Shown here: positions 1 to 64,000 of the stretch, one piece after another
How the letters are laid out: each line of letters starts with the position of its first letter
How positions within the stretch are numbered: the stretch's first letter is position 1
Assembly (NCBI RefSeq): GCF_004324835.1
Contig: NW_021163190.1
Location: 191,242 to 255,241, forward strand
Reading direction: 5' to 3'
Source of the DNA: Dendronephthya gigantea
Lineage: Eukaryota
DNA: 64,000 nt
Position numbers and translations under genes: made by a program
The notes under the pieces: generated by a model
Told to the model about the DNA's origin: nothing
Database searches by the model: none
Seen by the model: the letters and a program-made list of their open reading frames with translations, nothing else

Positions 1-1028
1 ATATAGAAGGAAAACACGAAGCGGTTAACAACGAAGTAAAAGGATTGAAAACAGCTTTGGTCAGAGCTTTTCATGAAATGAAGGACGTTCTTATCACGAT
101 GGAGGGCAAGATAGAAGAAAACACAAGAAAAGTAAGAAATAGACCAAGTGGTGATAAGGAAAATATAATTGTTGCTGGAGGTTTTTGGATTAACTCTGTA
201 AAGATGTTTAACTGGCGTTAAAGAACATGGTCGCCATTACAATCAATGCGAAAGAATTGTTGGGGAGCGACTTCATTTATTTATAACAATCATATGACTA
301 TAGCTGGGGGTTGGTGTGATTGGTATGACATTGTTGATGATATGATTAGAATGAATATTGACCCAAACCCTGATCTCTCAACACACTGGAGTGGCTGTCC
401 TGTTAAACTACCTGATAAGTTGACATGCCACAGCAGTGTGCTGTATAATGACCAGCTGATAGTCTCTGGAGGTCGTAATGGAAATGGTTCATCTGACTTG
501 ATCAGAGCAGTCCAGCTTGTTCCTCCCTATACTGTGAAGACCTTATCAAGAATGCCAGAACCAAGACAATGTCACAGCATGGAAATATTTGATGATAATT
601 TGTTGATAGTTGGTGGAAGTACAACTGGCTATACTGAAGACAACCTCAGCAGTGTTGTACTGTACGATATAAAGAAGAATGAGCTGAAACAGTTCTCACC
701 ACTGCCGTATGAAGTGAGTGATATGGCAACTGTGAGATGGGGAGACAACATTGTTGTTATTGGTGGCGTTGACAAACATTGGCAGCCATTAGATACAGTT
801 ATCATTTACAATGTCAAGACAGAACAAAGTCACATGCTGCCATCAATGAGATGTAAGAGGGGTGGATGTACTGCAGTTGTTATTGAAAACAACATTGTAG
901 TCCTGGGAGGGAGGGGTGAGCATTTAGTGTTAAATTCAGTTGAAGGTTTCAACTTTGAAAGGTATTCTTGGGAAGAACTTCCAGAAATGTCTAAAGCAAG
1001 AATGTGGCACACTGCTGTTGTTGTGTGA
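1..1028 (+). pseudogene. RING-zfTRAF-coiled-coil-Kelch gene, copy 1 (5' end outside window); in-frame TAA at 219-221 replaces the conserved CAA (NWRQRTW in all other copies)
   Basis: Same frame as other copies from position 3 (..EGKHEAVNNEVKGLKTALV..IIVAGG..). Nonsense codon TAA at 219-221. Downstream ORF 246..1028 encodes Kelch blades ending TAVVV*. Confidence 0.7.
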
Positions 1029-1489
1029 ACAATATGTAAAGTATTAAGTGAAAACTCCTAACATATTATGAACAATTGAAATGAACTATAAGATTTTCAC
1101 AAAGTTATAGAAATAGATTGTAGCATTCTAAGTTGATTGTCAGACATATACTGATTTGTATTTTTATGTTTGAATTTAAATTGTGTCAGTTCTTAGAATT
1201 ATATATTAAAGAACAATAACAAATCTATGAAATAAATTTTTTCATTGAGGAAGGTTTAAAATGAAACATCAAATAAAACATTTGAAATAATATTTTCTGC
1301 ACCCCCTCCACATAGGTTTTTCACCCCCTTCCTCCCACAGGTTTTTTCACACCCCTCCTACCACCTAGGTTTTTTTAGCTATAACCCCACACTCCCACCT
1401 AGGTTTTTTCAGCCACAACCTGACCCCTCCCCACCTGGGTTCTTCTGCCCCAGCCCCCAGACCAAGAATCCTAACTGAGCCTCTGGCTC

Positions 1490-3225
1490 CATATTAAGCC
1501 CAGACAAATAAGTCGGCCATTTACTATACAACTAGTTACGTAACTTACTATATTATGGGAAAGGAAGAAAACTCTCGCCTCATTTTTCAACATGTTGACA
1601 AATTAAAACACAAATTACTATAGTAAAACGGCACGTCGGCTGCTAAATGCCTTCCGTAGGTTTAAGTTGAATAATCAAACTATACTTTCATAGTAAAAAT
1701 AGTGCTGAATTCAAAGGAAAGCCCTGGAAAAACCAGTGAGCTCCACATATATCTGGAGTAAGAACTTAAGACTTCCGTGAGGCCAAAAAGTGAAGCCAAA
1801 GATGGCGGATATTGAGGCGCTATAGTACGTCAGTTTCAGTCCTCCTACTGTGCACGGTCAAATAAATTCGTATTTTTCAACTTTAGTTTTTTCCTATTTT
1901 TGAGTAAAAAATGAGCGGAATTTCAATGATAGGTATAATACAAATGCTTTGTATTGAGATATTTTTATATTTCAATTAAATTAACAAAGAAATAAGCGAT
2001 ATCTTACACGGAAAGCTAAGGAGTGACGGATTGTTGATGTTTTCGGCTTTTCGCAAATCACAACATTTACTCGCAGAATATGCTTCCCAAAAACATAAAT
2101 AAAACTTTTCTAAGTTTAATTCATTTATATAAGGCTTTCATCCATGTAAAAAATTAATAGGAAAGAAAATTATGCCGAAAAACGTACGAGTTTAAAATAA
2201 TACTAATATATGATTATGAAATTTATAAACAAGAGTCAAGACTCATATTAAATGCAGGTATAAAAGAAACCTTAAAAAGAGCCCTATGCTAGGAAAGCTG
2301 GCCAAAAAATAAAGGAAAACTAGTGTTAAGGCGTTTCAAAACCAAAAGCGAAACCAGAAACTCAAAACATAAGGTGGAAATATATGAAAATAACTCAAAA
2401 TTAAACAAATCTGAAATGCGTATTTGAATTTATGGCGAAAAATACATATTTACTCACACGTACAGTCGGAAAATGCGGCACCTACATCGGGTAGATGCAG
2501 AGAAACAGATTCCCAGTAAAATTAATCTATTTTTTCCATTCTTGTGCTCTCAAAATGATGAAAAACACGAAAATTTGAGGGTTTCGGGAACCGTCACTCC
2601 CGGTCAAAAACAATGAGAAATATTTGGCCGCGCGAGTAAGGGGACTGAAACTGACGTACTATAGCGCTTCAGTGTCCGCCATCTTTGGCTTCACTTTTTG
2701 CACCCAAAGTTCTTACTCCAGATATATGTGGAGCTCACTGGGAAAAACGTACACAAACTTTGTAAATTTGACGAAATTTTCGTGAATACATGCGGGATGT
2801 AAGTACGTACCCAAATCGGCGACGGCAGAAGAATCTGATTGGTCGAGAAACGTAAACAAAATATGATCAACCAATCTGATTGGTCGTGAAAGGTAAACAA
2901 AGTATGAACGACCAATCAGATTCTTCTGCCACTGCCAGCCACCATTTTGGGTACGTACTTACATCCCGCACGAAAATTTCGTCAAATTTACAAAGTTTGT
3001 GTACGTTTTTCCAGCGCTTTGCTTTGAATTCAGCACTATTTTCATTATGAAAGTATAGTTTGATAATTCAACTTAAACCTACGGTAGGCATTTAGCAGCC
3101 GACGTGCCGTTTTACTATAGTAATTTGTGTTTTAATTTGTGAATATGTTGAAAAATGAGGCGAAAGTTTCCATCCTTCCCAATAATATAGTAAGTTACGT
3201 CGTAGATTTGTCTGGGCTTCCTATG
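1490..3225. mobile_element. ~1.7-kb foldback-like element with ~360-bp terminal inverted repeats and a nested internal palindrome (2750-3010); TSD CTGGCTC (7-8 bp)
   Basis: Left end CATATTAAGCCCAGACAAAT matches reverse complement of right end CATAGGAAGCCCAGACAAAT. 1497-1860 pairs with 2641-3235. CTGGCTC at 1483-1489 and 3226-3232, but only once (ctgcctc) in uninterrupted paralogous spacers. No ORF. Confidence 0.7.
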
Positions 3226-4189
3226 CTGGCTCAAGAAATAGCTCAGTTACCTATTTGAAATATCAGCCTGTCTGTAAATGATGTCTGTGTCTGTCAGACT
3301 GCCACAGACGAAGTCATATTTTAAAATTTATCAATTAACAAGATTTGGAGAGATAGTTTTACTCTTTATTAAAACAGAACCCTGATTAACTAATATAAAT
3401 TGGTTTGTCAACTAAAATAAAATTCTTGTTTCAAGTTTGCTCACAGATTGTTTTGTAATTTCACGTATTCCATCGCGTCCTTGAAGGCTTTTAGTACAAG
3501 ATTTACATTATCTTTTGTACTGTTCAACCCCATCAGACCATCACGCCATATCTGAAAAATTTCACCACAAAAAGTAAGGTTTTTCACAGAAAAAAATTTA
3601 CGATTATGGAGCGAATATCTGCGAATATGAAAAAGAAAATTGTGAATATGGATACCTTTCCAGCAGATCTTCCAAGACCACCTAAAATATCCATTTTATA
3701 TCTGAAAAAGAAATTGATTATTCAATTTTAACACTCTCCCTCTTTACTGGACCTCTATGAATCACCCCCCTGCAAGTATTAAAAATGCAGTTGTTAGCAG
3801 GGGGTAGTCTTCCCGAAATTTATCACTCAGCAGGTACCAAAAATGGAAGGAATTGCCCCCCTGCCCCTATTAAAAATGGGGCAGTTGGCAGGGGGGTGAT
3901 TGCCTTCTTTACGGGTACTTTCTGAGTGACGGAACCACTCATCCAAAAAACTATGGAGTTGTTCTTCTGATAGGTATTCTGTGCCTACACTTTCTTTTAT
4001 TTTTATTGTATTTTTATCTTTACTTGAAAGCACGACATGAAATTACGATTTAGACCTAACCCGGGGGATGACGGGAGTCAATGACCAAATTCATTACTCA
4101 TTCTTTTTCGAGAAATGCATTATAGTTTAAAATTTAGTTTAGCCAAATTCATATTAGAGGCGGGAAACTCGTCTTACAAGGTCAAGGAA

Positions 4190-4440
4190 AACAGGAAACT
4201 CGTCTTACAGGGGAAACTCCTCTTGGAAACTCATCTTAGACGGGAAACTCGTCTGATGTGAATCAGGCCACAGACGGGTTTCTCGTCAGAATTTTCCCGC
4301 CTAACTTTCCCGTCCAAACAAACGGTTAATTTGAACGGGAATCCCTTCTGGACGAGAAACTCGTCTTAAATTCGCATTTAGACGGATAAATCAGACGAGT
4401 TTCTGAAATATCAACACGGTCAAGGACGGAACAAGGGTAA
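4190..4440. repeat. MITE-like foldback module rich in GGGAAACTCGTCT / AGACGAGTTTC inverted subrepeats; present in most array units
   Basis: gaggcgggaaactcgtcttac...gacgggtttctcgtcagaattttcccgcctaa. Copies at 10250-10500, 16190-16440, 21100-21350, 31480-31735 and 47750-47990. Confidence 0.7.
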
Positions 4441-4916
4441 AGCCCGCCGCACAAGAGAGCTATCAGCTGAACTAACGACCTCGCGAGGCATTTAACTCAG
4501 CCTGAAAACTATCCGCACACGATAGAAACTTGCCTCTCGAGGCGAATTCCTCACGAGAAACTATCCGCACACGAGAGTAACTTGCTGAGCTAACAGCCTC
4601 GGGAGGTCTTTACCTCAGCTACCAGCTCTAGTGTGAGGCGCGCTTAACTGAGAAAATAAACAAAATTATTATCGTAATACTCACGATACCTTTTTAGCAT
4701 TACCCGACCCATCACACGTGTAAATTTTATATCCATTCCAAGTCATATTAAGACGGGTTTTTACAATCAACTTTCATGTCTAAGATGAATTTCCCGTGCC
4801 TAATATGAATCTGGTTGTTAATGTGAGAGAGATGATACCTTCGGCTTCTCCGCTTCCTTGAATATACAATCCATTGTTATATGGTTTGTTGTTGTTTGAA
4901 TAAGAACGTATTTTTC

Positions 4917-5346
4917 GTCAAATCTTCGCAGCAAATGGTGTCATGACAGAGCTCTCTGGTTTGCAAATTATGTCGACACCATTGTGTGTACGAGAACCTC
5001 TGTATAATGATAAATTCACGTTAATTTAATTGTTTTGTAAGATTATAAGAATATTATCGATTCGCTGTGTTGTTACAAGGTTACATCTGGTCTTACCTTG
5101 GTGTTCCGAAATCACCACAACCCTGACTGTCACATTCACGGATTGAATTTCTACCATTTGAGCTGCAAAGCTGACCAAGTTTAAAACATTCAACCGCATT
5201 ATCTAGAAAAATAAATACAGAAAAACACGATGAAGAATAACAAAGTGATACTTGAGAATTCTATGAACAAAGATATATATCACAATATGTATTCCAGTAC
5301 CTGCAAAGACTAGGAATATAACAACGATCTTAACAACTCCAAACAT
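4917..5346 (-). CDS. Candidate 3-exon gene for a ~78-aa signal-peptide, cysteine-containing peptide (exons 5346-5301, 5202-5097, 4998-4917), divergent from the downstream Kelch gene
   Basis: Minus-strand ATG at 5346. Exon 1 MFGVVKIVVIFLVFAG, donor CAG|gtactg. Acceptor tttttctag| then DNAVECFKLGQLCSSNGRNSIRECDSQGCGDFGTP, donor AAG|gtaaga. Acceptor ttatacag| then RGSRTHNGVDIICKPESSVMTPFAAKI*. Splice sites conserved in copies at 16932-17360 and 21850-22278; other copies truncated or frameshifted. The protein is an inferred conceptual splice. Confidence 0.4.
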
Positions 5347-5637
5347 CTTTGATCTGCTAAAATTTAATCTTCTAGCTTGAAATAGCTTTTCATCGATATA
5401 ATGACCGCACTTATACAGGATGTTTAAAAAAACACAACACTTAATATTTATGAATATTTTGATACGCTATACGATCTTTTGTGATCAAAACGAAAGTGAA
5501 TTTCATAAACACTTTGAAAATGCGTTTTTTTTATTCACCACAGCTGTAGATCAATCCACAAAATATCCTGAACCATTTGTGTGTTGATGAAAACTCATTT
5601 AGATTGGAATATTATTGCACCGCGAAAATATTCAACT

Positions 5638-6605
5638 TGACTTAGACAGAGTAAAATACTAAAGTAGGTCACATCTGGGTGCATTGCAAGCTAATGGGTT
5701 AACAAGAGACACTGACAAATAGTTTTGTTAACTCGTTAACTGACAGTATTCTTCCACTGATGAGTAAAATCATCTGACATTAGACAGAGTAAAATACTAA
5801 AGTAGGTCACATCTGGGTGCATTGCAAGCTAATGGGTTAACAAGAGACACTGACAGATAGTTTTGTTAACTTATTAACTGACAGTACTCTTCCACTGATG
5901 AGTAAAATCATCTGACATTAGACAGAGTAAAATACTAAAGTCGGTCACATCTGGGTGCATTGCAAGCTAATGGGTTAACAAGAGACACTGACAGATAGTT
6001 TTGTTAACTTATTAACTGACAGTATTCTTCCACTGATGAGTAAAATCATCTGACATTAGACAGAGTAAAATACTAAAGTAGGTCACATCTGGGTGAATTG
6101 CAAGCTAATGGGTTAACAAGAGACACTGACAGATAGTTTTGTTAACTTATTAACTGACAGAACTCTTCCACTGATGAGTAAAATCATCTGACATTAGACA
6201 TAGTAAAATTAAGTAGGTCACATCTGGGTGCATTGCAAGCTAATGGGTTAACAAGAGACACTGACAGATAGTTTTGTTAACTTGTTAACTGACAGTACTT
6301 TTCCACTGGTGAGTAAAATCGTCTGACATTAGACAGAGTAAAATACTAAAGTAGGTCACATCTGGGTGCATTGCAAGCTAATGGGTTAACAAGAGACACT
6401 AACAGATAGTTTTGTTAACTTATTAACTGACAGTACTCTTCCACTGATGAGTAAAATCATGTGACATTAGACAGAGTAAAATACTAAAGTAGGTCACATC
6501 TGGGTGCATTGCAAGCTAATGGGTTAACAAGAGACATTGACAGATAGTTTTGTTAACTTATTAACTGACAGTACTCTTCCACTGATGAGTAAAATCATCT
6601 GACAC
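5638..6605. repeat. 138-bp satellite, ~7 tandem units, in the divergent promoter region upstream of the gene at 6996
   Basis: Period measured: GACATTAGACAG recurs at 5776, 5914, 6052. Unit: gacattagacagagtaaaatactaaagtaggtcacatctgggtgcattgcaagctaatgggttaacaagagacactgacagatagttttgttaacttattaactgacagtactcttccactgatgagtaaaatcatct. Confidence 0.9.
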
Positions 6606-6829
6606 GATTAGGAAAAATCAAGGTTCATAATGCTGGATCATGCAGTTTGACCCAATCACTTTGCATACATAGCTCAGTGCGTTATACTCCAGTCCCAGTT
6701 CTCTCTCTCAGCTCGCGATATTTATTAATTTATTTGTGGAAACACCGGAGCAAATTCCAAGAATTCCTGACAGCAAATGATGCATTTTATGCTCACGCTT
6801 TATTAGGAAGAAATATTTGTCTTCATAAA

Positions 6830-6995
6830 CCGATCATTTTGGAGAAGATTTCGATAAAATACAAACACAGACTTCACCAAGAACGAACACTGTATCTATA
6901 TTCAGTCTATACAGCGAGGTTTTTACTACAGAGCGACAAACAACACAGAACTTGCTTTTTTTATTTATTATTACGACACAAGAACGACGTGAAAT
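6830..6995 (+). promoter_or_regulatory. Conserved proximal promoter / 5'UTR block present upstream of every Kelch gene copy
   Basis: Near-identical ~170 bp ending ..ttattacgacacaagaacgacgtgaaatATG at 13050-13210, 17500-17664, 22420-22584, 28350-28519, 32680-32841, 40080-40245 and 50400-50570. Contains the TATA-like string tctatattcagtctatacag. Confidence 0.55.
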
Positions 6996-8618
6996 ATGGC
7001 TTCATATATACAAGGCTACGATAAAGAAAGGTTTGTCGACAAAATCAATCAAAATTTTCATTGCCAGATTTGCTTCAACGTCTTGAAAGAGCCGGTTATG
7101 TGTTCGAGAAACCAGCATTCTTTTTGCCGTTGTTGTATTACGAAACATCTGGAAAATTCTCAAACATGTCCAACGTGTGCTGATGAACTGACCGTAGAGA
7201 CTTTGATCGAACCACCGCGAATGGTTAAAGATTTTTTGAAAGAATCAAAAATTCGTTGCGTTTACATCGACAGAGGTTGTCAAGAAGTTGTAGAATTACA
7301 GCATCTTGACCGCCATGAAGATACATGTGGATATACACCAGCCGTTTGTACAAACCAAGGCTGTGGTTTAATTGTCAACAAGCGTGATCTTATTCACCAT
7401 GAAAGTGAAGTCTGTGAATTCCGAAAGTTGAAGTGTCACTCGTGCGGAGAAATAACGAAAACTTTGGCAGATATGGAGGAAAGAATGGCGAATATCGAGA
7501 AAAATAATGTAACAATTGAAACTAAAATAACAAATTTAGAGAAAAATATGGCGAGAAATACAACAGTCGCAGTCGCAGATTTAAAAGCAGATATGGAAGG
7601 AAAACACGAAGCGGTTAACAACGAAGTCAAAGGATTGAAAACAGCTTTGGTCAGAGCTTTTGATGAAATTAAGGACGTTCTTATCACGATGGAGGGCAAG
7701 ATAGAAGAAAACACAAGAAAAGTAAGAAATAGACCAAGTGGTGATAAGGAAAATATTATTGTTGCTGGAGGTTTTTTGACTAATTCTGTAGAGATGTTTA
7801 ACTGGCGTCAAAGAACATGGTCGCCATTACAATCAATGCCAAAGGATCGTTGGGGAGCGACTTCATTTATTTATAACAATCATATGACTATAGCTGGGGG
7901 TAGCTGTGCTGGGTCTGACATTGTTGATGACATGATTAGAATGAATATTGACCCAAACCCTGATCTCTCAACACAGTGGAGTGACTGTCCCGTTGAACTA
8001 CCTGATAAGTTGCAAAACCACAGCAGTGTGCTGTATAATGATCAGTTGATAGTCTCTGGAGGTGATTGCAAAAATGGTACATCTGACTTGATCGGATCAG
8101 CCCAGCTTGTTCCTCCCTATACTGTGAAGACCTTATCAAGAATGCCAGAACCAAGACAAGGTCACAGCATGGAAATATTTGATGATAATTTGGTGATAGT
8201 TGGTGGATTTTCAAATCGCCAATACAATGACATCCTCAGCAGTGGCATGCTGTACGGTATAAAGAAGAATGATCTGAAACAGTTATCACCACTGCCGTAT
8301 GAAGTGTGTGGTATGGCAACTGTGAGATGGGGAGACAACATTGTTGTTATTGGTGGCACTGATAATCATGGCAAGACATTAGATACAGTTATCATTTACA
8401 ATGTCAAGACAGGACAAAGTCACATGCTGCCATCAATGAGATGTAAGAGGAGGGGATGTACTGCAGTTGTTATTGAAAACAACATTGTAGTCCTGGGAGG
8501 GTGTGGTGAGGAAGGAGAGCTGAACTCAGTTGAAGGTTTCAACTTTGAAAGGTATTCTTGGGAAGAACTTCCAGAAATGTCTGAAGCAAGATGCTTGCAC
8601 AGTGCTGTTGTTGTGTGA
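6996..8618 (+). CDS. RING (C3HC4) - TRAF-type zinc finger - coiled coil - 6-blade Kelch propeller protein, 540 aa, intronless
   Basis: ORF track. RING: CQICFNVLKEPVMCSRNQHSFCRCCITKHLENSQTCPTC. zf-TRAF-like Cys/His spacing: CVYIDRGCQEVVELQHLDRHEDTCGYTPAVCTNQGCGLIVNKRDLIHHESEVCEFRKLKCHSCGE. Six GG-doublet blades: IIVAGG, MTIAGG, LIVSGG, LVIVGG, IVVIGG, IVVLGG. TGA stop followed by AATAAA-like signals. Confidence 0.85.
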   Translation: MASYIQGYDKERFVDKINQNFHCQICFNVLKEPVMCSRNQHSFCRCCITKHLENSQTCPTCADELTVETLIEPPRMVKDFLKESKIRCVYIDRGCQEVVELQHLDRHEDTCGYTPAVCTNQGCGLIVNKRDLIHHESEVCEFRKLKCHSCGEITKTLADMEERMANIEKNNVTIETKITNLEKNMARNTTVAVADLKADMEGKHEAVNNEVKGLKTALVRAFDEIKDVLITMEGKIEENTRKVRNRPSGDKENIIVAGGFLTNSVEMFNWRQRTWSPLQSMPKDRWGATSFIYNNHMTIAGGSCAGSDIVDDMIRMNIDPNPDLSTQWSDCPVELPDKLQNHSSVLYNDQLIVSGGDCKNGTSDLIGSAQLVPPYTVKTLSRMPEPRQGHSMEIFDDNLVIVGGFSNRQYNDILSSGMLYGIKKNDLKQLSPLPYEVCGMATVRWGDNIVVIGGTDNHGKTLDTVIIYNVKTGQSHMLPSMRCKRRGCTAVVIENNIVVLGGCGEEGELNSVEGFNFERYSWEELPEMSEARCLHSAVVV

Positions 8619-8885
8619 ACAATTTGTAAAGTATTAAGTGAAAACTCCTAACATATTATGAACAATTGAAATGAACTATAAGATTTTCACAAAGATATAG
8701 AAATAGATTGTAGCATTCTAAGTTGATTGTCAGACATATACTCATTTGTATTTTTGTAATTGAATTTAAATTGAGTCAGTTCTTAGAATTATATATTAAA
8801 GAACAATAACAAATCTTTGAAATAGATTTTTACTTTGAGAAAAGGTTTAAAATGAAACACCAAATAAAACATTTGAAATAAGCTT
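8619..8885 (+). other. Conserved 3'UTR with AATAAA-type signals (gaaataga.. / caaataaaacatttgaaataag) ~200-250 nt after the stop; repeated after each copy
   Basis: Near-identical 3' flanks after every copy (1029-1290, 14816-15075, 19309-19565, 24208-24440, 30158-30425, 34468-34620, 45423-45690, 52212-52475). Confidence 0.6.
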
Positions 8886-11627
8886 TTCTGCTCCTCCCAC
8901 CAACTTAGGTTTTTCAACCCCCCCCCCCACCTGTTTTTTACCCCCCCCTACCTAGGTTTTTCACCCCCCTTTCCATCTAGGCTTTTCACACTCACACACA
9001 CCCTCGCACCTACTTTTTTTAGCCATAACCCCAACCCTCCCCACCTAGGTTCTTCTGCCCTGGTCCCCTAGACCAAGAATCCTAACTGAGCCTCTGCCTG
9101 AAGAAATAGCTCAGTTACCTATTTTAAATATCAGCCTGTCTGTAAATGATGTCTGTGTCTGTCAGACTGCCACAGACAGTCATATTTTAAAATTTAACAA
9201 TTAACAAGATTTGGAGAGACAGTTTTACTCTTTACTAAAACAGAACCCAGAAAATTCTTGTTTCAAGTTTGCTCACAGATTGTTTTGTAATTTGACGTTT
9301 TCCATCGCGTCCTTGAAGGCTTTTAGTACAAGATTTACATTATCTTTTGTACTGTTCAACCCCATCAGAGACCAACACGCCATGTCTGAAAAATTTCATG
9401 ACAAAAAGTAAGGTTTTTCAAAGGGGAAAAAATTTACGATCATGAAGCGAATATCTGCGAATATGGAGAAGAAAATTGTGAATATGGGTACCTTTCCAGC
9501 AGATCTTCCAAGACCGCCTAAAATATCCATTTTAGATCTGAAAAAGAAATTGATTATTCAATTTTAACACTCTCTCTCTTTACTGGACCTCCATGAATCA
9601 CCCCCCTGCAATGCTAAAAAATGCAACTGTTACCAGGGGGGGATTTTCCCAAGATTCATCACTCAGTACGTAAGTCGGTAAGTACGTAAGTAGTATTACT
9701 GAGCAGGTACAGTAAATGGAAAATACAATGCTTTTGCAATATACAATGATATTTTTGTTGAAATAAAACCATATACGGTAGAAATAACTACAAAACCCTG
9801 CTCCAATTTACCAATGCAACAACTATTATTACAAATAGTGTTTTGGGTTTACGATTAAACCATTCTTATAAAGTTGTAAATGAAAATGTTGTGTTATTCC
9901 TGAGTAAGGAATTTCCTGCGATTTTCTCAACACTGAACCTTCATCAGCGAACCCTGAAGACTTCAAAAGGGTGAAATAAAATATTTGCACTAAAACCTAT
10001 CAAAAATGAATGAAGTGAATTACTCTAGTGCAATACACGGGTCTACGCGGTTGTTCTCAAGTCATGCAACGATGAACCTTCCATATTTCATTTTAAAATT
10101 TATGGCTTTATTGTTGAAGAAAATGAAAGCGAAAAAGAGAAATTGTTTACAAGTAAAATAGTCAGATTGTCTTTTAAATTGTTGTGGAAAACTCATTTTG
10201 TTTCGAGAAATGCATTATAGTTTCAAATTTAGTTTAGCCGAATTCATATTAGAGGCGGGAAACTCGTCTTACAAGGTCAAGGAAAACAGAAAACTTGTCT
10301 TACAGGGGAAACTCCTCTTGGAAACTCATCTTAGACGGGAAACTCGTGTGATGTGAATCAGGCCACAGACGGGTTTCTCGTCAGAATTTTCCCGCCTAAC
10401 TTTCCTGTCTAAAGAAACGGTTAATTTGAACGGGAATCCCTTCTGGACGAGAAACTCGTCTTAAATTCGCATTTAGACGGATAAATCAGACGAGTTTCTG
10501 AAATATCAACACGGTCAAGGACGGAACAAGGGTAAAGCCCGCCGCACAAGAGAGCTATCAGCTGAACTAACGACCTCGCGAGGCAGTTAACTCAGCCTGA
10601 AAACTATCCGCACACGATAGAAACTTGCCTCTCGAGGCGAATTCCTCACGAAAAACTATCCGCACACGAGAGTAACTTGCTGAGCTAACAGCCTCGCGAG
10701 GTCTTTACCTCAGCTACCAGCTCTCGTGTGAGGCGCACTTAACTGAGAAAATTAAACAAAATTATTATCGTAATAATCACGATACCCTTTTTAGCATTAC
10801 CCGACCCATCACACGTGTAAATTTTATATCCACTCCAAGTCATATTAAGACGGGTTTTTACAATCAACTTTCCTGTCTAAGATGAATTTCCCGTGCCTAA
10901 TATGAATTTGGTTATTAATGTGACAGAGATGATACCTTCGGCTTCTCCGCTTCCTTGAATATACAATCCATTGTTATATGGTTTGTTGTTGTTTGAATAA
11001 GAACGTAATTTTCGTCAGATCTTCGCAGCAAATGGTGTCATGACAGAACTCGCTGGTTTGCAAATTATGTCGACATCATTGTGTGTACGAGAGCCTCTGT
11101 ATAATGATAAATTCACGTTAATTTAATTGTTTTGTAAGATTATAAGAATATTATCGATTCGCTGTGTTGTTACAAGGTTACATCTGGTCTTACCTTGGTG
11201 TTGCGAAATCACCACAACCCTGACTGTCACATTCACGGAATAAATTTCTACCATTTGAGCTGCAAAGCTGACCAAGTTTAAAACATTCAACCGCATTATC
11301 TAGAAAAATAAATACAGAAAAATGAGAATAACGAAGTGATACTTGAGAACTCTATGAACAAAGATATATATCACAATATGTATTCCAGTACCTGCAAAGA
11401 CTAGAATTTTTATTATTTCTGGTTTCGAGCATTTGAATCGGTGTTAAAGCATTTAGCTAACACGTGTTTTTTTCCTAAGCCATTGTTTGGATCACTGACA
11501 TGCTTGTACAGGAACATCATGATCTGAGTCAATAATAATGTGGTCACACTCATCGGTCACATGCAGAATGTCTTCATTCACGTGATCAGTTATATTAGTA
11601 ATTTCGTGTGGTATATCGTAAGGAAAG

Positions 11628-11731
11628 CTGAAGTCAGTTGAAGGTTTCAACTTTGAAAGGTATTCTTGGGAAGAACTTCCGGAAATGTCTGAAGCAAGAT
11701 GGTGGCACACTGCTGTTGTTGTGTGAACAAT
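11628..11731 (+). pseudogene. Orphan 3' fragment of a Kelch gene copy (KSVEGFNFERYSWEELPEMSEARWWHTAVVV*) with its 3'UTR, interrupted by a GC-rich insertion
   Basis: Matches the last ~100 nt of the family CDS. The 3'UTR acaatatg is split by a ~137-bp GC-rich insert (11741-11877) flanked by ATATG on both sides. Confidence 0.6.
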
Positions 11732-13210
11732 ATGCAAGGACCGCGGAGACGGGGGGCTGGGGGGGGGCTTTAGCCCCCGCACATCTTGTTAAGTTTCTCT
11801 TAAAGTGCAGGAACACAGTTTTCTGAGCTGTTTTTTTTATGATTTAGCCCCCCACCTTCTAATGCGCTCCGCAGGCCCTGATATGTAAGGTAAAACTCCT
11901 AACATATTATGAACAATTGAAATGAACTATAAGATTTTCACAAAGTTATGGAAATAGATTGTAGCATGCTAAATTGATTGTCAAACATATACTGATTTAT
12001 ATTTTTGTGATTGAATTTAAATTGAGTCAGTTCTTAGAACAATAATAAGTCTTTGAAATAGATATTTTCATTGAGGAAGGTTTAAAATGAAACACGAAAT
12101 AAAACATTTGAAATAAGCTTTCTGTACCCCCTGCACCTAGGGTTTTTCACCCCCCCTCCCACATAGGTTTTTCAGCCACAACCCCACCCCTCCCCAGTTG
12201 GGTTCTTCTGCCCCAGACCAAGAATCCTAACTGAGCTTCTCCCTGAAGAAATAGCTCAGTTACCTATTTTAAATATCAGACTGTCTGTAAATATTTTGTA
12301 AATAGATTTTATTTGTAAATAGATGGTGTGTGCCTAAATCCATCATCATCTATACGCGTTTAGAAAAAGTTAGTTAAGACTACCTCGTTTTCAATATTGT
12401 ACAAGTGTTTTATCATTTTTCGATGGTGAGTACTGAGTAGGAGCGAAAAGTGTTATAAGCAGTAGAAATCCCTGTTCGACGCTATATTTTCAAACATATT
12501 TCATTTAAAAAGTATTAGTGTGTGAATATCTTTACATTGAATGGCATTTCCTGTACAAATCAATAAATGTACATATATTCCACTTCATTTGAACACATCG
12601 TGCAGTTTTTCACTTCCAATTCAGTTTGGCTCCATTTTGAAATAAGCATTTCGGGGGGGGGGGGGGGGTGTGAATGCCTCTAGTCACTTGTTAAGCATGC
12701 GCAGCAAACGATGCGCAGTGACGAATCGCTTACGCTTTTTAGTCAGAAGAGAAACATCAGGGTATTAATCTGTGGCCATATGATCTATCTATAAACTATT
12801 TATTACGACTGATTTTTCTTAGTATAAAGTATCATTTTCTTCGAACTCATTTCCATATAATGAAATAAGAAATTCCTAGCAACATAAACACAAGCAATTG
12901 CAAGTCAACATTGAATAAACAACAGGTACTCAGCTTTTGTCACAAGACAATAATAATAACATAGTTAATTTATACCACAAATTCCTGTCCACAAAAAACT
13001 CTTTAAAAACTTTAAAAGGAAGAGAAGAGATATTTCTCTGCTGTTCTAAACAGATAATTTTGCAGGAAATACATTGAGAAAATACAAACACAGACTTCTT
13101 CAAGAACGAACACTGTATCTATATTCAGTCTATACAGCGAGGTTTATACTACAGAGCGACAAACAACACAAAACTTGCTTTATTATTACGACACAAGAAC
13201 GACGTGAAAT

Positions 13211-14815
13211 ATGGCTTCATATATACAAGGCTACGATGAAGAAAGGTTTGTGGACAAAATCAATCAAAATTTTCATTGCCAGATTTGCTTCAACGTCTTG
13301 AAAGAGCCGGTTATGTGTTCGAGAAACCAGCATTCTTTTTGCCGTTGTTGTATTACGACACATCTGGAAAATTCTCAAACATGTCCAACGTGTGCTGATG
13401 AACTGACCGTAGAGACTTTGATTGAACCACCGCGAATGGTTAAAGATTTTTTGAATGAATCAAAAATTCGTTGCATTTACATCGACAGAGGTTGTCAAGA
13501 AGTTGTAGAATTACAGCATCTTGACCGCCATGAAGATACATGTGGATATACACCAGCCGTTTGTACAAACCAAGGCTGTGGTTTAATTGTCAACAAGCGT
13601 GATCTTATTCACCATGAAAGTGAAGTCTGTGAATTCCGAAAGTTGAAGTGTCACTCGTGCAGAGAAATGACGAAAACTTTGCCAGATATAGAGGAAAGAA
13701 TGGCGAAGAATAATGTGACAATTGAAACAAAAATAACAAATTTAGAGAGGAATATGGCAAAAAATACCGCAGATATAAAAGCAGATATGGAAGGAAAACT
13801 CGAAGCGGTTAACAACAAAGTCGATGGATTGAAAACAGCTTTGGTCAGAGCTTTTGATGAAATGAAGGACGTTCTTATCACGATGGAGGGCAAGATAGAA
13901 GAAAACACAAGAAAAGTAAGAAATAGACCAAGTGGTGATAAGGAAAATATAATCGTTGCTGGAGGTTTAGGAATTAACTCTGTAGAGATGTTTAACTGGC
14001 GTCAAAGAACATGGTCGCCATTACAATCAATGCCAGAGGATCGTTATGGAGCGACTTCATTTATTTATAACAATCATATGACTATAGCTGGGGGTTGCTG
14101 TGGTGTTTGGTTTGTCATTGTTGATGATATGATTAGAATGAATATTGACCCAAACCCTGATCTCTCAACACACTGGAGTAACTGTCCTGTTAAACTACCT
14201 GATAAGTTGAAAAACCACAGCAGTGTGCTGTATAATGATCAGTTGATAGTCTCTGGAGGTGATAATGGAAATGTTTCATCAGACTTGATCAAATCAGTCC
14301 AGCTTGTTCCTCCCTATACTGTGAAGACCTTATCAAGAATGCCAGAACCAAGACAATGTCACAGCATGGAAATATTTGATGATAATTTGTTGATAGTTGG
14401 TGGAAGTACAACTGGCCATCACAAAGACAATCTCAGCAGTGTCGTACTGTACAATATAAAGAAGAATGAGCTGAAACAGTTGTCACCACTGCCGTATGAA
14501 GTGAATGATATGGCGACTGTGAGATGGGGAGACAACATTGTTGTTATTGGTGGCGAAGACAAACAAAGTTATAAATTAGATACAGTTATCATTTACAATG
14601 TCAAGACAGAACAAAGTCACATGTTGCCATCAATGAGATGTAAGAGGTGGGGAAGTACTGGAGTTATTATTGAAAACAACATTGTAGTCCTGGGAGGGAG
14701 GGGTGAGGACGAATACCTGAAGTCAGTTGAAGGTTTCAACTTTGAAAGGTATTCTTGGGAAGAACTTCCAGAAATGTCTGAAGCAAGATACTTGCACACT
14801 GCTGTTGTTGTGTGA
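13211..14815 (+). CDS. RING-zfTRAF-CC-Kelch paralog, 534 aa
   Basis: ORF track; same architecture. Shorter coiled-coil module and variant GG-loops (IAGGCCGVWFVIVDD). Confidence 0.85.
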   Translation: MASYIQGYDEERFVDKINQNFHCQICFNVLKEPVMCSRNQHSFCRCCITTHLENSQTCPTCADELTVETLIEPPRMVKDFLNESKIRCIYIDRGCQEVVELQHLDRHEDTCGYTPAVCTNQGCGLIVNKRDLIHHESEVCEFRKLKCHSCREMTKTLPDIEERMAKNNVTIETKITNLERNMAKNTADIKADMEGKLEAVNNKVDGLKTALVRAFDEMKDVLITMEGKIEENTRKVRNRPSGDKENIIVAGGLGINSVEMFNWRQRTWSPLQSMPEDRYGATSFIYNNHMTIAGGCCGVWFVIVDDMIRMNIDPNPDLSTHWSNCPVKLPDKLKNHSSVLYNDQLIVSGGDNGNVSSDLIKSVQLVPPYTVKTLSRMPEPRQCHSMEIFDDNLLIVGGSTTGHHKDNLSSVVLYNIKKNELKQLSPLPYEVNDMATVRWGDNIVVIGGEDKQSYKLDTVIIYNVKTEQSHMLPSMRCKRWGSTGVIIENNIVVLGGRGEDEYLKSVEGFNFERYSWEELPEMSEARYLHTAVVV

Positions 14816-15074
14816 ACAATATGTAAGGTATTAAGTGAAAACTCCTAACATATTATGAACAATTGAAATGAACAATAAGATTTTCATAAAGTTATAGAAA
14901 TAGATTGTAGCATTCTAAGTTGATTGTCAGACATATACTGATTTGTATTTTTGTGATTGAATTTAAATTGAGTCAGTTCTTAGGATTATTAATTAAAGAA
15001 CAATAACAAATCTGTGAAATAGATATTTTAATGGAGGAAGGTTTAAAATGAAACACCAAATAAAACATTTGAAT

Positions 15075-15200
15075 TAATATTTTCTGCACCCCCTCCACCT
15101 AGGTTTTTCACCCCTCCTACCACCTAGGTTTCACTCCCCCCCTCCCACCTAGGTTTTTCAGCCACAACCCCACCCATCCCCACCTGGGTTCTTATGCCCT
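15075..15200. repeat. C-rich VNTR (unit ~CCCCTCCCACCTAGGTTTTTCA, 4-7 units) immediately 3' of the gene's poly(A) signals; the same element follows every gene copy
   Basis: Read directly. Other copies at 1290-1460, 8885-9060, 12120-12215, 19565-19665, 30425-30515, 45690-45860 and 52475-52550; unit number and exact sequence vary between copies. Confidence 0.85.
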
Positions 15201-15745
15201 GGTCCCCCAGACCAAGAATCCTAACTGAGCCTCTGCCTCAAGAAATAGCTCAGTTACCTATTTTAAATATCAGCCTGTCTGTAAATGATGTCTGTGTCTG
15301 TCAGACTGCCACAGACCAAGTCATATTTTAAAATTTAACAATTAACAAGATTTGGAGAGATAGTTTTACTCTTTATTAAAACAAAACCCTGATTAACTAA
15401 TATAAATTGGTTTGTCAACTAAAATAAAATTCTTGTTTCAAGTTTGCTCACAGATTGTTTTGTAATTTCACGTTTTCCATCGCGTCCTTGAAGGCTTTTA
15501 GTACAAGATTTACATTATCTTTTGTACTTTTCAACCCCATCAGACCAACACGCCATATCTGAAAAATTTCATGACAAAAAGTAAGGTTTTTCACAGGGAA
15601 AAAAATTACGATTATGGAGCGAATATCTGCGAATATGGAGAAGAAAATTGTGAATATGCATACCTTTCCAGCAGATCTTCCAAGACCACCTGAAATATCC
15701 ATTTTATATCTGAAAAATAAATTGATTATTCAATTTGAACACTCC
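15200..15745. repeat. Conserved ~560-bp spacer module ('module C') found after every gene copy; contains the inverted repeat GTCTGTG..CACAGAC
   Basis: >95% identical copies at 3236-3735, 9062-9590, 19665-20215, 30515-31070, 38370-38930, 45875-46410 and 52545-53100. A partial inverted copy lies at 31737-31880. Confidence 0.8.
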
Positions 15746-15749
15746 CCGT

Positions 15750-15950
15750 TTTTATTCGACCTCTATGAATCCCCCCTGCAATTATAAAAATGGCGCTGTT
15801 GGCAGGGGGTACTCTTCCCAAGATTAATCCCTCAGCAAGTACCGTAAATGGAAGGAATCACCCCCCCTGTCCATATTGAAAATGGGCCTGTCGGCAGGGG
15901 GGTGATATCCTCCATTTACAGTACTTGCTGAGTGGATGAACCACTTATGG
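15750..15950. repeat. Two adjacent near-perfect palindromes (~60 and ~100 bp); the second has a ~36-bp stem (CTCAGCAAGTACCGTAAATGGAAGGAATCACCCCCC / reverse complement)
   Basis: cagcaagtaccgtaaatggaagg...cctccatttacagtacttgctg and ccccctgc...gcaggggg pairs. Copies at 3770-3935, 20225-20340, 31065-31250, 39365-39490 and 46425-46600. Confidence 0.8.
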
Positions 15951-16931
15951 AAAAAACAATGGAGTTGTTCTTCTGATAGGTATTCTGTGCCTACACTTTC
16001 TTTTTTTTTTATTTTTATTGTATTTTTATCTTTACTTGAAAGCACGACATGAAATTACCATTTAGACCTAACCCGGGGGGGTGACGGGAGTCAATGGCTA
16101 ATTTCATTACTCATTCTGCTTGGAGAAATGCATTATAGTTTAAAATTTAGTTTAGCGGAATTCATATTAGAGGCGGGAAACTCGTCTTACAAGGTCAAGG
16201 AAAACAGGAAACTCGTCTTACAGGGGAAACTCCTCTTGGAAACTCATCTTAGACGGGAAACTCGTCTGATGTGAATCAGGCCACAGACGGGTTTCTCGTC
16301 AGAAGTTTCCCGCCTAACTTTCCCGTCTAAACAAACGGTTAAATTGAACGGCAATCCCTTCTGGACGAGAAACTCGTCTTAAATTCGCATTTAGACGGAT
16401 AAATCAGACGAGTTTCTGAAATATCAACACGGTCAAGGACGGAACAAGGGTAAAGCCCGCCGCACAAGAGAGCTATCAGCTGAGCTAACAACCTCGCGAG
16501 GCAGTTAACTCAGCCTGAAAACTATCCGCACACGATAGAAACCTGCCTCTCGAGGCGAATTCTTCACGAAAAACTATCAGCACACGAGAGTAACTTGCTG
16601 AGCTAACAGCCTCGCGAGGTCTTTACCTCAGCTACCAGCTCTCGTGTGAGGCGCGCTTAACTGAGAAAATAAACAAAATTATTATCGTAATAATCACGAT
16701 ACCCTTTTTAGCATTACCCGACCCATTACACGTGTAAATTTTATATCCATTCCAAGTCATATTAAGACGGGTTTTTACAATCAACTTTCCTGTCTAAGAT
16801 GAATTTCCCGTGCCTAATATGAATTTGGTTCTTCATGTGAGAGAGATGATACCTTCGGCTTCTCCGCTTCCTTGAATATACAATCCATTGTTATATGGTT
16901 TGTTGTTGTTTGAATAAGAACGTGATTTTCG

Positions 16932-17360
16932 TCAGATCTTCGCAGCAAATGGTGTCATGACAGATCTCCCTGGTTAGCAAATTATGTCGACACCATTGTG
17001 TGTACGAGAGCCTCTGTATAATGATAAATTCACGTTAATTTAATTGTTTTGTAAGATTATAAGAATATTGTCGATTCGCTGTGTTGTTACAAGGTTACAT
17101 CTGGTCTTACCTTGGTGTTCCGAAATCACCACAACCCTGACTGTCACATTCGCGGATTGAATTTCTACCATTTGAGCTGCAAAGCTGACCAAGTTTAAAA
17201 CATTCAACCGCATTATCTAGAAAAATAAATGCAGAAAAATGCGATGAAGAATAACGAAGTGATACTTGAGAATTCTATGAACAAAGATATATATCACAAT
17301 ATGTATTCCAGTACCTGCAAAGACTAGGAATATAACAACGATCTTAACAACTCCAAACAT
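16932..17360 (-). CDS. Second copy of the candidate small secreted Cys-peptide gene (premature stop after ..VDIIC)
   Basis: Same exon/intron layout as 4917-5346; the C-terminal exon carries TAA where copy 1 has AAA. Confidence 0.35.
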
Positions 17361-17664
17361 CTTTGATCTGCTAAAATTTAATCTTCTAGCTTGAAATGGC
17401 TTTTCATCGATATAATGACCGCACTTATACAGGATGTTTAAAAAACGCAACACTTAATATTCATGAATATTTTGATACGCTATACGATCTTTTGTGATCA
17501 AAACGAAAGTGAATTTTCGAGAGGGTTTCGAGAAAATAAAAACACAGACATCTTCAAGAACGAACACTGTATCTATATTCAGTCTATACAGCGAGGTTTA
17601 TACTACAGAGCGACAAACAACACAGAACTTGCTTTATTATTACGACACAAGAACGACGTGAAAT

Positions 17665-19308
17665 ATGGCTTCATATATACAAGGCTACGATGAAGAAAGG
17701 TTTGTGAACCAAATCGATCGAAATTTTCATTGTCAGATTTGCTTCAACGTCTTGAAAGAGCCGGTTATGTGTTCGAGAAACCAGCATTCTTTTTGCCTTT
17801 GCTGTATTACGAAACATCTGGAAAAATCTCAAACTTGTCCAACGTGTGCCGATGAACTGACCGTAGAGACTTTGGCCGAACCAAATAGAATGGTAAAAGA
17901 TTTTTTGAATGAATCAAAAATTCGTTGCGTTTACATGGACAGAGGTTGTCAAGAAGTTGTAGAATTACAGCATCTTGACCGCCATGAAGATACATGTGGA
18001 TATACACCAGCCGTTTGTACAAACCAAGGCTGTGGTTTAATTGTCAACAAGCGTGATCTTATTCACCATGAAAGTGAAGTCTGTGAATTCCGAAAGTTGA
18101 AGTGTCACTCGTGCGGAGAAATGACGAAAACTTTGGCAGATATGGAGGAAAGAATGGCGAATATCGAGAAGAATATGGTAACAAATAACATTGAAACTAA
18201 AATAACAAATTTAGAGAAAAATGTTGCCACTGTTGCGAATAATATGGAGAAAAACACGGCAGATTTAAAAGCAAATATAAAAGCAGATATGGAAGGAAAA
18301 CTCGAAGCGGTTAACAACAAAGTCGATGGATTGAAAACAGCTTTGGTCAGAGCTTTTGATGAAATAAAGGACGTTCTTATCACGATGGAGGGCAAGAAAG
18401 AAGAAAACACAAGAAAAGTAAGAAATAGACCAAGTGGTGATAAGGAAAATATAATTGTTGCTGGAGATGTAGTAACTAACTCTGTAGAGATGTTTAACTG
18501 GCGTCAAAGAACATGGTCGCCATTACAATCAATGCCAAAGGATCGTTTTGGAGCGACTTCATTTATTTATAACAATCATATGACTATAGCTGGGGGTTAC
18601 TGTGATGTCATTGTTGATGATATGATTAGAATGAATATTGACCCAAACCCTGATCTCTCAACACACTGGAGTGACTGTCCTGTTAAACTACCTGATAAGT
18701 TGAGATTCCACAGCAGTGTGCTGTATAATGATCAGTTGATGGTCTCTGGAGGTGATATTGAAAATGGTTCATCTGACTTGATCAGATCAGTCCAGCTTGT
18801 TCCTCCCTATACTGTGAAGACCTTATCAAGAATGCCAGAACCAAGACAAGGTCACAGCATGGAAATATTTGATGATAATTTAGTGATAGTTGGTGGAAGT
18901 ACAATTAGCAGTTACAAAGGCAACCTTAGCAGTGTCGTACTGTACGATATAAAGAAGAATGAGCTGAAACAGTTGTCACCACTGCAGTATGAAGTGAGTC
19001 ACATGGCAACTGTGAGATGGGGAGACAACATTGTTGTTATTGGTGGCGATGACAAACATGGCAAGACATTAGATACAGTTATCATTTACAATGTCAAGAC
19101 AGAACAAAGTCACATGTTGCCATCAATGAGATGTAAGAGGTGGGGATGTGCTGCAGTTGTTATTGAAAACAACATTGTAGTCCTGGGAGAGGATGGTGAG
19201 GAAGGAAACCTGAAGTCAGTTGAAGGTTTCAACTTTGAAAAGTATTTTTGGGAAGAACTTCCAGAAATGTCTGAAGCAAGATTGTGGCCCACTGCTGTTG
19301 TTGTGTGA
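17665..19308 (+). CDS. RING-zfTRAF-CC-Kelch paralog, 547 aa
   Basis: ORF track. Longest coiled-coil (extra IEKN/VATVANNMEKN modules). Last blade reads LGEDGEEG, not LGG. Confidence 0.8.
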   Translation: MASYIQGYDEERFVNQIDRNFHCQICFNVLKEPVMCSRNQHSFCLCCITKHLEKSQTCPTCADELTVETLAEPNRMVKDFLNESKIRCVYMDRGCQEVVELQHLDRHEDTCGYTPAVCTNQGCGLIVNKRDLIHHESEVCEFRKLKCHSCGEMTKTLADMEERMANIEKNMVTNNIETKITNLEKNVATVANNMEKNTADLKANIKADMEGKLEAVNNKVDGLKTALVRAFDEIKDVLITMEGKKEENTRKVRNRPSGDKENIIVAGDVVTNSVEMFNWRQRTWSPLQSMPKDRFGATSFIYNNHMTIAGGYCDVIVDDMIRMNIDPNPDLSTHWSDCPVKLPDKLRFHSSVLYNDQLMVSGGDIENGSSDLIRSVQLVPPYTVKTLSRMPEPRQGHSMEIFDDNLVIVGGSTISSYKGNLSSVVLYDIKKNELKQLSPLQYEVSHMATVRWGDNIVVIGGDDKHGKTLDTVIIYNVKTEQSHMLPSMRCKRWGCAAVVIENNIVVLGEDGEEGNLKSVEGFNFEKYFWEELPEMSEARLWPTAVVV

Positions 19309-21849
19309 ACAATATGTAAGGTAATATTAAGTGAAAACTCCTAACATATTATGAACAATTGAAATGAACTATAAGATTTTCACAAAGTTATAGAAATAGT
19401 TTGTAGCATTCTAAGTTGATTGTAAGACATATACTGATTTGTATTTTTGTGATTGAATTTAAATTAAGTCAGTTCTTAGAACAATAATAAATGTTTGAAA
19501 TAGATATTTTCATTCTGGAAGGTCTAAAATGAAACACAAAATAAAAAATTTGAAATAAGCTTTTCTGCACCCACTCCATCTAGCTTTTTTCAGCCCCTCC
19601 CCTCCCACCTAGGTTTTTTAGCCACAACCCCACCCCTCCCCACCTAGGTTCTTCTGCCCTGGTCCCCCAGACCAAAAATCCTAACTGAGCCTCTGCCTCA
19701 AGAAATAGCTCAGTTACCTATTTTAAATATCAGCCTGTCTGTAAATAATGTCTGTGTCTGTCAGACTGCCACAAACCGAGTCATATTTTAAAATTTAACA
19801 ATTAACAAGATTTGGAGAGATAGTTTTACTCTTTATTAAAACAAAACCCTGATTAACTAATATAAATTGGTTTGTCAACTAAAATAAAATTCTTGTTTCA
19901 AGTTTGCTCACAGATTGTTTTGTAATTTCACGTTTTCCATCGCGTCCTTGAAGGCTTTTAGTACAAGATTTACATTATCTTTTGTACTGTTCAACCCCAT
20001 CAGACCAACACGCCATATCTGAAAATTTTCAGGACAAAAAGTATGCTTTTAAGAGGGAAAAAAAAATTTCCGATTATGGAGGGAATAACTGCGAATATGA
20101 AGAAGAAATTGTGAATATGGATACCTTTCCAGCAGATCTTCCAAGACCACCTGAAATATCCATTTTATATCTGAAAAAGAAATTGATTATTCAATTTTAA
20201 CACTCTCCCTCTTTATTGGACCTCTATGGATCACCCCCCTGCAAGTCTTAAAAATGCAGCTGTTAGCAGCGGGGGGACTCTTTCCCAAGATTCATCACTC
20301 AGCAAGTACCGTTAATGGAAGGAACTACCCCCTGACCATATTAAAAATGGAGCACTTGCTGAATGAGGGAATCACTTATGCAAAAAACTATGGAGTTGTT
20401 CTTCTGATAGGTATTCTGTGCCTACACTTTCTTTTATTTTTATTGTATTTTTATCTTTACTTGAGAGAACGACATGAAATTACCATTTAGACCTAACCCG
20501 GGGGGTGAAGGAAGTACAATCATCAAATTCATTACTAATGGTAGTATATATACAATTAAATTGACTTTTGCAAAATACAATGACATTTTCGTGCAAATAA
20601 AACCAAATACGGTAGAAATAACTACAAAACCATGCTCCATTTTACCAATACAACAACTATTATTACAAATAGTCTTTTGGGTTTACGATTAAACCATTCT
20701 TATAAAATTGTAAATGCAAATGCTGTGTTATTCCTGAGTAAGGAATTTCCTACGATTTTCCTAACACTGAACCTTCATCAGCGAAGCCTGAAGACTTCGA
20801 AGGCGTGAAATAAAATATCTTTGCACTAAAACCTATAAAAAATGAATGAAGTTAATTACTCTAGTGCAATACACGGGTCTACGAGGTTGTTCTCAAGTCA
20901 TGCAACGATGAACCTTCCATATTTCATTTTAATATTTATGGCTTTATTGTTGAAGATAATGAAAGCGAAAGAGAGAAATTGTTTACAAGTGAAATAGTCA
21001 GATTGTCTTTTAAATTGCCGTGGAAAACTGATTTTGTTTCGAGAAATACATTATAGTTTAAAATTTACTTTAGCCGAATTCATATTAGAGGCGGGAAACT
21101 CGTCTTACAAGGTCAAGAAAAACAGGAAACTCGTTTCACAGGGGAAACTCCTCTTGGAAACTCATCTCAGACGGGAAACTCGTCTGATGTGAATCAGGCC
21201 ACAGACGGGTTTCTCGTCAGAATTTTCCCGCCTAATTTTCCCGTGTAAACAAACGGTTAATTTGAACGGGAATCCCTTCTGGACGACAAACTCGTCTTAA
21301 ATTCGCATTTAGACGGATAAATCAGACGAGTTTCTGAAATATCAACACGGTCAAGGACGGAACAAGGGTAAAGCCCGCCGCACAAGAGAGCTATCAGCTG
21401 AGCTAACGACCTCGCAACGCAGTTAACTCAGCCTGAAAACTATCCGCACACGATAGAAACTTGCCTCTCGAGGCGAATTCCACACGAAAAACTATCCGCA
21501 CACGAGAGTAACTTGCTGAGCTAACAGCCTAGCGAGGTCTTTACCTCAGCTACCAGTTCTCGTGTGAGGCGCGCTTAACTGAGAAAATAAACAAAATTAT
21601 TATCGTAATAATCACGATACCCTTTTTAGCATTACCCGACCCATCACACGTGTAAATTTTACATCCATTCCAAGTCATATTAAGACGGGTTTTTACAATC
21701 AACTTTCCTTTCTAAGATGAATTTCCCGTGCCTAATATGAATTTGGTTGTTAATGTGAGAGAGATGATACCTTCGGCTTCTCCGCTTCCTTGAATATACA
21801 ATCCATTGTTATATGGTTTGTTGTTGTTTGAATAAGAACGTGATTTTCG

Positions 21850-22278
21850 TCAGATCTTCGCAGCAAATGGTGTCATGACAGAACTCCCTGGTTTGCAAAT
21901 TATGTCGACACCATTGTGTGTACGAGAGCCTCTGTATAATGATAAATTCACGTTAATTTAATTGTTTTGTAAGATTATAAGAATATTATCGATTCGCTGT
22001 GTTGCCACAAGCTTACATCTGGTCTTACCTTGGTGTTCCGAAATCACCACAACCCTGACTGTCACATTCACGGATTGAATTTCTACCATTTGAGCTGCAA
22101 AGCTGACCAAGTTTAAAACATTCAACCGCATTATCTAGAAAAATAAATCCAGAAAAATACGAGGAAAAATAACGAAGTGATACTTGAGAATTCTATGAAC
22201 AAAGATATATATCACAATATGTATTCCAGTACCTGCAAAGACTAGGAATATAACAACGATCTTAACAACTCCAAACAT
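21850..22278 (-). CDS. Third copy of the candidate small secreted Cys-peptide gene
   Basis: Same layout; exon 3 reads ..GVDIICKPGSSVMTPFAAKI*. Further 5'-truncated copies at ~11040-11400 and ~48490-48830. Confidence 0.35.
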
Positions 22279-22584
22279 CTTTGATCTGCTAAAATTTAAT
22301 CTTCTAGCTTGAAATGGCTTTTCATCGATATATTGACCGCACTTATACAGGATGTTTCAAAAAACACAACACTTAATATTCATGAATATTTTGATACGCT
22401 ATACGATCTTTTGTGATCAAAACGACAATATCATTTTCCAGAAGATTGCGAGAAAATACAAACACAGACTTGTCCAAGAACGAACACTGTATCTATATTC
22501 AGTCTATACAGCGAGGTTTAAACTACAGAGCGACAAACAACACAGAGCTTGCTTTATTATTACCACACAAGAACGACGTGAAAT

Positions 22585-24207
22585 ATGGCTTCATATATAC
22601 AAGGCTACGATGAAGAAAGGTTTGTGGACAAAATCAATCAAAATTTTCATTGTCAGATTTGCTTCAACGTCTTGAAAGAGCCGGTTATGTGTTCGAGAAA
22701 CCAGCATTCTTTTTGCCGTTGTTGTATTACGAAACATCTGGAAAATTCTCAAACATGCCCAACGTGTGCTGATGAACTGACCGTAGAGACTTTGGCCGAA
22801 GCACCGCGAATGGTTAAAGATTTCTTGAATGAATCGAAAATTCGTTGCGTTTACATCGACAGAGGTTGTCAAGAAGTTGTAGAATTACAGCATCTTGACC
22901 GCCATGAAAATACATGTGGATATACACCAGCCGTGTGTACAAACCAAGGCTGTGGTTTAATTGTCAACAAGCGTGATCTTATTCACCATGAAAGTGAAGT
23001 CTGTGAATTTCGAAAGTTGAAGTGTCACTCGTGCGGAGAAATAACCAAAACTTTGGCAGATATGGAGGAAAGAATGGCGAATATCGAGAATAATATCGAG
23101 AAGAATAATACAACAGTTGAAATTAAAATAACAAATTTAGACAGAAAAATAGACAAAAACACGGCAGATATAAAAGCGGATATGGAAGGAAAACACGAAG
23201 CGGTTAACAACAAAGTCGATGGATTGAAAACAGCTTTGGTCAAAGCTTTTAATGAAATAAAGGACGTTCTTATCACGATGGAGGGCAAGATAGAAGAAAA
23301 CACAAGAAAAGTAACAAATAGACCAAGTGGTGATAAGGAAAATATAATTGTTGCTGGAAGTTATGGAACTAACTCTGTAGAGATGTTTAACTGGCGTCAA
23401 AGAACATGGTCGCCATTACAATCAATGCCAGAGAATCGTTGTGGAGCGACTTCATTTATTTATAACAATCATATGACTATAGCTGGGGGTTGGTGTGGTG
23501 GGTCTGGCATTGTTGATGATATGATTAGAATGAATATTGACCCAAACCCTGATCTCTCAACAGACTGGAGTGACTGTCCTGTTAAACTACCTGATAAATT
23601 AATATTCCACAGCAGTGTGGTGTATAATGATGAGTTGATAGTCTCTGGAGGTGATAATGGAAATGGTTCATCTGACTTGATCAGAGCAGTCCAGCTTGTT
23701 CCTCCCTATACTGTGAAGACCTTATCAAGAATGCCAGAACCAAGACAATGTCACAGCATGGAAATATTTGATGATAATTTGTTGATAGTTGGTGGAAGTA
23801 CAATTAGCAGTTACAAAGGCAACCTTACCAGTGTCGTACTGTACGATATAAAGAAGAATGAGCTGAAACAGTTGTCACCACTACCGTATGAAGTGAGTCA
23901 CATGGCAACTGTGAGATGGGGAGACAACATTGTTGTTATTGGTGGTATTGACAAACATGGCAAGTTATTAGATAAAGTTATCATTTACAATGTGAAGACA
24001 GAACAAAGTCACATGCTGCCATCAATGAGATGTAAGAGGTGGGGATGTACTGCAGTTGTTATTGAAAACAACATTGTAGTCCTGGGAGGGGAGAGTGAGC
24101 AAGCAATGCAAACGTCAGTTGAAGGTTTCAACTTTGAAAGGTATTCTTGGGAAGAACTTCCAGAATTGTCTGAAGCAAAATGGATACACACTGCTGTTGT
24201 TGTGTGA
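22585..24207 (+). CDS. RING-zfTRAF-CC-Kelch paralog, 540 aa
   Basis: ORF track; same architecture; loop variants IAGGWCGGSGIVDD and LGGESEQAMQTSVEG. Confidence 0.85.
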   Translation: MASYIQGYDEERFVDKINQNFHCQICFNVLKEPVMCSRNQHSFCRCCITKHLENSQTCPTCADELTVETLAEAPRMVKDFLNESKIRCVYIDRGCQEVVELQHLDRHENTCGYTPAVCTNQGCGLIVNKRDLIHHESEVCEFRKLKCHSCGEITKTLADMEERMANIENNIEKNNTTVEIKITNLDRKIDKNTADIKADMEGKHEAVNNKVDGLKTALVKAFNEIKDVLITMEGKIEENTRKVTNRPSGDKENIIVAGSYGTNSVEMFNWRQRTWSPLQSMPENRCGATSFIYNNHMTIAGGWCGGSGIVDDMIRMNIDPNPDLSTDWSDCPVKLPDKLIFHSSVVYNDELIVSGGDNGNGSSDLIRAVQLVPPYTVKTLSRMPEPRQCHSMEIFDDNLLIVGGSTISSYKGNLTSVVLYDIKKNELKQLSPLPYEVSHMATVRWGDNIVVIGGIDKHGKLLDKVIIYNVKTEQSHMLPSMRCKRWGCTAVVIENNIVVLGGESEQAMQTSVEGFNFERYSWEELPELSEAKWIHTAVVV

Positions 24208-24769
24208 ACAATATGTAAGGTATTAAGTGAAAACTCCTAACATATTATGAACAATTGAAATGAACTATAAGATTTTCACAAAGTTATAGAAATAGATTGT
24301 AGGATTCTAAGTTGATTGTCAGACATATACTGATTTGTATTTTTGTAACTGAATTTAAATTGAGTCAGTTCTTGGAGTTATATATTAAAGAACAATGACA
24401 AATGTATGAAATAGATATTTCCATTCAGGAAGGTTTAAAATGAAACATCAAATAAAAGAATTCAAACAATAGGTAGGTGCATGAGTAAAAAAAATTTGAT
24501 TAAATATTGACCATGTTGGATCAGAGTTATTAGTTTCTATTAACTGCGGTTTGGATTTAAAAAATTCAACTTTCCTAGAAGCATAAATATTTCTGGGAGG
24601 AGACATAAAATGAAAGGGTAAACTTACGATGTTTCAGAGCATGTGATGCAGGGAATATTTCTGATGTTAGATTTCAACATTGATAATGGCGTTTGTTCAT
24701 CTCTACCATGATGTTCTCCACATTTGAAATAAAATTCCTTTGAAAGAACAAAAAGTTTGTGATCGACCT

Positions 24770-25190
24770 ACTTTAGTATTTTAATCTGTCTAATGTCAGA
24801 TGATTTTACTCATCAGTGGAAGAGTACTGTCAGTTAATAAGTTAACAAAACATTCTGTCAGTGTCTCTTGTTAACCCATTAGCTTGCAATGCACCCAGAT
24901 GTGACCTACTTTAGTATTTTACTCTGCCTAATGCCAGATGATTTTACTCATCAGTGGAAGAGTACTGTCAGTTAATAAGTTAACAAAACTATCTGTCAGT
25001 GTCTCTTGTTAACCCATTAGCTTGCAATGCACCCAGATGTGACCTACTTTAGTATTTTACTCTGTCTAATGTCAGATGATTTTACTCATCAGTGGAAGAG
25101 TACTGTCAGTTAATAAGTTAGCAAAACTATCTGTCAGTGTCTCTTGTTAACCCATTAGATTGCAATGCCCCCAGATGTGGCCCACTATTG
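24770..25190. repeat. Same 138-bp satellite, ~3 units, inverted orientation
   Basis: Reverse-complement monomers (tactttagtattttactctgtctaatgtcagatgattttactcatcagtggaagag...). Confidence 0.85.
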
Positions 25191-25619
25191 TATTTTAGGT
25201 CTGATAGGTCTTACAGCTGTTTTTCCATGACAGTTTGTATTGGATTCACATTGTCCCTGCAAGCGGCCTTTGATCAATACATCATCCCAACCATTTGGAC
25301 CCTTGCAAGAAACCATAAATATTGTGTAAACAAGATATTTGTTGACATTCAAAAGCTTTCACAGCAAGCTTGTAAACAAGTTGAAACAATGTCAACATTT
25401 AATTTACAAAGTTGTACATAAATCTGCTGTGGTTTTTTACAAGTTGTTTATAAGCAAAGAGTAAATACCTGTGATAGAACAAAGCTTCCTTCCTTGCAAT
25501 TTGAACATCGACATCGCAATTTTCCTCGTGTTAGTTTCTTGCAAGTTTTACAATAAACAAAGAAGAAACTTTGCTTGCCTGAGATGAGAGAGGATGAAAA
25601 GTTTGGATTATTAAAGAAG

Positions 25620-25960
25620 CCCTGGTGTAGAGAGATGAGCTTATTAGAAAGAGATTATTAATATTAAAGAGAAAGGGGCTTATTAGAGAGAGAGGCCTAT
25701 TAGAGAGAGAGGGGCTTATTAGAGAGAGAGGCCTATTAGAGAGAGAGGGGCTTATTAGAGAGAGAGGCCTATTAGAGAGAGAGGGACTTATTAGAGAGAG
25801 AGGGGCTTATTTGAGAGAGAGGCCTATTAGAGAGAAATGGGCTTATTTGAGAGAGAGGCCTATTAGAGAGAGAGGGGCTTATTAGAGAGAGAGGGGCTTA
25901 TTTGAGAGAGGGAGGGGCTATTAGAGAGAGAGGGGCTTTTTAGAGAGAGAGAGGGTGGGG
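25620..25960. repeat. ~17-bp minisatellite (CTTATTAGAGAGAGAGGGG), ~18 units, then ~600 bp of degenerate purine-rich ~70-bp repeats (to 26560); a diverged copy of the purine-rich block lies at 35470-36120
   Basis: Read directly; sits inside the intron of the minus-strand UBL gene. Confidence 0.85.
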
Positions 25961-26652
25961 CTTTATGGATAAAGTATAATAAGATTAGGGGGAAAGGCAG
26001 GGTAGAGAACCCCCTACCCAGGTTTCTCCATGAGGAAAATGCAAGGGTATTCAGGTAAGGGGGTATGGGCAAGGGTGGGGTGAGTTAATTGGAAAAAGAG
26101 TTTTTAGAGAGGAGGCATATTAGAAAGGGGCATGCTAGTAGGGAAGGGTATAGGGGATTGGCTATAGAGGGTTAATTAGAGAGGGATATAAGAGTTCTAA
26201 GAGGTACATTAGGGAGGGGCATACTATTAGGGAAGGGAATAGAGAATGATTTGAGGGTTAATTAGAGAGGAATATTAGAGAAGAGGTACATTAGGGAAGG
26301 GCATTGTGACAGAGAGGAATAGAAGTGATTTGAGGGTTAATTAGAGATGGCTGTTGAGAAGGATATTTTATAGAGGACAAACTAGAGAAAGGGTTATTAC
26401 AAAAGACGTGTATTAGACAGGAATACAATACAAGGAACAGACATGAAAAAGATGTTATTATAGTGGATTAACTAGAGAGAGGTTTATCAGGAAAGAGGTT
26501 TATTAAATCAGGTCATATCAGAAAGGGAGAGGAACGAGGGTGAACATAGTGGGAACATATTGGAGGTATTTATTGAGGGTGTAAAATTAGGAAGGGGATT
26601 AAACAGGGTGGGGTCACACCATTGAGAGGTTTATGAAAGATCTCGTCACCAC

Positions 26653-26800
26653 CTGATTGTTGAGATTCACCATCTTCATCTTTGTCATCCTGTGTCAGTT
26701 TCACTTTCGTCAAACCATCATTCGCATTGTAAGTTGCATCAACTGAGATCTGACCAGATTTCTGAACAGCATGAATGACGCTGTGGTTCATCTCTGCATT
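26653..26800 (-). CDS. Exon 2 of the UBL-domain gene (NAEMNHSVIHAVQKSGQISVDATYNANDGLTKVKLTQDDKDEDGESQQS..)
   Basis: Acceptor ttttatag|AATGCAGAG, phase 0. Completes the UBL fold (..SVIHAVQK). Candidate donor CAG|gtggtg at 26652. The paralogous copy diverges exactly after that site, as expected for an intron. Confidence 0.55.
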
Positions 26801-27227
26801 CTATAAAACACAGTTTCAGATCTCTGAATGCCAGACTCATCGTGGACTGATGGCAATTTAAAGACTGAGAATTTTGAGAATCATCTGAAAAATCCTGGAA
26901 ACTGTCCATGAGTGAAAATTCACATAAGTTTGGGTCAGGTTTTAGTGGAGAAAGATGGCTTTGAAAAATGTCTTAAAATATCATTTTATCAAGATTCAGA
27001 CACTGTGATATTCTGAGATGGACTGACTCAAGCAAGACAAGCTGTATCATAATCTATCTCAGATTTACTATAACGAAGATGCTCGCTTTAAACATCAAAA
27101 TCCCGAACTAAAAAAAACCTCATTTATGAAATCATTTAAACATTTCACAGTAAAGCTTTCGTTATTTCTTTGAAAATTGTTATATAAATCACATTAAAAG
27201 CTTGATATTTTCCTAAAAATCACTCAC

Positions 27228-27401
27228 CCCGAGTGTTAATTCATCGGGTAATTCTCGACCGGCAAAAATGATTTTAATTCCAGCAGTTTTGACATTTTTC
27301 TTGCGAGCAATTTCCCGTTTTAGTTGAGCGATTGTCCAGGATGGTTGAAAACGAAGGTTAAATGATTTGCCGTTGAAGTTTACGGTCACGTCGTGCGACA
27401 T
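27228..27401 (-). CDS. Exon 1 (start codon, 58 codons) of a ubiquitin-like-domain protein gene
   Basis: MSHDVTVNFNGKSFNLRFQPSWTIAQLKREIARKKNVKTAGIKIIFAGRELPDELTLG has the ubiquitin beta-grasp pattern (..IFAGKEL.., Parkin-UBL-like). In-frame upstream TAG. Ends with a perfect donor GGG|gtgagt. Confidence 0.65.
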
Positions 27402-28519
27402 ATTTCGCTAGAAAAGCTCGTGTATTTCCTTGCAATTGAGAGAAAATAATTCAAAATATTTTGCTTCAAAACGAAAGTTTGGAAAAGAAATGTTTGAAAA
27501 TTGAAAGTTTAAAACGACGGTTGCTTCCACTTACCAAAACAAACTTCCTCTTTTTCCCTTGAAATTTCACTCCCTAGCAGTTTTCTGATCTCTTGGAACA
27601 CTGGAATGTTCAGCGTTTTCTATGTTGGCAATCAATATAATTCCAGAGATTAGGTTAGGATTAGGGTTAAATTTAGGATTAGGTTTAACCCTATTTAACA
27701 ATAAACATAGGACCTAATCTTAACCCAAATCGTAACATAATCTCAAATAACAAATAATAAATTAGTCTGACGGATAGTTTTTTTAACTCATTAACTGCCA
27801 AAACAAACTTCCTCTTTTTTCCTTGAAATTTCACTCCCTTGCAGTTTTCTGATCTCTTGGAACACTGGAATGTTTAGCGTTTTCGAAGTTGACAATCAAT
27901 ATAATTCCATTTAATCCTTAAGATTAGGTTAGGATTAGGGTTAAAATTAGGAATGAGTCTCACCCTATTAAACTATAAACCTAAAACATAATCTTAACCC
28001 AATTCCTAAGATAATCCCAAAGATTAAATTCGTGTATTTAGGATTTAGTGAACATGGAGTTTTATATTAAAAACTATCGCAGCATCGTCAGCACTTTTGA
28101 AAGTGTAAATTCGCATTTTAATAGAACAAGTTAAAGCTTTTAGAGTCGACTTAAATTACTGCAAAATAACATTTCTCTAAAATCTACTGAAAATATCAGA
28201 AAAAGGTTTCATTTGGCTCCAGCTCTCTCCGTCAGCTCGTAACATTTTCAAATTCATTTTTGGAAACACCGCATCAAATTCCAGGAATTCCTGAGTCCTG
28301 ACAGGAGAGGACGCGTCTTATGCAAATACTTTATAAGGAAAAGATATTTGTCTTCATAAACTGATCATTTTGGAGAAGATTTCGAGAAAATACAAACACC
28401 GACTTCTCCAAGAACGAACACTGTATCTATATTTCAGTCTATACAGCGAGGTTTATACTACAGAGCGACAACACAACACAGAACTTGCTTTATTATTACG
28501 ACACAAGAACGACGTAAAT

Positions 28520-30157
28520 ATGGCTTCATATATACAAGGTTACGATGAAGAAAGGTTTGTGGACAAAATAAATCAAAATTTTCATTGTCAGATTTGCTTC
28601 AACGTCTTGAAAGAGCCGGTTATGTGTTCGAGAAACCAGCATTCTTTTTGCCGTTGTTGTATTACGAAACATCTGGAAAATTCTCAAACATGCCCAACGT
28701 GTGCTGATAAACTGACCGTAGAGACTTTGGCCGAACCTTCACGAATGGTAAAAGATTTTTTAAATGAATCAAAAATTCGTTGCGTTTACATCGACAGAGG
28801 TTGTCAAGAAGTTGTAGAAGTGCAGCATCTTGACCGCCATGAAGATACATGTGGATATACACCAGCCGTTTGTACAAACCAAGGCTGTGGTTTAATTGTC
28901 AACAAGCGTGATCTTATTCACCATGAAAGTGAAGTCTGTGAATTCCGAAAGTTGAAGTGTCACTCCTGCGGAGAAATAACGAAAACCTTGGCAGATATGG
29001 ACGAAAGAATGGCGAATATGGAAAAGAACATAGGGAAGGAATAGTATAACAATTGAAACTAAAATAACAAATTTAGAGCGAAATGTTGCACGGAATATCG
29101 AGAAAAACACGGCAGATATAAAAAGCAGATATGGAAGGAAAACACGAAGCGGTTAACAACAAAGTCGATGGATTGAAAACAGCTTTGGTCAGAGCTTTTG
29201 ATGAATGAAGGACGTTTTTATCACGATGGAGGGCAAGAAAGAAGAAAAACAAGAAAAGTAGGAAATAGACCAAGTGGTGATAAGGAAAATATAATTGTTG
29301 CTGGTGGAGGTTTTTTGAATGAGTCTGTAGAGATGTTTAACTGGCGTCAAAGAACATGGTCGCCATTACAATCAATGCCAAAGGATCGTTGGGGAGCGAC
29401 TTCATTTATTTATAACAATGATATGACTATAGCTGGGGGTTTCTGTGGTTTGTCTGGCATTGTTGATGATATGATTAGAATGAATATTGACCCAAACCCT
29501 GATCTCTCAACACACTGGAGTGACTGTCCTGTTAAACTACCTGATAAGTTGAAATACCACAGCAGTGTGCTGTATAATGATCAGTTGATAGTCTCTGGAG
29601 GTGATAATGAAAATGTTTCATCTGACCTGATCAGAGCAGTCCAGCTTGTTCCTCCCTATACTGTGAAGACCTTATCAAGAATGCCAGAACCAAGGCATGG
29701 TCACAGCATGGAATTATTTGATGATAATTTGTTGATAGTTGGTGGAACTACAACTGGCTATACCAAAGACAACCTTAGCAGTGTCACGCTGTATGATATT
29801 AAGAAGAATGAGTTGAAACAGTTGTCACCACTGCCGTATGAAGTGAGTCACATGGCAACTGTGAGATGGGGAGACAACATTGTTGTTATTGGTGGTGATG
29901 ACAAACATGGCAAGACATTAGATACAGTTATCATTTACAATGTCAAAACAGAACAAAGTCACATGCTGCCATCAATGAGATGTAAGAGGTGGGGATGTAC
30001 TGCAGTTGTTATTGAAAACAACATTGTAGTCCTGGGAGGATCTGGTGAGCAAGGAAAGATGAAGTCAGTTGAAGGTTTCAACTTTGAAAGGTATTCTTGG
30101 GAAGAACTTCCAGAAATGTCTGAAGCAAGATACTGGCACACTGCTGTTGTTGTGTGA
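28520..30157 (+). pseudogene. RING-zfTRAF-CC-Kelch paralog disabled by several indels in the coiled-coil region (~29030-29230); Kelch half still reads as an ORF
   Basis: ORF splits into 28370..29044 and 29198..30157. Versus other copies: atagggaaggaatagtataacaattg instead of ..aataatgtaacaattg, and tgatgaatgaaggacgttttta missing bases. The RING/TRAF part and the Kelch part are in different frames. Confidence 0.7.
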
Positions 30158-32841
30158 ACAATATGTAAGGTATTAAGTGAAAACTCCTAACATATTATGA
30201 ACAATTGAAATGAACTATAAGATTTTCACAAAGTTATAGAAATAGATTGTAGCATTCTAAGTTGATTGTCAGACATATACTGATTTGTATTTTTGTGATT
30301 AAATTTAAATTGAGTCAGTTCTTAGAATATTATATTAAAGAACAATAACAAATCTTTGAAATAGATTTTTTCATTGAGGAAGGTTTAAAATGAAACACCA
30401 AATAAAAAATTTTAAATAAGCTTTTCTGCATCCCCTCCACCTAGGTTTTTCACCCCCCCCCTACCACATAGGTTTTTCAGCCACAACCACCCCCCCACTG
30501 GGTTTTTGCCTGGTCCCCCAGACCAAGAATCCTAACTGAGCCTCTGCCTCAAGAAATAGCTCAGTTACCTATTTTAAATATCAGCCTGTCTGTAAATGAT
30601 GTCTGTGTCTGTCAGACTGCCACAGACCAAATCATATTTTAAAATTTAACAATTAACAAGATTTGGAGAGATAGTTTTACTCTTTAATAAAACAAAACCC
30701 TGATTAACTAATATAAATTGGTTTGTCAAATAAAATAAAATTCTTGTTTCAAGTTTGTTCACAGATTGTTTTGTAATTTCACGTTTTCCATCGCGTCCTT
30801 GCAGGCTTTTAGTACAAGATTTACATTATCTTTTGTACTGTTCAACCCCATCAGACCAACACGCCATATCTGAAAAATTTCACAACAAAAAGTACGGTTT
30901 TTCACAGGGGAAAAATTTACGATTATGGAGCGAATATCTGCGAATATGGAGAAGAAAATTGTGAATATGGATACCTTTCCAGCAGATCTTCCAAGACCAC
31001 CTGAAATATCCATTTTATACCTGAAAATGAAATTGATTATTCAATTTTAACACTCCCTCTTTATTGGACCTCAATCACCCCTCTGTATGTATTAAAAATA
31101 TAGGTGTTGGCAGGGGGGGTAGAAATTCCAAAGTCTATCAATCAGCAAGTACCGTTAATGAGAGGAATCACCCCCCTGCCCGTATTAAAAATGTATCTGT
31201 TGGCAGGGGGGTGATTGCTTTCATTTACCGTACCTGCTGAGTGACGAACCTCTTATGCAAAAAACTATGGAGTTGTTCTTCTGATAGGTATTCTGTGCCT
31301 ACACTTTCTTTTAGTTTTATTGTATTTTTATCTTTACTTGAAAGCACGACATGAAATTCCCATTTAGACCTAACCCGGGGGATGACGGGAGTCAATGACC
31401 AAATTCATTACTCATTCTGTTTCGAGAAATGCATTATAGTTTAAAATTTAGTTTAGTTGAATTCATATTAGAGGCGGGAAACTCGTCTTACAAGGTCAAG
31501 GAAAACAGGAAACTCGTCTTACAGGGGAAACTCCTCTTGGAAACTCATCTTAGACGGGAAACTCGTCGGATGTGAATCAGGCCACAGACGGGTTTCTCGT
31601 CAGAATTTTCCCGCCTAACTTTCCCGTCTAAACAAACGGTTAATTTGAACGGGAATCCCTTCTGGACGAGAAACTCGTCTTAAATTCGCATTTAGACGGA
31701 TAAATCAGACGAGTTTCTGAAATATCAAAAACTTGACAAACCAATTTATATTAGTTAATCCGGGTTTTGTTTTAATAGAGAGTAAAACTATCTCTCCAAA
31801 TCTTGTTAATTGTTAAATTTTAAAATATGACTTGGTCTGTGGCAGTCTGACAGACGCAGACATCATTTACAGACAGGCTGATATTTAAGAAAAACTTGAA
31901 ACGGTTAACAACGAGGTCATCCTAACTGAATCTTCATATCCACACTGTGTAGCCATATCACAGATTAATACCCAGATATCCCACTTCAGATTAAAAAAGC
32001 GTAACCCCTTGTTCAGCAAGTGGCTAGACGCATTCACCCTCCCGAAATTTCAAAATTGAGCGGAACTATTTTGTATATGAAAATAAACTCCTCTCATTTG
32101 CTAGAGAAAGGGACTGTATGATTAAGTTTGTGCCTAAATCCATCATCATCTATACGCGCTTTGAAAAAGTTAGTTAAGAGTACCTCGTTTTCAATATTGT
32201 AGAAGTGTTTTATCTTTTTTCGATTGTCGTAGGAGCGGAAAATTATAAGCAGTAGAAATCACTGTTCGACGGTATATTTTCAAACATATTTCATTTAAAA
32301 AGTACTAGTGTGTGCATGAATATCTTTACATTGAATAGCCTTTCCTGTACAAATCAATAAATGTACATATATTCCGTTTCATTTGAACACATCGTGCAGT
32401 TTTTAACCATATGCTCTATCTATAAACTATTTATTACGATTGATTTTTCTTAGTATAAAGTATCATTTTCTTTGAACTCATTTCCATATAATGAAATAAG
32501 AAATTCCTAGCAACATAAACACAACCAATAGCAAGTCAGTATTTAAATAAACAACAGGTACTCAGCTTTTGTCACAAGACAATAATATTAACATAATTTT
32601 TTTATACCACAAATTGCTGTCCACAAAACACTCTTTAAACACTTTAAAAGGAAGAGATATTTCTCTATTGTTCTAAACAGATAATTTTGCAAGAAATATA
32701 TTGAGAAAATACAAACACATGCAGACTTCTTCAAGAACGAACACTGTATCTATATTCAGTCTATACAGCGAGGTTTATACTACAGAGCGACAAACAACAC
32801 AGAACTTGCTTTATTATTACGACACAAGAACGACGTGAAAT

Positions 32842-34467
32842 ATGGCTTCATATATACAAGGCTACGACGAAGAAAGGTTTGTGGACAAAATCAATCAAAA
32901 TTTTCATTGCCAGATTTGCTTCAACGTCTTGAAAGAGCCGGTTATGTGTTCGAGAAACCAGCATTCTTTTTGCCGTTGTTGTATTACGAAACATCTGGAA
33001 AATTCTCAAACATGCCCAACGTGTGCTGATGAACTGACCGTAGAGACTTTGATCGAACCACCGCGAATGGTTAAAGATTTTTTGAATGAATCAAAAATTC
33101 GTTGCGTTTACATCGACAGAGGTTGTCAAGAAGTTGTAGAATTACAGCATCTTGACCGCCATGAAGATACATGTGGATATACACCAGCCGTTTGTACAAA
33201 CCAAGGCTGTGGTTTAATTGTCAACAAGCGTGATCTTATTCGCCATGAAAGTGAAGTCTGTGAATTCCGAAAGTTGAAGTGTCACTCGTGCGGAGAAATA
33301 ACGAAAACTTTGGCAGATATGGAGGAAAGAATGGCGAATATCGAGAAGAATAATGTAACAATTGAAACTAAAATAACAAATTTGGAGAAAAACGTTGCCA
33401 CTGTTGCAAATATCGAGAAAAACACGGCAGACTTAAAAGCGAATATGGAAGGAAAACACGAAGCGGTTAACAACGAAGTCAAAGGATTGAAAACAGCTTT
33501 GGTCAGAGCTTTTGATGAAATAAAGGACGTTCTTATCACGATGGAGGGCAAGAAAGAAGAAAACACAAGAAAAGTAATAAATAGACCAAGTGGTGATAAG
33601 GAAAATATAATTGTTGCTGGAGGTTATTTGACTAACTCTGTAGAGATGTTTAACTGGCGTCAAAGAACATGGTTGCCATTACAATCAATGCCAGAGAAAC
33701 GTTATGGAGCGACTTCATTTATTTACAACAATCATATGACTATAGCTGGGGGTTGCTGTTTTCCTAACATTGTTGATGATATGATTAGAATGAATATTGA
33801 CCCAAACCCTGATCTCTCAACACACTGGAGTGACTGTCCTGATAAACTACCTGATAAGTCGAGATTCTACAGCAGTGTGCTGTATAATGATCAGTTGATA
33901 GTCTCTGGAGGTGAAGAGAGAAACGATTCATCTGACTTGATCAGAGCAGTCCAGCTTGTTCCTCCCTATACTGTGAAGACCTTATCAAGAATGCCAGAAC
34001 CAAGACAATGTCACAGCATGGAAATATTTGATGATAATTTGTTGATAGTTGGTGGAAGAACAACTCACAGACACACAGACAACCTCAGCAGTGTCGTACT
34101 GTACGATATAAAGAAGAATGAGCTGAAACAGTTGTCACCACTACCGTATGAAGTGAGTCTCATGGCAACTGTGAGATGGGGAGACAACATTGTTGTTATT
34201 GGTGGCATTGACAAACATGCCAAGACATTAGATACAGTTATCATTTACAATGTCAAGACAGAACAAAGTCACATGCTGCCATCAATGAGACGGAAAAGGA
34301 GGGGATGTACTGCAGTTGTTATTGAAAACAACATTGTAGTCCTTGGAGGGTTTGGTGAGCGACGAGAGCTGAAGTTAGTTGAAGGTTTCAACTTTGAAAG
34401 GTATTCTTGGGAAGAGCTTCCAGAAATGTCTGAAGCAAGATACTGGCACACTGCTGTTGTTGTGTGA
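32842..34467 (+). CDS. RING-zfTRAF-CC-Kelch paralog, 541 aa
   Basis: ORF track; same architecture; loops IAGGCCFPNIVDD, SGGEERNDSSD, LGGFGERRELKLVEG. Confidence 0.85.
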   Translation: MASYIQGYDEERFVDKINQNFHCQICFNVLKEPVMCSRNQHSFCRCCITKHLENSQTCPTCADELTVETLIEPPRMVKDFLNESKIRCVYIDRGCQEVVELQHLDRHEDTCGYTPAVCTNQGCGLIVNKRDLIRHESEVCEFRKLKCHSCGEITKTLADMEERMANIEKNNVTIETKITNLEKNVATVANIEKNTADLKANMEGKHEAVNNEVKGLKTALVRAFDEIKDVLITMEGKKEENTRKVINRPSGDKENIIVAGGYLTNSVEMFNWRQRTWLPLQSMPEKRYGATSFIYNNHMTIAGGCCFPNIVDDMIRMNIDPNPDLSTHWSDCPDKLPDKSRFYSSVLYNDQLIVSGGEERNDSSDLIRAVQLVPPYTVKTLSRMPEPRQCHSMEIFDDNLLIVGGRTTHRHTDNLSSVVLYDIKKNELKQLSPLPYEVSLMATVRWGDNIVVIGGIDKHAKTLDTVIIYNVKTEQSHMLPSMRRKRRGCTAVVIENNIVVLGGFGERRELKLVEGFNFERYSWEELPEMSEARYWHTAVVV

Positions 34468-34924
34468 ACAATATGTAAGGTATTAAGTGAAAACTCCTAA
34501 CATATTATGAACAATTGAAATGAACTATAAGACTTGCACAAAGTTATAAAAATAGATTGTAGCATTGTAAGTTGATTGTCAGACATATACTGATTTGTAT
34601 TTTTGTGATTGAATTTAAATAAAAGAATTCAAGCAATAGGTAGGCGCATGAGTGAAAAAAATTTGATTAAATATTGACCATGTTGGATCAGAGTTATTAG
34701 TTTCTATTAACTGTTGTTTGGATTAAAAAATTCAACTTTCCTAGAAGCATAAATATTTCTGGGAGGAGACATAAAATGAAAGGGTAAACTTACGATGTTT
34801 CAGAGCATGTGATGCAGGGAATATTTCTGATGTTAGATTTCAACATTGATAATGGCGCCTGTTCATCTCTACCATGATGTTCCCCACATTTGAAATAAAA
34901 TTCCTTTGAGAGAACAAGAAGTTT

Positions 34925-35225
34925 GTGATCAACCTACTTTAGTATTTTACCCTGTCTAATGTCAGATGATTTTACTCATCAGTGGAAGAGTACTGTCAGT
35001 TAACAAGTTAACAAAACTATCTGTCAGTGTCTCTTGTTAACCCACTAGCTTGCAATGCACCCAGATGTGACCTACTTTAGTATTTTACTCTGTCTAATTT
35101 CAGGTGATTTTACTCATCAGTGGAAGAGTACTGTCAGTTAATAAGTTAACAAAACTATTTGTCAGTATCTCTTGTTAACCCATTAGCTTGCAATGCACCT
35201 AGATGTGACCCACTATTGTATTTTA
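34925..35225. repeat. Same 138-bp satellite, ~2 units, inverted orientation (paralogous to 24770-25190)
   Basis: Sequence identity to 24770-25190. Confidence 0.85.
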
Positions 35226-36142
35226 GGTCTGATAGGTGAATAACTTACCGCTGTTGTTCCCTGACAGTTTGTATTGGATTCACATTGTCCCTGCATGCAG
35301 CCTTTGATCAATACATCATCCCAACCATTTGGACCCTTGCAAGAAACCATAAATATTGTGTAAACGAAATGTTTGTTGACATTCAAAAACTTTTACAGCA
35401 GCTTCCTTCCTTGCAATTTGAACATTGACATCGCAATTTTCCTCGTGTTAGTTTCTTGCAAGTTTTACAATAAACAAATTAGAAAGAGAGTGGCTTATTA
35501 GAGAGAGAGGGTGGGGTTTTATGGAAGAAGTATAATAAAATTAGGGAGGAAAGGCAGGGTAGAGAAACCCCTAACCAGGGTTTCTCCGTGAAAAAAATGT
35601 AAGGGTATCAAGCTGGGGATAGGGGTTTATTGGAGATGGACAATTAGAAAAGTGGTACAGTACTGTATTAGACGACACCCAGGTAAGGGGATATGGACAA
35701 GGGTGGGGTGGGTTAATTAGGAAAAGGGTTTTTAGAGAAGAGGCATATTAGAAAGGCGTATGCTAGTAGGGAAGGGTATAGGGGATTGGCTATAGAGGGT
35801 TATTTATAAAGGGATGTAAGAGAAGAGGTACATTAGGGAGGGGCTATCAGGATAGGGAATAGAGAATGATTTGAGGGTTAATTAGAGAGGAATATTAGAG
35901 AAGAGGTATATCAGGGAAGGGCATTATGAGAGAGGGGGATGGAGAGTGATTTGAAGGTTAATTAGAGATGGCTTTTGAGGAGGATATTTTATAGAGGACA
36001 AACTAGAGAAAGGGTTATCGGAAAAAAGGTGTATTAGACAGGGATACAATACAAGGAACAGACATGAAAAAGAGGTTATTATAGTGGGTTAACTAGAGAG
36101 AGGTTTATCAGGAAAGAGGACTTTATTAAATCTCATAACCAC

Positions 36143-36290
36143 CTGATTGTTGAGATTCACCATCTTCATCTTCGTCATCCTGTGTCAGTTTCACTTTCGT
36201 CAAACCATCATTCGCATTGTAAGTTGCATCAACTGAGATCTGACCAGATTTCTGAACAGCATGAATGACGCTGTGGTTCATCTCCGCATT
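36143..36290 (-). CDS. Exon 2 of the second copy of the UBL-domain gene
   Basis: Paralogous to 26653-26800 with the same acceptor and donor context. Confidence 0.5.
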
Positions 36291-36467
36291 CTAGAAAAAA
36301 ACACAGTTTCTGATCTCTGAATGTCAGACCCATTGTCGACTGATGGCAATTTAAAGACTGCTTTTCATTAAGTTAACTTTGCCTGCATGGGTGAAACAGC
36401 CTTCAGACAAATCTGCAGGTGCAGTTGTGACACGCCTCAAGAAAGAACAGGCAGCACCGTAGCGAGA

Positions 36468-36607
36468 AACTTAATTGACCTTTTTCATAATGACGTCAAA
36501 TGCGGAAAGTCTGATGTTACACAAAGTTTCATTGGTTTCATAGTTTTGTGGAGCCAATCAAATTTCGTGTAACATCAGGCTTTCCGTGTTTGAGGTCAGT
36601 ATAAGAA
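36468..36607. mobile_element. ~140-bp palindromic MITE-like element (second copy at 48961-49110)
   Basis: gacctttttcataatgacgtcaaatgcggaaagtctgatgttacac...gtgtaacatcaggctttccgtgtttgaggtcagtataagaaaggtc folds on itself. Copy 2 interrupts the ttaggattagggttaaa repeat. Confidence 0.55.
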
Positions 36608-37495
36608 AGGTCCATTACAGGCGTACATTCATATACTTGTTTATGCCCAACAAATTTCTTTTGTAAGCTATTGTTCCTATCATATGTAAACATGAATGTA
36701 CGAATATACACCCTTCAATTAAGCTGTCTAGCCATGGCACTGACGCAAAGTTAATGTAATGAAAACCACCTTCAGGAATACAAATATTTCATGTTCTGAA
36801 ACTTCACTTTCTGATGCAACTTTAAAAAGCCAAGCATTTGTTAAAATGGTAAAAATTTGTAGATCTTTCACTTAAACTTGCTTTCAAATCAGTCTACCAT
36901 AAAAAAGCCAACCAGATTTCTCTCTTTTTTGAAAGCCCAGCTGTGCACAGACCATCTATTGTAGTCAACTCTCCAGTATTTGCAAAGAAATTTAAAAAGA
37001 TTTCACTGATGAGGTAATAGTGCTAAATAATCTCACATTTCAGTGAATTATTTTGTAAATACATTCACAATGACAATGTTGGTTGCTTTACTTTTGAGCC
37101 ATATTCCAAGACACCTGAAGCCTGGCTAGAATCTGAGAATTTTGAGAATCATCTGAAAAATCCTGGAAACTGTCCATGAGTGAGAATTCACATAAGTTTG
37201 GGTCGGGTTTTAGTGAAGAAAGATCGCTTTGAAAAATGTCTTAAAATATCATTTTATCAAGATTCAGACACTGTGATATTCTGAGATGGACTGACTCAAG
37301 CAAGACAAGCTGTATCATAATCTATCTCAGATTTACTATAACGAAGATGGTCGCTTTAAACATCAAAATCCCGAACTAAAAAAAACCTCATTTATGAAAT
37401 CATTTCAACATTTCACAGTAAAGCTTTCGTTATTTCTTTGAAAATTGTTATATAAATCACATTAAAAGCTTGATATTTTCCTAAAAATCACTCAC

Positions 37496-37669
37496 CCCGA
37501 GTGTTAATTCATCGGGTAATTCTCGACCGGCAAAAATGATTTTAATTCCAGCAGTTTTGACATTTTTCTTGCGAGCAATTTCGCGTTTTAGTTGAGAGAT
37601 TGTCCAGGATGGTTGAAAACGAAGGTTAAATGATTTGCCGTTGAAGTTTACGGTCACGTCGTGCGACAT
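37496..37669 (-). CDS. Exon 1 of the second copy of the UBL-domain gene (segmental duplicate)
   Basis: ORF track 37481..37669: identical protein except A25S; same gtgagt donor. Confidence 0.65.
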
Positions 37670-38961
37670 ATTTCGCTAGAAAAGCTCGTGTATTTCCTTC
37701 CAATTGAGATAAAATAATTCAAAATATTTTGCTTCAAAACGAAAGTTTGGAAAAGAAATGTTTGAAAATTGAAAGTTTAAAACGACGGTTGCTTCTACTT
37801 ACCAAAACAAACTTCCTCTTTTTTCCTTGAAATTTCACTCCCTGACAGTTTTCTGATCTCTTGGAACACTGGAATGTTTAGCGTTTTCTAAGTTGACAAT
37901 CAATATAATCCATTTAATCCTTGAGATTAGGTTAGGATTAGGGTTAAACTTAGGATTAGGTTTATCCCTATTTAACAATAAACTTAAAACCTAATCTTAA
38001 CCCAAATCGTAACATAATCTCTGATCTCTCGCAACACTGGAATCTGATCTCTCGCTACACTGGAATGTTTGGTGTTTTCGATCCCGGCAGTATTATCCAT
38101 TTAATCCTTGAGATTAGGTTAGGATTAGGGTTAAATTTAGGATAAGTTTAACCCTAATAAACTATAAACCAAAAACATAATCTTAACCTAATTCCTAACA
38201 TAATCCCAAAGATTAAATTCGTGTATTTAGGATTTAGTAAACATGGAGTTTTATATTAAAAACTATCGCAGCATCGTCAGCACTTTTGAAAGTGTAAATT
38301 CGCATTTTAATAGAACAAGTTAAAGTTTTCAGCCACAACCTCACCTGGGTTCTTCTGCCCCGGTCCCCCAGACCGAGAATCCTAACTGAGCCTCTGCCTC
38401 GAGAAATAGCTCAGTTACCTATTTTAAATATCAGACTGTCTGTAAATGATGTCTGTGTCTGTCAGACTGCCACAAACCAAGTCATATTTTAAAATTTAAC
38501 ATATAACAAGATTTGGAGAGATAGTTTTACTCTTTATTAAAACAAAACCCTGATTAACTAATATAAATTGGTTTGTCAAATAAAATAAAATTCTTGTTTC
38601 CAGTTTGCTCACAGATTGTTTTGTAATTTCACGTTTTCCATCGCGTCCTTGAAGGCTTTTAGTACAAGATTTACATTATCTTTTGTACTGTTCAACCCCA
38701 TCAGACCAACACGCCATATCTGAAAAATTTCACCACAAAAAGTACGGTTTTTCACAGGGAAAAAAATTTACGATTATGGAGTGAATATCTGCGAATATGG
38801 AGAAGAAGATTGTGAATATGGATACCTTTCCAGCAGATCTTCCAAGACCACCTGAAATATCCATTTTATATCTGAAAAAGAAATTGATTATTCAATTTTA
38901 ACACTCTCCCTCTTTACTGGACCTCTAAGAATCACCCCCCCTGCAAGTATTAAAAATGGGG

Positions 38962-39345
38962 CTGTTGGACACCGCAGAAATTGGCGTTTAAGACGTTTCA
39001 ACCCGAAAATCTAATCGCTGGTTCACAATTGTGCATTTCTGTATCGCCCTATCAAAGAGAAACCTTTTGAATATCTTAAAAAAGTTCAATTTTTCTTCTG
39101 AATACGCATTCTGCAATCTTTTGACAGCTCATCATACACATCTGACCGCTGTGAAATGGCCATTTTGAGGCTTAAAGTATACACAAGGTTATTAATTCAG
39201 ACGATTCGTTTTTACCGTGAGCAAGCTTCAAATCTTTTGTGCAAGACATATTTTCTTGAATATTTATGAATCTTTTTCCTCACCAAGTTTGAAGTCTAAG
39301 TATCGAGAATTGCGGCTAAGCCTATACCAATTTCCGCGGTGTCGG
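38962..39345. mobile_element. Dispersed repeat (SINE-like?) inserted into the palindrome module; related copy at 58790-59040
   Basis: Shared ~250-bp core (aaaagttcaatttttcttctgaatacgcattctgcaat..ttgaggcttaaagta..accaagtttgaag.ctaagtat.gagaat). The insert splits gggctgttgg|..|gggctgttggcaggg. Confidence 0.45.
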
Positions 39346-40245
39346 GCTGTTGGCAGGGCGGTGACTTATTCCCAAGATTCACTCAGCAAGTACCGTAAAT
39401 AGAAGGAATCACCCCCCTGCCCATATTAAAAATAGTGCAGTTGGCAGGGGGGTGATTGCCTCCATTTGCAGTACTCCACTTATGAAAAAAACAATGGAGC
39501 TGTTTGTCTGATAGGTATTCTGTGCCTACACTTTCTTGATACGCTATACGACCTTTTGTGATCACTGATCAAAACGAAAGTGAATTTCATGAACACTTTG
39601 AAGTTGCGTTTTTCTTATTCACCACAGCTGTAGATCAATCCACAAGATATCCTGAACCATTTGTGTGTTGATGAAAACTCATTTAGATTGGAATATTATT
39701 GCACCGCGAAAATATTCAACTTGACTTAGACAGAGTAAAATACTAAAGTAGGTCACATCTGGGTGCATTGCAAGCTAATGGGTTAACAAGAGACACTGAC
39801 AGATAGTTTTGTTAACTTATTAACTGACAGTATTCTTCCACTGATGAGTAAAATCATCTGACACGATTAGGAAAAATCTAGGTTCATAATGCTAGACAAT
39901 GCAGTTTGACCCATTCACTTAGCATACATAGCTCAGTGCGTTATACTCCAGTCCCAGTTCTCTCTCTTAGGTCGCGATATTTTTAATTTATTTGTGGAAA
40001 CACCGCAGCAAATTCCAGGAATTCCTGACAGCAAATGATGCATTTTATGCAAACACTTTATAAGGAAGAGATATTTGTCTTCATAAACTGATAATTTTGG
40101 GAACGATTTCGAGAAAATACAAACACAGACTTCTCCAAGAACGAACACATTATCTATATTCAGTCTATACAGCGAGGTTTATACTACAGAGTGACAAACA
40201 ACACAGAACTTGCTTTATTATTACGACACAAGAACGACGTGAAAT

Positions 40246-40397
40246 ATGGCTTCATATATACAAGGCTACGATGAAGAAAGGTTTGTGAACCAAATCGATC
40301 GAAATTTTCATTGTCAGATTTGCTTCAACGTCTTGAAAGAGCCGGTTATGTGTTCGAGAAACCAGCATTCTTTTTGCCGTTGTTGTATTACGAAACA
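40246..40397 (+). pseudogene. 5' fragment (Met1..CCITKH) of a RING-zfTRAF-CC-Kelch copy, cut off by a transposon insertion
   Basis: MASYIQGYDEERFVNQIDRNFHCQICFNVLKEPVMCSRNQHSFCRCCITKH, then non-homologous GAATAC-rich sequence. The gene resumes at 43943. Confidence 0.8.
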
Positions 40398-43300
40398 CTG
40401 CATGAAAAACCGCGTATTCACAGGTGAATACGTGCGAATATGAGTTCGAATATGGTCCATATTCACACGTATTCACAGATATTCACTGTGAATATCCTCG
40501 GAATATTGGGGGTATTCCGATGTGAATACCTGTGAATAAAACACACCGCGTATTCTGACCTAGAATACCTTCGAATACTCTGTGAATATTTTTCAAGACC
40601 TAGTATTCACACTTCGGCATAGAAAATGTGATTGTACGCATGAATACTGGATAATCAACGAGTTATATTGTGTAAATATTGCAGGAAATGCGTTTATATA
40701 CCACGGAATAGGCAATTAAAGGTTGTTTCAGTTCAATGCCGGTGTCAACTGTTATCCAGCATTTCTTCTCATCACGGTCACAAATTGAAATTGCACTTGA
40801 TTTGTTTAGGCGACAGACAATAAATGTTACCAAACGCACGATGATTTTTATTTGATTAATTTTTTTGCTGCCGCAGGGATGTCGAGTATCGTATATCCTC
40901 AGTCGATGAGCGCTGAGTAGCCTCGTAAGTCGTAAAAAAGCTGTATAAAAAGAGAAATATCCATCAATTTCTTTTATTACCTGTGTAAAAGAAGTTATAT
41001 ATAAAAAAAATACTTTTATTTTTGCTTGGATACGTAAACACATGGGTAGAAAGTTGATGATTCTGTATCGTCAAAAGCATCCGTAATATAAACAGTTCAG
41101 TGTTGGGAAATCGTAGGAAATTTCCTTTGGGAAATTTCCTCTTCGACATGTTAGTGACAATTTTTGCGCCAAGGAATTGCGGCGAAATTGCGAATAAATG
41201 GCGAAATTCGGAGGTCGTATAACAATAACAAATAAATGTCTTTAAATGATTCCTCGCAAAAGTTGTCCAGTTCCCTTTGTTTACAAAACGATAACATGGC
41301 ACAAATGTCAATTGGTTTCAACCAGGGCGCTTATATATAAATGCGTGGTTTCAACAGAAGTTCAAGCTGTTCAACTTTGAATTGTTAAAGATGTTCGCGA
41401 TGCCCCAAAATAATTCTTGTGGCGGCGCTAAAATCAGGTAAGTTATTTAATAATAACAAGAGTTATGTCATACTATAGTCCTGAAACAACACAACACAAC
41501 AACAATAGTGCGAGGCCAACGCTTTTACGGCTGGGCTCATCACTTTTTTTGTTTTTATTAATATAAATAGATTACGATTGTGTTTATTGTAGCTAATTTG
41601 TACACAGCTAACTGTACCTGCTTGTAGATAAATAAATTGTATGATGGTTTTCATCAATCCTACCTCCATCACACACTAATTATAGTAGGTACAAATGTTT
41701 GCCATTTCAAAGCCATACTCAATACAAACAAAATTTAAAAGTTTGCCAATACTGAAAAGGGACATTACTTTCTTACCTACCACAAATATTCAGAAAGCTG
41801 CTGTAATCATAACTTTAACATAACATAACCCTTAGATAGACGTTTCAAGATGCATTGAAATGAGGTGCATTGGTACATTTCATGAGGGTTTTTTATATTT
41901 TAGGCAAAATTTATATATTATAGATATATATTGTTATATAATTGTCACAGAATAGCTAATGATTGATTGCCAAAAGATTGAAATCTTAACAATCAGCTGC
42001 CCAAAGACAGAAATCTTAACAGCTTAGAAATCAAAGCCAGACTGTGTTTTTTAGTTATATATAATACATATTTTTTAACAAAATAATGGCCTATATTTTT
42101 CCTTTTAGCATATATGAATTATATTTAAACTAATATTTACCACAGAATAGCTATTGAACTGGTTGCCAAAAGATAGGAATCTTAACAACCAGCTGCCCAA
42201 AGACAGAAATCTTAACAGCTTAGAAGTTCATGCTAGACTGTGTTTTTAAGTGAAGCCTTTTAACATTGCCCTCATCATAATTTATAACTGAGACTGTTTA
42301 CTGATTTGTACATATACATTCTCCTAGGAATATTATAATTTCATTACACTGCATAAAATCTATGCACAACAATAAAAACAAATGGCCATGCATGCAACAT
42401 CAGCTTTTACCATTATCATTAACCTTTCGGATAATAATCTATTATAGCTTAAGAAAGTTTGCTATGTATTTTGTTCAATAATTGCTTTAAGGTGGTTTTA
42501 ATTGTTTTTAGCCATCAGGGGTTGCAAGATTGAGAAAATTCCCAAAAGAGTTGGCCTTAACTTTGCTAAAGATGAAGAGGATTTTTCACCCAGTGAAAGA
42601 AGTTCCTGATTCATTATCTGCTCACCTATAGTTTTTAATATCTTACCAAGTGAAAAAACATCACTTGCTTTGCTCAACAATTTACTATTAAGTATAATTT
42701 CTGACATACTCCAGGAGCAATGTGTTTCATATAATACTAAAACAACATTGCTTATAAATTAAACAATCAGCTGATGAAAGATTGAAAATCATAACAGCTT
42801 AGTAGAAGTTCATGATAGGCTGTGTTTTTGCTACATATTTTGAACAATTTGTGATGTTCCAATAATATTTTTATAAAATGTGAAATGTTGTAACCCATCA
42901 CATGTACATGTGATCTGTTAAGGACTGTATAAAATTTAAATAATTGACTGAAATCTTAGTATTGCATTTGATCAACCTTGATAAAACACATTAACTGTGG
43001 ATAAACCTACCATTGCAATGTGTATGACTGCTATGCAAATTAACATGGCAACCTAAAGATTATGCATGTTGTTCATATTGATATTTTCCTTAATGGACAG
43101 ACTTGAGGGACAATAAATGCCTAAACATTCGCACAGGCTGCGAACGCATAACCCATTAACCTCTTATCACCAGGTAATTTGTTAATAAAATGTTGAGATT
43201 ACTCCCAACATGGTCATCGGGTATAGTCTATAGACCGGCTATTGAATTCAACTGCACGATATTTAGTCACTCACCGAAGAGGTCCCTTACGCACAAACAG

Positions 43301-43942
43301 TATATGCGTTTTCGGTTTTGAACAATAAAAAATCCTTGAAATACGGTTAATATTCGTTATCATTTTACACGTATTAGCGAACATAAGGTGCTGTAGCAAT
43401 CGCGCCATGCAATCTCATTTCTATTTCGCGCATTTTCTTCATCAGACTTCGTGGGAATCGTAGCATACAAATACTCGCCGGCATGCTCTTTAACTGCGAC
43501 CAGAGTTTCCAGACTTTACCAAGCCCTTGGCATCCTTCACTCTCTTCCCTTATTTGTAAGCGCCAAAAAGATTTCTTACAGCCACAAACGCACGATCTCC
43601 TCGTTCAATGTTTATTAAACTCGAAAGCGCGCTTTTTGGTTTTTGCGCCAAATTATTTATAAAATTCCACTTCAATTTTTCAGCATTCAAAATAAAGTTT
43701 AAAAATGTCAGCTGATGAATTTATTTTGTGGAAACACGGATTAAGTGAGAAGTGAGATATTCCAAGTGTGAATATTGGTCAGAATACGCGGCATATTCAC
43801 GGCGTATTCACACTTAGAATACTGAAGAATACGATGCCGTATTCACACTAATATTCCATGTCGGAATACGCTTGCAATATGTGTTTTATTCACACCCGTA
43901 TTCACATGTGAATACCTTGGAATACGGCGCTTTTCATGCAGT
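40398..43942. mobile_element. ~3.5-kb non-autonomous TIR DNA transposon inserted in the RING-coding part of a Kelch gene copy; TSD GAAACA (6 bp, possibly a degenerate 8 bp)
   Basis: Termini CTGCATGAAAAACCGCGTATTC ... GGCGCTTTTCATGCAGT are inverted. Dense subterminal GAATAC/GTATTC repeats at both ends. Host sequence GAAACA present on both sides (40392-40397 and 43943-43948). Internal ~85-bp repeats near 41940 and 42130. No transposase-like ORF. Confidence 0.75.
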
Positions 43943-45422
43943 GAAACATCTGGAAAATTCTCAAACATGCCCAACGTGTGCTGATGAACTGACCGTAGAG
44001 ACTTTGGCCGAAGCACCGCGAATGGTAAAAGATTTCCTGAATGAATCAAAAATTCGTTGCGTTTACATCGACAAAGGTTGTCAAGAAGTTGTAGAATTAC
44101 AGCATCTTGACCGCCATGAAGATACATGTGGATATACACCAACCGTTTGTACAAACCAAGGCTGTGGTTTAATTGTCAACAAGCGTGATCTTATTCACCA
44201 TGAAAGTGAAGTCTGTGAATTCCGAAAGTTGAAGTGTCACTCGTGCGGAGAAATAACGAAAACTTTGGCAGATATGGAGGAAAGAATGGCGAATATCGAG
44301 AAGAATATCGAGAAGAATAATACAACAGTTGAAATTAAAATAAGAAATTTAGACAGAAAAATAGACAAAAACACGGCAGATATAAAAGCAGATATGGAAG
44401 GAAAACACGAAGCGGTTAACAACGAAGTCAGAGGATTGAAAACAGCTTTGGTCAGAGCTTTTGATGAAATGAAGGACGTTCTTATCACGATGGAGGCCAA
44501 GAAAAAAGAAAACATAGCAAAGGTAATAAATAGACCAAGTGGTGATAAGGAAAATATAATTGTTGCTGGAGGTATAGGAATTAACTCTGTAGAGATGTTT
44601 AACTGGCGTCAAAGAACATGGTCGCCATTACAATCAATGCCAGAGGGTCGTTATGCAGCGACTTCATTTATTTATAACAATCATATGACTATAGCTGGGG
44701 GTAGCTGTCGTGGTTTTTCTGGCATTGTTGATGATATGATTAGAATGAATATTGACCCAAACCCTGATCTCTCAACACACTGGAGTGACTGTCCTGTTAA
44801 ACTACCTGATAAGTTGAATAACCACAGGAGTGTGCTGTATAATGATCAGTTGATAGTCTCTGGAGGTGATAATGAAAATGGTTCATCTGACTTGATCAGT
44901 TCAGTCCAGCTTGTTCCTCCCTATACTGTGAAGACCTTATCAAGAATGCCAGAACCAAGAAAATATTACAGCATGGAAATATTTGATGATAATTTGTTGA
45001 TACTTGGTGGAAGAACAACTGGCAGTGCCAAAGACAGCCTCAGCAGTGTCGTACTGTACGATATAAAGAAGAATGAGCTGAAACAGTTGTCACCACTACC
45101 GTATGAAGTGAGTCACATGGCAACTGTGAGATGGGGAGACAACATCGTTGTTATTGGTGGTGCTGACAAACATGGCAAGTTAATAAATACAGTTATCATG
45201 TACAATTTCAAGACAGAACAAAGTCACATGCTGCCATTAATGATATGTAAGAGAAGTGCATGTACCGCAGTTGTTATTGAAAACAACATTGTAGTCCTGG
45301 GAGGGTGTGGTGAGCAAGGAGAGCTGAAGTCAGTTCAAGGTTTCAACTTTGAAAGGTATTCTTGGGAAGAACTTCCAGAAATGTCTAAAGCAAGATACTG
45401 GCACACTGCTGTTGTTGTGTGA
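43943..45422 (+). pseudogene. 3' portion (LENSQTCPTC...TAVVV*) of the same transposon-disrupted RING-zfTRAF-CC-Kelch copy
   Basis: ORF 43872..45422 becomes homologous to the family exactly at HLENSQ after the duplicated GAAACA. The remainder is a complete zfTRAF-CC-Kelch reading frame. Confidence 0.8.
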
Positions 45423-46637
45423 ACAATATGTAAGGTATTAAGTGAAAACTCCTAACATATTATGAACAATTGAAATGAACAATAAGATTTTCACAAAGTT
45501 ATAGAAATAGATTGTAGCATTCTAAGTTGATTGTCAGACAAATACTGATTTGTATTTTTTTAATTGAATTTAAATTGAGTCAGTTCTTAGAATTAAATAT
45601 TAAAGAACAATGACAAATCTTTGAAATAGATTTTTTCTTTGCAGATGGTTTTAAATGAAACATGAAATAAAGAATTTAAAAAAAGCTTTTCTGCACCCCC
45701 CACCATTTTTCACACCCCCCCCTCCCACCTAGGTTTTTTCATCCCCTCCCTCCCACATATGTTTTTTCTCTTCCCCCTCCTGCCTAGGTTTTTCAGCCCC
45801 CCCCTGCCATATAGGTTTTTCAGCCACAACCCCTCCCCTCCCCACCTGGGTTCTTCTGCCCCAGCCCCCAGACCAAGAATCCGAACTGAGCCTCTGGCTC
45901 AAGAAATAGCTCAGTTACCTATTTTAAATATCAGCCTGTCTGTAAATGATGTCTGTGTCTGTCAGACTGCCACAGACCAAGTCATATTTTAAAATTTAAC
46001 AATTAACAAGATTTGGAGAGATAGTTTTACTCTTTATTAAAACAAAACCCTGATTAACTAATATAAATTGGTTTGTCAACTAAAATAAAATTCTTGTTTC
46101 AAGTTTGCTCACACATTGTTTTGTAATTTTACGTTTTCCATCGCGTCTTTGAAGGCTTTTAGTACAAGATTTACATTATCTTTTGTACTGTTCAACCCCA
46201 TCAGACCAACACGCCATATCTGAAAAATTTCACCACAAAAAGTATGGTTTTTCACAGGGGAAAAAAATTACAATAATGGAGCGAATATCTGCGAATATGG
46301 AGAAGAAAATTGGGAATATGGATACCTTTCCAGCAGATCTTCCAAGACCACCTGAACTATCCATTTTATATCTGAAAAAGAAATTGACAATTCCATTTTA
46401 ACACTCTCCCTCTTTACTGGACGTCTATGAATCACCCCCCTGCAAGTCTTAAAAATGGGTTAGTTGGCAGGGGGTAGTCCTTCCCAAGATTCATCACTCA
46501 GCAAGTACCGTTAATTGGAAACACCCCCCTTGCCCATATTAAAAATAGGGTTGTTGGCAGGGGGTTGATTGCCTCCATTTACGGTACTATCTGAGTGACG
46601 GAACCACTTATGCAAAAAAAACAATGGAGTTGTTCTT

Positions 46638-47552
46638 CTGGGGCCGGTTGTTCGAAAGATGGATAACTTATCCAACGGATAAGTCCTATCCAACGGATAA
46701 ATCTGCTATCCAGTGGATAGTTATTCATTGGATAAAAACGCGTTGCACGAAGCGTGGATAGTGAAGTGGATAGCTATTCAATAGATAAGTTAAAATTTAC
46801 CGGAAGAAAACAGGATTATCCTGAAATTTCGTACCACAACGTCAGCTGTTGCTAAGCATTTACAACATTGAATTCATAATCATTACGAATTCTCGAGTAT
46901 AGTTACTGAATGGAAAAGACTTGAACAAGTGATTTGCTCGAACTTTGCACTTCATAACATAGTGATTTTATTAATTAAACACATTGCAATTTTATTCCTT
47001 GACCTTGCAACGCTTTGCTATTCGGTTCCATAGCAAATTTAGGAACATTATTTTAATGTTCGTGAATGAAATTACTTAGATATTAGCAAGTTTCCTTGGA
47101 ATAGGTTGAATCTTTCTTTGCATATTCGCGTTTATAAACTGATTAGAAGCGTATAGTAAATTTACCGCATGTTATAAATGCGAGAATGTCCAAAAAATCG
47201 CCGCTCGGAACGGAATGTGTAGGCAACGTGAAACGCTGCTGCGACAAATTGCATTTCGAAAACATTTCTAATAGTGAATACAATCATGATATGTATTAGT
47301 TTGTTGAAACACAGTAACAGGATTATTGCATTTTTGTCCTATTTTATATAAATGTTTACAGTGTTATCTTGTATCTATGAATTTATCCACTGGATAGTGG
47401 ATTTAAACCACCTCCGGACCTTGGATAAATTTATCCGGTAGATAGCGATTTTTATCCGCTGGATAAAGTTATCCAAGCTTCGTGCAACGCAAATCACACG
47501 CTGGATAAAACTTATCCGTTGGATAGCGACTTATCCACCTTTCGAACAACCG
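46638..47552. mobile_element. ~0.9-kb non-autonomous TIR element (termini GGCCGGTTGTTCGAAAG, subterminal GGATAA/TTATCC repeats) inserted in a spacer module
   Basis: Interrupts the conserved string gttcttctgataggtattctg. Ends are inverted repeats ~150 bp long. TSD ambiguous. Confidence 0.6.
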
Positions 47553-49249
47553 GCTCTAGATAGGTATTCTGTGCCTACACTTTCTTTCATTTTTATTGTA
47601 TTTTTATCTTTACTTGAAAGCACGACATGAAATTACCATTTAGACCTAACCCGGGGGGTGAAGGAGTCAATGACCAAATTCATTACTCATTCTGTTTCGA
47701 GAAATGCATTATAGTTTAAAATTTAGTTTAGCCGAAATCATATTAGAGGCGGGAAACTCGTCTTACAAGGTCAAGGAAAACAGGAAACTCGTCTTACAGG
47801 GGAAACTCCTCTTGGAAACTCATCTTAGACGGGAAACTCGTCTGATGTGAATCAGGCCACAGACGGGTTTCTCGTCAGAATTTTCCCGCCTAACTTTCCC
47901 GTCTAAACAAACGGTTAATTTGAACGGGAATCCCTTCTCGACGAGAAACTCGTCTTAATTTCGCATTTAGACGGATAAATCAGACGAGTTTCTGAAATAT
48001 CAACACGGTCAAGGACGGAACAAGGGTAAAGCCCGCCGCACAAGAGAGCTATAAGCCGAGCTAACGACCTCGCGAGGCAGTTAACTCAGCCTGAAAACTA
48101 TCCGCACACGATAGAAACTTGCCTCTCGAGGCGAATTCCTCACGAAAAACTATCCGCACACGAGAGTAACTTGCTGAGCTAAAACCTCGCGAGGTCTTTA
48201 CCTCTACCAGCTCTCGTGTGAGGCGCGCTTAACTGAGAAAATAAACAAAATTATTATCGTAATAATCACGATACCCTTTTTAGCATTACCCGACCCATCA
48301 CACGTGTAAATTTTATATCCATTCCAAGTCATATTAAGACGGGTTTTTACAATCAACTTTCCTTTCTAAGATGAATTTCCCGTGCCTAATATGAATTTGT
48401 TTCATAATGTGAGAGAGATGATACCTTCGGCTTCTCCGCTTCCTTGAATATACAATCCATTGTTATATGGTTTGTTGTTGTTTGAAAAGAACGTGATTTT
48501 CGTCAGATCTTCGCAGCAAATGGTGTCATGACAGAACTCTCTGGTTTGCAAATTATGCATGTCGACACCATTGTGTGTACGAGAGCCTCTGTATAATGAT
48601 AAATTCACGTTAATTTAATTGTTTTGTAAGATTATAAGAATATTATCGATTCGCTGTGTTGCTACAAGGTTACATCTGGTCTTACCTTGGTGTTCCGAAA
48701 TCACCACAACCCTGACTGTCACATTCACGGATTAAATTTCTACCATTTGAGCTGCAAAGCTGACCAAGTTTAAAACATTCAACCGCATTATCTAGAAAAA
48801 TAAATACAGAAAAATACGATGAAGAATAACGAAGAATGTTTAGCGTTTTCTATGTTGGGAATATATATAATTCCATTTAATCCTTGAGATTAGGTTAGGT
48901 TTAGGGTCAAATTTAGGATTAATTTTAGCCCTATTAAACTATAAACCTAAAACATAATCTTAACCCAATAGACCTTTCTTATAATGACGTCAAACGCGGA
49001 AAGTCTGATGTTACACGAAATTTGATTGGCTCCACAAAACTATCGAGCTAATCAAACTTCATGTAACATCACACTTTCCGCGTTTGACGTCATTATGAAA
49101 AAGGTCTTTTCCTAACATAATCCCAAAGATTAAATTTGCGTATTTAGGAATTAGTGAACATGGAGTTTTATATAAGTTAAAGCTTTCAGAGTCGACTTTA
49201 ATTACTGCAAAATAACAGATCACTGAGTTATATTCATTTCACTAGTACT

Positions 49250-50150
49250 GGTCTGGCCACATCACGAGCGTTCTTTGAGAGCGCCCGCAGTAACTTCGTA
49301 ACGCGGACATATTTGAATACCAGGGGGTACTTGATATAAAGCGGTATTGTGAACTAAAGTTGATTAGGGTCATTTGGGCTATTTATACTATATAGCTCTG
49401 GGGCCGGTTGTTCAAAAGCCGTTTAACGCTAACCCAGGGTTAAAAGTGCCTAATCCAGGGTTGAATTTTAAACCTCGGTTGATTTGCGTTGCAAAAAACC
49501 CGGTTAGCTTTAACTCTGGGTTAAAATAAAAAAAAAATTAACCCTGCTAGCTAGGTGGTTTAACTTTTTAATCCTGGATTAACTTCGATTCAAAATGGAT
49601 GAATAAGGAGCGGAAACACGTAAACTCGTATAATTCTTTATGAATTAAACACTTTTGAAAGATTTTACGAACAGTTTCTGACAGCAAAAAATTATTTAAG
49701 TTTGACTTTCAGCTGATGTATTGATTTATTTATCTTAATTCGCTTCAATGGAATAAGTAAATACAAATTGAGACATCGCTATCGAAATATTTGTTTTCGA
49801 TGCCTTTCTATCAGGTATCTTAGCTGATCATTGTATTTCAAACTTCAACTGAATCTCGATTCTCTTGATTGGCAATGGTAATTGTTTCAGAATTTAATAA
49901 TCAAACATTTTCTCAAATTCTAAAATCGATTGTTTATAATTTGCTTAAATAATTTTATTTCACATCGTTTATTAACATACTAATTAGCCTTTCATTTCGA
50001 AAATGTTTCCCATAATATTTTAAAAACGACAAACGGACAAAGTTCCCGCAATTACTATGAATGTCTGCTGACCGGAAAGATTGCTAATAGCATTTATCCG
50101 CAATACAAAGTTACTGCGGGCGCTCTCAAAGAACGCCCGTGATGCCATAG
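49250..50150. mobile_element. ~0.9-kb element bounded by ~48-bp inverted repeats (CACGAGCGTTCTTTGAGAGCGCCCGCAGTAACTTCGTAACGCGGA). It contains a nested fragment that starts GGGGCCGGTTGTTCAAAAG, with GGGTTAA subrepeats
   Basis: 49258-49305 is the reverse complement of 50098-50147. The internal fragment at 49395 shares its terminal 17-mer with the 46638 element. Confidence 0.5.
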
Positions 50151-50570
50151 AGATTATAAATAACACTAGAGGAGGCATTGGTACGAAAAACACAATGAAC
50201 TCCATATATTAAATATATATATAAAACATCAGTCAAGAAAGGCGGCGCGATTATGGCGGGCAAATTAAGTCCCGGATGCAAGCAGCGCTGATTGGGTAGA
50301 TCAACGCCTCCTTAGCAACCACGTTGTTTATAATTTCTATGCGCGATGCAGCAGAAAGGACGCGTCTTACGCAAACACTTTATAACGAAGAGAGATTTGT
50401 CTTCATAAACTGATCATTTTGGAGAAAATTTCAAAAAAACAAACAAACACAGACATCTTCAAGAACGAACACCATATCTATATTCAAGTCTATACAGCGA
50501 GGTTTATACTACAGAGCGACAAACAACACAGAACTTGCTTTATTATTACGACACAAGAACGACGTGAAAT

Positions 50571-52211
50571 ATGGCTTCATATATACAAGGCTACGATGAA
50601 GAAAGGTTTGTGAACAAAATCGATCGAAATTTTCATTGCCAGATTTGCTTCAACGTTTTGAAAGAGCCGGTTATGTGTTCGAGAAACCAGCATTCTTTTT
50701 GCCGTTGTTGTATTACGAAACATCTGGAAAATTCTCAAACATGCCCAACGGTGCTGATGACTGACCGTAGAGACTTTGACCGAACCTTCACGATGGTAAA
50801 AGATTTTTTAAATGAATCGAAAATTCGTTGCGTTTACATCGACAGAGGTTGTCAAGAAGTTGTAGAATTACAGCATCTTGACCGTCATGAAGATACATGT
50901 GGATATACACCAGCCGTTTGTACAAACCAAGGCTGTGGTTTAATTGTCAACAAGCGTGATCTTATTCACCATGAAAGTGAAGTCTGTGAATTCCGAAAGT
51001 TGAAGTGTCACTCGTGCGGAGAAATAACGAAAACTTTGGCAGAAATGCAGGAAAGAATGGCGAATATCGAGAAGAATATGGTAACAAATAAAACAGTTGA
51101 AACTAAAATAACAAATTTAGAGAAAAATGTTGCCACTGTTGCGAATAATATGGAGAAAAACACGGCAGATATAAAAGCAGATATGGAAGGAAAACACGAA
51201 GCGGTTAACAACGAAGTCAAAGGATTGAAAACAGCTTTGGTCAGAGCTTTTGATGAAATGAAGGACGTTCTTATCACCATGGAGGGCAAAAAAGAAGAAA
51301 ACACAAGAAAACTAATAAATAGACCAAGTGGTGATAAGGAAAATATAATTGTTGCTGGAGGTGGTTGGTCTAACTCTGTGGAGATGTTTAACTGGCGTCA
51401 AAGAACATGGTCGCCATTACAATCAATGCCAAAGGATCGTTCTGGAGCGACTTCATTTATCTATAACAATCATGTGACTATAGCTGGGGGTTGCTGTGAT
51501 GTTTGGTCTGGGATTCTTGATGATATGATTAGAATGAATATTGACCCAAACCCTGATCTCTCAACACACTGGAGTGACTGTCCTGTTAAACTACCTGATA
51601 AGTTGAGATACCACAGCAGTGTGCTGTATAATGATCAGTTGATAGTCTCTGGAGGTGATAATGGAAATGGTTTATCTGACTTGATCAGTTCAGTCCAGCT
51701 TGTTCCTCCCTATACTGTGAAGACCTTATCAAGAATGCCAGAACCAAGACAAGGTCACACCATGGAAATATTTGATGATAATTTGTTGATAGTTGGTGGA
51801 ACTGCAACTGGCGGATGCAAAGACAACCTCAGCAGTGTCGTACTGTTCAATATAAAGAAGAATGAGCTGAAACAGTTGTCACCACTGCCGTATGAAGTGA
51901 GTGATATGGCAACTGTGAGATGGGGAGACAACATTGTTGTTATTGGTGGCGCTGACAAACATGCCAAGCCATTAGATACAGTTATCATTTACAATGTCAA
52001 GACAGAACAAAGTCACATGCTGCCATCAATGAGATGTAAGAGGAGGGGATGTACTGCAGTTGTTATTGAAAACAACATTGTAGTCCCGGGAGGGGATGGT
52101 GAGCGACGAGAGCTGAAGTCAGTTGAAGGTTTCAACTTTGAAAGGTATTCTTGGGAAGAACTTCCAGAAATGTCTGAGGCAAGATGGCTGCACACTGCTG
52201 TTGTTGTGTGA
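50571..52211 (+). CDS. RING-zfTRAF-CC-Kelch paralog, 546 aa; three separate 1-bp deletions (net -3) destroy the end of the RING (CPTCADELTVETLAEPSRM becomes CPTVLMTDRRDFDRTFTM)
   Basis: Alignment against copy at 28680-28750: ccaacgtgtgctgatgaactgacc vs ccaacggtgctgatgactgacc, and cacgaatggtaaaag vs cacgatggtaaaag. The rest of the ORF is intact. Confidence 0.7.
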   Translation: MASYIQGYDEERFVNKIDRNFHCQICFNVLKEPVMCSRNQHSFCRCCITKHLENSQTCPTVLMTDRRDFDRTFTMVKDFLNESKIRCVYIDRGCQEVVELQHLDRHEDTCGYTPAVCTNQGCGLIVNKRDLIHHESEVCEFRKLKCHSCGEITKTLAEMQERMANIEKNMVTNKTVETKITNLEKNVATVANNMEKNTADIKADMEGKHEAVNNEVKGLKTALVRAFDEMKDVLITMEGKKEENTRKLINRPSGDKENIIVAGGGWSNSVEMFNWRQRTWSPLQSMPKDRSGATSFIYNNHVTIAGGCCDVWSGILDDMIRMNIDPNPDLSTHWSDCPVKLPDKLRYHSSVLYNDQLIVSGGDNGNGLSDLISSVQLVPPYTVKTLSRMPEPRQGHTMEIFDDNLLIVGGTATGGCKDNLSSVVLFNIKKNELKQLSPLPYEVSDMATVRWGDNIVVIGGADKHAKPLDTVIIYNVKTEQSHMLPSMRCKRRGCTAVVIENNIVVPGGDGERRELKSVEGFNFERYSWEELPEMSEARWLHTAVVV

Positions 52212-53099
52212 ACAATATGTAAGGTATTAAGTGAAAACTCCTAACATATTATGAACAATAGAAATGAACTATAAGATTTTCACAAAGTTATAGAAATAGA
52301 TTGTAGCATTCTAAGTTGACTGTCAGACATATACTGATTTGTATTTTTGTGATTGAATTTAAAGTATTTTCTTAGAATTATATATTAAAGAACAATAACA
52401 AATCTTTGAAATAGATATTTTCATTGAGGAAGGCTTAAAATGAAACACCAAATAAAACATTCGAAATAAGCTTTTCTGCACCCCCTCCACATAGGTTTTT
52501 CAGCAACAACTCCACCCCTCTCCACCTGGGTTCTTCTGCCTTGGTCCCCCAGACCAAGAATCCTAAGTGAGCCTCTGCCTCAAGAAATAGCTCAGTTACC
52601 TATTTTAAATATCAGCCTGTCTGTAAATGATGTCTGTGTCTGTCAGACTGCCACAGACCAAGTCATATTTTAAAATTTAACAATTAACAAGATTTGAAGA
52701 GATAGTTTTACTTTTTATTAAAACAAAACCAAAAACTGATTAACTAATATAAATTGGTTTGTCAACTAAAATAAAATTCTTGTTTCAAGTTTGCTCACAG
52801 ATTGTTTTGTAATTTCACGTTTTCCATGGCGTCCTTGAAGGCTTTTAGTACAAGATTTACATTATCTTTTGTACTGTTCAACCCCATCAGACCAACACGC
52901 CATATCTGAAAAATTTCACAACAAAAAGTACGGTTTTTCACATGGAAAAAAAATTACGATTATGGAGCTAATATCTGCGAATATGGAGAAGAAAATTGTG
53001 AATATGGATACCTTTCCAGCAGATCTTCCAAGACCACCTGAAATATCCATTTTATATCTGAAAAATAAATTGATTATTCAATTTTAACACTCTCCCTCT

Positions 53100-53520
53100 T
53101 TATTGGACCTGTAGGAATAACCTTTATTGTTGACCTCTAGAAAGAACAATTTAGAGCTATCCAGTATAAATAAAGTTGGTTTAGTTTAGGTTTCCTCCTG
53201 TAGTAACACTGGATCATTAAGAGATGATCCTTACTGAACCTCTAGGAAGAACAGTTTAGAACTGATAGAACTATCCAGTAAAAATAAAATTAGTTTAGTT
53301 TAGGTTTCCTACTGTAGTAACACTGGATCAATAAAAGATGATCCTTACTGAACCTCTAGGAAGAACAGTTTAGAACTGATAGAACTATCCAGTAAAAATA
53401 AAATTAGTTTAGTTTAGGTTTCCTACTGTAGTAACACTGGATCAATAAAAGATGATCCTTACTGGATCTCTAGGAAGAACAGTTTAAAACTGATAGAGCT
53501 ATCCAGTATTAAGAAAGTTA
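53100..53520. repeat. ~115-bp tandem repeat, ~3.5 units
   Basis: cctctaggaagaacagtttagaactgatagaactatccagtaaaaataaaattagtttagtttaggtttcctactgtagtaacactggatcaataaaagatgatccttactgaa repeated. Confidence 0.85.
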
Positions 53521-53535
53521 GTTTAGTAAACATAC

Positions 53536-53618
53536 TTTTCGCCAATGAATGCTGAAACTTTCTTCCAGTCGACTCCTTGTGGAATAACAACTCCAGTGAT
53601 GGTAGATAAGCGATGGCG
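53536..53618 (-). CDS. AGXT: AGXT-like exon 8 (RHRLSTITGVVIPQGVDWKKVSAFIGE..); terminal exon(s) not located in this window
   Basis: Matches [27 protein letters not shown]. Acceptor ctcatag|, donor AA|gtatgt. No downstream coding exon found through the 115-bp repeat block. Confidence 0.55.
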
Positions 53619-53698
53619 CTATGAGAGAAAATGGAAGATTAATCCTTTAAACTACGATTAACATTTCTGCATGGACATCACTAAAATATTTCTCAAAC

Positions 53699-53794
53699 CT
53701 TGTCTTGAACAAATAAGGTGAATCCCATTTTCTCGAAACCTTCGCGTAAAAGTTCAGCACATTTCTGATGTCTTGCAATAAAGTTTTCAAGACC
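53699..53794 (-). CDS. AGXT: AGXT-like exon 7 (GLENFIARHQKCAELLREGFEKMGFTLFVQDK)
   Basis: Matches [31 protein letters not shown]. Acceptor atttag|, donor AAG|gtttga. Confidence 0.65.
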
Positions 53795-53800
53795 CTAAAT

Positions 53801-54590
53801 ATGAGAGTTGACAAGCGAGAGTTTACATGAGAGTTTCATCAACTATCATTGCTTCATCAAACGAGAACAAGAGTTACATGAGAGTTGACAAGCGAGAGTT
53901 TACATGAGAGTTTCATCAACTATCATTGCTTGATCAAACGAGAACAAGAGTTGCATGAGAGTTGACAAGCGAGAGTTTACATGAGAGTTTCATCAACTAT
54001 CATTGCTTGATCAAACGAGAACAAGAGTTACATGAGAGTTGACAAGCGAGAGTTTACATGAAAGTTTCATCAACTATCATTCCTTGATCAAACGAGAACA
54101 AGAGTTACATGAGAGTTGACAAGCGAGAGTTTACATGAGAGTTTCATCAACTATCATTGCTTGATCAAACGAAAACAAGAGTTGCATGAGAGTTGACAAG
54201 CGAGAGTTTACATGAGAGTTTCATCAACTATCATTGCTTGATCAAACGAGAACAAGAGTTGCATGAGAGTTGACAAGCGAGAGTTTACATGAGAGTTTCA
54301 TCAACTATCATTGCTTGATCAAACGAAACAAGAGTTGCATGAGAGTTGACAAGCGAGAGTTTACATGAGAGTTTCATCAACTATCATTGCTTGATCAAAC
54401 GAGAACAAGAGTTGCATGAGAGTTGACAAGCGAGAGTTTATATGAGAGTTTCATCAACTATCATTGCTTGATCAAACGAGAACAAGAGTTGCATGAGAGT
54501 TGACAAGCGAGAGTTTATATGAGAGTTTCATCAACTATCATTGCTTGATCAAACGAGAACAAGAGTTGCATGAGAGTTGACAAGCGAGAG
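53801..54590. repeat. 77-bp tandem repeat, ~10 units (in AGXT-like intron 6)
   Basis: atgagagttgacaagcgagag recurs at 53801 and 53878; unit gagagttgacaagcgagagtttacatgagagtttcatcaactatcattgcttgatcaaacgagaacaagagttgcat. Confidence 0.9.
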
Positions 54591-54629
54591 TTAATATATA
54601 ATCCAGTCAAAAACGTTGTTTAAACAAAC

Positions 54630-54699
54630 CTCCTCAACCACAAGTGAAAGAGCTTCTCGTAAAGCATATACCGAATTTGTTGGTCCAGTATGATGGTAT
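54630..54699 (-). CDS. AGXT: AGXT-like exon 6 (YHHTGPTNSVYALREALSLVVEE)
   Basis: Matches [25 protein letters not shown]. Acceptor ccttag|, donor GAG|gtttgt. Confidence 0.65.
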
Positions 54700-55261
54700 C
54701 TAAGGATTATATTGAAACAGGCAATATTAGTCATATTACTGTTGAATTTATAATGGTTGCACTGAGTGAATTTGTGATTTCACACCAAAATTGCACGACA
54801 CAAAGTGCAATTTCCACTTTATTATATTCATTTTGAAATCATACAAAAGATTAAACAAATTCAAAACGATTTATTGGCTGAAAGAACCGTAAACGCGGTG
54901 TAAAATGTGAGCAATTTTCATTTATTTTTGTGAAGAAATTTTGCGGGGCATTTAAAATTCAAAATAATAAAATTTTGTTCCATATTTTCCCGTGTAATTT
55001 GATTGGATGGTTACACTGAAATACTAAATCTGATTGGTTATTGTGGTGCAGAGCTTCAATCTTATTGGCTTATAAATGATGTGATTAATGCTCAAAAATA
55101 GTGCGATTTGGGAATTAATCACAGTATTTTTAACCAATCAGATTGCAAGAAACACCATTGATTTCAAAATGAATATAATAAAGTGTAGTATGTTACTGGT
55201 GTTCATAATTATCATGTCTGGAAAATCAATAACAGCAACATATGAAGATGGTTTGTCTCAC

Positions 55262-55339
55262 CTGCGTGGCCCATCATCACAACCCCAGTAATTTGCAATC
55301 ATTGTGAGATCAAAGTAGAATGAGGGTACTTTAGTTTTC
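55262..55339 (-). CDS. AGXT: AGXT-like exon 5 ([26 protein letters not shown])
   Basis: Matches [25 protein letters not shown]. Acceptor atccag|, donor CAG|gtgaga. Confidence 0.7.
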
Positions 55340-55920
55340 CTGGATTGCAATTTCTTCCTAGAAATATCAGAAATATCTTTCTCAGGTAGTTCTGACACAA
55401 ACCATGACAGCTTATTGTAGAATACTACCTACACTGGACCACCAGGTTTGAGATATCTTGCTCAGGTAGTTCAGACACAAACCACGACAGCTTATGTAGA
55501 ATACTACCTACACTGGACCACCACATTTGAGATATTTTTCTCAGGTAAATCAGACACAAACCACGACAGCTTATTGTAGAATACTGCCTACACTGGAACA
55601 CCACATTTGAAATATCTTTCTCAGGTAGTTCAGGCACAAACCAGGATAGCTTATTGTAGAATACTACCTACACTGAACCACCACGTTTGAGATATCTTTC
55701 TCAGGTAGTTCAGACACAAACCAGGATAGCTTATTGTAGAATACTACCTACACTGAACCACCACGTTTGAGATATCTTTCTCAGGTAGTTCAGGCACAAA
55801 CCACGACAGCTTATTGTAGAATACTACCTACACTGGACCACCACATTTGAGATATCTTAATTATCTTTCTCAGGTAGTTCAGACACAAACCACTACAGCT
55901 TATTGTAGAATACTACAGTA
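55330..55920. repeat. ~80-bp tandem repeat, ~7 units (in AGXT-like intron 4)
   Basis: ctcaggtagtt recurs at 55381, 55461, 55540. Confidence 0.85.
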
Positions 55921-55983
55921 CACTTGACCACTATGACCATTGAGACATGGTTTTTCAGGACAAATTAGTTCAACCAATACTTA

Positions 55984-56178
<195 letters not shown>

Positions 56179-64000: not shown

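Follow-up and report, generated by a model that had tools for sequence, protein, structure and literature searches.

A stretch of Dendronephthya gigantea DNA that carries one gene many times over raises the question of what kind of protein the gene encodes, and what the differences among its copies may mean. The window (the whole 64,000-nt stretch analysed) contained nine copies of a single-exon gene of ~540 aa, all on the + strand and head-to-tail within positions 1-52211 (Table 1). No sequence resembling the array copies was found in the window downstream of 53116. The original prediction of at least nine genes, each with one ~540-aa ORF, held for the number of copies but not for the ORFs, which were intact in only five of the nine (c2, c3, c4, c5 and c7). 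Coding sequences were 92.1-94.5% identical in nucleotides, in line with the >90% first estimated, and the intact copies shared 85.8-88.5% pairwise amino-acid identity. Stop-to-stop spacing was 4.3-11 kb, which does not fit the proposed units of ~4.5-6.2 kb. The UTRs had been described as shared, and conservation of the presumed UTRs bore this out: ~170 bp abutting the ATG was common to all eight copies with a start inside the window, and a 3' flank followed the stop codon in all nine. Eight of these flanks carried AATAAA/ATTAAA hexamers, located near +177 and +244 past the stop. Beyond the ~170 bp, upstream sequences fell into at least three classes. Spacers and satellites varied between copies.

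Table 1. Features of the array and of representative copy c5, as positions in the window. All residue numbers, here and in the text, refer to copy c5.
Feature	Coordinates	Strand	Remarks
Copy c1	1..1028	+	5' part cut by window start; 3' two-thirds present
Copy c2	6996..8618	+	intact single-exon ORF, 540 aa
Copy c3	13211..14815	+	intact ORF, 534 aa
Copy c4	17665..19308	+	intact ORF, 547 aa
c5 conserved upstream stretch	22415..22584	+	presumed 5' UTR and core promoter
Copy c5	22585..24207	+	intact ORF, 540 aa
c5 RING finger, C3HC4	22651..22767	+	aa 23-61
c5 TRAF-type zinc fingers	22846..23034	+	two CCHC fingers and half-site
c5 helical, coiled-coil-like region	23038..23292	+	aa 152-236; heptad periodicity
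c5 six-blade Kelch propeller	23335..24204	+	aa 251-540; AlphaFold2, Pfam
c5 conserved 3' flank	24208..24460	+	presumed 3' UTR
Copy c6	28520..30157	+	frameshifted
Copy c7	32842..34467	+	intact ORF, 541 aa
Copy c8, 5' part	40246..40397	+	codons 1-~50, to mid-RING
Non-autonomous DNA transposon	40398..43941	.	~3.5 kb, in c8 RING
Copy c8, 3' part	43942..45422	+	
Copy c9	50571..52211	+	open ORF, 546 aa

Of the nine copies, three or four carry damage (c1, c6, c8, c9), which fits birth-and-death turnover. Copy c1 is a probable pseudogene because of an in-frame nonsense change (CAA>TAA) at 219-221, in blade 1 of the propeller. Four 1-bp indels in c6 (+1, +1, -1, -1; ~29030-29200) lead to stops in the coiled-coil part only, with the RING-zinc-finger part and the propeller staying in frame, and this copy is either a pseudogene or carries assembly errors. 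Three 1-bp deletions within ~45 nt of c9 (about 50745-50800) restore the frame while exchanging 'TCADELTVETLIEPPR' for 'TVLMTDRRDFDRTFT', so that the last RING cysteine, the eighth zinc ligand, is gone. The c8 transposon carries imperfect terminal inverted repeats of 68 nt (40396-40463 and 43876-43943), lies between the copies of a GAAACA duplication and contains no large ORF. Since excision of the element in silico left an uninterrupted 541-aa ORF, the insertion is a recent one.

In c6 and c9, some of the indels fall in short A runs and their net effect on the reading frame is neutral, as could be the case for uncorrected long-read errors. The array could on that account be an artefact of annotation or assembly, in which one or two genes were over-expanded through haplotypes or collapsed or expanded repeats and the indels are sequencing errors. 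We consider this very improbable, as the copies differ by 5.5-8% of their nucleotides and by loop indels, the spacers and satellites differ by copy, one copy holds a transposon, and five 1.6-kb ORFs run without any frameshift. In independent assemblies, too, family members stand as similar neighbours in tandem, and single contigs hold many of them.

Pfam, profile comparison and AlphaFold2 agreed on the order originally proposed, namely RING, TRAF-type zinc fingers, coiled coil and six-blade Kelch propeller. In the Pfam search, Kelch (E to 1e-33) and zf-C3HC4_2 scored above cut-off; with single sequences, zf-TRAF and Sina_ZnF fell just under their curated cut-offs. The HMM search thus recovered the RING and the propeller but narrowly missed the fingers, which were matched through TRAF6: a single-sequence query reached the TRAF6 RING-ZF at E=4e-9, and a profile built from the first 160 aa did so at E=6.7e-17 over residues 8-154, with TRAF5 next best (E=6e-14). 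The fingers comprise C88/C95/H107/C111, C118/C123/H135/C140 and the half-site C147-x2-C150. Across 44 aligned family members, all eight RING zinc ligands, Ile25, Pro59 and all zinc-finger ligands including C147/C150 were invariant. Ile25 and Pro59 are at positions that usually contact the E2.

The coiled-coil region was predicted to be helical over residues 152-234, with Pro and Gly scarce and a heptad contrast equalled in 19 of 1000 shuffles; its AlphaFold2 confidence was low, and paralogs differed there by 4-11-residue indels. For the propeller (aa 251-540), the AlphaFold2 model had six blades at pLDDT >90, with blade 1 closed by the C-terminal strand A, and it aligned with the six-blade Kelch domains of KLHL12, KLHL20 and KEAP1 at target TM 0.89-0.93. 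Domain and profile searches of the array proteins detected no MATH, BTB/BACK, B-box or WD40, and the first two of these absences had been foreseen.

Proteins with this combination of RING, TRAF-type fingers and Kelch are found well beyond the window. The homolog search gave 1531 matches at E<=1e-5 and 273 clusters at 50% identity (E<=1e-30), with full-length homologs down to 33-35% identity. Named homologs came from octocorals only (Paramuricea clavata and D. gigantea), and the P. clavata gene is likewise single-exon. Several family members often shared a contig, and other assemblies also contained head-to-tail neighbours. The proteins are already in public databases, where their names ('RING finger 151-like', 'NRDP1', 'PDZRN3-like', 'kelch-like protein 31') are misleading, being best-hit transfers based on the N-terminal 150 residues only. 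In RNF151, RNF41/NRDP1 and PDZRN3, too, zinc finger(s) of the TRAF or Sina type come after a RING, and it is because of this common order that their names were assigned automatically. None of the three is known to have a Kelch propeller, and a Pfam search of the array proteins found no USP8-interaction domain and no PDZ domain. A literature search found no paper describing a RING–TRAF-finger–Kelch family. This agrees with the first remark that the domain order was not recognised as a described family, but the layout has a precedent in TRAF7.

TRAF7 comprises a RING, a zinc finger, a coiled coil and seven WD40 repeats, and its propeller binds MEKK3; the array proteins are alike in having a RING, TRAF-type zinc finger(s), a coiled coil and a C-terminal beta-propeller that replaces MATH/TRAF-C (PMC5347962). 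Because TRAF7 has made the same exchange of MATH for a propeller, the array layout is less unprecedented than first claimed. In a layout of this type the propeller would be the partner-binding module, and the array proteins would therefore be self-contained RING E3s. The array propeller is a six-blade KLHL-type Kelch rather than seven WD40 repeats, and the octocoral family has hundreds of copies, tandem arrays and a hypervariable pocket, whereas TRAF7 is a conserved single-copy gene. COP1 and RFWD3 are RING-plus-WD40 'RFWD' ligases, and the TRIM-NHL proteins end in a six-blade propeller. TRAF6 and TRAF5 share with the octocoral proteins the RING and consecutive CCHC TRAF-type zinc fingers (residues 8-154) followed by a coiled coil; the octocoral proteins lack MATH/TRAF-C and end in a Kelch propeller.

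The adaptors KLHL12, KLHL20 and KEAP1 have a similar six-blade Kelch domain (~20% identity), whose substrate pocket is formed on the upper face by the BC and DA loops (PMC3597819). These are BTB-BACK-Kelch CUL3 adaptors, whereas the octocoral proteins carry a RING in the same polypeptide and, with no BTB or BACK domain, would therefore have no route to CUL3. For the TRIM-B30.2 proteins finTRIM and TRIM5, lineage-specific tandem expansion and positive selection focused on recognition-domain loops are reported (PMC2657112). They resemble the array proteins in having a RING, an oligomerising coiled coil, a C-terminal recognition domain and tandem, lineage-specific expansion. The octocoral proteins differ from TRIMs in having no B-box, in their TRAF-type fingers and in a putative recognition domain that is Kelch, not B30.2/NHL, and the host lineage of the family is Octocorallia. 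By analogy, the family is best read as having a layout like that of TRAF7 and a mode of evolution like that of finTRIM/TRIM5.

Differences among the paralogs cluster in the BC and DA loops, which would form the Kelch substrate pocket. With the loops delimited from the strands of the predicted structure, BC or DA loops contained 38 of the 45 propeller positions that varied most, and the same positions had the highest entropy among 39 homologs of other genomes. Nei-Gojobori dN/dS, computed from pooled and non-independent comparisons among just nine paralogs that recombine, was 2.14 for BC loops (site-bootstrap 95% CI 1.28-3.88), 1.21 for DA loops (interval including 1), 0.49 for propeller strands, 0.30 for the RING-zinc-finger region and 0.30 for the AB and CD loops of the opposite face, which were conserved more strongly than any other class (dN 0.011). 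Synonymous divergence was also raised in the loops (0.16 vs 0.07), and alignment near loop indels is uncertain. Counted as minimum changes, the 47 BC codons had 105 non-synonymous and 8 synonymous changes, compared with 48 and 29 in the remaining propeller (184 codons; Fisher p=4e-7). In two independent arrays, BC loops were compared with the remainder of the propeller, and dN/dS was 2.67 vs 0.27 in the L006 pair and 0.93 vs 0.35 in the L001 trio, where relaxed constraint would fit as well as positive selection. The suggested likeness to immune E3 expansions gains from this focus of amino-acid change in the presumed pocket loops and from BC dN/dS >1, with an immune role itself drawn from analogy.

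The same numbers bear on a reading in which constraint is merely relaxed. The arrays would then be a largely redundant, recently amplified E3 family acting on endogenous substrates, with many copies decaying, loops drifting neutrally because variability is tolerated rather than selected, and no recognition of non-self. In its favour are the damage to three or four copies of the array, the general tolerance of surface loops for change, the DA interval and the L001 value. We nevertheless regard this reading as unlikely, given the lower bootstrap bound for BC loops, the L006 ratio and the 105:8 excess of non-synonymous changes. The AB and CD loops, though just as exposed, are the most conserved, and the pocket is hypervariable across genomes while scaffold and RING are under purifying selection.

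A further reading concerns the ligand alone and overlaps in mechanism with the one we favour. The proteins would be signalling adaptors whose propeller docks on cytoplasmic motifs of host receptors or kinases and which build K63 chains for NF-kB/MAPK, after the models of TRAF2/TRAF3/TRAF6 and of TRAF7 with MEKK3; they would have expanded in step with a family of host receptors. The N-terminal half is closest to the TRAF6 and TRAF5 RING-ZF, a coiled coil is present, and the TRAF7 propeller does bind MEKK3 (PMC5347962). We think this quite unlikely, as no co-expanded receptor family was seen in the window or at the other loci examined, and adaptors whose host targets are conserved motifs would not usually show pocket dN/dS >1 with loop indels.

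On balance, we think it probable that the array represents a single cluster within a large, lineage-expanded octocoral family of self-contained RING ligases with a diversifying recognition surface and a probable role against non-self. The TRAF6-like RING and two TRAF-type zinc fingers would recruit E2~ubiquitin, and the coiled coil would drive oligomerisation and thereby give avidity and RING clustering. A target would be bound by the upper-face pocket of BC and DA loops on the KLHL-type propeller. With the front end and scaffold near-constant and the pocket loops varying by substitutions and small indels, each copy probably binds a different ligand. The family would turn over by birth and death, through tandem duplication, pseudogenisation and transposon insertions, and segmental exchange between copies may also contribute. 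By analogy with TRIM5 and the finTRIMs, the family most likely serves to recognise non-self or parasitic proteins that evolve fast, whether of viral, microbial or transposon origin. Binding would then lead to destruction through ubiquitin or to K63 signalling of the TRAF type.

Nine plus-strand copies of one gene (c1-c9) were located at positions 1-52211 by a six-frame ORF list and self-BLAST of one unit, and the same ORF list and self-BLAST against the window yielded no additional gene copy in 52211-64000. The original prediction of at least nine tandem genes was correct as to number, while copy integrity and unit length had to be revised: five copies (c2, c3, c4, c5 and c7) are intact, with ORFs of 534-547 aa, and stop-to-stop distances between copies range over 4.3-11 kb rather than ~4.5-6.2 kb. 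The copies share 92.1-94.5% of their coding nucleotides, and the intact ones 85.8-88.5% of their amino acids. In all eight copies that have a start, the ~170 bp 5' of the ATG are conserved. The 3' flank is conserved throughout the nine, eight of which carry poly(A)-signal hexamers near +177 and +244 after the stop codon. The G+C content of the window is 35-39%.

The remaining copies are damaged in different ways. Removal of the 3.5-kb element from c8, where it is flanked by a GAAACA duplication, restored an ORF of 541 aa. The indels in c6 introduce stops, with the RING-zinc-finger part and the propeller remaining in frame, and in c9 the frame is kept but the segment with the last RING cysteine is replaced. 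In both copies the indels are clustered and net frame-neutral, some lie in short A runs, and the frame is regained past the scrambled stretch; they are absent from the five other 1.6-kb ORFs. These indels may stem from compensated frameshifts, from decay or from an error in the local assembly.

Positions of the gene copies and other features in the window
Feature	Positions	Strand	State or remarks
c1	1-1028	+	Truncated by window start; CAA>TAA at 219-221 (nucleotide alignment and translation)
c2	6996-8618	+	Single-exon ORF, uninterrupted
c3	13211-14815	+	Single-exon ORF, uninterrupted
c4	17665-19308	+	Single-exon ORF, uninterrupted
c5	22585-24207	+	Single-exon ORF, uninterrupted
Variable coiled-coil segment of c5 (aa 165-200)	23078-23185	+	In-frame indels between copies
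c6	28520-30157	+	Four 1-bp indels (+1, +1, -1, -1), coiled-coil segment only
c7	32842-34467	+	Single-exon ORF, uninterrupted
c8		+	Split near codon ~50 by 3.5-kb element (alignment and targeted translation)
Terminal inverted repeats of element in c8	40396-40463 / 43876-43943		68 nt, imperfect
c9	50571-52211	+	Three 1-bp deletions (-1, -1, -1), 50745-50800, inside ~45 nt
1.4-kb spacer block	4096-5493, 10010-11407, 16109-17510, 21027-22425, 47685-48834		
Modelled gene in 1.4-kb block, exon 1	22278-22233	-	Signal-peptide-like MFGVVKIVVIFLVFA
Modelled gene in 1.4-kb block, exons 2 and 3	22134-22029, 21931-21850	-	GT-AG borders
138-bp minisatellite	5638-6604, 24765-25197, 34932-35225, 56185-56535, 56929-57574	both	2-7 copies per site, 92-96% matches
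Tandem array, 19-nt GA-rich units	25662-25951		
Tandem array, 77-bp units	53801-54592		x10
Tandem array, 80-bp units	55373-55931		x7
AGXT, first coding exon	57697-58059	-	E=2e-33, human AGXT residues 7-121
Small ORF	59876-60142	-	Paralog of next; common C-terminal motif …Y+VE.I.PC..G.H…CKKCG..FF
Small ORF	61326-61709	+	Same motif; begins with signal-peptide-like segment

Pfam domains were called at E≤0.1 in three copies. The Kelch matches were strong (E down to 1e-33), comprising Kelch_1 to Kelch_6 and the KLHL-type propeller family, and the C3HC4 RING (zf-C3HC4_2) exceeded its curated cut-off. zf-TRAF scored 21-25 bits versus a cut-off of 27, and Sina_ZnF was likewise slightly under its own. 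None of the MATH, BTB, BACK, B-box, WD40, PDZ and USP8-interaction domains was matched in these three copies at that threshold, and the sole TRIM-related match was a weak one to TRIM_CC (E=0.005). When compared with PDB sequences, residues 5-156 (numbered as in c5, 540 aa) aligned with a TRAF6 RING-ZF construct (E=4e-9), and the N-terminal 160 residues, used as a profile, matched the TRAF6 RING-ZF at E=6.7e-17 over residues 8-154 and TRAF5 at 6e-14, with generic RINGs scoring far lower. In a 44-sequence alignment the eight RING ligands (C23, C26, C36, H41, C44, C47, C58 and C61), two complete CCHC fingers (C88/C95/H107/C111 and C118/C123/H135/C140) and a C147-x2-C150 half-site were invariant, as were Ile25 and Pro59, which occupy the usual E2-contacting positions of RING domains.

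AlphaFold2, run on the same alignment, placed a propeller at residues 251-540 (pLDDT ~90-96) and modelled the RING-zinc-finger region with moderate confidence (pLDDT 70-90) and residues 152-234 as long helices with low pLDDT. The latter segment contains three Pro/Gly only, and its heptad contrast was equalled by 19 of 1000 shuffles. In a Foldseek search of the PDB, designed six-fold Kelch proteins superposed on the propeller, as did the six-blade Kelch domains of KLHL12, KLHL20, KLHL17 and KEAP1, with a target TM of 0.89-0.93 and an rmsd of ~2 A. Strand assignment in the model gave six blades, in every one of which strand B is followed by a GG doublet; blade 1 is closed by the C-terminal strand A. 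The coiled-coil region carries in-frame indels of 4-11 residues in all copies, made of NIEKN-, NVATVAN- and ADLK-like units, so that the coil differs in length between paralogs (534-547 aa proteins); this might limit their hetero-oligomerisation. The predicted order of RING, TRAF zinc finger and Kelch propeller is borne out by Pfam, by the TRAF6 profile match and by the modelled propeller, whose six blades agree with those first proposed from the sequence, and the helical segment between is a candidate coiled coil.

Several known families share part of this layout. In the canonical TRAFs (TRAF1-6), too, TRAF-type CCHC zinc fingers come after an N-terminal RING, and a coiled coil (TRAF-N) drives trimerisation; the predicted helices of residues 152-234 would be its counterpart here. 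The family might on the TRAF model consist of TRAF-kind adaptors of host receptors, a reading that we regard as quite unlikely. TRAF1-6 end in MATH/TRAF-C, whereas residues 251-540 here are a Kelch propeller; having no MATH/TRAF-C, the family is not a canonical TRAF. TRAF7 is similar in layout, with a RING, zinc finger, coiled coil and a propeller replacing MATH (PMC5347962). This precedent was overlooked in the original prediction, although the domain order and the likeness to immune E3 expansions that it put forward are supported. The TRAF7/RFWD propeller consists of seven WD40 repeats and that of the family is a six-blade Kelch, so the absence of WD40 repeats separates the two. BTB-Kelch proteins (KLHL/KBTBD), which are CUL3 adaptors, have a six-blade Kelch with a substrate pocket in the BC and DA loops, a propeller type that the family shares; the family, lacking BTB/BACK and starting with a RING and zinc fingers, is not a KLHL. 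RNF41/NRDP1 has a USP8-interacting C-terminal domain and PDZRN3 has PDZ domains, neither of which Pfam detected in the three copies at E≤0.1. TRIM-B30.2 expansions resemble it in evolutionary behaviour, but without a B-box, and with a RING-to-coiled-coil region that matches TRAF/Sina zinc fingers, it is not a TRIM.

The best match to the window's proteins in a collection of 5.8 billion proteins was 76% identical, and 1531 proteins of that collection matched at E≤1e-5. All named matches of that search belong to the gorgonian Paramuricea clavata ('RING finger 151-like', 'E3 ubiquitin-ligase NRDP1' and 'kinase'), in which the gene is likewise single-exon. Exhaustive scanning of 50%-identity representatives with HMMER gave 273 clusters at E≤1e-30, and many of their representatives align from the RING to the last blade with just 33-46% identity. 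A homolog 35% identical to c5 (P0169), used as query, retrieved a second large subfamily, whose named members are 'NRDP1' and 'PDZRN3-like' in P. clavata and 'kelch-like protein 31' and 'uncharacterized protein LOC114529098' in the soft coral Dendronephthya gigantea. The names RNF151-like, NRDP1 and PDZRN3-like reflect the N-terminal 150 residues only. As judged by these matches, the family is present in gorgonians and nephtheid soft corals at least. Shared contigs were common among the matches (for example, 10 of the best 120 on one 1.66-Mb contig), and head-to-tail neighbours were found in other assemblies, with three genes in 8 kb at locus L001 and two at locus L006. Identity within the array (86-88%) exceeds that of the best cross-species match (76%), which suggests that the array was amplified locally and recently or has evolved in concert.

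Six relatives (P0199, P0209, P0211, P0244, P0251 and P0258) have no Kelch domain but resemble the family, at 45-50% identity, from the RING through the TRAF zinc fingers to the start of the coiled coil. Long tails, disordered or of low complexity, follow, and one of the six ends in CAP-Gly. Scanning of these Kelch-less relatives revealed no alternative globular recognition domain at the C-terminus. Their existence is consistent with addition of the Kelch domain onto a pre-existing RING-zinc-finger-coiled-coil gene, and they may represent the ancestral gene type before the fusion. No description of the architecture was found in the searchable literature, the genome papers of P. clavata and Eunicella verrucosa included. 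The family is real and large; it is mis-annotated, and undescribed in that literature.

Variation in the nine-copy protein alignment was uneven, being placed directly after each GG doublet and 1-2 residues before each strand A. With loop classes taken from the model strands, independently of variability, BC or DA loops, which lie on the upper face, accounted for 38 of the 45 propeller positions that varied most. Nei-Gojobori estimates, pooled over non-independent copy pairs, gave a dN/dS of 2.14 for BC loops (dN 0.345, dS 0.161, site-bootstrap 95% CI 1.28-3.88) and 1.21 for DA loops (dN 0.120, dS 0.099, CI 0.66-2.64), values to be read with the loop dS also being raised and loop indels making the alignment uncertain. 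The ratio was 0.49 for strands (dN 0.035, dS 0.071), 0.30 for the AB and CD loops of the opposite face (dN 0.011, dS 0.038) and 0.30 for the RING-zinc-finger region (dN 0.022, dS 0.074). A tree-free count of minimum non-synonymous to synonymous changes per column was 105:8 in the 47 BC codons versus 48:29 in the remaining 184 propeller codons (Fisher p=4e-7). Since the substrate site of Kelch domains is the upper face (Canning et al., PMC3597819), the hypervariable loop residues of the model form the predicted ligand pocket.

The same positions held the entropy maxima in 39 homologs of other genomes (BC-loop mean 1.45 bits; strands 0.41; AB and CD loops 0.52). BC dN/dS was 2.67 versus 0.27 elsewhere in the L006 pair, and 0.93 versus 0.35 elsewhere in the L001 trio. 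Both the entropy maxima and the dN focus of these two arrays agree with the BC-loop concentration, and a dN/dS above 1 on the recognition surface was replicated in L006, though not clearly in L001. The L001 value would also fit relaxed constraint on redundant copies, an explanation to which we give a low but appreciable chance. In the window, a lineage-specific tandem expansion was found together with a BC-loop dN/dS of 2.14, as in immune-type E3 expansions, and the comparison originally drawn with such expansions now has quantitative backing in this ratio and the 105:8 count; the function itself we infer. Tandem expansion restricted to a lineage, with positive selection acting on the recognition loops, is seen in the finTRIMs of fish and in TRIM5 of primates (PMC2657112), the nearest parallels to the family in evolutionary behaviour. 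This likeness favours a role in recognising non-self or parasitic proteins that evolve rapidly.

Along the gene, a copy's nearest neighbour shifts, some loop variants are shared in varied combinations, and 58% of informative site pairs failed the four-gamete test. As a PHI-like permutation test was non-significant (196/2000), these patterns are taken as suggesting gene conversion or segmental exchange between copies.

The 1.4-kb spacer block is ~96-97% identical between units, higher than the coding sequence (92-94%) and the other spacer (84-90%), and is rich in short direct and inverted GGGAAACTCGTCT repeats. A three-exon minus-strand gene modelled in this block, with TATAAG ~60 nt upstream, would run divergently from the next ligase gene and encode a ~78-aa peptide that contains Cys and is secreted. 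This candidate was rejected, as its copies differ mostly by non-synonymous changes, one of them contains a stop, and the other-species loci gave no homolog. The 138-bp minisatellite, found downstream of the array as well as in several spacers, is probably part of a dispersed repeat or a transposon. The AGXT exon (serine-pyruvate/alanine-glyoxylate aminotransferase) indicates that the neighbour of the array is an ordinary housekeeping gene of several exons, oriented towards it. The small ORFs downstream of the array, including the two paralogs in the table, had no Pfam match; these two may be small secreted cysteine-containing proteins. No Rfam or tRNA genes were found in the window.

In the mechanism we propose, the RING would recruit an E2, the coiled coil would oligomerise the protein as in TRAFs and TRIMs, and the propeller pocket would be the target-binding site, with a specificity different for each paralog. 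Multivalent ligand binding would then cluster the RINGs and lead to ubiquitination, degradative or K63-type. Overall, we consider it reasonably probable that the gene encodes a self-contained RING E3 whose diversifying pocket recognises rapidly evolving non-self or parasitic proteins. A broader proposal, held more tentatively as a possibility somewhat short of an even chance, is that octocorals possess a hitherto unrecognised, germline-encoded repertoire of hundreds of intracellular receptors with a TRAF-type RING-zinc-finger-coiled-coil front end, in which the hypervariable Kelch is the sensor and the binding of diverse viral, microbial or transposon proteins is coupled directly to ubiquitination, an independently evolved counterpart of TRIM5 and the finTRIMs. 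If true, this would be the first immune-receptor class with a Kelch propeller as the variable recognition module.

Cnidarians have innate immunity only, and octocoral die-offs through disease and heat are a conservation problem. To our knowledge, their known receptor repertoires (TLR, NLR and lectins) do not cover this RING-Kelch family. The misleading names RNF151-like, NRDP1, PDZRN3-like and kelch-like 31, which now hide the family from comparative immune surveys, are corrected by these results. The family would also be a natural experiment in the re-targeting of an E3 ligase through loop variation on a stable propeller, of relevance to engineered degraders. With hundreds of members, each joining a catalytic RING and a rapidly diversifying Kelch pocket in one chain, it would be a new class of candidate intracellular sensors or restriction factors.

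Follow-up and report, generated by a model that had tools for sequence, protein, structure and literature searches.

A tandem array of RING-Kelch genes in Dendronephthya gigantea, with probable birth-and-death turnover and two copies that carry clustered one-base indels

Introduction

Studies of several protein families provide a background for the locus considered here. The TRIM5/TRIM22 proteins and the finTRIM proteins of fish combine a RING, a B-box and a coiled coil with a B30.2/SPRY domain whose loops are positively selected, and their genes lie in tandem arrays with pseudogenes. TRAF1 is the textbook example of a natural TRAF that lacks a RING and modulates its paralogues, and TRIM isoforms without a RING modulate in a similar way. 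The substrates of BTB-Kelch proteins bind a face of the propeller built from the B-C and D-A loops. RNF151 and RNF41 (NRDP1) are, to our knowledge, small vertebrate proteins that have no Kelch propeller and do not occur in large arrays.

Here, we describe an array of RING-Kelch genes in a window of the Dendronephthya gigantea genome (the whole 64,000-nucleotide stretch that was analysed). On the reading that we favour, and hold to be fairly likely, these genes undergo birth-and-death evolution, two of the copies are dead, and two others (c6 and c9) carry patches of small indels. Of greater interest than the lesions, which are ordinary for families of this sort, is the gene family itself.

Organization of the array

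BLASTN searches of the window with an intact copy, followed by alignment with MAFFT, revealed nine paralogues and one 3' remnant, all on the + strand (Table 1). The genes are single-exon and stand head-to-tail in tandem, and the copies share 91-93% nucleotide identity. The duplication unit is the whole 4.5-6 kb, spacers as well as coding sequence, and 1.2-kb blocks of the spacers are 96.5-97.5% identical between units. The nearest neighbour of a copy shifts along the length of the gene, which argues that recombination takes place between units; the mosaic pattern and the similarity of the spacer blocks together indicate that units exchange sequence. A conserved element of about 135 bp, which probably comprises the core promoter and the 5' UTR, abuts every ATG. 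One stretch of it keeps about 90% identity to loci from another species, in which the coding sequence is only about 81% identical. The exact proteins of the array have no database record.

The original prediction saw birth-and-death dynamics in this region, and the analysis agrees: there is whole-unit duplication, one decayed copy is split by a transposon, another survives as a deletion remnant, and a related array contains a pseudogene. The last of these is a frameshifted neighbour, common to two contigs, in the homologous array of another assembly; the comparison with other assemblies covered four fetched loci. An array of this kind would evolve by duplication of units, recombination between them, diversification of the propeller, and shedding of copies.

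Table 1. Coordinates of the array copies and associated features within the window
Feature	Position	Strand	Description
c1	1..1028	+	3' 1028 bp only; truncated by window start
Remnant of a further copy (3')	11620..12293	+	last 107 bp of CDS, including stop, at 11620-11726
c2	6996..8618	+	540-aa ORF, intact
c3	13211..14815	+	534-aa ORF, intact
Conserved upstream element (c4 example)	17525..17664	+	about 135 bp, abuts the ATG
c4	17665..19308	+	547-aa ORF, intact
c5	22585..24207	+	540-aa ORF, intact; used as reference
c6 indel patch	28432..29249	+	seven 1-bp indels in 818 bp
c6	28520..30157	+	ORF disrupted in coiled coil; Kelch half clean
c7	32842..34467	+	541-aa ORF, intact
c8, 5' part	40246..40395	+	codons 1-50, first half of RING
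Transposon in c8	40396..43943	.	3548 bp, between RING ligands C6 and C7
c8, 3' part	43944..45422	+	ORF still open once insert is removed
c9 indel patch	50486..50793	+	four 1-bp indels in 308 bp
c9	50571..52211	+	last copy in the window; open 546-aa ORF

Protein architecture and variation of the Kelch propeller

The c5 protein begins with a RING (residues 23-61), continues through TRAF/Sina zinc fingers (about 88-150) and helices (129-232, split into 129-181 and 193-232 in the AF2 model), and ends in six Kelch blades (253-540). Its Pfam matches are to zf-C3HC4_2, Sina_ZnF, zf-TRAF and Kelch families, those to the zinc fingers falling under the curated cut-offs; a weak match to TRIM_CC (E=0.0046) is also under the Pfam cut-off. 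When PDB sequences were searched, residues 5-156 aligned with the RING-zinc-finger region of TRAF6 (5vo0, E=4e-9, phmmer) and the C-terminus matched the Kelch domains of KLHL12 and KLHL20. In the AF2 model the Kelch domain is predicted with pLDDT above 90, and Foldseek superposed it on KLHL12, KLHL20 and KEAP1 at TM scores of 0.89-0.93 and an rmsd of about 2 Å. Judging from homology only, the array proteins may well be TRAF-like E3 ligases or adaptors. The coiled coil is proposed to serve oligomerisation, and targets would be recognised through the Kelch loops, perhaps in an immune or conflict-type role. A search at E<=1e-10 gave 1530 homologues; those with names come from the octocoral Paramuricea clavata, and the best of these share about 70-76% identity.

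The two halves of the protein differ markedly in how they vary: dN/dS is 1.18 across the Kelch domain versus 0.35 across the RING-zinc-finger part, and in the Kelch domain dN is 0.093 against a distance of 0.037 at 4-fold sites. Hypervariable columns make up 41 of the 117 in the B-C and D-A loops and 7 of the 171 elsewhere (P=4e-12); these sites were called on the same nine sequences that feed part of the dN/dS estimate and are to that extent circular, a problem from which the whole-domain dN/dS estimates are free. The same loop positions are the ones with an undefined consensus in a 65-sequence alignment of the family. The B-C/D-A loop face of the propeller is hypervariable between paralogues and the gene family is fast-evolving; diversifying selection probably acts on the propeller.

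Divergence and homogenisation of the paralogues meet in this array: the Kelch loops are strongly divergent, yet the units also exchange sequence.

Decayed copies

Two copies are certainly dead, namely c8 and the 3' remnant. The proposed splitting of c8 by a 3.5-kb transposon within its RING is borne out in full. The insert is bounded by perfect 13-bp inverted repeats (CACTGCATGAAAA and its reverse complement) and by a 3-bp target-site duplication, AAA, at 40393-40395 and 43944-43946, and its empty site can be rebuilt exactly using the other copies. Subterminal repeats of the GTGAATAC type lie within inverted arms that are imperfect and 68-165 bp long. The CACTG termini, the 3-bp duplication and the subterminal repeats within long imperfect inverted arms are all reminiscent of CACTA/EnSpm elements (CMC superfamily). 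The insert differs from these in that no CMC-type transposase was detected: it holds no ORF longer than 126 aa, its two largest ORFs are negative in Pfam, and a transposase remnant was not found. Judged from its end structure only, the insert appears to be a non-autonomous, CACTA-like DNA transposon; the lack of a transposase fits such a derivative and for the same reason keeps the superfamily assignment provisional. No second copy was found in the window or in the fetched loci.

Since the split, c8 has decayed with neutral-looking drift. Its private changes at otherwise invariant codons are 18 nonsynonymous to 3 synonymous compared with 42:24 for the intact copies pooled, an excess that a direct comparison supports only marginally (Fisher P=0.064), and its 32 private substitutions are accompanied by zero 1-bp indels.

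The second dead copy has lost its 5' part: 215 bp of unrelated DNA (11405-11619) stand where the promoter and roughly 1.5 kb of coding sequence would be. A solitary 3' fragment had been anticipated here and does exist, at coordinates slightly off those first proposed (11628-11731); its 3' flank reaches 11739 and picks up again at 11881-12293.

Another independent lesion is found in c1, where the alignment bears out a CAA to TAA nonsense change at 219-221, in Kelch blade 1, with CAA in 8/8 other copies. The private changes of c1 (5N:3S) do not differ from those of intact copies, and the nonsense codon is probably real and recent. The 5' 600 bp of this copy lie beyond the window start, and statements about its lesions cover the 3' part only.

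That copies are broken in different ways is usual for such gene families.

Clustered one-base indels in c6 and c9

Multiple indels in the coiled coil of c6 had been foreseen, and there are indeed four of them, each of 1 bp: +G at 29038, +A at 29120, an A deleted after 29203 and a C deleted after 29248. Their net effect on frame is zero, with a TAG stop at 29042-29044 and further stops up to 29249 in between. In c9, 1 bp has been lost at each of three places (after 50750, 50759 and 50792) spread over 43 bp of coding sequence. The original prediction held that these deletions restore the frame and erase the last Cys pair of the RING. The first part stands: with a net change of -3, they leave the ORF open. 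The second does not: CPTC has become CPTV, so that C8 (Cys61) is lost and C7 is kept. Residues 61-74 are out of frame and the 13 residues after Cys61 are scrambled, while the zinc fingers, coiled coil and Kelch domain are intact. Both patches also extend into the roughly 135 bp before the ATG, where further 1-bp indels had been missed earlier, three in c6 (+T at 28432, +C at 28472 and a deletion after 28518) and one in c9 (+A at 50486). The upstream element has zero 1-bp indels in the six other copies examined.

These events are far more clustered than expected. Random placement would put three events within 43 bp of 1641 bp with P~0.002, and four within 211 bp with P~0.008. Against the neutral 1-bp-indel rate of the array (4 in 6.1 kb), Poisson P values are ~4e-6 for c9 and ~1e-5 for c6, and the patches are 13- to 34-fold more indel-rich than the array's neutral DNA. 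The ratio of indels to substitutions is 7:14 in the c6 patch (P=8e-5) and 4:3 in the c9 patch (P=2e-4), versus a neutral baseline of 7:181. Such ratios point to consensus error or to an indel-specific mutational process, and not to ordinary decay or selection. The private changes of both copies fall under the neutral expectation (6N:11S in c6, P=3e-4; 6N:6S in c9, P=0.04). Considering that c6 and c9 are indel-rich in these patches while otherwise looking constrained, the patches must be recent, mutationally unusual, or errors of the consensus. Very recent inactivation and consensus error appear to us about equally probable.

Long-standing pseudogene decay was also considered as a source of the patches and was rejected, since the copies still look constrained.

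Perhaps the 1-bp indels are simply assembly consensus or polishing errors, a reading that we regard as a serious contender, if somewhat short of probable. All 11 of the 11 events are 1-bp changes, they are packed into just two patches with the skewed ratios given above, and they intrude on an upstream element that is conserved across species. Moreover, c8 is a genuine pseudogene and, for all its private substitutions, yet lacks any 1-bp indel, and a private nonsynonymous excess is absent from both c6 and c9. A faulty consensus is less easily reconciled, however, with the quality of the sequence around the patches: frameshifts are absent from the seven other copies (about 11 kb of ORF) and the remaining window looks very clean, private 1-bp indels number <=2 per unit in the spacer blocks of 1.2 kb and the flanks of 900 bp, and satellites show 0% indels (TRF). 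Long homopolymers are not the site of most events either, and the patch regions are about 3-5% diverged from all other copies in the window, so that short reads should map uniquely to them. If the indels were errors, c6 and c9 would be intact, and defects would be limited to c8, the remnant and perhaps c1.

Alternatively, the patches could be real scars, left where recombinational repair or gene conversion in the array copied DNA in an error-prone way, which we think unlikely. Their local extent (a few hundred bp) and strong indel bias would suit such an origin, as would the recombination between units seen in the shifting nearest neighbours, and break-induced replication makes frameshifts far more frequent along the tract that it copies (PMC3039667). 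That mechanism is documented in yeast, however, and a near-identical donor is absent from the window, where the most similar copies show differences at 18/380 and 20/620 positions.

Is c9 a RING-crippled decoy?

If c9 makes a protein with a damaged RING, it might have been retained as a functional paralogue that joins heteromers via the coiled coil and acts as a decoy, a dominant negative or a non-degradative binder. The original prediction had raised a tolerated RING-dead variant of this kind, and the tests made here do not support it; we consider a functional role of c9 quite improbable. In its favour, c9 has an open frame of 546 aa in which all domains after the RING are intact, and its low N:S count would be in keeping with constraint. 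None of 65 aligned family members varies at Cys61, so that losing it should have consequences. A related assembly offers a possible precedent in a locus with a C8-to-Tyr change in the RING and an intact ORF of 532-534 aa, found on three contigs that are 98.8% identical, with the same change in the 129-aa partial product of a fourth; the three ORFs, however, may be alleles of one locus, and their N:S counts are uninformative. RING-less TRAF1 and TRIM isoforms are generally known to act in the proposed manner, but the full RING pattern is missing from only 2/120 close homologues of the array proteins, and no protein was found with the shifted peptide of c9.

The arrangement of the deletions also speaks against the decoy reading. 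Reaching -3 through three separate 1-bp deletions needs two null intermediates, and a net change of -3 is expected by chance in about one case in three. The deletions also belong to a four-indel patch that starts upstream, in the conserved element, and mirrors the ORF-breaking patch of c6. Because that similar patch preserves no ORF, the net -3 of c9 is most simply a one-in-three coincidence, and the restored frame is most likely coincidental.

The broadest proposal, an apparently undescribed octocoral repertoire of TRAF-like RING-Kelch receptor-ligases with a hypervariable propeller face, in which c9 is an expressed RING-crippled heteromeric decoy or modulator born of a recombination-associated burst of 1-bp deletions, is very improbable as a whole; if true, the repertoire would be the invertebrate equivalent of restriction or recognition factors of the TRIM5 type.

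Comparison with known systems

Automatic annotation gives the homologues the names RNF151 and RNF41 (NRDP1), which share the N-terminal RING followed by TRAF/Sina-type zinc fingers; the names mirror this N-terminal similarity only. The TRAF family is similar in the RING and zinc fingers, matched to TRAF6 over residues 5-156, and in the long helical stretch of coiled coil that comes next. At the C-terminus, however, the array protein has six Kelch repeats in place of MATH/TRAF-C (no Pfam match to the MATH domain). TRAF1 would be the best analogue for the decoy idea of c9.

The TRIM5/TRIM22 and finTRIM arrays resemble the coral array in combining a RING, a coiled coil and a C-terminal recognition domain with hypervariable, apparently positively selected loops, and in forming lineage-specific tandem arrays with frequent pseudogenes, a resemblance of layout only. 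In contrast to the TRIM proteins, those of the coral array have TRAF/Sina zinc fingers in the position of the B-box (no Pfam match to zf-B_box) and a Kelch propeller rather than SPRY as the recognition domain, and the genes are single-exon and cnidarian.

Finally, the BTB-Kelch proteins KLHL12, KLHL20 and KEAP1 differ in that the array protein has neither BTB nor BACK (no Pfam match to either), a RING being fused directly, so that no CUL3 scaffold is implied. They share with it the six-bladed Kelch propeller, and the B-C and D-A loops that form their substrate face are the very loops that vary in the coral array.

Lesions in the array

Several of the tandem RING-Kelch copies, c1 to c9, carry different lesions, which are real with some corrections; those of c6 and c9 need read-level confirmation. 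The sequence (36-39% G+C) contains ten long ORFs of one family on the + strand, and BLASTN with an intact copy recovers nine copies and a short fragment that share one orientation and 91-93% identity (see table). Because the spacers are homologous between copies, the duplicated unit is the entire 4.5-6 kb segment.

Several lesions of the original prediction hold. The nonsense codon of c1 is present as TAA at 219-221, where 8/8 other copies read CAA. The coiled-coil indels of c6 are likewise found: a G is inserted at 29038 and an A at 29120, an A is deleted after 29203 and a C after 29248. Their net length change is zero, yet TAG at 29042-29044 and more stops lie in between. The solitary 3' fragment consists of the final 107 bp of the CDS with its 3' flank. 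Upstream of it, 215 bp of unrelated DNA stand in place of the promoter together with about 1.5 kb of CDS, which marks it as what is left of an eleventh copy.

The RING of c8 is indeed split by a transposon, a 3548-bp insert at 40396-43943 placed after codon 50, between the zinc ligands C6 and C7. The insert has identical 13-bp inverted termini (CACTGCATGAAAA), a 3-bp duplication (AAA), and imperfect inverted arms of 68-165 bp rich in GTGAATAC-type repeats; excising it with one AAA yields the uninterrupted sequence seen in other copies. It contains no sizeable ORF, the ORFs inside it match nothing in Pfam, and a second copy was not found in the window. An intron is ruled out by the inverted termini, the target duplication and the uninterrupted other copies, and a 5-bp Transib-like duplication (AAACA) was rejected as it would make the two ends asymmetric. 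A 516-aa ORF (43872-45422) starts with TTG inside the element end and stays open through the remaining c8; a RING-truncated product is conceivable, should the element supply a promoter.

For c9 the prediction stands in part. Three 1-bp deletions, after 50750, 50759 and 50792, do restore the frame and leave the ORF open, but just the last cysteine of the RING (ligand C8, Cys61) is gone rather than the last Cys pair: CPTC is changed to CPTV, and reading is out of frame for 13 residues after it. This cysteine is invariant among 65 family members.

Age of the lesions

How old are these lesions? Private codon changes were counted wherever the other copies all agree on a codon. The intact copies pooled have 42 nonsynonymous (N) and 24 synonymous (S) changes, c1 has 5 and 3, c9 6 and 6, c6 6 and 11, and c8 18 and 3. 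Relative to the neutral ratio, N:S is significantly lower in c6 (P=3e-4) and marginally lower in c9 (P=0.04). Both copies were under constraint for most of their separate history. The changes in c8 fit neutral drift, and it alone among the copies looks like a long-standing pseudogene.

Indel patches in c6 and c9

The c6 and c9 lesions belong to patches of 1-bp indels, seven in 818 bp of c6 (28432-29249) and four in 308 bp of c9 (50486-50793). Both patches begin in a ~135-bp element 5' of the ATG, nearly invariant between copies, that probably represents the core promoter plus 5' UTR; in a comparison with another species' loci, part of it reaches about 90% identity and the CDS about 81%. Private 1-bp indels in this element number three in c6 (28432, 28472, 28518), one in c9 (50486) and none in six other copies. 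The element contains a TATCTATATTCAGTC motif, and insertions of c6 and c9 lie there within 4 bp of each other. Over the remaining Kelch half and 900 bp of 3' flank, neither copy has a 1-bp indel.

The patches thus depart from ordinary decay, as the following figures show. Against a neutral baseline of 1.2-kb spacer blocks and downstream flanks of the array, with 7 private 1-bp indels to 181 private substitutions, the patch ratios are 7:14 in c6 (P=8e-5) and 4:3 in c9 (P=2e-4); the 32 private substitutions of c8, a certain pseudogene, come with zero indels; and three events inside 43 bp have a probability of about 0.002 under random placement.

Two explanations, consensus or polishing error and a real, indel-specific mutational burst, appear to us almost equally probable. 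Error has to be squared with about 11 kb of intact ORFs without a frameshift, nearly indel-free spacers and satellites with 0% indels (TRF); moreover, the patch regions are 3-5% unlike any other copy in the window and so should be mappable, which counts against it. A burst from recombination-associated DNA synthesis, which raises frameshift rates (PMC3039667), would fit the patches, although a recent gene-conversion donor for either was not found within the window. In practice, c6 would be scored as a pseudogene and c9 as a "RING-dead variant" despite a signature unlike natural decay, and pseudogene counts in such arrays, c6 and c9 included, should be checked against reads.

The idea that c9 is a tolerated, RING-dead decoy fares poorly, and we think it improbable. 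Its deletions belong to a patch that starts promoter-proximally and whose twin in c6 destroys the ORF, so chance, which would give an in-frame outcome about one time in three, is the simplest explanation of the restored frame. A selective route would require two null intermediates, and the full RING pattern is missing in only 2/120 close homologues; the frame-shifted peptide with its flanks found no candidate as a query. Support comes from a related assembly, ENA ERZ25073802, in which a family member has C8 changed to Tyr (CPTY/CPMY) in an otherwise intact ORF of 532-534 aa, on three contigs 98.8% identical. Loss of this ligand is thus not immediately followed by decay, but the three contigs may be alleles, and their ORFs differ at just 11-17 codons, too few to give a test of purifying selection any power.

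Turnover and exchange between units

Birth-and-death turnover, as originally proposed, is right in general, given unit duplication, the decay of c8, the eleventh-copy remnant and a pseudogene in ERZ25073802. The last, a neighbour of the C8-to-Tyr gene, has the second of its zinc fingers disrupted by a 7-bp insertion common to two contigs, and its L004 version has an additional stop codon and a 1-bp deletion; with this shared insertion, turnover with pseudogenes is a property of the family. Different lesions in different tandem copies are textbook birth-and-death, ordinary and minor by themselves.

Units also swap segments, since each copy's nearest neighbour shifts from one part of the gene to another and in-frame indels concentrate in the coiled coil. 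There, a repetitive, A-rich (NIEKN-like) stretch differs between intact copies by in-frame indels 3 to 21 bp long. Identity between units is 96.5-97.5% in a 1.2-kb non-coding spacer block versus 83-93% in the adjoining 3' flanks, which may reflect local homogenisation by gene conversion. NG86 dS is about 0.07, but the 4-fold-site distance is just 0.037-0.057, and the gap to the spacer-block identity is modest. The block has no ORF inside and was not found in the other species' loci; a functional element was dropped as an explanation because the block is only modestly closer than synonymous sites and not conserved in other species.

The array ends at c9, with satellites beyond, including arrays of 114-bp, 77-bp (98% identity) and 80-bp units. 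Several spacers contain a 138-bp satellite, in either orientation, that is also present past the array end, and the GC skew, strongly positive at 24-28 kb and at 34-36 kb, is explained by GA tandem repeats. Further on, an aminotransferase-like ORF appears to be either the opening coding exon of a flanking single-copy gene or a fragment of such a gene. Scanning the window with Rfam and for tRNAs gave no match, nor did Pfam on ORFs in the 60-63 kb region.

Positions of the features discussed (in the window unless a contig of ENA ERZ25073802, L002 to L004, is named)
Feature	Position	Strand	Remark
c1	1-1028	+	BLASTN; truncated by window start
c2	6996-8618	+	BLASTN
Fragment	11620-11726	+	BLASTN
c3	13211-14815	+	BLASTN
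c4	17665-19308	+	BLASTN
c5	22585-24207	+	BLASTN
c6	28520-30157	+	BLASTN
c7	32842-34467	+	BLASTN
c8	40246-40397 plus 43943-45422	+	BLASTN
c9	50571-52211	+	BLASTN
Kelch halves, intact copies	7750-8615, 13960-14812, 18440-19305, 23340-24204, 33600-34464
Length-variable coiled-coil segments	7490-7640, 18160-18310, 51060-51200		examples
~135-bp upstream element	17525-17664; L002 9610-9692; L003 about 7190-7340	L003: minus	examples
1.2-kb spacer block	4096-5313, 10191-11404, 16109-17327, 21027-22245, 47617-48834		non-coding
138-bp satellite	5638-6604, 24765-25197, 34932-35225, 39722-39863, 56185-56537, 56917-57574		second and third inverted
Purine-rich (GA) 19/36/89-bp tandem repeats	25662-26347, 35798-35968
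Three more tandem-repeat arrays	53152-53527, 53801-54592, 55373-55931		just 3' of c9
Aminotransferase-like ORF	57694-58050	minus	residues 7-121 of alanine-glyoxylate/serine-pyruvate aminotransferase, E=3e-33, PDB 4cbs
Pseudogene	L003 5610-7267, L004 3945-5601	minus
C8-to-Tyr gene	L002 10001-11599, L003 10001-11602, L004 10001-11605

The encoded protein and its diversification

In the protein, Pfam detects a C3HC4 RING at residues 23-61, zinc fingers of Sina/TRAF type and Kelch repeats, with no match to B-box, MATH or BTB. Residues 5-156 align to TRAF6 across its RING and zinc fingers (E=4e-9). For the C-terminal half the matches are the Kelch domains of KLHL12, KLHL20 and KEAP1. An AlphaFold2 model from the 65-sequence family alignment shows residues 129-232 as long helices and the Kelch part as a six-bladed propeller (pLDDT above 90) that superposes on those three with a TM of about 0.9.

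Among intact copies dN/dS is 0.35 in the RING-zinc-finger part and 1.18 in the Kelch domain, where dN (0.093) is about 2.5x the 4-fold-site distance (0.037). Hypervariable columns, in which the nine copies have at least three different residues, make up 41/117 positions in the B-C and D-A loops versus 7/171 elsewhere (P=4e-12), so that 41/48 fall in these loops; the family alignment is without consensus at the same positions. In each blade, short hypervariable stretches follow the GG doublet and precede strand A within a nearly invariant framework. No two copies share their Kelch loops. The B-C and D-A loops make the substrate-binding face of KEAP1 and KLHL proteins.

A protein search gave 1530 homologues at E<=1e-10 (top identity 76%), the named ones all from the octocoral Paramuricea clavata and labelled "RING finger 151-like" or "NRDP1"; exact look-up of the c5 and c9 proteins in a 153-billion-gene index returned none. 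The searchable literature held nothing relevant on the domain architecture, its expansion or RNF151-like expansions in corals, and it is therefore the family, not the lesions, that is worth following. With more than 1500 relatives in octocoral-type data, it joins a TRAF6-like RING/zinc-finger module to a Kelch propeller with diversifying selection on the binding loops. It is a candidate repertoire for recognition or immunity, and few receptor families of this kind are documented in these animals. Judged from its sequence, the protein is most likely an oligomeric RING E3 or adaptor whose propeller face would recognise rapidly changing targets. The domains that define the TRIM, TRAF and KLHL families place it in none of the three, and the working mode proposed for it is similar to that of TRIM5-type factors, though it is not itself a TRIM.

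Follow-up and report, generated by a model that had tools for sequence, protein, structure and literature searches.

LECT2-like gene copies with a shared premature stop codon beside RING-TRAF-Kelch genes of Dendronephthya gigantea

Background

LECT2 (chondromodulin II; PDB 5B0H; Pfam PF01551, Peptidase_M23) binds zinc through H35, D39 and H120 and contains three disulfides (PMC8039541), and the human gene is composed of four exons (PMC9258709). We found nothing relevant in the literature on the function of LECT2 in cnidarians or corals, and Kelch, TRAF and LECT2 all go unmentioned in the paper on the D. gigantea genome. RNA-seq data from planulae and polyps of this species exist (PMC6447388). 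Here, we analysed a stretch of 64,000 nucleotides of the D. gigantea assembly (contig NW_021163190.1), called the window below, in which small minus-strand ORFs lie upstream of genes for RING-TRAF-Kelch proteins. These ORFs had been taken for genes of a small secreted Cys-containing peptide, possibly paired with the Kelch genes in a functional cassette.

Gene model and homology of the minus-strand ORF

The three-exon ORF of the first unit, called copy A, was confirmed on the minus strand, with GT/AG borders at all junctions. Its exons are as follows.

5301 to 5346, minus strand: exon 1 of LECT2-like copy A, with the ATG at 5346-5344 and the signal-peptide-like MFGVVKIVVIFLVFA, ending in a split codon (phase 1)
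5097 to 5202, minus strand: exon 2 of copy A, DNAVECFKLGQLCSSNGRNSIRECDSQGCGDFGTPR, aligned to residues 5-33 of human LECT2
4839 to 4999, minus strand: ancestral exon 3 of copy A, with the HxxxD zinc-ligand motif THNGVD, an in-frame TGA at 4920-4918 and a GT donor at 4838-4837

The product is a 77-residue peptide with five Cys residues and a strongly hydrophobic N-terminus. The preliminary description was right about the ORF, its start, three exons, splice sites and Cys content, and about one residue too long in its length of ~78, the final G of 'MFGVVKIVVIFLVFAG' opening an Asp codon that is split between exons. In the putative signal peptide that it reported, residues 1-13 have a mean Kyte-Doolittle hydropathy of 2.4-3.2; they align with the signal region of the homologues and are modelled by AlphaFold2 as a low-confidence helix. 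Exon 1 encodes the same residues as the N-terminus of the RefSeq protein XP_028415283.1, and after splicing, copies A and D give complete products that match XP_028415283.1 and XP_028417478.1, respectively, in every letter. Chance can thus be ruled out as the source of the exon model. RefSeq names these identical D. gigantea proteins 'leukocyte cell-derived chemotaxin-2-like', so the LECT2-like identity is already known. An example of a tryptic peptide expected from the truncated product is THNGVDIICKPGSSVMTPFAAK.

The earlier reading overlooked the continuation of exon 3 past the TGA and a fourth exon, present at 20832-20663 and 9996-9829. Beyond the TGA, exon 3 runs on for 27 further in-frame codons homologous to LECT2, up to the conserved GT donor at 4838. 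When exons 1 to 3 were read through the stop and compared with the human LECT2 chains of the PDB (5b0h, 9non), phmmer returned an E value of 9e-15. With exon 4 added, the E value was 8e-23 over residues 26-146, with H35, D39 and H120 aligned. The window copies are 71-74% identical to P0001, an intact LECT2-like protein of D. gigantea (160 residues, annotated as leukocyte cell-derived chemotaxin-2-like). Across the entire read-through reconstruction the identity is 74% and the exon boundaries match; P0001 has a Leu at the position of the TGA and an uninterrupted last exon. P0001 also exceeds the Pfam Peptidase_M23 cut-off. The read-through reconstruction scored 26.4 bits, below the cut-off of 28.7, and neither the product of exons 1 to 3 nor the 77-residue ORF gave a meaningful Pfam match; the family assignment therefore rests on the phmmer searches of the PDB and on database homologues, not on Pfam. 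The AlphaFold2 model of the read-through reconstruction (pLDDT 86.5) has as its best PDB match 5b0h_A (TM score 0.86, rmsd 2.0 Å), followed by bacterial M23 enzymes.

Four of the five Cys residues of the 77-residue product are conserved LECT2 cysteines, C28, C39, C44 and C63 corresponding to human C7, C18, C23 and C42. The His and Asp zinc ligands are also present, in the THNGVD motif of exon 3. The third ligand is missing, the equivalent of His120 being the second His of an HLH motif in exon 4, 3' of the stop. According to the AlphaFold2 read-through model, seven of the nine β-strands (E84-86 to E152-154) come after the TGA at codon 78, in the post-stop tail of exon 3 and exon 4 together, and the encoded product does not contain the complete M23 β-sheet. 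Without the third ligand and these seven strands, the 62 residues that follow the putative signal peptide should be unable to form a LECT2 domain.

Homology and predicted fold identify the minus-strand gene as a LECT2 paralogue specific to its lineage, LECT2 being secreted, zinc-binding and of the M23 metallopeptidase fold. The 77-residue product corresponds to the N-terminal half of a protein of the LECT2 type, cut off at codon 78. It does not represent a novel family of small Cys-containing peptides; the homology to human LECT2 and to P0001 runs through the TGA to the donor at 4838.

LECT2-like copies and their lesions

Homologous units were found at several other places in the window. The shared stop codon and the other copies are listed below.

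4918 to 4920, minus strand: shared nonsense TGA in copy A, corresponding to Leu78 of P0001; also at 11015-11017, 16932-16934, 21850-21852 and 48503-48505
10936 to 11404, minus strand: copy B, with exon 1 lacking the ATG and its first 33 nt; exons 2 and 3 present, the shared TGA included, with four amino-acid changes private to this copy
9829 to 9996, minus strand: exon 4 of copy B, 168 nt as against 170 nt in copy D
16853 to 17360, minus strand: exons 1-3 of copy C, with an additional TAA at 16976-16974 (Lys64>stop); exon 4 deleted
21771 to 22278, minus strand: exons 1-3 of copy D, with the shared TGA and the intact 77-residue ORF (XP_028417478.1)
20663 to 20832, minus strand: exon 4 of copy D, which corresponds to the C-terminal third of LECT2 and includes the HLH motif with its zinc ligand as well as the natural TAA, but has an inactivating CAG>TAG change at 20752-20750
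31315 to 31728, minus strand: fragment E, only the 3' flank of a LECT2-like unit, exons absent
48425 to 48834, minus strand: copy F, without exon 1, with +4-nt and -1-nt indels in exon 3; exon 4 deleted

The TGA is common to all five copies that have exon 3 and must therefore have arisen before the segment was duplicated. At this column, the homologues have Leu or Val (PFAAKILRKS in P0023). Copy D has a four-exon, three-intron structure with GT/AG borders and matching phases, as does copy B apart from its 5' truncation. The frame of exon 4 is shifted in copy B by a 2-nt deletion near its 5' end, and a segment of ~487 bp containing this exon is deleted in copies A, C and F. The 77-residue ORF is intact in two of the five copies (A and D), and the polyA signals are retained.

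Most of what had been noted about these copies agrees with our analyses. The splice sites are canonical (GT donor, AG acceptor) at every junction in each copy possessing them, and the copies at 16932-17360 and 21850-22278 agree with copy A in start codon, exon layout and splice sites. The early stop reported for the former corresponds to an AAA>TAA change at codon 64, and the copies described as 5'-truncated or frameshifted are B and F, both lacking their 5' part, F with indels in addition.

Kelch neighbours and spacer

The main features on the Kelch side of the units are listed below.

6996 to 8618, plus strand: single-exon ORF of 540 residues, with a RING domain (C3HC4), a TRAF/Sina zinc finger, a coiled coil and a Kelch propeller
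13211-14815, 17665-19308, 22585-24207, 32842-34467 and 50571-52211: other intact RING-TRAF-Kelch copies
3-1025, 28520-30154, 40246-40398 and 43944-45419: damaged or partial Kelch copies
5504 to 6835: segment of 1.33 kb specific to copy A, absent from C and D, with seven 138-bp satellite units (5638-6604)
22279 to 22584: head-to-head spacer of D, 306 bp from the ATG of LECT2-like D to that of Kelch D, corresponding to 17361-17664 in copy C

The genetic environments do not bear out a pairing in each array unit. LECT2-like exons precede five of the ~10 Kelch copies or fragments of the window; three of these five have kept the ATG and two the intact ORF, and several Kelch copies lack a LECT2 partner or are accompanied by a parkin-like gene instead. 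The shared intergenic region of ~1.6 kb proved to be particular to copy A, where the start codons are 1649 bp apart (~1.65 kb) because of the satellite-bearing segment at 5504-6835; the spacing is 304 bp in C and 306 bp in D. Thus, the head-to-head distance is not below 1 kb in every unit, given the value in A and the lack of the first exon in B and F. The 138-bp satellite occurs at five further places in the window. No terminal inverted repeats of at least 9 nt were found in the A-specific segment, and its edges show short direct repeats only (TTCATAAAC and AAA[A/C]CGA). The junctions of C and D differ slightly, a weak hint that each may have arisen by its own deletion from a longer ancestral spacer.

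The Kelch-proximal ~170 bp of the spacer (from about 22430) are conserved 5' of Kelch homologues in other assemblies. The Kelch genes of five such loci (L001-L005) share only these ~170 bp upstream of the Kelch ATG, and no LECT2-like or parkin-like sequence was found within 10 kb of the ~10 Kelch homologues that they contain. With a long spacer confined to copy A, most LECT2-like copies disabled and Kelch genes without LECT2 elsewhere, the sensor-plus-ligand cassette under a bidirectional promoter that the preliminary description envisaged lacks support. In octocoral-type assemblies, relatives of the Kelch family number well over a thousand, and the Kelch propellers show dN/dS values above 1.

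Origin and fate of the LECT2-like copies

We consider with a probability of roughly 0.7 that the minus-strand genes are truncated, decaying LECT2 copies, i.e. transcribed non-processed pseudogenes that were co-duplicated as passengers with the RING-TRAF-Kelch genes. An ancestral four-exon LECT2-like gene acquired a TGA at codon 78, where its relatives have Leu. The segment with the LECT2-like and Kelch genes head to head would then have been amplified, the LECT2-like part presumably as a passenger. The copies have since gathered independent lesions, such as loss of the ATG, stops, indels and deletion of exon 4. The ORF that survives in A and D would code for a signal peptide followed by the 62-residue fragment, in which two presumed disulfides and all but one of the three zinc ligands remain. 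Its head-to-head order with Kelch would reflect the ancestral gene order rather than a sensor-ligand module. Because of the shared stop and the further decay, the LECT2-like ORF looks like a passenger and not like a new ligand.

The relic copies are probably transcribed. That RefSeq treats the LECT2-like genes as protein-coding, with isoforms, points to a degree of transcript support. One of these isoforms, P0003, has an alternative first exon (MENTESSVWNLDSGAVK) that is absent from the window, as searched in six frames as a whole and as 8-mers with mismatches. Like this protein-coding status, other observations go against the pseudogene reading: the ORF is open in two of the five window copies and has at least six distinct RefSeq variants of 77-79 residues, and the ~305 bp between the ATGs of C and D fit the geometry of a bidirectional promoter.

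These observations could also be accommodated if the short LECT2 had been neo-functionalised, so that the 77-residue product would be a genuine secreted peptide co-expressed with the Kelch E3 through a short bidirectional promoter. We regard this as unlikely. It is true that several RefSeq variants from other contigs end in ...AAKI, that the ORF is intact in A and D with every splice dinucleotide conserved and polyA signals kept, and that the LECT2-like genes of C and D lie 304-306 bp from a Kelch gene whose propeller has a dN/dS above 1. Such values are frequent in immune-type receptors. Nevertheless, three of the five copies are disabled 5' of the TGA, and by a rough, uncomputed estimate about half of all 231-nt ORFs evolving neutrally should remain uninterrupted at ~3% divergence. 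The fragment lacks seven of nine strands and the third zinc ligand, the Kelch homologues elsewhere lack a LECT2 partner, and no short LECT2-N family was found outside D. gigantea, with almost all of the 167 representative matches having 140-200 residues.

The pattern of substitutions also argues against that hypothesis, since the exons are conserved no more than the introns and the post-stop segment is at least equally conserved. Among the copies, 10 of 234 sites vary in the pre-stop exons and 81 of 1133 in non-coding sequence (Fisher p=0.11), compared with two of 81 in the untranslated post-stop part. The exon changes are eight non-synonymous (one of them nonsense) and four synonymous, and the dN/dS of ~0.7 is indistinguishable both from 1 and from 0.3 given the few substitutions, which leave the selection tests with low power. 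With Paramuricea as the outgroup, 13 amino-acid changes fall on the window lineage and three on that of the intact paralogue P0001 (p=0.012), whose protein has evolved ~4 times more slowly. Along the window lineage, seven of 62 pre-stop and six of 27 post-stop sites have changed, about half the rate before the stop, a difference that goes against the pseudogene reading but is not significant. Exon conservation no better than that of the introns is consistent with neutrality at the low power of these sequence comparisons. It is unlikely that the truncated N-terminal fragments, each a signal peptide and 62 residues with two disulfides and the HxGxD segment, have become Dendronephthya-specific, multi-copy secreted peptides, divergent from the fast-evolving RING-TRAF-Kelch E3 genes with which they would share a short promoter. 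If they had, the short LECT2 and the Kelch protein would represent a module of innate immunity that originated in a broken gene.

Another gene of the window suggests a different possible use of the same exons.

24627 to 27401, minus strand: truncated parkin-like gene (Ubl and zf-RING_12), upstream of LECT2-like D and on the same strand; second copy at 34793-37669

The LECT2-like exons might mainly serve as 3' exons of the parkin-like gene, in transcripts that cross the opposite-strand Kelch gene and code for Ubl-RING0-LECT2-fragment fusions. The donor of the last parkin-like exon, ATC|GTAAGT (at about 24627), can join in frame an acceptor 8 nt 5' of the LECT2-like ATG (at about 22286 in copy D), and this donor and the acceptor cag|ATCAAAGATG are present around Kelch D in matching order and strand. 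The RefSeq model P0018 (281 residues) contains precisely such an in-frame junction between parkin-like exon 5 and the LECT2-like acceptor (...CITCSETS|SKMFGVVKIVV...), and P0016 has a different, out-of-frame junction, from parkin exon 4 to LECT2 exon 2. However, both models are automated predictions from paralogous loci on other contigs, and the junction of P0016 is out of frame, as splicing noise would give. No plausible fold can be proposed for a cytosolic Ubl-RING0 joined to an internal signal peptide and one half of an M23 domain, and a parkin-like gene lies upstream of only two of the five LECT2-like copies of the window. Fusions as the main role of these exons are therefore improbable. 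The fallback of the preliminary description, untranslated 5' exons of another transcript, fails as worded, although RefSeq models do splice a parkin-like gene into the same exons. Most likely, the exons of the decaying LECT2 copies are sometimes captured by transcripts that read through from the truncated parkin-like gene upstream.

Lastly, recoding of the TGA, by selenocysteine insertion or programmed read-through, to give a full-length LECT2-like protein would be compatible with the 27 open post-TGA codons conserved in A-D and the intact downstream donor, and is effectively refuted: the relatives have Leu or Val at the aligned position, neither Cys nor Sec, neither a SECIS element nor another Rfam family was detected at threshold in the window, and no copy could yield a full-length protein even with read-through, as exon 4 is missing from A, C and F, interrupted by a TAG in D and frameshifted in B.

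Significance and comparison with known systems

The main value of these analyses is a correction, in which a candidate cassette of secreted peptide and E3 sensor becomes a decaying copy of the known LECT2 family. Segmental duplication of an expanding RING-TRAF-Kelch family appears to drag along LECT2-like and parkin-like fragments, generating short ORFs and chimeric gene models. This is useful for the curation of cnidarian gene sets, in which 77-residue 'proteins' of this kind inflate the counts. The more interesting biology lies in the adjacent Kelch propellers, with their dN/dS above 1 and large family.

Of the described systems, LECT2 itself is the closest, with a signal-peptide-like N-terminus, the H-x3-D zinc motif and the H-x-H motif of the last exon in common. 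The third disulfide of vertebrate LECT2 is missing even in the intact cnidarian paralogue, and the window copies differ from LECT2 in that all of them are interrupted by a TGA at codon 78 and carry additional lesions. Gene pairs with bidirectional promoters resemble copies C and D in their divergent orientation and in the 304-306 bp between start codons, in contrast with the 1649 bp of copy A, and the Kelch-proximal ~170 bp also occur elsewhere without a LECT2 partner. Like non-processed duplicated pseudogenes, the window copies have retained their introns, share a founding nonsense mutation followed by independent lesions, and show exon divergence equal to that of the introns; here too there are annotated transcripts, some of them chimeric with a fragment of a neighbouring gene. 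Unlike typical duplicated pseudogenes, some of the copies keep an open frame of 77 residues with a signal-peptide-like start.

LECT2-like identity of the minus-strand gene

The minus-strand gene of the array is almost certainly a member of the LECT2 family and corresponds to the front half of a LECT2 gene. In copy A, one of five copies that carry exons, its organization is as follows:

5346-5344, minus strand: start codon ATG
5346-5301, minus strand: exon 1 (46 nt), donor GT at 5300
5202-5097, minus strand: exon 2 (106 nt), acceptor AG at 5204-5203, donor GT at 5096-5095
from 4999, minus strand: exon 3, acceptor AG at 5001-5000
4920-4918, minus strand: stop codon TGA

The spliced product, MFGVVKIVVIFLVFADNAVECFKLGQLCSSNGRNSIRECDSQGCGDFGTPRGSRTHNGVDIICKPESSVMTPFAAKI, is 77 residues long, with five Cys. 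As the preliminary description had it, copies C (17360-16932) and D (22278-21850) have the same ATG, exon lengths and GT/AG dinucleotides; the terminal ‘G’ that it gave for exon 1 belongs to an Asp codon split by the intron, of which it supplies the first base. Conceptual translations of copies A and D match the D. gigantea RefSeq proteins XP_028415283.1 and XP_028417478.1 at every residue, both being named ‘leukocyte cell-derived chemotaxin-2-like’, and thus the 77-aa ORF is not due to chance. As these RefSeq entries already carry the right family name, the feature is not new in terms of annotation. What is new is the detail, namely the truncation history and putative passenger status of the LECT2-like copies; the biology is ordinary.

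Past the TGA, the frame of copy A continues for 27 further codons (RKIRSYSNNNKPYNNGLYIQGSGEAEG) up to a canonical GT donor (4838-4837). With the stop masked, exons 1-3 match the human LECT2 chains 5b0h and 9non (E=9e-15), and the alignment crosses the stop. Their best database relative, with 71% identity over the whole query, is P0001, an intact, 160-aa LECT2-like protein of D. gigantea that passes the Pfam Peptidase_M23 cut-off and has a Leu at the TGA position. Using P0001 in tblastn searches, we located the missing last exon downstream of copy D (20832-20663), with a second match downstream of copy B (9996-9829). Joining the four exons of copy D, with X at stops, yielded a 160-aa reconstruction that is 74% identical to P0001 and matches human LECT2 with E=8e-23 (residues 26-146). 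The best PDB match of its AlphaFold model (pLDDT 86.5) is 5b0h_A (TM 0.86, rmsd 2.0 Å), with bacterial M23 peptidases ranking next.

State of the LECT2-like copies

In addition to the five copies with exons, the window contains one exon-less 3' fragment (31315-31728). The same TGA is present in all five exon-3 copies (4918, 11015, 16932, 21850 and 48503), and therefore the nonsense mutation is older than the duplications. The secondary lesions are independent:

Copy A: ~487-bp segment with exon 4 missing
Copy B: ATG and 33 nt of exon 1 absent; four private amino-acid changes; exon 4 of 168 nt vs 170 expected, hence a frameshift
Copy C: codon 64 AAA>TAA; exon-4 segment missing
Copy D: CAG>TAG in exon 4
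Copy F: exon 1 absent; exon 3 indels (+4 and -1); exon-4 segment missing

The 77-aa ORF survives in A and D alone. Seven of the nine β-strands in the model of the reconstruction (E84-86 onward) come after codon 78, as does the third zinc ligand; for this reason the 77-aa product cannot form the LECT2 domain.

Exon 3 of copy F (48425-48588, minus strand) has its 4-nt insertion before the shared TGA and its 1-nt deletion after it, and stays open over its full length in another frame, which avoids the TGA. This is probably a coincidence, exons 1 and 4 being absent.

Kelch partner genes

On the plus strand lies the partner, whose ORF occupies one exon and encodes 534-547 aa, with a C3HC4 RING, TRAF/Sina zinc finger, coiled-coil region and Kelch propeller, an architecture for which the label ‘Kelch E3’ is fair. 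Six intact and four damaged or partial Kelch copies are found in the window. Each unit had been proposed to pair such a gene with a peptide gene across a shared region of ~1.6 kb. This spacing is found for copy A (ATG-to-ATG 1649 bp) but not for C and D (304 and 306 bp). The copy A spacer harbours a segment of 1.33 kb (5504-6835) that includes seven satellite units of 138 bp; the junctions in C and D differ slightly from each other, a faint hint of separate deletions of a longer spacer. Nor is pairing general, with several Kelch copies devoid of LECT2 exons upstream. A truncated parkin-like gene lies head-to-head upstream of the copy at 28520, the copy at 32842 has only a LECT2 3' fragment upstream, and no LECT2 exons were found upstream of the copies at 40246 and 43944.

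An orphan stub at 39536-40398, also without LECT2 exons, consists of a copy-A-type spacer with a single satellite unit, then the first 51 Kelch codons only.

The Kelch family comprises 1571 database proteins at E≤1e-10, those from Paramuricea bearing the names NRDP1 or RING finger 151-like. No LECT2-like or parkin-like sequence was found within 10 kb of about ten Kelch homologues at five loci of other assemblies. Only about 170 bp directly upstream of the Kelch ATG (window 22430-22600) are conserved at those loci (79-84%), and the boundary coincides with a jump in divergence among the window copies, from about 3% on the LECT2 side to 5-13% on the Kelch side. From these alignments, the Kelch gene appears to come with a proximal promoter of its own. 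That LECT2 is its neighbour is accidental and local to this array.

Passengers or functional peptides

We favour, with a probability of about 0.72, a scenario in which a Kelch-containing segment was amplified and the LECT2-like copies were carried along with it. They would be non-processed pseudogenes or at best truncated relics, and any 77-aa product would be a secreted fragment unable to form the domain.

The main rival, a neo-functional short peptide co-expressed with Kelch, is unlikely. Among the five copies, 10 of 234 pre-stop exon sites vary vs 81 of 1133 sites in the flanks and introns (Fisher p=0.11); for the stretch of exon 3 beyond the stop, which is not translated, the figure is 2 of 81. 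The pre-stop exons thus show no distinguishable excess of conservation over non-coding DNA, and the untranslatable part is conserved to at least the same degree. Pre-stop changes comprise eight non-synonymous, including one nonsense, and four synonymous ones (dN/dS roughly 0.7, too small a sample to be informative). Taking Paramuricea P0002 as the outgroup, we count 13 amino-acid changes on the window lineage vs 3 in the intact paralogue (p=0.012), split 7 vs 2 before the stop and 6 vs 1 after it; replacements at otherwise conserved positions in the window lineage include IRGCD>IRECD and GYYGA>GDFGT. An exhaustive HMMER search with the 77-aa product collected 167 representative relatives, almost all of 140-200 aa, the sole clearly related short form being the D. 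gigantea protein P0003. Together, the evidence favours relaxed constraint on the short ORF, with which residual function is still compatible.

Somewhat less likely still is a primary role in chimeric parkin-LECT2 products. The proposal that these are exons of another transcript is partly borne out, as the 90% cluster of the 77-aa proteins also contains ‘parkin-like’ RefSeq models from paralogous loci. In P0018 (...CITCSETS/SKMFGVVKIVV...), parkin-like exon 5 is spliced in frame onto an acceptor that precedes the LECT2-like ATG by 8 nt; in P0016, parkin-like exon 4 is joined to LECT2 exon 2 out of frame. The donor ATC/GTAAGT and acceptor cag/ATCAAAGATG for the read-through junction are both in the window, where the parkin-like exons match D. 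gigantea RefSeq models. Any such transcript would have Kelch D, the Kelch gene beside copy D, inside its ‘intron’, and the chimeric models look like noise from transcription running through clustered gene fragments. Lastly, recoding of the TGA is highly improbable, as even read-through would not allow any window copy to yield a full-length protein.

The truncated parkin-like genes code for about 210 aa without RING1-IBR-RING2, and a Kelch gene adjoins each of them in head-to-head or convergent orientation:

27401-24627, minus strand: copy 1, Ubl and zf-RING_12
37669-34793, minus strand: copy 2, Ubl and zf-RING_12; in-frame stop in exon 3 (SF*FVYC, 35487-35401)

Kelch ORF divergence and repeats

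Six RING-TRAF-Kelch ORFs are intact:

6996-8618, plus strand
13211-14815, plus strand
17665-19308, plus strand
22585-24207, plus strand
32842-34467, plus strand
50571-52211, plus strand

Mean dN/dS among them is 1.18 in the propeller half, with all 15 pairs above 1, and 0.45 in the RING-TRAF-coiled-coil half, and divergence along the ORFs is patchy. The pattern is suggestive of diversifying selection, mosaic gene conversion or both, in the manner of immune-receptor-like expansions. The repeat unit (16012-19308, aligned with units A and D) has a sharp internal discontinuity: copies differ by about 3% in the LECT2-like half, introns included, and by about 8-11% at Kelch synonymous sites, with the switch about 150-170 bp upstream of the Kelch ATG. 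Both homogenisation of one half and exchange of Kelch ORFs with distant paralogues are possible causes. The exact products of 6996-8615, 17665-19305 and 22585-24204 are absent from a 15-billion-protein collection (best match only 76% identity) that does hold LECT2-like and parkin-like products of the same contig; the RefSeq annotation of D. gigantea may thus lack these Kelch genes or model them differently.

The 138-bp minisatellite (units 93-98% identical) occurs in both orientations at six dispersed sites, two of which fall within the final intron of the parkin-like genes. It probably belongs to a repetitive or mobile element; a search around the copy A instance revealed no terminal inverted repeats. 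Tandem arrays occupy the wider regions 53152-55931 and 25662-26347.

5638-6604, 24765-25197, 34932-35225, 39722-39863, 56185-56537, 56917-57574: 138-bp minisatellite
53152-53527: 114 bp x3.3
53801-54592: 77 bp x10.3, 98% identity
55373-55931: 80 bp x7
25662-25951: AG-rich 19/36-bp repeat inside a parkin-like intron

Comparison with human LECT2

Human LECT2 has three disulfides and binds zinc through H35, D39 and H120 (PMC8039541). H35 and D39 align with THNGVD of window exon 3, and H120 with the latter His of the exon 4 HLH. All but one of the five Cys residues of the 77-aa product align with human C7, C18, C23 and C42, so the pattern on which a small secreted Cys-peptide had been proposed is that of LECT2.

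Follow-up and report, generated by a model that had tools for sequence, protein, structure and literature searches.

What is known of innate immunity in cnidarians comes mostly from expanded receptors of the TLR and NLR type. Thomas, in Genome Res in 2006, reportedly described expanded families of F-box and MATH-BTB adapters in nematodes and plants. Such families are lineage-specific tandem expansions of ubiquitin-ligase specificity parts that evolve by birth and death, with a conserved ligase-docking part and a positively selected substrate-binding domain. F-box diversity has been described in C. elegans (PMC8120010). For finTRIM and TRIM5alpha, one report (PMC2657112) places positive selection in variable loops of the recognition domain, a B30.2/SPRY domain. 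As presented there, this domain forms the C-terminus of a single chain that starts with a RING E3 module, followed by a coiled coil; the N-terminal parts are near-identical and the genes lie in large lineage-specific clusters. KLHL proteins such as Keap1 are Cullin-3 adaptors with a BTB/BACK region and a six-blade Kelch propeller, and TRAF proteins join a RING and zinc-finger N-terminus through a coiled coil to their defining C-terminal MATH/TRAF-C domain.

Here we describe a gene cluster of Dendronephthya gigantea that resembles these known kinds (finTRIM/TRIM5, F-box, MATH-BTB) in a new form. Its nine near-identical genes differ almost only in the loops of the predicted binding face of a Kelch propeller, a pattern that is, by analogy, typical of germline-encoded immune-type receptor evolution.

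Results

A tandem cluster of nine paralogues

The window, the whole stretch of 64,000 nucleotides analysed, contains nine intronless paralogues on the + strand within 52 kb, five of them intact and four disrupted:

1..1028, + strand, copy c1, truncated by the window start; coiled coil and Kelch present
6996..8618, + strand, copy c2 (the gene of the finding), intact ORF, 540 aa
11586..11723, + strand, relic fragment matching residues 496-540 at 67% identity
13211..14815, + strand, copy c3, intact, 534 aa
17665..19308, + strand, copy c4, intact, 547 aa
22585..24207, + strand, copy c5, intact, 540 aa
28520..30157, + strand, copy c6, coiled-coil segment broken by several frameshifts and stop codons (~29038-29249); Kelch ORF intact
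32842..34467, + strand, copy c7, intact, 541 aa
40246..45422, + strand, copy c8, codons 1-51 at 40246-40398 and the remainder at 43944-45422
50571..52211, + strand, copy c9, ORF open, with three 1-nt deletions (50751, 50760, 50793)

Copy c1, whose blade 1 contains an in-frame TAA (219-221), and copy c6 are both probably pseudogenes. The RING of c8 is interrupted by a 3.5-kb terminal-inverted-repeat element, and the deletions in c9 shift the frame of 14 codons and remove the final RING cysteine. Because four of the nine copies are disrupted, the sequences indicate some relaxed constraint in the cluster. The surrounding DNA is rich in transposons and satellites. Nine intergenic ORFs of the window gave no Pfam match.

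Domain architecture of the predicted protein

The interval 7860-8618, singled out in the initial annotation, runs from blade 2 through the stop codon of c2. The three-part layout encoded by each paralogue is seen in the full gene, which is divided as follows:

6996-7475, + strand, RING and putative TRAF/Sina-type zinc fingers (Pfam; TRAF6 match)
7476-7733, + strand, long helix/coiled coil and linker (AF2)
7734-8615, + strand, six-blade Kelch propeller (Pfam; AF2)

Three Pfam profiles scored above threshold in c2, namely zf-C3HC4_2, Kelch_1 (93.5 bits in four stretches; cut-off 20.1) and Kelch_KLHDC2_KLHL20_DRC7 (117 bits; cut-off 50). zf-TRAF (21.3 bits; cut-off 27) and Sina_ZnF (24.8 bits; cut-off 32) were sub-threshold, and phmmer matched residues 5-151 to the RING and zinc fingers of TRAF6 (E=1.8e-10). 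Every copy has six h-h-h-h-GG motifs. The full-length AF2 model predicted a helix at residues 129-233 and a propeller at 253-540. The model of the c2 Kelch domain (pLDDT 90.1, pTM 0.88) has about 24 strands in six blades, with blade 1 closed by the C-terminal strand, and Foldseek matched it to the Kelch domains of KLHL12 (2vpj) and Keap1 (1zgk) with TM 0.86-0.90 and rmsd 1.8-1.9 Å. The profile HMM matches and the predicted closed six-blade propeller of four-stranded sheets identify the domain as a member of the Kelch-repeat beta-propeller superfamily, whose tandem repeats of 44-56 residues carry four hydrophobic residues ahead of a GG doublet.

The RING, putative TRAF-type zinc fingers and predicted long helix would follow the order seen in TRAF6, but Kelch stands in place of the MATH domain of TRAFs, for which Pfam gave no match in c2. 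The single-chain RING, coiled coil and C-terminal recognition domain, the near-identical N-terminal parts and the clustering also parallel finTRIM/TRIM5alpha. In contrast to those proteins, putative zinc fingers of the TRAF/Sina type come after the RING, no B-box was detected (no Pfam zf-B_box match in c2 at E<=0.1), the recognition domain is a Kelch propeller rather than B30.2/SPRY, and the genes are cnidarian. With KLHL/Keap1 the family shares the six-blade Kelch domain and has its hypervariable residues at the Nrf2-binding positions of Keap1. Unlike them, c2 has no BTB or BACK match at E<=0.1 and carries RING and zinc fingers in the same chain, so Cullin-3 docking would not be expected; KLHL genes are conserved single-copy orthologues, whereas this family forms hypervariable tandem arrays. 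It shares the mode of expansion and the division between conserved and selected parts with the F-box and MATH-BTB families. Those, however, are cullin-ligase adapters with FTH, FBA or MATH domains, or Kelch or LRR domains in plants, while a presumed catalytic RING and a receptor are fused here on a metazoan Kelch propeller scaffold.

Neither a signal peptide nor a hydrophobic segment is present in the protein, whose Kyte-Doolittle mean over 19 residues peaks at 1.06, and its targets would therefore be intracellular. Homologues in Paramuricea bear the automatic-annotation names RNF151 and NRDP1. NRDP1 (RNF41) has a C-terminal USP8-binding domain; because the C-terminal domain here is Kelch, these labels probably reflect RING/zinc-finger similarity alone. 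Database searches returned 1571 matches at E<=1e-10, more than 120 of them at 62% identity or above and clustered on many contigs. The named ones were all from the octocoral Paramuricea clavata, and the best database identity of the c2 protein was 76%. Full-text literature searches turned up no description of a RING-TRAF-Kelch expansion in octocorals, an absence that is no proof that it was never described.

Variation concentrates on the predicted substrate-binding face

Two kinds of loop, BC and DA, make up the substrate-binding face of a Kelch propeller. We aligned the codons of the nine Kelch domains (296 columns), taking as BC loops the eight residues after each GG and as DA loops the two residues before the first strand of each blade. 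Together these positions comprise 20% of Kelch codons and 68% of amino-acid changes. The GG+1..+8 windows by themselves (48 codons, 16% of columns) hold 54% of the minimum non-synonymous changes, a share matched by 0/295 circular shifts of the windows. The concentration of variability in post-GG loops proposed in the initial annotation is real and stronger than first stated, and all the motif series it quoted were found in the translations. With loops defined from AF2 secondary structure, 42 of the 48 columns with at least three different residues lay in BC or DA loops (Fisher P=3e-12). Mean pairwise amino-acid identity was 33% at these 48 columns versus 94% at the other 248. The bottom loops behaved conversely, with 0/10 columns variable in AB and 4/33 in CD. 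The loops of c2 are:

7767..7787, + strand, blade 1 BC loop (GG-FLTNS), hypervariable; Keap1 counterpart Y334 (of F at GG+1)
7830..7859, + strand, DA loop, blades 1/2 (QSMPKDRWGA); variable W aligns with Keap1 S363
7896..7931, + strand, blade 2 BC loop (GG-SCAGSDIVDD), hypervariable; Keap1 counterparts R380 (of S) and N382 (of A)
7986..8021, + strand, DA loop, blades 2/3 (..DKLQNH); variable pair ahead of HSS
8058..8078, + strand, blade 3 BC loop (GG-DCKNG), hypervariable
8139..8165, + strand, DA loop, blades 3/4 (RMPEPRQGH); variable pair follows PR
8202..8243, + strand, blade 4 BC loop (GG-FSNRQYNDILSS), the most variable loop of all
8286..8315, + strand, DA loop, blades 4/5 (..YEVCGM); contains variable pair
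8352..8387, + strand, blade 5 BC loop (GG-TDNHGKTLDT); Keap1 counterparts Y525 (of T) and Q530 (of K)
8430..8459, + strand, DA loop, blades 5/6 (..CKRRGC); variable R aligns with Keap1 S555
8496..8528, + strand, blade 6 BC loop (GG-CGEEGELNS); Keap1 counterparts Y572 (of C) and F577 (of E)
8571..8600, + strand, DA loop (..SEARCLHS) ahead of the closing strand at the C-terminus; Keap1 counterparts of the variable pair are S602 and the next residue

Variation had been placed just after the GG doublets. This describes the BC loops, but all six DA loops vary as well (KDR[W/Y/F/C/S]G, KL[xx]H, PR[Q/H/K][C/G/Y]H, EV[S/C/N][D/G/H/L]M, KR[G/R/W/S]G and AR[xx]H), and the aromatic pair before TAVVV, the only one picked out in the initial annotation, is the last of them. 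The indels said to accompany the replaced windows do exist and are in frame, but in this array they are confined to the blade-1 and blade-2 loops, ranging from -3 to +1 codons across copies in the blade 2 BC loop. The GGST loop series is likewise present, with the difference that the 'GGST' prefix is variable itself.

We defined 22 hypervariable sites independently, from 120 homologues of other species only, and 21 of them lie in BC or DA loops. Ten of the 13 Keap1 residues that contact Nrf2 fall on these sites (Mann-Whitney P=1e-10; the Keap1 sequence used is 100% identical to 4xmb_A), and the remaining three are inside BC/DA loops. This match between hypervariable positions and the Nrf2-gripping residues of Keap1 places the variable residues on the substrate-binding face, in agreement with the ligand-binding face named in the initial annotation; the assignment, like the surface exposure it implies, is a prediction from DSSP strings and the Keap1 alignment.

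Probable selection at the hypervariable sites

Omega was estimated by counting, with Nei-Gojobori sites and minimum spanning trees per codon, over nine recombining paralogues. The 22 independent sites have 74 non-synonymous and 4 synonymous minimum changes, giving an omega of about 3.5 (binomial P=0.003) with a bootstrap 95% interval of 1.6-25 whose upper bound is very loose, the silent changes being only 4. Omega was 0.76 in the rest of the Kelch domain, 0.48 in its non-top-face part and only 1.2-1.6 (P=0.03) in the broad loop classes; the N:S contingency of loops versus rest gave P=2e-5. The contrast recurred in three independent tandem arrays of other assemblies (L002-L004), where pooled omega was 1.69 (P=0.012) versus 0.39. 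By domain, pN/pS was 0.36 in the RING/zinc fingers, 0.56 in the coiled coil and 1.19 in Kelch. With nine copies in 52 kb, further tandem arrays in L002-L004 and the low RING/zinc-finger value, the family resembles finTRIM/TRIM5-like ones in being clustered and in conserving its effector part, and omega exceeds 1 on the putative ligand-binding surface by counting methods only. Diversifying selection, as the initial annotation had suspected, is supported by these counts.

The near-identity it reported at synonymous sites holds approximately, pS being about 0.05 for the scaffold and 0.08 for the domain as a whole. The silent rate per site was 0.38 in hypervariable codons versus 0.30 elsewhere, and the non-synonymous rate in hypervariable codons was about 4.5 times the silent rate. 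That silent changes are not clearly elevated at these sites argues against local hypermutation. At invariant codons within loops, pairwise silent diversity was 0.108 versus 0.047 in the scaffold. Because this is about a twofold excess, the divergence of the loops may in part be older and have been spared by conversion, instead of reflecting recent adaptive change. Targeted mutagenesis of the bacterial/DGR type is inapplicable to a eukaryotic locus whose loop silent sites are not clearly elevated.

Gene conversion and mode of duplication

Around the CDS, between about -200 and +250 bp, the copies are 92-98% identical. Identity falls to 62-84% in the next kilobase downstream, and the upstream flanks are unalignable. 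Among informative site pairs, 57% did not pass the four-gamete test (Rm=22), and which paralogue is closest depends on the blade. Because the flanks have diverged and the blades are mosaic, the scaffold appears to be homogenised by gene conversion.

Retroposition was considered since the genes are intronless and homology stops near poly(A) signals. It was ruled out as the main duplication mode by the roughly 1 kb of downstream sequence alignable at 62-84% and by the promoter-proximal 200 bp common to the copies.

Discussion

From the alignments and models we consider it probable that diversifying selection acts on the recognition face of an expanded, octocoral-type family of TRAF-type RING-Kelch E3 ligases in a birth-and-death tandem cluster. 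What the analysis shows is the architecture, a binding face that holds the variability, an omega exceeding 1 at independent sites, mosaicism and pseudogenisation. The TRAF6-like RING and zinc fingers would recruit E2 and transfer ubiquitin, the helix of about 100 residues would form a coiled coil through which the proteins oligomerise, as TRAFs and TRIMs do, and the six-blade propeller would be the target-recognition module, replacing MATH or B30.2. Gene conversion or unequal crossing-over would hold the transcribed unit at 92-98% identity. Positive selection would act on about 20-45 BC/DA residues, at the positions that grip substrate peptides in Keap1/KLHL, giving each paralogue a different Tyr/Trp/Arg-rich binding surface, and segment exchange between copies would reshuffle the loop combinations. 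The diversified surface would track fast-evolving intracellular ligands. By analogy with TRIM5alpha/finTRIM, these are most likely proteins of viruses or of other intracellular parasites or symbionts. The likeness to immune receptor families drawn in the initial annotation is an analogy, and an immune role is only inferred.

The same selection might instead serve a non-immune role, directed at quickly evolving partners of endogenous origin or in genomic conflict, such as transposon proteins, determinants of allorecognition or of colony fusion, or the management of symbionts, a reading that we regard as doubtful but worth serious thought. Intracellular targets, expected of a protein that lacks a signal peptide and hydrophobic segment, and a cluster set in transposon- and satellite-rich DNA would suit it, and one report (PMC11573670) includes non-immune conflict members among nematode F-box expansions. 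However, the closest analogues with known ligands, TRIM5alpha and finTRIM, are antiviral (PMC2657112). The present evidence is compatible both with a non-immune role and with pathogen recognition.

It is unlikely that the BC and DA loops just lack constraint and drift at an omega of about 1 while purifying selection and conversion keep the scaffold of a partly decaying family. Four disrupted copies out of nine, an omega of just 1.2-1.6 in the broad loop classes and a fairly relaxed scaffold (about 0.5) would be expected from such drift, but omega at the independent sites is significantly above 1, the contrast is repeated in other arrays and every loop indel is in frame. Moreover, the same positions are hypervariable, with no majority residue, across the 120 homologues, which are intact, and they are enriched in Tyr (4.8x), Trp (3.3x), Arg (2.2x) and Phe (2.0x) and depleted in Pro, Gly and Ser, the reverse of unconstrained loops. 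A purely mutational origin, by targeted local hypermutation or by templated micro-conversion pasting short divergent tracts into loops, is very improbable: it would fit the multi-nucleotide replacements and indels restricted to short tracts, the loop motifs shared by non-adjacent copies in a mosaic pattern and the doubled silent diversity at invariant loop codons, but a hotspot should raise silent and non-synonymous rates alike, and conversion relocates variants while leaving the non-synonymous excess unexplained.

The near-identical scaffolds with differing loops amount to a natural library on how Kelch loops encode specificity, of relevance to engineering Keap1/KLHL-type binders and degraders. 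More tentatively, and as something possible rather than probable, octocorals may possess many germline-encoded cytosolic ligases of the TRAF-type RING-Kelch kind, a repertoire not described before that would serve intracellular immune recognition. Its hundreds of paralogues would each bear their own Tyr/Trp/Arg-rich Kelch 'paratope', diversified by positive selection and by combinatorial blade reshuffling via gene conversion, as a Kelch counterpart, in an animal lineage that branched early, of the TRIM5/finTRIM restriction factors. If true, hundreds of RING-Kelch ligases with antibody-like variability of the face that binds substrate would constitute a new candidate class of intracellular recognition in corals, and the Kelch propeller, usually viewed as a conserved adaptor, could be a hypervariable scaffold.

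A tandem RING–Kelch gene family

The 64-kb window (37% G+C) contains nine intronless paralogues, c1–c9, all on the + strand and spaced 4.3–11 kb apart. Five (c2, the gene under study, c3, c4, c5 and c7) have intact ORFs of 534–547 residues and four (c1, c6, c8 and c9) are disrupted.

RING–Kelch copies in the window
up to 1028, +, c1, truncated by the window start; in-frame TAA at 219–221
6996–8618, +, c2, intact ORF
11586–11723, relic C-terminal fragment matching the protein's last 45 residues (67% identity)
13211–14815, +, c3, intact ORF
17665–19308, +, c4, intact ORF
22585–24207, +, c5, intact ORF
28520–30157, +, c6, disrupted by several frameshifts (helical segment)
32842–34467, +, c7, intact ORF
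+, c8, disrupted; a 3.5-kb element with terminal inverted repeats (40399–43943) interrupts the RING at codon 51
50571–52211, +, c9, disrupted by three deletions of 1 nt, which put 14 codons out of frame; last RING cysteine lost

The relic is evidence that an older, now decayed copy once lay between c2 and c3. No further recognisable genes were found in the 64-kb window.

In the c2 protein, Pfam scores for a C3HC4 RING and for Kelch repeats exceed the threshold, those for Sina/TRAF zinc fingers fall slightly short of it, and the TRAF6 RING and zinc-finger region matches residues 5–151 (E = 1.8e-10). The full-length AlphaFold model comprises the RING and zinc fingers to about residue 128, a single long helix (129–233) and a propeller (253–540). 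The helix has low model confidence as a monomer, as expected if it is a coiled coil. The Kelch domain modelled alone (pLDDT 90.1, pTM 0.88) superposes on those of KLHL12 and Keap1 with TM scores of 0.86–0.90 and an rmsd of 1.8–1.9 Å. Since BTB, BACK, B-box and MATH domains were not found in the protein, sequence and model together identify it as a predicted TRAF-type RING/zinc-finger/coiled-coil ligase with a Kelch propeller, located where TRAFs instead carry MATH and TRIMs B30.2. The coiled-coil segment (7476–7600 in c2 and its equivalents) shows in-frame indels of short NxEKN/VATVAN-like units between copies, which account for the range in protein length; helix length may therefore vary among paralogues too.

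Variation is concentrated on the predicted binding face

When the nine Kelch domains are aligned by codon (296 columns), overall pN (0.084) and pS (0.081) are equal. The initial annotation had placed paralogue variation right after the GG doublet of each blade, and every motif series that it quoted is present in the sequence. The 48 codons from GG+1 to GG+8, 16% of the domain, hold 54% of the minimum non-synonymous changes, a share matched by none of 295 circular shifts. The aromatic pair noted before TAVVV is indeed variable, but it is one case of a pattern that had been missed: the one or two residues preceding strand A vary in every blade, and these 12 codons (4% of the domain) hold another 14% of the changes. 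In-frame indels are confined to the blade 1 and blade 2 loops. With loop classes fixed a priori from the model's DSSP string, 42 of the 48 columns with at least three residues fall in the BC loops (following each GG doublet) or DA loops (preceding each strand A; Fisher P = 3e-12), while the opposite AB and CD loops have 0/10 and 4/33 variable columns, respectively. Paired copies share 33% of their amino acids at the 48 variable columns and 94% at the others.

We aligned c2 with human Keap1, whose sequence was checked and is identical to PDB 4xmb_A. The residues known to touch the Nrf2 ETGE peptide (Y334, S363, R380, N382, R415, R483, S508, Y525, Q530, S555, Y572, F577 and S602) agree in numbering with this sequence. 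In c2, every one of the 13 aligns to a BC or DA loop; ten occupy positions hypervariable in other species and the remaining three adjoin such positions. The contact positions average 4.5 residues per column versus 1.6 elsewhere (Mann–Whitney P = 1e-10). Thus, the premise that the variable loops lie on the ligand-binding face holds on the model and alignment and extends to the DA loops.

Amino-acid-changing substitutions are in excess at hypervariable sites

To avoid circularity, the definition of hypervariable sites rested solely on other species: a column qualified if it had no majority residue among 120 database homologues. Of the 22 sites so obtained, 21 lie in BC or DA loops. Among the window paralogues these sites underwent at least 74 non-synonymous and 4 synonymous changes, giving an omega of ~3.5 (binomial P = 0.003 versus omega = 1; bootstrap 95% interval 1.6–25), all selection figures here coming from counting methods on a small sample of recombining paralogues. 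Omega is 0.76 at the other 274 codons and 0.48 in the part outside the top face. By domain, among the five intact copies, pN/pS rises from 0.36 in the RING/zinc fingers through 0.56 in the helix to 1.19 in Kelch. The proposed diversifying selection is supported. The contrast in omega recurs in three tandem arrays belonging to two further assemblies, L002 (ERZ25067548) and L003 and L004 (ERZ25073802), where three complete Kelch ORFs were analysed per array. Here hypervariable sites were taken from the window alone, and pooled omega is 1.69 (P = 0.012) at these sites and 0.39 elsewhere.

A mutational or templated mechanism is an unlikely alternative source of the variation. The silent rate per silent site is similar in hypervariable codons and elsewhere (0.38 versus 0.30), so that only substitutions changing an amino acid are in excess, which speaks against a local mutational hotspot. 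Neutral loop drift is likewise an unlikely alternative, against which stands the residue composition. Tyr (4.8-fold), Trp (3.3-fold), Arg (2.2-fold) and Phe (2.0-fold) are enriched at hypervariable positions and Pro, Met, Ile, Val, Ser and Gly depleted, the make-up of protein-binding hot spots rather than of unconstrained loops.

Probable gene conversion homogenises the scaffold

From ~200 bp before the ATG to ~250 bp beyond the stop, the copies are 92–98% identical. Identity in the first 200 nt of 3' flank (~97%) exceeds that of the coding sequence, and high identity stops just past the poly(A) signals (AATAAA/ATTAAA), located in nearly all copies at +177 and +244 nt after the stop (8795 and 8863 in c2). 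The following kilobase is 62–84% identical, and DNA upstream of the shared unit is unalignable. Scaffold pS (~0.05) is far under the flank divergence, indicating that the transcribed unit has evolved in concert since older tandem duplications. Moreover, 57% of informative site pairs fail the four-gamete test (minimum 22 exchange events in 885 bp), and the nearest paralogue switches between blades (c3–c8 in blade 1, c4–c7 in blade 2, c4–c5 in blade 4, c4–c6 in blade 5 and c6/c2–c8 in blade 6). Each copy is thus a mosaic, and conversion shuffles the combinations of loops as well. Invariant codons inside loops show about twice the pairwise silent diversity of the scaffold (0.108 versus 0.047), which would fit, suggestively, selection against homogenisation of loop tracts.

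Repeats and mobile elements

The element in c8 codon 51 is a 3.5-kb non-autonomous DNA transposon with a 3-bp duplication (AAA), 68-nt imperfect terminal inverted repeats whose ends read CACTGCATGAAAA, and subterminal GTGAATAC repeats. It looks CACTA/CMC-like in sequence; Pfam found no transposase ORF in it. A 138-nt satellite forms short arrays between cluster genes in both orientations, one immediately upstream of c2. AG-rich 19/36-nt arrays are also present and cause the strong positive GC skew at 24–28 kb and 34–36 kb.

Repeats in the window
5638–6604, +, 138-nt satellite array
24765–25197, −, 138-nt satellite array
34932–35225, −, 138-nt satellite array
56185–57574, +, 138-nt satellite array
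25662–26347 and 53152–55931, other tandem arrays of 114-nt, 77-nt (10 copies, 98% matches) and 80-nt units
40396–43943, c8 transposon; inverted repeats at 40396–40463 and 43876–43943

A wider family

Database searches with the c2 protein returned 1571 matches (E ≤ 1e-10), of which more than 120 have at least 62% identity (top identity 76%), many lying several per contig; an exact look-up of the protein gave no record. All named matches are from the octocoral Paramuricea clavata, labelled automatically, for instance as 'RING finger 151-like' or 'NRDP1'. A library clustered at 50% identity yielded 272 clusters at E ≤ 1e-30, with at least 15 full-length representatives of 34–45% identity. Five representatives (P0178, P0201, P0219, P0259 and P0261) are giant poly-Kelch proteins of 3,700–6,500 residues that align to the Kelch part in 12–21 separate stretches at 25–28% identity. 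A reverse-transcriptase (RVT_1) ORF adjoins the Kelch gene cluster in L004 (19645–21605, −), and broken-up RING-only and Kelch-only ORFs lie beside an intact gene in L001 (1197–2779), a related array likewise from outside the window's assembly. Both arrays show birth-and-death dynamics as in the window.

Implications

Expanded ubiquitin-ligase specificity families with a positively selected recognition domain are already known (TRIM5/finTRIM, nematode and plant F-box, MATH-BTB). A full-text literature search found no account of the RING–Kelch architecture, of a metazoan Kelch propeller serving as hypervariable module or of the octocoral expansion. The evidence best supports a clustered family of TRAF-type RING–Kelch E3 ligases that evolves by birth and death, with diversifying selection on its substrate-binding face and gene conversion maintaining the scaffold. 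The proteins would act as oligomeric E3s that ubiquitinate whatever binds the Kelch face. By analogy with TRIM5alpha and finTRIM (PMC2657112), the ligands may be proteins of intracellular parasites; alternatively, the family may serve a conflict outside immunity. Diversifying selection on such a face would bear on cnidarian immunity and on the design of Kelch-based binders.

Follow-up and report, generated by a model that had tools for sequence, protein, structure and literature searches.

Length variation in the helical stalk of a tandem RING/zinc-finger/Kelch gene array from the coral Dendronephthya gigantea

The gene array and its domains

The window analysed here, a 64-kb stretch of DNA in which all positions are counted from the first letter, contains a tandem array of about nine intronless genes, recovered by tblastn as nine copies or fragments of a RING/zinc-finger/Kelch gene, all on the + strand. 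The order within a copy is a TRAF6-like RING with zinc fingers, a helical stalk and a six-bladed Kelch propeller. The copy at 6996-8618 (+ strand; c1) encodes a protein of 540 aa with a RING, two TRAF-type zinc fingers, the helical stalk and the six-bladed propeller, an assignment based on its ORF, Pfam matches, a TRAF6 match and a propeller model. Lesions are present in several other copies: a stop codon in c0, frameshifts in c5, an insertion in c7 and a damaged RING in c8. The intergenic DNA also contains 21-bp repeats that translate to KIANMEK-like heptads; these repeats have no ORF and lie inside a conserved piece of the array unit.

The nearest database relatives of the array carry octocoral names (Paramuricea clavata), and this species is the source of all named database members of the gene family. 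The database matches indicate a family that is very large and tandemly arrayed, with 272 proteins at E <= 1e-30 among 50%-identity representatives, including full-length relatives at 34-45% identity. Word searches of the literature and two octocoral genome papers yielded no description of the family, which does not prove that none exists. For cnidarian biology, the analysis brings to notice a large tandem family in which a Kelch propeller is fused to a ligase module resembling that of TRAF6; its genes undergo birth-and-death turnover and gene conversion, and their propeller loops are hypervariable.

In c1 the RING (zf-C3HC4_2) scores 34 bits against a Pfam cut-off of 27, and the zinc fingers, which are of the TRAF/Sina type, score 21-25 bits as zf-TRAF, under the cut-off of 27. 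Residues 5-151 match the TRAF6 RING-zinc-finger structures 5vo0 and 3hcs (phmmer, E 2e-10), and an N-terminal QGYD motif is common to c1 and these structures; the N-terminal module has the TRAF arrangement of a RING followed by TRAF-type zinc fingers. Several Kelch Pfam families lie above their cut-offs, and in an AlphaFold2 monomer model of c1, built from a 121-sequence alignment, the propeller reaches a pLDDT above 90 and the RING is also confident. The modelled propeller superposes on the Kelch domains of KLHL12 and Keap1 with an rmsd of 1.7-1.8 Å and a target-normalised TM-score of about 0.9, and the Pfam matches together with the model identify a six-bladed Kelch beta-propeller. No Pfam match at E up to 0.01 was found to a MATH/TRAF-C domain, the C-terminus being the Kelch propeller, or to a B-box family, and there was no Pfam match to a BTB or BACK domain. 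The family is neither TRAF (no MATH) nor TRIM (no B-box) in the strict sense, and the rules on stalk length that come from TRAF and TRIM proteins are therefore analogies here; the premise of the first-pass annotation, that coiled-coil length sets oligomer geometry and spacing as in those proteins, does not carry over as a rule.

The stalk and its variable zone

The stalk of c1 begins with a conserved CxxC and an N-terminal anchor (GEITKTLADMEERM; 7425-7487, + strand) that includes an RhxxhE motif (RMANIE) and is gap-free among the copies. The CxxC is a vestige of a third zinc finger, which is complete in divergent subfamilies at the place where c1 has the lone CxxC. The anchor is followed by a variable zone of 34 aa, delimited by alignment (ANIEKNNVTIETKITNLEKNMARNTTVAVADLKA; 7488-7589, + strand), and by a C-terminal stalk half of 55 aa (DMEGK...RPSGDKEN; 7590-7754, + strand) that is of equal length in all copies and nearly invariant throughout the family alignment. 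The first-pass annotation had described the whole range 7480-7700 as variable; the zone lies inside this range, but 7590-7700 belongs to the conserved C-terminal half. Its observation that the copies differ by whole short modules stands, with units of 3, 4, 7 or 11 residues gained or lost, and the four peptides that it quoted for the copies at 6996, 13211, 17665 and 22585 are found exactly as written in those ORFs.

Among the window copies the zone is 27-43 aa long, and the seven open-frame copies carry six different zones, all on the + strand and compared by alignment, with tandem duplications located by Tandem Repeats Finder. In c1 a tandem duplication of CAGTCG (2.5 copies, 7564-7578) lies within a 4-aa insertion specific to that copy (TVAVA). 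The shortest zone is that of c2 (27 aa; 13703-13783), where a 3-aa deletion takes out the RhxxhE motif, and the longest is that of c3 (43 aa; 18157-18285), which has a 12-nt tandem duplication at 18266-18290 (LKAN/IKAD). The zones of c4 (34 aa; 23077-23178) and c7 (34 aa; 44289-44390) each contain 2.4 tandem copies of GAATATCGAGAA, at 23079-23107 (NIEN/NIEK) in the former and, as a perfect duplication, at 44291-44319 in the latter. A 6-aa NVATVA insertion is present in c6 (36 aa; 33334-33441), and c8 (40 aa; 51060-51179, derived from the aligned segment 50997-51344) has two insertions, one of 7 aa (NVATVAN) and one of 3 aa. The stalk of the c5 pseudogene (28949-29290, + strand, from alignment) contains four 1-nt frameshifts and a stop codon and, with the frame corrected, reads ANMEKNIGK?NSITIETKITNLERNVARNIEKNTADIKADMEGK, which is yet another combination of units. 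Stalks of equal length do not significantly avoid adjacency in the array; the three equal copies are non-adjacent among eight positions, for which a hand count gives 20/56 = 0.36.

A DNA alignment of the stalk from 8 copies places the indels at four sites, all inside about 100 nt, and every stalk indel in the seven open-frame copies is a multiple of 3. Gapped columns amount to 27/53 in the zone, 0/55 in the C-terminal stalk and 3/288 in the propeller. Nucleotide diversity reaches 10-16% at the zone peak versus 0.5-5% on the flanking sides, which puts the zone among the strongest diversity peaks of the gene. In 126 family members the segment from CxxC to VNNxV ranges from 34 to 125 aa, and in three adjacent paralogs of another assembly it measures 70, 66 and 62 aa.

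Units of 4, 7 and 11 residues, repeated in degenerate form, make up the zone (h-x-x-x, h-x-x-h-x-x-x; for example N-[MIVL]-E-K-N). Peaks at lags 4, 7, 11, 14 and 18 appear in the autocorrelation of hydrophobicity as well as of residue identity, and the Fourier peak of the segment is at 3.54 residues. A continuous hydrophobic stripe with 3/4 spacing runs through 125 of the 125 members tested (median z-score against shuffles, 4.7) and is intact in each of the seven open-frame window copies; its positions are 91% L/I/V/M/F, spacings of 3 and 4 alternate in 80% of the steps from one core position to the next, and the segment contains 0.04% proline and 2.4% glycine. A hydrophobic a/d period near 3.5 (heptads) or 3.67 (hendecads) and a long helix with a scarcity of helix breakers are marks of a coiled coil, a class defined by knobs-into-holes packing of two or more helices, and the sequence features suggest that the segment, as the first-pass annotation had called it, behaves as a coiled-coil-type amphipathic helix. 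The AlphaFold2 monomer of c1 has helices at residues 158-184 and 193-234, separated by a break at 185-192, with pLDDT <50 over residues 143-250, too low to bear on helix continuity or oligomeric state. A search of PDB sequences with the c3 stalk gave no significant match (best E 0.12), and the matches were to other coiled coils. The RhxxhE motif is at a fixed position in 86/126 members versus 1% of shuffled sequences, and its meaning as a lead towards trimers is taken from PMC5940361. The invariant 55-aa half and the RhxxhE motif would together probably set oligomerisation, and a parallel trimer would be the likeliest form of the stalk.

Indel spectrum and origin of the variation

In nearest-neighbour pairs, zone gaps are mostly of 3 aa (39 gaps), 4 aa (52), 7 aa (21) and 14 aa (12), with few of 1 aa (9), 2 aa (3), 5 aa (3) or 6 aa (5), and 78% of them fall in the classes 0, 3 or 4 mod 7 (p about 1e-17 to 1e-23). 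Elsewhere in the protein the same pairs have an ordinary gap spectrum (1 aa, 68; 2 aa, 28; 3 aa, 19; 4 aa, 1). The commonest zone indels, of 3 and 4 residues, are of stammer and stutter size. An aligner artefact was considered as the source of the 3/4/7 spectrum and rejected, as a simulation recovered 0.41 versus a true value of 0.43 and the net length differences, which are alignment-free, agree with the bias. Strict conservation of heptad phase was also rejected: net differences relative to c2 are +7, +7, +7, +9, +13 and +16, and zone lengths in the family fill all classes mod 7. The question of whether the indels preserve heptad phase, raised with the first description of the segment, therefore has a divided answer, in that the indels are not random in phase and keep the local 3/4 spacing, but strict phase and total length vary.

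At the DNA level, 6- and 12-nt tandem duplications coincide with indel sites in the window, and the window copies have an excess of direct 5-mer repeats at lag 12 (50 observed versus 6 expected) and lag 33 (17 versus 5); a family member of another assembly has an array of nine 33-bp repeats, corresponding to nine 11-residue units. The window copies show no such excess of direct repeats at lags 9 or 21, although indels of 3 and 7 residues occur often across the family, and mutational bias alone is insufficient to explain the spectrum. The 1-nt frameshifts of the c5 pseudogene accumulated without selection. The paralogs are mosaic, as the nearest neighbour of a copy switches along the gene; c2 and c3, for example, differ by 12.8% in the zone versus 1.2% in the adjoining C-terminal stalk (Fisher p 3e-4). 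Synonymous divergence (dS) reaches 0.27 for the zone, compared with 0.03 for the adjoining parts of the stalk and 0.11 for the RING-zinc-finger region, and the non-coding flanks differ by 16-34% between copies. The tandem duplications, the nine-unit 33-bp array and the mosaic paralogs point to slippage plus gene conversion as the origin of the zone variation.

The reading preferred here, with a probability of roughly 0.6, identifies the zone as the N-terminal, variable half of a stalk that forms an alpha-helical coiled coil, and takes the changes in the zone's length mostly for a side effect of repeat instability that is tolerated as long as the periodicity is kept, rather than for a selected tuning device. 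The stalk would connect a TRAF6-type RING/zinc-finger ubiquitin-ligase module with the Kelch propeller. Short direct DNA repeats would give rise to new zone variants by slipped-strand events or unequal exchange, gene conversion would reshuffle these variants between paralogs, and survival would be limited to variants that retain the reading frame and the 3/4 core spacing; the indels that become fixed would therefore be mostly of 3, 4, 7, 11 or 14 residues, with total stalk length and heptad phase free to drift. The variable half may mainly alter the reach from ligase to propeller, which for the CxxC-to-VNN segment in the window would be about 74-98 Å if the helix is straight, and in addition the local winding of the stalk. 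Most likely the stalk variation is repeat instability of a familiar kind that has passed a structural filter. It would be useful in practice as a marker of paralog identity and as a set of stalk-length variants, and would not amount to a new mechanism. For coiled-coil biology, the family offers a natural library of more than 100 stalks that accept almost only 3-, 4-, 7-, 11- and 14-residue indels, an evolutionary read-out of the tolerance of a coiled coil for stammers, stutters and whole heptads or hendecads.

It is possible, if rather unlikely, that stalk length and winding are instead selected in each paralog for the spacing and geometry of ligase and propeller, as would follow from the proposal in the first-pass annotation that the segment is a second tunable region. 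As a second diversity peak beside the hypervariable propeller loops, with diversity comparable to theirs, the zone is upheld; six zones in seven open-frame copies and the persistence of zone differences between stretches of homogenised coding DNA favour selection, as does the frequency of in-frame indels. The zone has 2.5 indel events per copy pair, or about 15.6 per kb, 100% in frame, versus 13.5 per kb in the downstream non-coding DNA, of which 35% (about 4.7 per kb) are multiples of 3. This approximately 3-fold excess of in-frame indels fits a mutational hotspot but also selection for length change, and selection that maintains variants could likewise lie behind the high dS of the zone and its lack of homogenisation. 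Tuning of length as such is not supported. The dN/dS of the zone, 0.39 as estimated over about 26 aligned codons of 7 copies that are not independent, gives no sign of positive selection on substitutions, versus about 3.8 in the hypervariable propeller columns; the family lengths of 34-125 aa are continuous, without favoured length classes apart from the 3/4 spacing; c4 and c7 combine nearly identical zones with different propellers; and the visible slippage signatures are a sufficient mutational cause, slippage and conversion accounting for the pattern.

A broader and more speculative proposal, which we consider improbable, is that RING-TRAF-zinc-finger/Kelch genes are an undescribed family of hundreds of intracellular TRAF6-like ligases that would act as an immune or allorecognition repertoire, with Kelch top-face loops diversifying for ligand recognition and register-shifting stalk indels, as a self-sorting code or as geometry tuning, keeping co-expressed paralogs apart. 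A touch less probable again is the self-sorting code taken by itself, in which variable halves that differ in length, in register and in the polar layers of the core (N, T, H) would disfavour mixed oligomers among near-identical co-expressed paralogs, so that each paralog would associate with its own kind. Such a code would suit a very large, tandemly arrayed family, the polar core residues are at differing positions between copies, and from one paralog to another the indels displace the N-terminal ligase module by 2-16 residues; however, the near-identical 55-aa C-terminal half could itself drive mixed assembly, and an almost identical zone is found in both c4 and c7.

Less probable than either is a segment that is not a coiled coil, its 11-residue repeats forming either a flexible linker or an amphipathic helix that binds surfaces, as in apolipoproteins, perilipins or synucleins; in both cases its length would be of little matter. 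A weak, sub-cut-off Pfam Apolipoprotein match (c3, E 0.004), a precomputed PF01442 entry for P0115, the 3-4-4 spacing of the 11-residue units and the low AlphaFold confidence over the stalk are compatible with it, but the main period is 3.54 rather than 3.67 residues, the alternation of 3 and 4 prevails among the core steps, the stripe is narrow (one residue in 3.5) and made up of aliphatic residues or Met at 91%, proline punctuation is absent, and the zone is preceded by a RING-zinc-finger module of TRAF type and passes directly into canonical heptads. Pseudogene decay or misalignment of a low-complexity stretch can practically be set aside in spite of the damaged copies (c0, c5, c7 and c8), as the open-frame copies have only multiple-of-3 indels and an intact stripe, the same behaviour recurs in 126 full-length homologues, and c5, the sole true pseudogene, differs in having 1-nt frameshifts.

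Comparison with known systems

The RING-ZF1-ZF2 region of TRAF6 can be aligned with c1, and the helical stalk follows the fingers as it does in TRAF proteins, where a coiled coil is placed right after the RING-zinc-finger module. The coral protein differs in that the defining C-terminal MATH/TRAF-C domain is missing and a Kelch propeller takes its place, and in that the third zinc finger has shrunk to CxxC. Among the TRAF proteins, TRAF7 has no TRAF-C and carries WD40 domains (PMC12387233). Its layout is alike, with a TRAF-type N-terminus, a coiled coil and a beta-propeller replacing TRAF-C. The propeller here is six-bladed Kelch and not WD40, however, and the genes form a large tandem array of intronless copies, whereas TRAF7 is a single conserved gene.

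TRIM proteins likewise link a RING ligase via a coiled coil to a variable recognition domain and have undergone lineage-specific family expansions. The coiled coil of a TRIM protein is an antiparallel dimer whose length varies little, quite unlike the stalk segment here with its 34-125 aa, and a B-box was not found in the coral family. The BTB-Kelch adaptors of the KLHL/Keap1 kind share a Kelch propeller that superposes on the model, but BTB and BACK are absent here, and ligase activity is predicted to come from the protein's own RING and not from Cullin-3.

With respect to the stalk itself, L1ORF1p of mammalian LINE-1 has conserved C-terminal heptads that are enough for trimerisation and carries RhxxhE motifs, while its N-terminal coiled-coil half is fast-evolving, hard to align and contains a stammer (PMC5940361). 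This variable half is experimentally required and metastable (PMC5940361). The division into a conserved C-terminal and a variable N-terminal half resembles that of the coral stalk, although the protein and its context are unrelated and the coral stalk, with its zone dN/dS of 0.39, is known from sequence. Fibrous coiled-coil surface proteins such as the streptococcal M proteins also have stalks of varying length, as slippage or recombination within the gene adds or removes short repeats while the heptads are retained. M proteins are extracellular, bacterial and under antibody pressure, and their variation is allelic, whereas the variation in the coral stalk lies between intracellular paralogs of an animal gene family.

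Extent and repeat anatomy of the variable zone

In the tandem copies of the gene, which encodes a RING, TRAF6-like zinc fingers, a helical stalk and a six-bladed Kelch propeller, aligned DNA of eight stalks shows length differences at four sites, all lying within ~100 nt of each other. Copies do differ by whole modules, as the first-pass annotation had proposed, and the four peptides it quoted are exact. In the seven copies whose stalk frame is open, every stalk indel has a length divisible by three. The variable N-terminal half of the stalk, here called the zone, measures 34 aa in copy c1 (7488-7589), 27 in c2, 43 in c3, 34 in c4, 36 in c6, 34 in c7 and 40 in c8 (51060-51179), always on the + strand, and in every copy it is preceded by 21 aa and followed by 55 aa of constant length. 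Of the zone's 53 alignment columns, 27 contain gaps, compared with none of the 55 columns of the C-terminal stalk and 3 of the propeller's 288, and the zone's nucleotide diversity (10-16% vs 0.5-5% on both flanks) equals that of the hypervariable propeller loops. The stretch between the CxxC at the N-terminal anchor and the conserved VNNxV motif ranges from 34 to 125 aa among 126 members of the family.

Autocorrelation of residue identity and hydrophobicity (pooled) peaks at lags 4, 7, 11, 14, 18, 21/22 and 25, and the hydrophobic Fourier peak lies at 3.54 residues. By dynamic programming, a continuous core chain with 3- or 4-residue spacing could be traced from the N- to the C-terminal anchor in 125/125 members tested; it is composed of 91% L/I/V/M/F (Met alone 34%), with a median z-score of 4.7 against shuffles. 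Successive core steps alternate 3 and 4 in 80% of cases, 15% being 4-4 and 5% 3-3, and the proline content of the segment is 0.04%. Every window copy matches the 3/4 pattern, and the core of each contains between one and three polar residues (N, T or H). The most extreme case is the family member P0115, whose stalk carries NMETKLTNLEK nine times in near-perfect form, the product of a 33-bp x9 tandem array (6500-6796 of L002, DNA from another assembly; 84% matches, no indels). The periodicity, the hydrophobic stripe and the P0115 units make the zone, at the level of sequence, a degenerate array of 4-, 7- and 11-residue units, of which the previously named IEKN and NTADIKA modules are instances.

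The conserved N-terminal anchor carries an R-h-x-x-h-E motif (RMANIE), which keeps a constant position in 86 of the 126 members and is missing from c2 through its 3-aa deletion; this motif is said to stabilise parallel trimers and to set their register (PMC5940361). With this motif, TRAF-like surroundings and polar layers of N and T in its core, the stalk is most likely a parallel trimer, predicted to be nucleated by its invariant C-terminal half.

Indel sizes and helical phase

Neighbouring family members were defined by a minimum spanning tree on sequence outside the zone, and their zones were then aligned. Gaps of 3 and 4 aa occurred in 39 and 52 cases and gaps of 7 and 14 aa in 21 and 12, while those of 1, 2, 5 and 6 aa numbered 9, 3, 3 and 5. 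Classes 0, 3 or 4 mod 7 account for 78% of zone gaps vs 43% expected (p 1e-17 to 1e-23 across three gap penalties), and the rest of the protein in the same pairs gives a decaying spectrum (68 gaps of 1 aa, 28 of 2, 19 of 3 and one of 4). Simulation with uniformly sized deletions ruled out the aligner as the source of the gap bias. The alignment-free net length differences agree, 59% of them being in phase (approximate binomial p 0.001, by our own tally).

Within the window, the four sites vary by 3 aa (A), by 2, 3 or 4 aa (B), by 4 aa (in frame-corrected c5), 6 or 7 aa (C) and by 4 aa in two independent events (D), and the other copies with an open stalk frame exceed c2 by a net +7, +7, +7, +9, +13 and +16 aa. 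The expectation that indels preserve heptad phase therefore holds for the local 3/4 spacing, but not for strict heptad phase or total length. Stalk length variation is real, statistically robust and structurally orderly.

Origin of the variants and the gene array

We favour a mechanism in which variants would arise by repeat slippage in zone DNA, gene conversion would act alongside it among paralogs, and a filter on reading frame and hydrophobic spacing would decide which variants persist. Several indels resemble fresh tandem duplications (CAGTCG x2.5 in c1, 12 nt in c3, and GAATATCGAGAA x2.4 in c4 and c7). Direct 5-mer repeats in zone DNA are enriched at lags 12 (50 observed vs 6 expected) and 33 (17 vs 5), with no enrichment at lags 9 or 21; slippage would thus most readily yield steps of 4 and 11 residues, and indels of 3 and 7 residues would still call for a structural filter. 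The stalk segment of the pseudogene c5 (28949-29290, 342 nt) accumulated four 1-nt frameshifts without selection. It also has a stop codon inside the stalk, and its frame-corrected stalk is another unit combination (NIGK, NVAR).

The paralogs are mosaics: the nearest copy to c2 is c1 in the RING-zinc-finger part and c3 in the C-terminal stalk, c2 and c3 differing by 12.8% in the zone vs 1.2% in the C-terminal stalk (Fisher p 3e-4). Copies c4 and c7 have the zone in common (3% difference) and differ by 9% immediately downstream. Synonymous sites diverge by 0.27 in the zone, compared with 0.03 in the adjoining parts of the stalk and 0.11 in the RING-zinc-finger part. From these patterns we infer that the coding framework is homogenised by gene conversion, which the indel-rich zone would largely escape. 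The DNA of the second zinc finger (~7290-7430 in c1, same place in all copies) has a diversity of 0.5-2%, vs differences of 16-34% in the non-coding flanks, which suggests that gene conversion has strongly homogenised this part.

The zone had been read as a second tunable region. Fixed in-frame indels in the zone amount to ~15.6 per kb per pair vs ~4.7 per kb for multiple-of-3 indels in downstream non-coding DNA, an excess that a repeat hotspot explains, as would selection for length change; adaptive tuning of stalk length appears unlikely to us, and filtered slippage with conversion is preferred. The zone has a dN/dS of 0.39, vs 0.81 for the propeller apart from its variable columns and ~3.8 in columns chosen for variability, a choice that biases the estimate upward. 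Hypervariable patches of the propeller (7755-8618 in c1, same part in every copy) lie mostly just after each blade's GG (c1 residues 260-263, 283-286, 303-309, 340-341, 357-361, 405-412, 438-439, 455-461 and 503-510), and 24 propeller columns have at least four different residues among seven copies.

The window has a G+C content of ~37% and sparse ORFs. Its intronless gene copies, all on the + strand, are arrayed head to tail, most of them at intervals of ~4.5-6.5 kb; they were located by tblastn with the product of 6996-8618. Open frames are found in c1 (6996-8618), c2 (13211-14815), c3 (17665-19308), c4 (22585-24207) and c6 (32842-34467). Copy c0 (3-1028) is truncated by the window start and has an in-frame stop at 219-221 (NWR*RTW), c5 (28520-30157) is frameshifted, and between c1 and c2 there is a C-terminal relic of 46 codons (11586-11723, + strand, 67% identity). 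Copy c7 (40246-40398 plus 43944-45422) is split after codon 51 by a ~3.5-kb insertion (40399-43943), whose ends, inverted repeats of ~21 bp (TGCATGAAAAACCGCGTATTC ... GAATACGGCGCTTTTCATGCA), suggest a DNA transposon; no ORF of at least 140 aa was found inside it. In c8 (50571-52211), three separate 1-nt deletions in the RING (50750-50790) turn CADELTVETLxEPxR into VLMTDRRDFDRTFT, so that the last RING cysteine is lost; the ORF is still open, and the RING is probably inactive. The c0 stop, the relic and the damage to c5, c7 and c8 indicate birth-and-death turnover in the array.

Between gene copies lie 138-bp satellite arrays in both orientations (5638-6604, 24765-25197, 34932-35225 and 56185-57574), and further tandem arrays occupy 53801-54592 (77 bp x10) and 55373-55931 (80 bp x7). 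Some 0.8 kb downstream of several copies are 21-bp x3 tandem repeats (15598-15658, 30913-30971, 38771-38822 and 46260-46322), embedded in a part of the array unit that is conserved at 84-91% identity; they are without an ORF, and one frame reads (K)IANMEK, similar to the stalk motif.

Relatives of the protein

The RING and Kelch repeats exceed Pfam cut-offs, and the TRAF/Sina zinc fingers are slightly under. Solved TRAF6 RING-ZF1-ZF2 structures match residues 5-151 (E 2e-10), and the C-terminal 290 residues (AlphaFold pLDDT >90) superpose on the Kelch domains of KLHL12 and Keap1, each of six blades. Pfam gave no hit to MATH, B-box or BTB, which places the protein outside the TRAF, TRIM and KLHL families, respectively. 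Among database proteins, the closest share 62-76% identity and are full-length, with 516-609 aa; all the named ones come from Paramuricea clavata, an octocoral, where automatic annotation calls them, for example, "RING finger 151-like" or "NRDP1". Tandem arrays of the same RING/Kelch gene are present in another assembly.

The CxxC before the stalk (7434-7445 in c1, C147-H-S-C150) is conserved at the same place in all copies and has no downstream His/Cys partners. To judge from divergent subfamilies, which have a full finger (C-x2-C-x11-H-x-C) at this place, it is the remnant of a third TRAF finger. Some divergent subfamilies have stalk repeats of their own, with 7-aa NSQKEMx units in the homologue P0153 and 10-aa units in P0130, so that repeat-driven stalk variation recurs in the wider group.

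The favoured process, slippage and conversion, is of a known kind, here in a domain architecture for which we found no description. The closest system by N-terminal sequence is TRAF6, by propeller fold the KLHL/Keap1 group, and by mode of stalk evolution the coiled coil of LINE-1 ORF1p. By layout it is TRAF7, in which a RING, a TRAF zinc finger and a coiled coil are followed by a WD40 propeller replacing TRAF-C (PMC12387233), whereas the propeller here is of the Kelch type.

What the first reader, a model, noticed from the sequence alone, without database searches (positions are those of the whole stretch)
24440..28400. A duplicated ubiquitin-like-domain gene sits inside the E3 ligase array
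Two ~3.9-kb paralogous segments (24440-28400, 34620-38330) are spliced into the array between Kelch copies. Each carries a minus-strand gene whose first two exons encode a complete ubiquitin fold (..IKIIFAGRELPDELTLG|NAEMNHSVIHAVQK..) resembling the Parkin-type N-terminal UBL. Its intron is packed with a 17-bp minisatellite and purine-rich repeats. A UBL gene duplicated together with an expanding RING E3 family may be coincidental, but functional linkage (UBL as regulator or substrate adaptor) is worth testing. Later exons are not identified in the window.
Basis: partly seen in the sequence, partly recalled or inferred. Interest (0 to 1): 0.5.

Follow-up and report, generated by a model that had tools for sequence, protein, structure and literature searches.

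The report
Truncated Parkin gene copies in array
The "ubiquitin-like gene" is the front half of the soft coral's Parkin gene, copied passively with a neighbouring gene's tail as a tandem gene array grew through the old Parkin locus, so it is an ordinary partial duplicate (one copy intact, one broken) and not a partner of the array's E3 ligases.

Summary
In detail: two paralogous 3.7-kb segments (24454-28141 and 34621-38329) each carry a minus-strand gene starting with a ubiquitin-like domain. The gene has five coding exons, not two. They encode Parkin's UBL, linker, RING0 and the first CxxC of RING1. The spliced copy-1 product is identical to RefSeq XP_028415294 ("parkin-like", 210 aa, Dendronephthya gigantea). 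That model ends only because the exon-5 splice donor (TC|GTAAGT) is read through as a stop. No RING1-IBR-RING2 exon exists in the 64 kb. A related assembly has a complete 438-aa, 11-exon Parkin 1.06 kb downstream of a class-V aminotransferase gene. The window holds that same aminotransferase gene, so it is the ancestral Parkin locus. Its last two exons are repeated in every array unit, and beside copy 2 they sit 943 bp from the Parkin ATG. The array units are therefore segmental duplicates of this locus joined to a RING-TRAF-Kelch gene, and most units have lost the Parkin part. Copy 2 has lost both exon-3 splice sites and is a pseudogene. Copy 1 is intact but no better conserved. Functional linkage with the E3 array is not supported. 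Where the coral's Parkin catalytic exons are remains unknown.

The parts
24454..28141 (-). Copy 1 of the Parkin 5' segment: upstream region, five coding exons and the first 174 bp of intron 5
   Evidence: Paralogy with 34621-38329. The spliced product equals RefSeq XP_028415294 / P0001.
27228..27401 (-). Copy 1 coding exon 1 (ATG at 27401-27399): N-terminal two thirds of the UBL
   Evidence: Donor CTCGGG|gtgagt. Pfam ubiquitin.
26653..26800 (-). Copy 1 exon 2: end of the UBL including the Ser65 equivalent, plus the acidic linker. Donor CAG|GTGGTG as used by the RefSeq model.
   Evidence: Ser65 column is invariant in alignment A4.
25469..25578 (-). Copy 1 exon 3: first part of RING0 (FFFVYCKTCKK...CRCSNC)
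   Evidence: tblastn against human Parkin 146-178. Splice sites.
25215..25301 (-). Copy 1 exon 4: middle of RING0
24624..24737 (-). Copy 1 exon 5 (24737-24628): end of RING0 and the first CxxC of RING1. It is followed by the donor TC|GTAAGT, whose read-through gives TCG-TAA, the stop of the annotated 210-aa product.
   Evidence: The same donor occurs in the full-length orthologue L002.
25662..25951 (.). 19/17-nt minisatellite in intron 2
   Evidence: TRF period 19 and 36, 15.7 copies.
24765..25197 (.). 138-bp satellite (3.1 copies) in intron 4. It is also present at 5638-6604 and 56185-57570.
24454..24471 (.). Breakpoint between Parkin intron 5 and the 3' tail of the RING-Kelch unit. Copy 2 has the same junction sequence at about 34621.
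   Evidence: Alignment A2...ATAAAAGAATTCAA[A/G]CAA|TAGGTAGG... in both copies.
34621..38329 (-). Copy 2 of the Parkin 5' segment, a pseudogene. Exon 1 is 37669-37496 and exon 2 is 36290-36143. The exon 3 remnant 35478-35401 has neither splice site. Exon 4 is 35335-35249 and exon 5 is 34903-34794. A 775-bp insertion sits in intron 1 (36361-37135).
38612..38885 (-). Duplicated copy of the last two aminotransferase exons directly upstream of copy 2. Its stop codon is 943 bp from the Parkin ATG.
   Evidence: The ancestral spacing is 1,058 bp in L002.
52795..58050 (-). Complete class-V aminotransferase (AGXT-like) gene, the ancestral upstream neighbour of Parkin. Its last two exons (53071-53009, 52908-52795) form the first 'B-start' copy of the array.
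   Evidence: Collinear tblastx with L002 3697-8943. Pfam Aminotran_5 E 1e-32.
22585..24207 (+). RING/TRAF-ZnF/coiled-coil/Kelch array gene, convergent with copy 1

Best explanation
The two segments are unprocessed, 3'-truncated partial duplicates of the Parkin (PRKN) gene of the octocoral Dendronephthya gigantea, sitting at the ancestral Parkin locus. In the ancestor a class-V aminotransferase gene was followed about 1 kb later by a compact 11-exon Parkin gene. In this lineage a DNA block carrying an intronless RING-TRAF-Kelch gene became joined to Parkin intron 5, 174 bp after exon 5, and to the aminotransferase intron before its penultimate exon. The resulting unit was [aminotransferase last two exons - intergenic - Parkin exons 1-5 - RING-Kelch gene on the opposite strand - spacer]. 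It was then amplified in tandem by unequal crossing-over. Most units later deleted the 3.7-kb Parkin part, and two units in this window keep it. Copy 2 has decayed into a pseudogene, with exon 3 stripped of both splice sites and 32 coding nt. Copy 1 keeps five intact exons and is annotated as a 210-aa 'parkin-like' protein (UBL with the Ser65 equivalent, linker, RING0). It has no exon 6 to splice to, so the ORF ends at the read-through donor. It lacks RING1, IBR, REP and the catalytic RING2 and cannot be an RBR ligase. The Parkin fragments are passengers of the array's expansion, exactly like the aminotransferase 3' fragments, and are most likely non-functional or decaying. Shown: exon structure, identity to the RefSeq model, absence of RBR exons in the window, synteny, the shared breakpoint, co-amplified aminotransferase exons, and the lesions of copy 2. 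Inferred: the order of events, unequal crossing-over as the mechanism, and lack of function for copy 1.
For: Five GT-AG exons with compatible phases give 210 aa, identical to P0001/XP_028415294. Pfam finds ubiquitin plus zf-RING_12 only. No RBR match appears in 64 kb with human, amphioxus, Orbicella, Oscarella, Sanderia or the closest (L002) RBR probes: nothing with the cnidarian set at E<=5, and only chance hits at E>=2 otherwise. L002 and L003 have a complete 438-aa, 11-exon Parkin (UBL, RING0, RING1, IBR, RING2) with the same exon-5 donor and exon 6 about 0.6 kb downstream. The aminotransferase exons 58050->52795 are collinear with L002 3697->8943, and Parkin starts 1,058 bp later there. 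The last two aminotransferase exons occur 8 times, once per unit, while exon 1 and a representative internal exon are single-copy. Beside copy 2 the spacing to the Parkin ATG is 943 bp. Both copies have an identical junction with the unit tail. Copy 2's lesions are shown. Private amino-acid replacements number 4 in copy 1, including an otherwise invariant Met (the human M192 position), against 3 in broken copy 2. pN/pS is 0.43 and not significant (p=0.16), with pS of 4.0% close to the non-coding 4.3%. At least ten further short D. gigantea 'parkin-like' models are known. None has an RBR, and several are damaged: a frameshift, a lost exon 5, a Zn-ligand C->F. No RING-Kelch gene lies beside Parkin in L001-L003. 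No terminal inverted repeats were found.
Against: Copy 1 and several other copies keep open reading frames and all RING0 zinc ligands. Exonic divergence between the two copies (2.0%) is about half the non-coding divergence (4.3%, Fisher p=0.02). That could mean weak purifying selection, gene conversion, or merely repeat-inflated intron divergence. RefSeq lists several isoforms per locus, which suggests transcription. The window starts inside an array unit, so exons 6-11 could lie further left. In principle copy 1, or a copy beyond the edge, could still splice to them across more than 24 kb. I could not inspect the rest of the scaffold.
Confidence: 0.78

Rival explanations
1. Copy 1, or a further copy to the left, is the 5' half of the coral's functional full-length Parkin. 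The RING-Kelch array is nested in a greatly enlarged intron 5, and exons 6-11 lie beyond the window's left edge.
For: Copy 1's five exons and the exon-5 donor are intact, and the CDS ends in phase 2 as if expecting exon 6. The window is the ancestral locus. The array runs off the left edge. The exon-5 donor is used for splicing to foreign exons elsewhere (P0012, P0003).
Against: None of the 10 or more RefSeq 'parkin-like' models of D. gigantea contains RING1/IBR/RING2. The exhaustive search found no protein of 400 aa or more that is closer than 46% identity. Copy 1 carries a replacement at an otherwise invariant Met and as many private changes as the pseudogene. At least 24.6 kb and five antisense genes would have to be spliced out, against a 0.6-kb intron in the relative.
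Confidence: 0.12
2. The truncated UBL-RING0 proteins are a new functional gene family. They could act as PINK1 decoy substrates or as dominant modulators of a full-length Parkin or of the neighbouring RING-Kelch ligases, and would be kept by selection and amplified for dosage.
For: Several copies have intact ORFs. The Ser65 equivalent and the RING0 zinc ligands are conserved. Exons diverge less than introns (p=0.02). pN/pS is 0.43. Annotated isoforms suggest expression.
Against: pN/pS is not significantly below 1. The intact copy has as many private replacements as the broken one, one of them at an invariant site. Many copies are visibly damaged. Most array units have deleted the segment. The aminotransferase 3' fragments are amplified equally without any plausible function. 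The stop codon is just the ancestral splice donor, not a dedicated terminus. The only other short octocoral models (Paramuricea) are cut off by the end of a 10-kb contig.
Confidence: 0.08
3. The segments are gene fragments captured and moved by a transposable element (Pack-MULE or Helitron style) that inserted into the array.
For: Parkin pieces occur at several other D. gigantea loci and are fused to unrelated genes. MITE-like and palindromic elements sit in and around the segments.
Against: No terminal inverted repeats bracket either segment. The 5' flank of copy 2 is the ancestral aminotransferase-Parkin intergenic arrangement at the ancestral spacing. Introns and the promoter side are retained. 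Both copies share one junction with the array unit.
Confidence: 0.02

Closest known systems
Parkin (PRKN/PARK2), RBR E3 ubiquitin ligase. Closest complete relatives here: the 438-aa gene in ENA assembly ERZ25878362 (L002/L003), Orbicella faveolata XP_020622869.1 and Branchiostoma parkin.
   Same: Same UBL (Ser65 equivalent kept), linker and RING0 with all zinc ligands, and the first CxxC of RING1. The exon boundaries match the L002 gene and, from memory, human exons 2-6. The upstream neighbour (class-V aminotransferase) is the same as in L002/L003. Identity is 72% to L002, 45% to Orbicella and 39% to human over the aligned part.
   Different: It stops after exon 5. There is no RING1 core, IBR, REP or RING2 catalytic cysteine in the window, so it is not an RBR ligase. 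It is multi-copy, and one copy is a pseudogene.
RefSeq 'E3 ubiquitin-protein ligase parkin-like' models of Dendronephthya gigantea (XP_028415293-300, XP_028417469-74, XP_028418386-88, XP_028416993-94)
   Same: Copy 1 is XP_028415294/5/7, with 210/210 residues identical.
   Different: The automatic name implies a ligase. The annotation does not say that these are 3'-truncated partial duplicates lacking the catalytic module, or that they sit in the disrupted ancestral locus.
Truncated partial gene duplicates created by segmental duplication (for example human SRGAP2B/C, NOTCH2NL; from general knowledge)
   Same: A DNA-level duplicate that keeps the promoter, 5' exons and introns, is truncated in an intron, and ends its ORF just past the last retained exon.
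   Different: For the human examples a function of the truncated product was shown experimentally. Here there is no such evidence, and the substitution pattern is compatible with neutrality.
Human PRKN exon deletions and duplications at the FRA6E fragile site (from general knowledge)
   Same: Structural rearrangement with breakpoints inside Parkin introns that removes or duplicates blocks of 5' exons.
   Different: Those are somatic or germline disease alleles in a 1.4-Mb gene. This is a fixed (or at least assembled) lineage-specific rearrangement of an originally compact gene of about 8 kb.

Membership tests
Parkin (RBR E3 ligase) | N-terminal ubiquitin-like domain with the PINK1 target Ser65 | tested here: met
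   Pfam ubiquitin at residues 6-72, E 4e-14. The Ser65 column is invariant across 15 sequences including human.
Parkin (RBR E3 ligase) | RING0 / unique Parkin domain with two zinc sites | tested here: met
   Pfam zf-RING_12 at residues 124-193 of the 220-aa test product, E 4e-27. All Cys/His ligands align with human, Orbicella and L002 in copy 1.
Parkin (RBR E3 ligase) | RING1 (E2-binding RING) | tested here: not met
   Only the first CxxC (CITC) is encoded at the end of exon 5. There is no zf-RING_14 match and no RING1 exon in the window. It is present in L002.
Parkin (RBR E3 ligase) | IBR domain | tested here: not met
   No match in 64 kb with six RBR probes.
Parkin (RBR E3 ligase) | REP linker and RING2 with the catalytic cysteine | tested here: not met
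   No match in the window. The L002 orthologue has ...GCNHMTCSRCRHEWCWVC....
Parkin (RBR E3 ligase) | Orthologous genomic position | tested here: met
   The class-V aminotransferase gene lies immediately upstream, as in L002/L003, with spacing of 943 bp against 1,058 bp.
Unprocessed partial duplicate / pseudogene | Introns and upstream region retained (a DNA-level copy, not a retrocopy) | tested here: met
   Four introns are retained in both copies, and the upstream region is shared to 28141/38329.
Unprocessed partial duplicate / pseudogene | Truncated relative to the complete gene at a defined breakpoint | tested here: met
   Homology ends 174 bp into intron 5 at the same junction in both copies. 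The complete gene in the relative has 11 exons.
Unprocessed partial duplicate / pseudogene | Disabling lesions | tested here: met
   Copy 2: exon 3 has lost its acceptor plus 17 nt and its donor plus 15 nt. Copy 1 has no internal lesion beyond the truncation.
Unprocessed partial duplicate / pseudogene | Neutral substitution pattern | tested here: inconclusive
   pN/pS is 0.43 (8 N: 5 S), p=0.16. Exons diverge 2.0% against 4.3% for non-coding (p=0.02). Private replacements number 4 (copy 1) against 3 (copy 2).
Transposon-captured gene fragment | Terminal inverted repeats or other element termini bracketing the fragment | tested here: not met
   Copy 1 has no inverted repeats of 14 nt or more, and copy 2 has only internal ones. 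The flank is ancestral intergenic DNA.
UBL-UBA shuttle or other UBL adaptor proteins | UBL combined with a UBA, UIM or other adaptor domain | tested here: not met
   Pfam finds only ubiquitin and Parkin RING0.

The most novel reading that the evidence does not exclude
Dendronephthya gigantea may have destroyed its canonical Parkin gene. In that case the ancestral locus is shattered by the array and the RBR exons are lost, leaving only a family of expressed UBL-RING0 mini-proteins that keep the PINK1 phospho-acceptor Ser65. These could act as PINK1 decoys or as RING0-based modulators. That would be a natural 'catalytic-module knockout' of Parkin in an animal, with a truncated paralogue family possibly under weak selection.
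Probability: 0.1. Interest if true: 0.6.

Novelty: new member of a known kind. Interest (0 to 1): 0.27.

Why it matters
It corrects a tempting functional story. Co-amplification of a UBL gene with an E3 ligase array here results from physical linkage, and an internal control (the aminotransferase 3' fragments amplified in the same units) shows this. It also flags that the many RefSeq 'E3 ubiquitin-protein ligase parkin-like' entries of this coral are truncated, non-catalytic fragments, which matters for anyone counting Parkin/PINK1 pathway genes in cnidarians. The one open point of wider interest is whether this species still has a catalytic Parkin at all.

Tried and rejected
(1) Looking the D. 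gigantea models and a window-encoded array protein up on public contigs, to see past the window edge: not indexed. (2) Two word-index homology searches with RBR-half profiles (human plus invertebrate, then Orbicella plus Sanderia), to find an annotated octocoral RBR: no octocoral hit. The searches did not even return the queries' own full-length parents, so absence is uninformative. (3) The Paramuricea clavata contig L001: it has the same five exons, but the contig ends 1.37 kb after exon 5 and has no aminotransferase gene within 5 kb upstream, so it cannot decide whether that gene is full length. (4) My first exon-2 donor (26620, giving 220 aa) was replaced by the RefSeq-supported upstream donor (26653). 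With it, copy 2's exon 2 is intact, so the pseudogene call rests on exon 3 only. (5) Nucleotide alignment of introns between the window and L002/L003: only exons align (72-86%), so the breakpoint cannot be mapped onto the relative's intron 5. (6) The transposon-capture idea: no terminal repeats. (7) Literature: the D. gigantea genome paper does not mention parkin, Kelch or TRAF. Searches for parkin/PINK1 in cnidarians gave only incidental mentions.
Full report
OBSERVATION. The window is AT-rich eukaryotic DNA (GC about 37%) holding a tandem array of units of about 4.5-5 kb (self-blastn). Each unit carries an intronless plus-strand ORF of 534-547 aa with a C3HC4 RING, a Sina/TRAF-type zinc finger, a coiled coil and a Kelch propeller. 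Two paralogous segments interrupt the array. After refinement they span 24454-28141 and 34621-38329, with 90-96% identity in alignable blocks.

WHAT THE GENE IS. Reading on from the two quoted exons, the same segment contains three more exons. The copy-1 exons are 27401-27228, 26800-26653, 25578-25469, 25301-25215 and 24737-24628. All have GT-AG borders and compatible phases. Pfam finds ubiquitin (E 4e-14) and zf-RING_12, the Parkin RING0 domain (E 4e-27), and nothing else. The spliced CDS is 629 nt and ends in phase 2. Reading through the donor TC|GTAAGT gives TCG-TAA and a 210-aa product that is residue-for-residue identical to P0001, which is RefSeq XP_028415294/5/7, 'E3 ubiquitin-protein ligase parkin-like' of Dendronephthya gigantea. 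The window is therefore D. gigantea, an octocoral, and the gene is already annotated.

THE TWO COPIES ARE NOT EQUIVALENT. Relative to copy 1, copy 2 has a 775-bp insertion in intron 1. It has a 138-bp deletion that removes the exon-3 acceptor and the first 17 coding nt. It also has a 117-bp deletion that removes the last 15 coding nt and the donor of exon 3, along with several intronic deletions. Its exon 3 remnant cannot be spliced, so copy 2 is a pseudogene. My first impression that exon 2 was also damaged was wrong. With the RefSeq-supported donor (CAG|GTGGTG at 26653) exon 2 is intact in both copies.

IS THERE A CATALYTIC HALF? No RING1, IBR or RING2 coding sequence is detectable anywhere in the 64 kb. 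This holds for probes from human and from amphioxus, Orbicella, Oscarella, Sanderia and three unnamed invertebrates (nothing at E<=5). It also holds for the closest available RBR, from L002 (best E = 2, chance level). The exhaustive representative search shows that the closest complete relatives are Parkins of about 440 aa from Branchiostoma, the stony coral Orbicella faveolata, the sponge Oscarella and the jellyfish Sanderia. Full-length Parkin is therefore ancestral in Cnidaria.

A COMPLETE ORTHOLOGUE AND SYNTENY. Exon-1-sized ORFs from that search led to two long contigs of ENA assembly ERZ25878362 (L002, L003). Both contain the same five exons followed, after an intron of about 0.6 kb, by RING1, IBR, REP and RING2 exons. 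A splice-aware model of L002 gives an intact 438-aa, 11-exon protein with UBL, RING0, RING1, IBR and RING2. Its exon-5 donor (AACTTC|gtaagttt) is the same as in the window (AACATC|gtaagttt). The 'stop' of the D. gigantea 210-aa model is therefore simply the ancestral splice donor. In L002 and L003 a class-V aminotransferase gene lies upstream on the same strand, with its stop codon 1,058 bp (L002) before the Parkin ATG. The window contains that same gene, with exons collinear from 58050 down to 52795 on the minus strand (Pfam Aminotran_5, E 1e-32). The window is therefore the ancestral Parkin locus.

HOW THE ARRAY RELATES TO IT. The last two aminotransferase exons lie inside the sequence that begins the 'B' part of every array unit. 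They occur eight times, at about 52.9, 46.2, 38.7, 30.9, 20.0, 15.5, 9.3 and 3.5 kb. Exon 1 and a representative internal exon occur once. Next to copy 2 the duplicated aminotransferase stop (38612) is 943 bp from the Parkin ATG (37669), which is the ancestral arrangement. On the other side, both Parkin copies end 174 bp into intron 5 at an identical junction with the 3' tail of the RING-Kelch unit, and copy 2 has one extra 93-bp deletion. The units are therefore segmental duplicates of [aminotransferase 3' end - intergenic - Parkin exons 1-5] joined to a RING-Kelch gene on the opposite strand. Most units have since deleted the 3.7-kb Parkin part. No RING-Kelch gene lies next to Parkin in L001, L002 or L003, so the rearrangement is lineage-specific. 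No terminal inverted repeats bracket the segments, which argues against transposon capture. The order of events and unequal crossing-over as the amplifying mechanism are inferences from this anatomy.

IS COPY 1 UNDER SELECTION? Between the copies there are 8 non-synonymous and 5 synonymous differences (pN/pS 0.43, Fisher p = 0.16). pS is 4.0%, close to the non-coding divergence of 4.3%. Exons as a whole diverge less than non-repetitive non-coding sequence (2.0% against 4.3%, p = 0.02), which is weak evidence for some constraint or for gene conversion. I polarised the replacements with nine other D. gigantea paralogues and four orthologues. Copy 1 has four private changes, including Met->Leu at a position invariant in every other sequence (the human M192 position). 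The broken copy 2 has three. Other paralogues show a frameshift (P0020), loss of exon 5 (P0021, P0027, P0028), a zinc-ligand Cys->Phe (P0030) and a Phe->Leu in the EFYFKC motif (P0022, P0029). On balance the family looks like it is decaying, but the test has little power.

WIDER CONTEXT. D. gigantea has at least ten short 'parkin-like' RefSeq models (148-297 aa) on scaffolds of 375,850, 133,106, 40,569 and 186,085 bp. It also has chimeric models in which Parkin exons are spliced to MIX23/CCDC58-like, LECT2-like and other genes. None contains an RBR module. The genome paper reports high heterozygosity (PMC6447388), so some small scaffolds may be haplotigs and the copy number may be inflated. 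The Paramuricea clavata 'parkin-like' models are short only because the contig ends 1.37 kb after exon 5.

VERDICT. The interpretation as a UBL gene functionally linked to the E3 array is not supported. The segments are 3'-truncated, non-catalytic partial duplicates of Parkin that hitch-hiked with an expanding array at the disrupted ancestral Parkin locus. One is a pseudogene, and the other is an intact but probably functionless ORF. What remains unknown is where, or whether, this coral keeps Parkin exons 6-11. I could not look beyond the window, and protein-database searches were uninformative.

Noticed in passing
window 3444-3715, 9276-9551, 15451-15723, 19911-20184, 30762-31034, 38612-38885, 46112-46385 (minus strand): Seven extra copies of the last two exons of the class-V aminotransferase gene, one per array unit, 85-100% identical at protein level to the real exons at 52798-53071. 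They are orphan 3' gene fragments co-amplified with the array.
   Followed up: yes
window 246-1028, 6996-8618, 13211-14815, 17665-19308, 22585-24207, 28370-30157, 32842-34467, 43872-45422, 50571-52211 (plus strand): Nine copies of an intronless RING / Sina-TRAF zinc finger / coiled-coil / Kelch-propeller gene. Six are intact at 534-547 aa, one is split by a frameshift (28370/29198), one is 5'-truncated (43872) and one is cut by the window edge. The Kelch blades vary most between copies, which suggests a diversifying lineage-specific E3 or immune-type family.
   Followed up: partly
window 24765-25197, 34.9-35.2 kb, 5638-6604, 56185-57570: The same 138-bp satellite sits in Parkin intron 4, in an array spacer and in aminotransferase introns. 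Other tandem repeats lie in the aminotransferase introns: 77-bp period at 53801-54597 and 80-bp period at 55370-55931. A satellite at 53149-53547 matches a roughly 114-bp satellite in L002/L003, where it occurs in both the aminotransferase and the Parkin introns.
   Followed up: partly
window 36361-37135 and 48967-49106: The 775-bp insertion in intron 1 of copy 2 contains a near-perfect palindrome (69-nt arms, 36472-36617). A related 140-bp copy interrupts a Parkin-upstream-like remnant at 48834-49217. It looks like a MITE-type element.
   Followed up: partly
window 27534-27747 and 27798-28021; 37802-38019 and 38043-38205: Both Parkin copies share an internal duplication of about 220 bp in the upstream region. 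It includes a 5'-UTR-like exon ending in a GTAAGT donor (about 27590-27541) and a telomere-repeat-like (CCCTAA-like) MITE-looking stretch. The RefSeq model P0031 from another locus splices this UTR exon directly to exon 2.
   Followed up: partly
other D. gigantea scaffolds (proteins P0012, P0013/P0032, P0030, P0003, P0031): Parkin exons are spliced in RefSeq models to MIX23/CCDC58-like, LECT2-like and uncharacterised genes, to an antisense exon near the RING-Kelch gene start, and across two consecutive Parkin fragments. This shows dispersal of the fragment and use of its exon-5 donor with foreign exons.
   Followed up: partly
L002 and L003 (ENA ERZ25878362, contigs of 838 kb and 1.66 Mb): Two contigs are 94-97% identical over aminotransferase-Parkin. 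L003 has a macoilin ORF downstream on the opposite strand.
   Followed up: no
window 61329-61712 (+) and 62085-62429 (-): Two ORFs of 127 and 114 aa with signal-peptide-like N-termini lie beyond the aminotransferase gene. They were not characterised.
   Followed up: no
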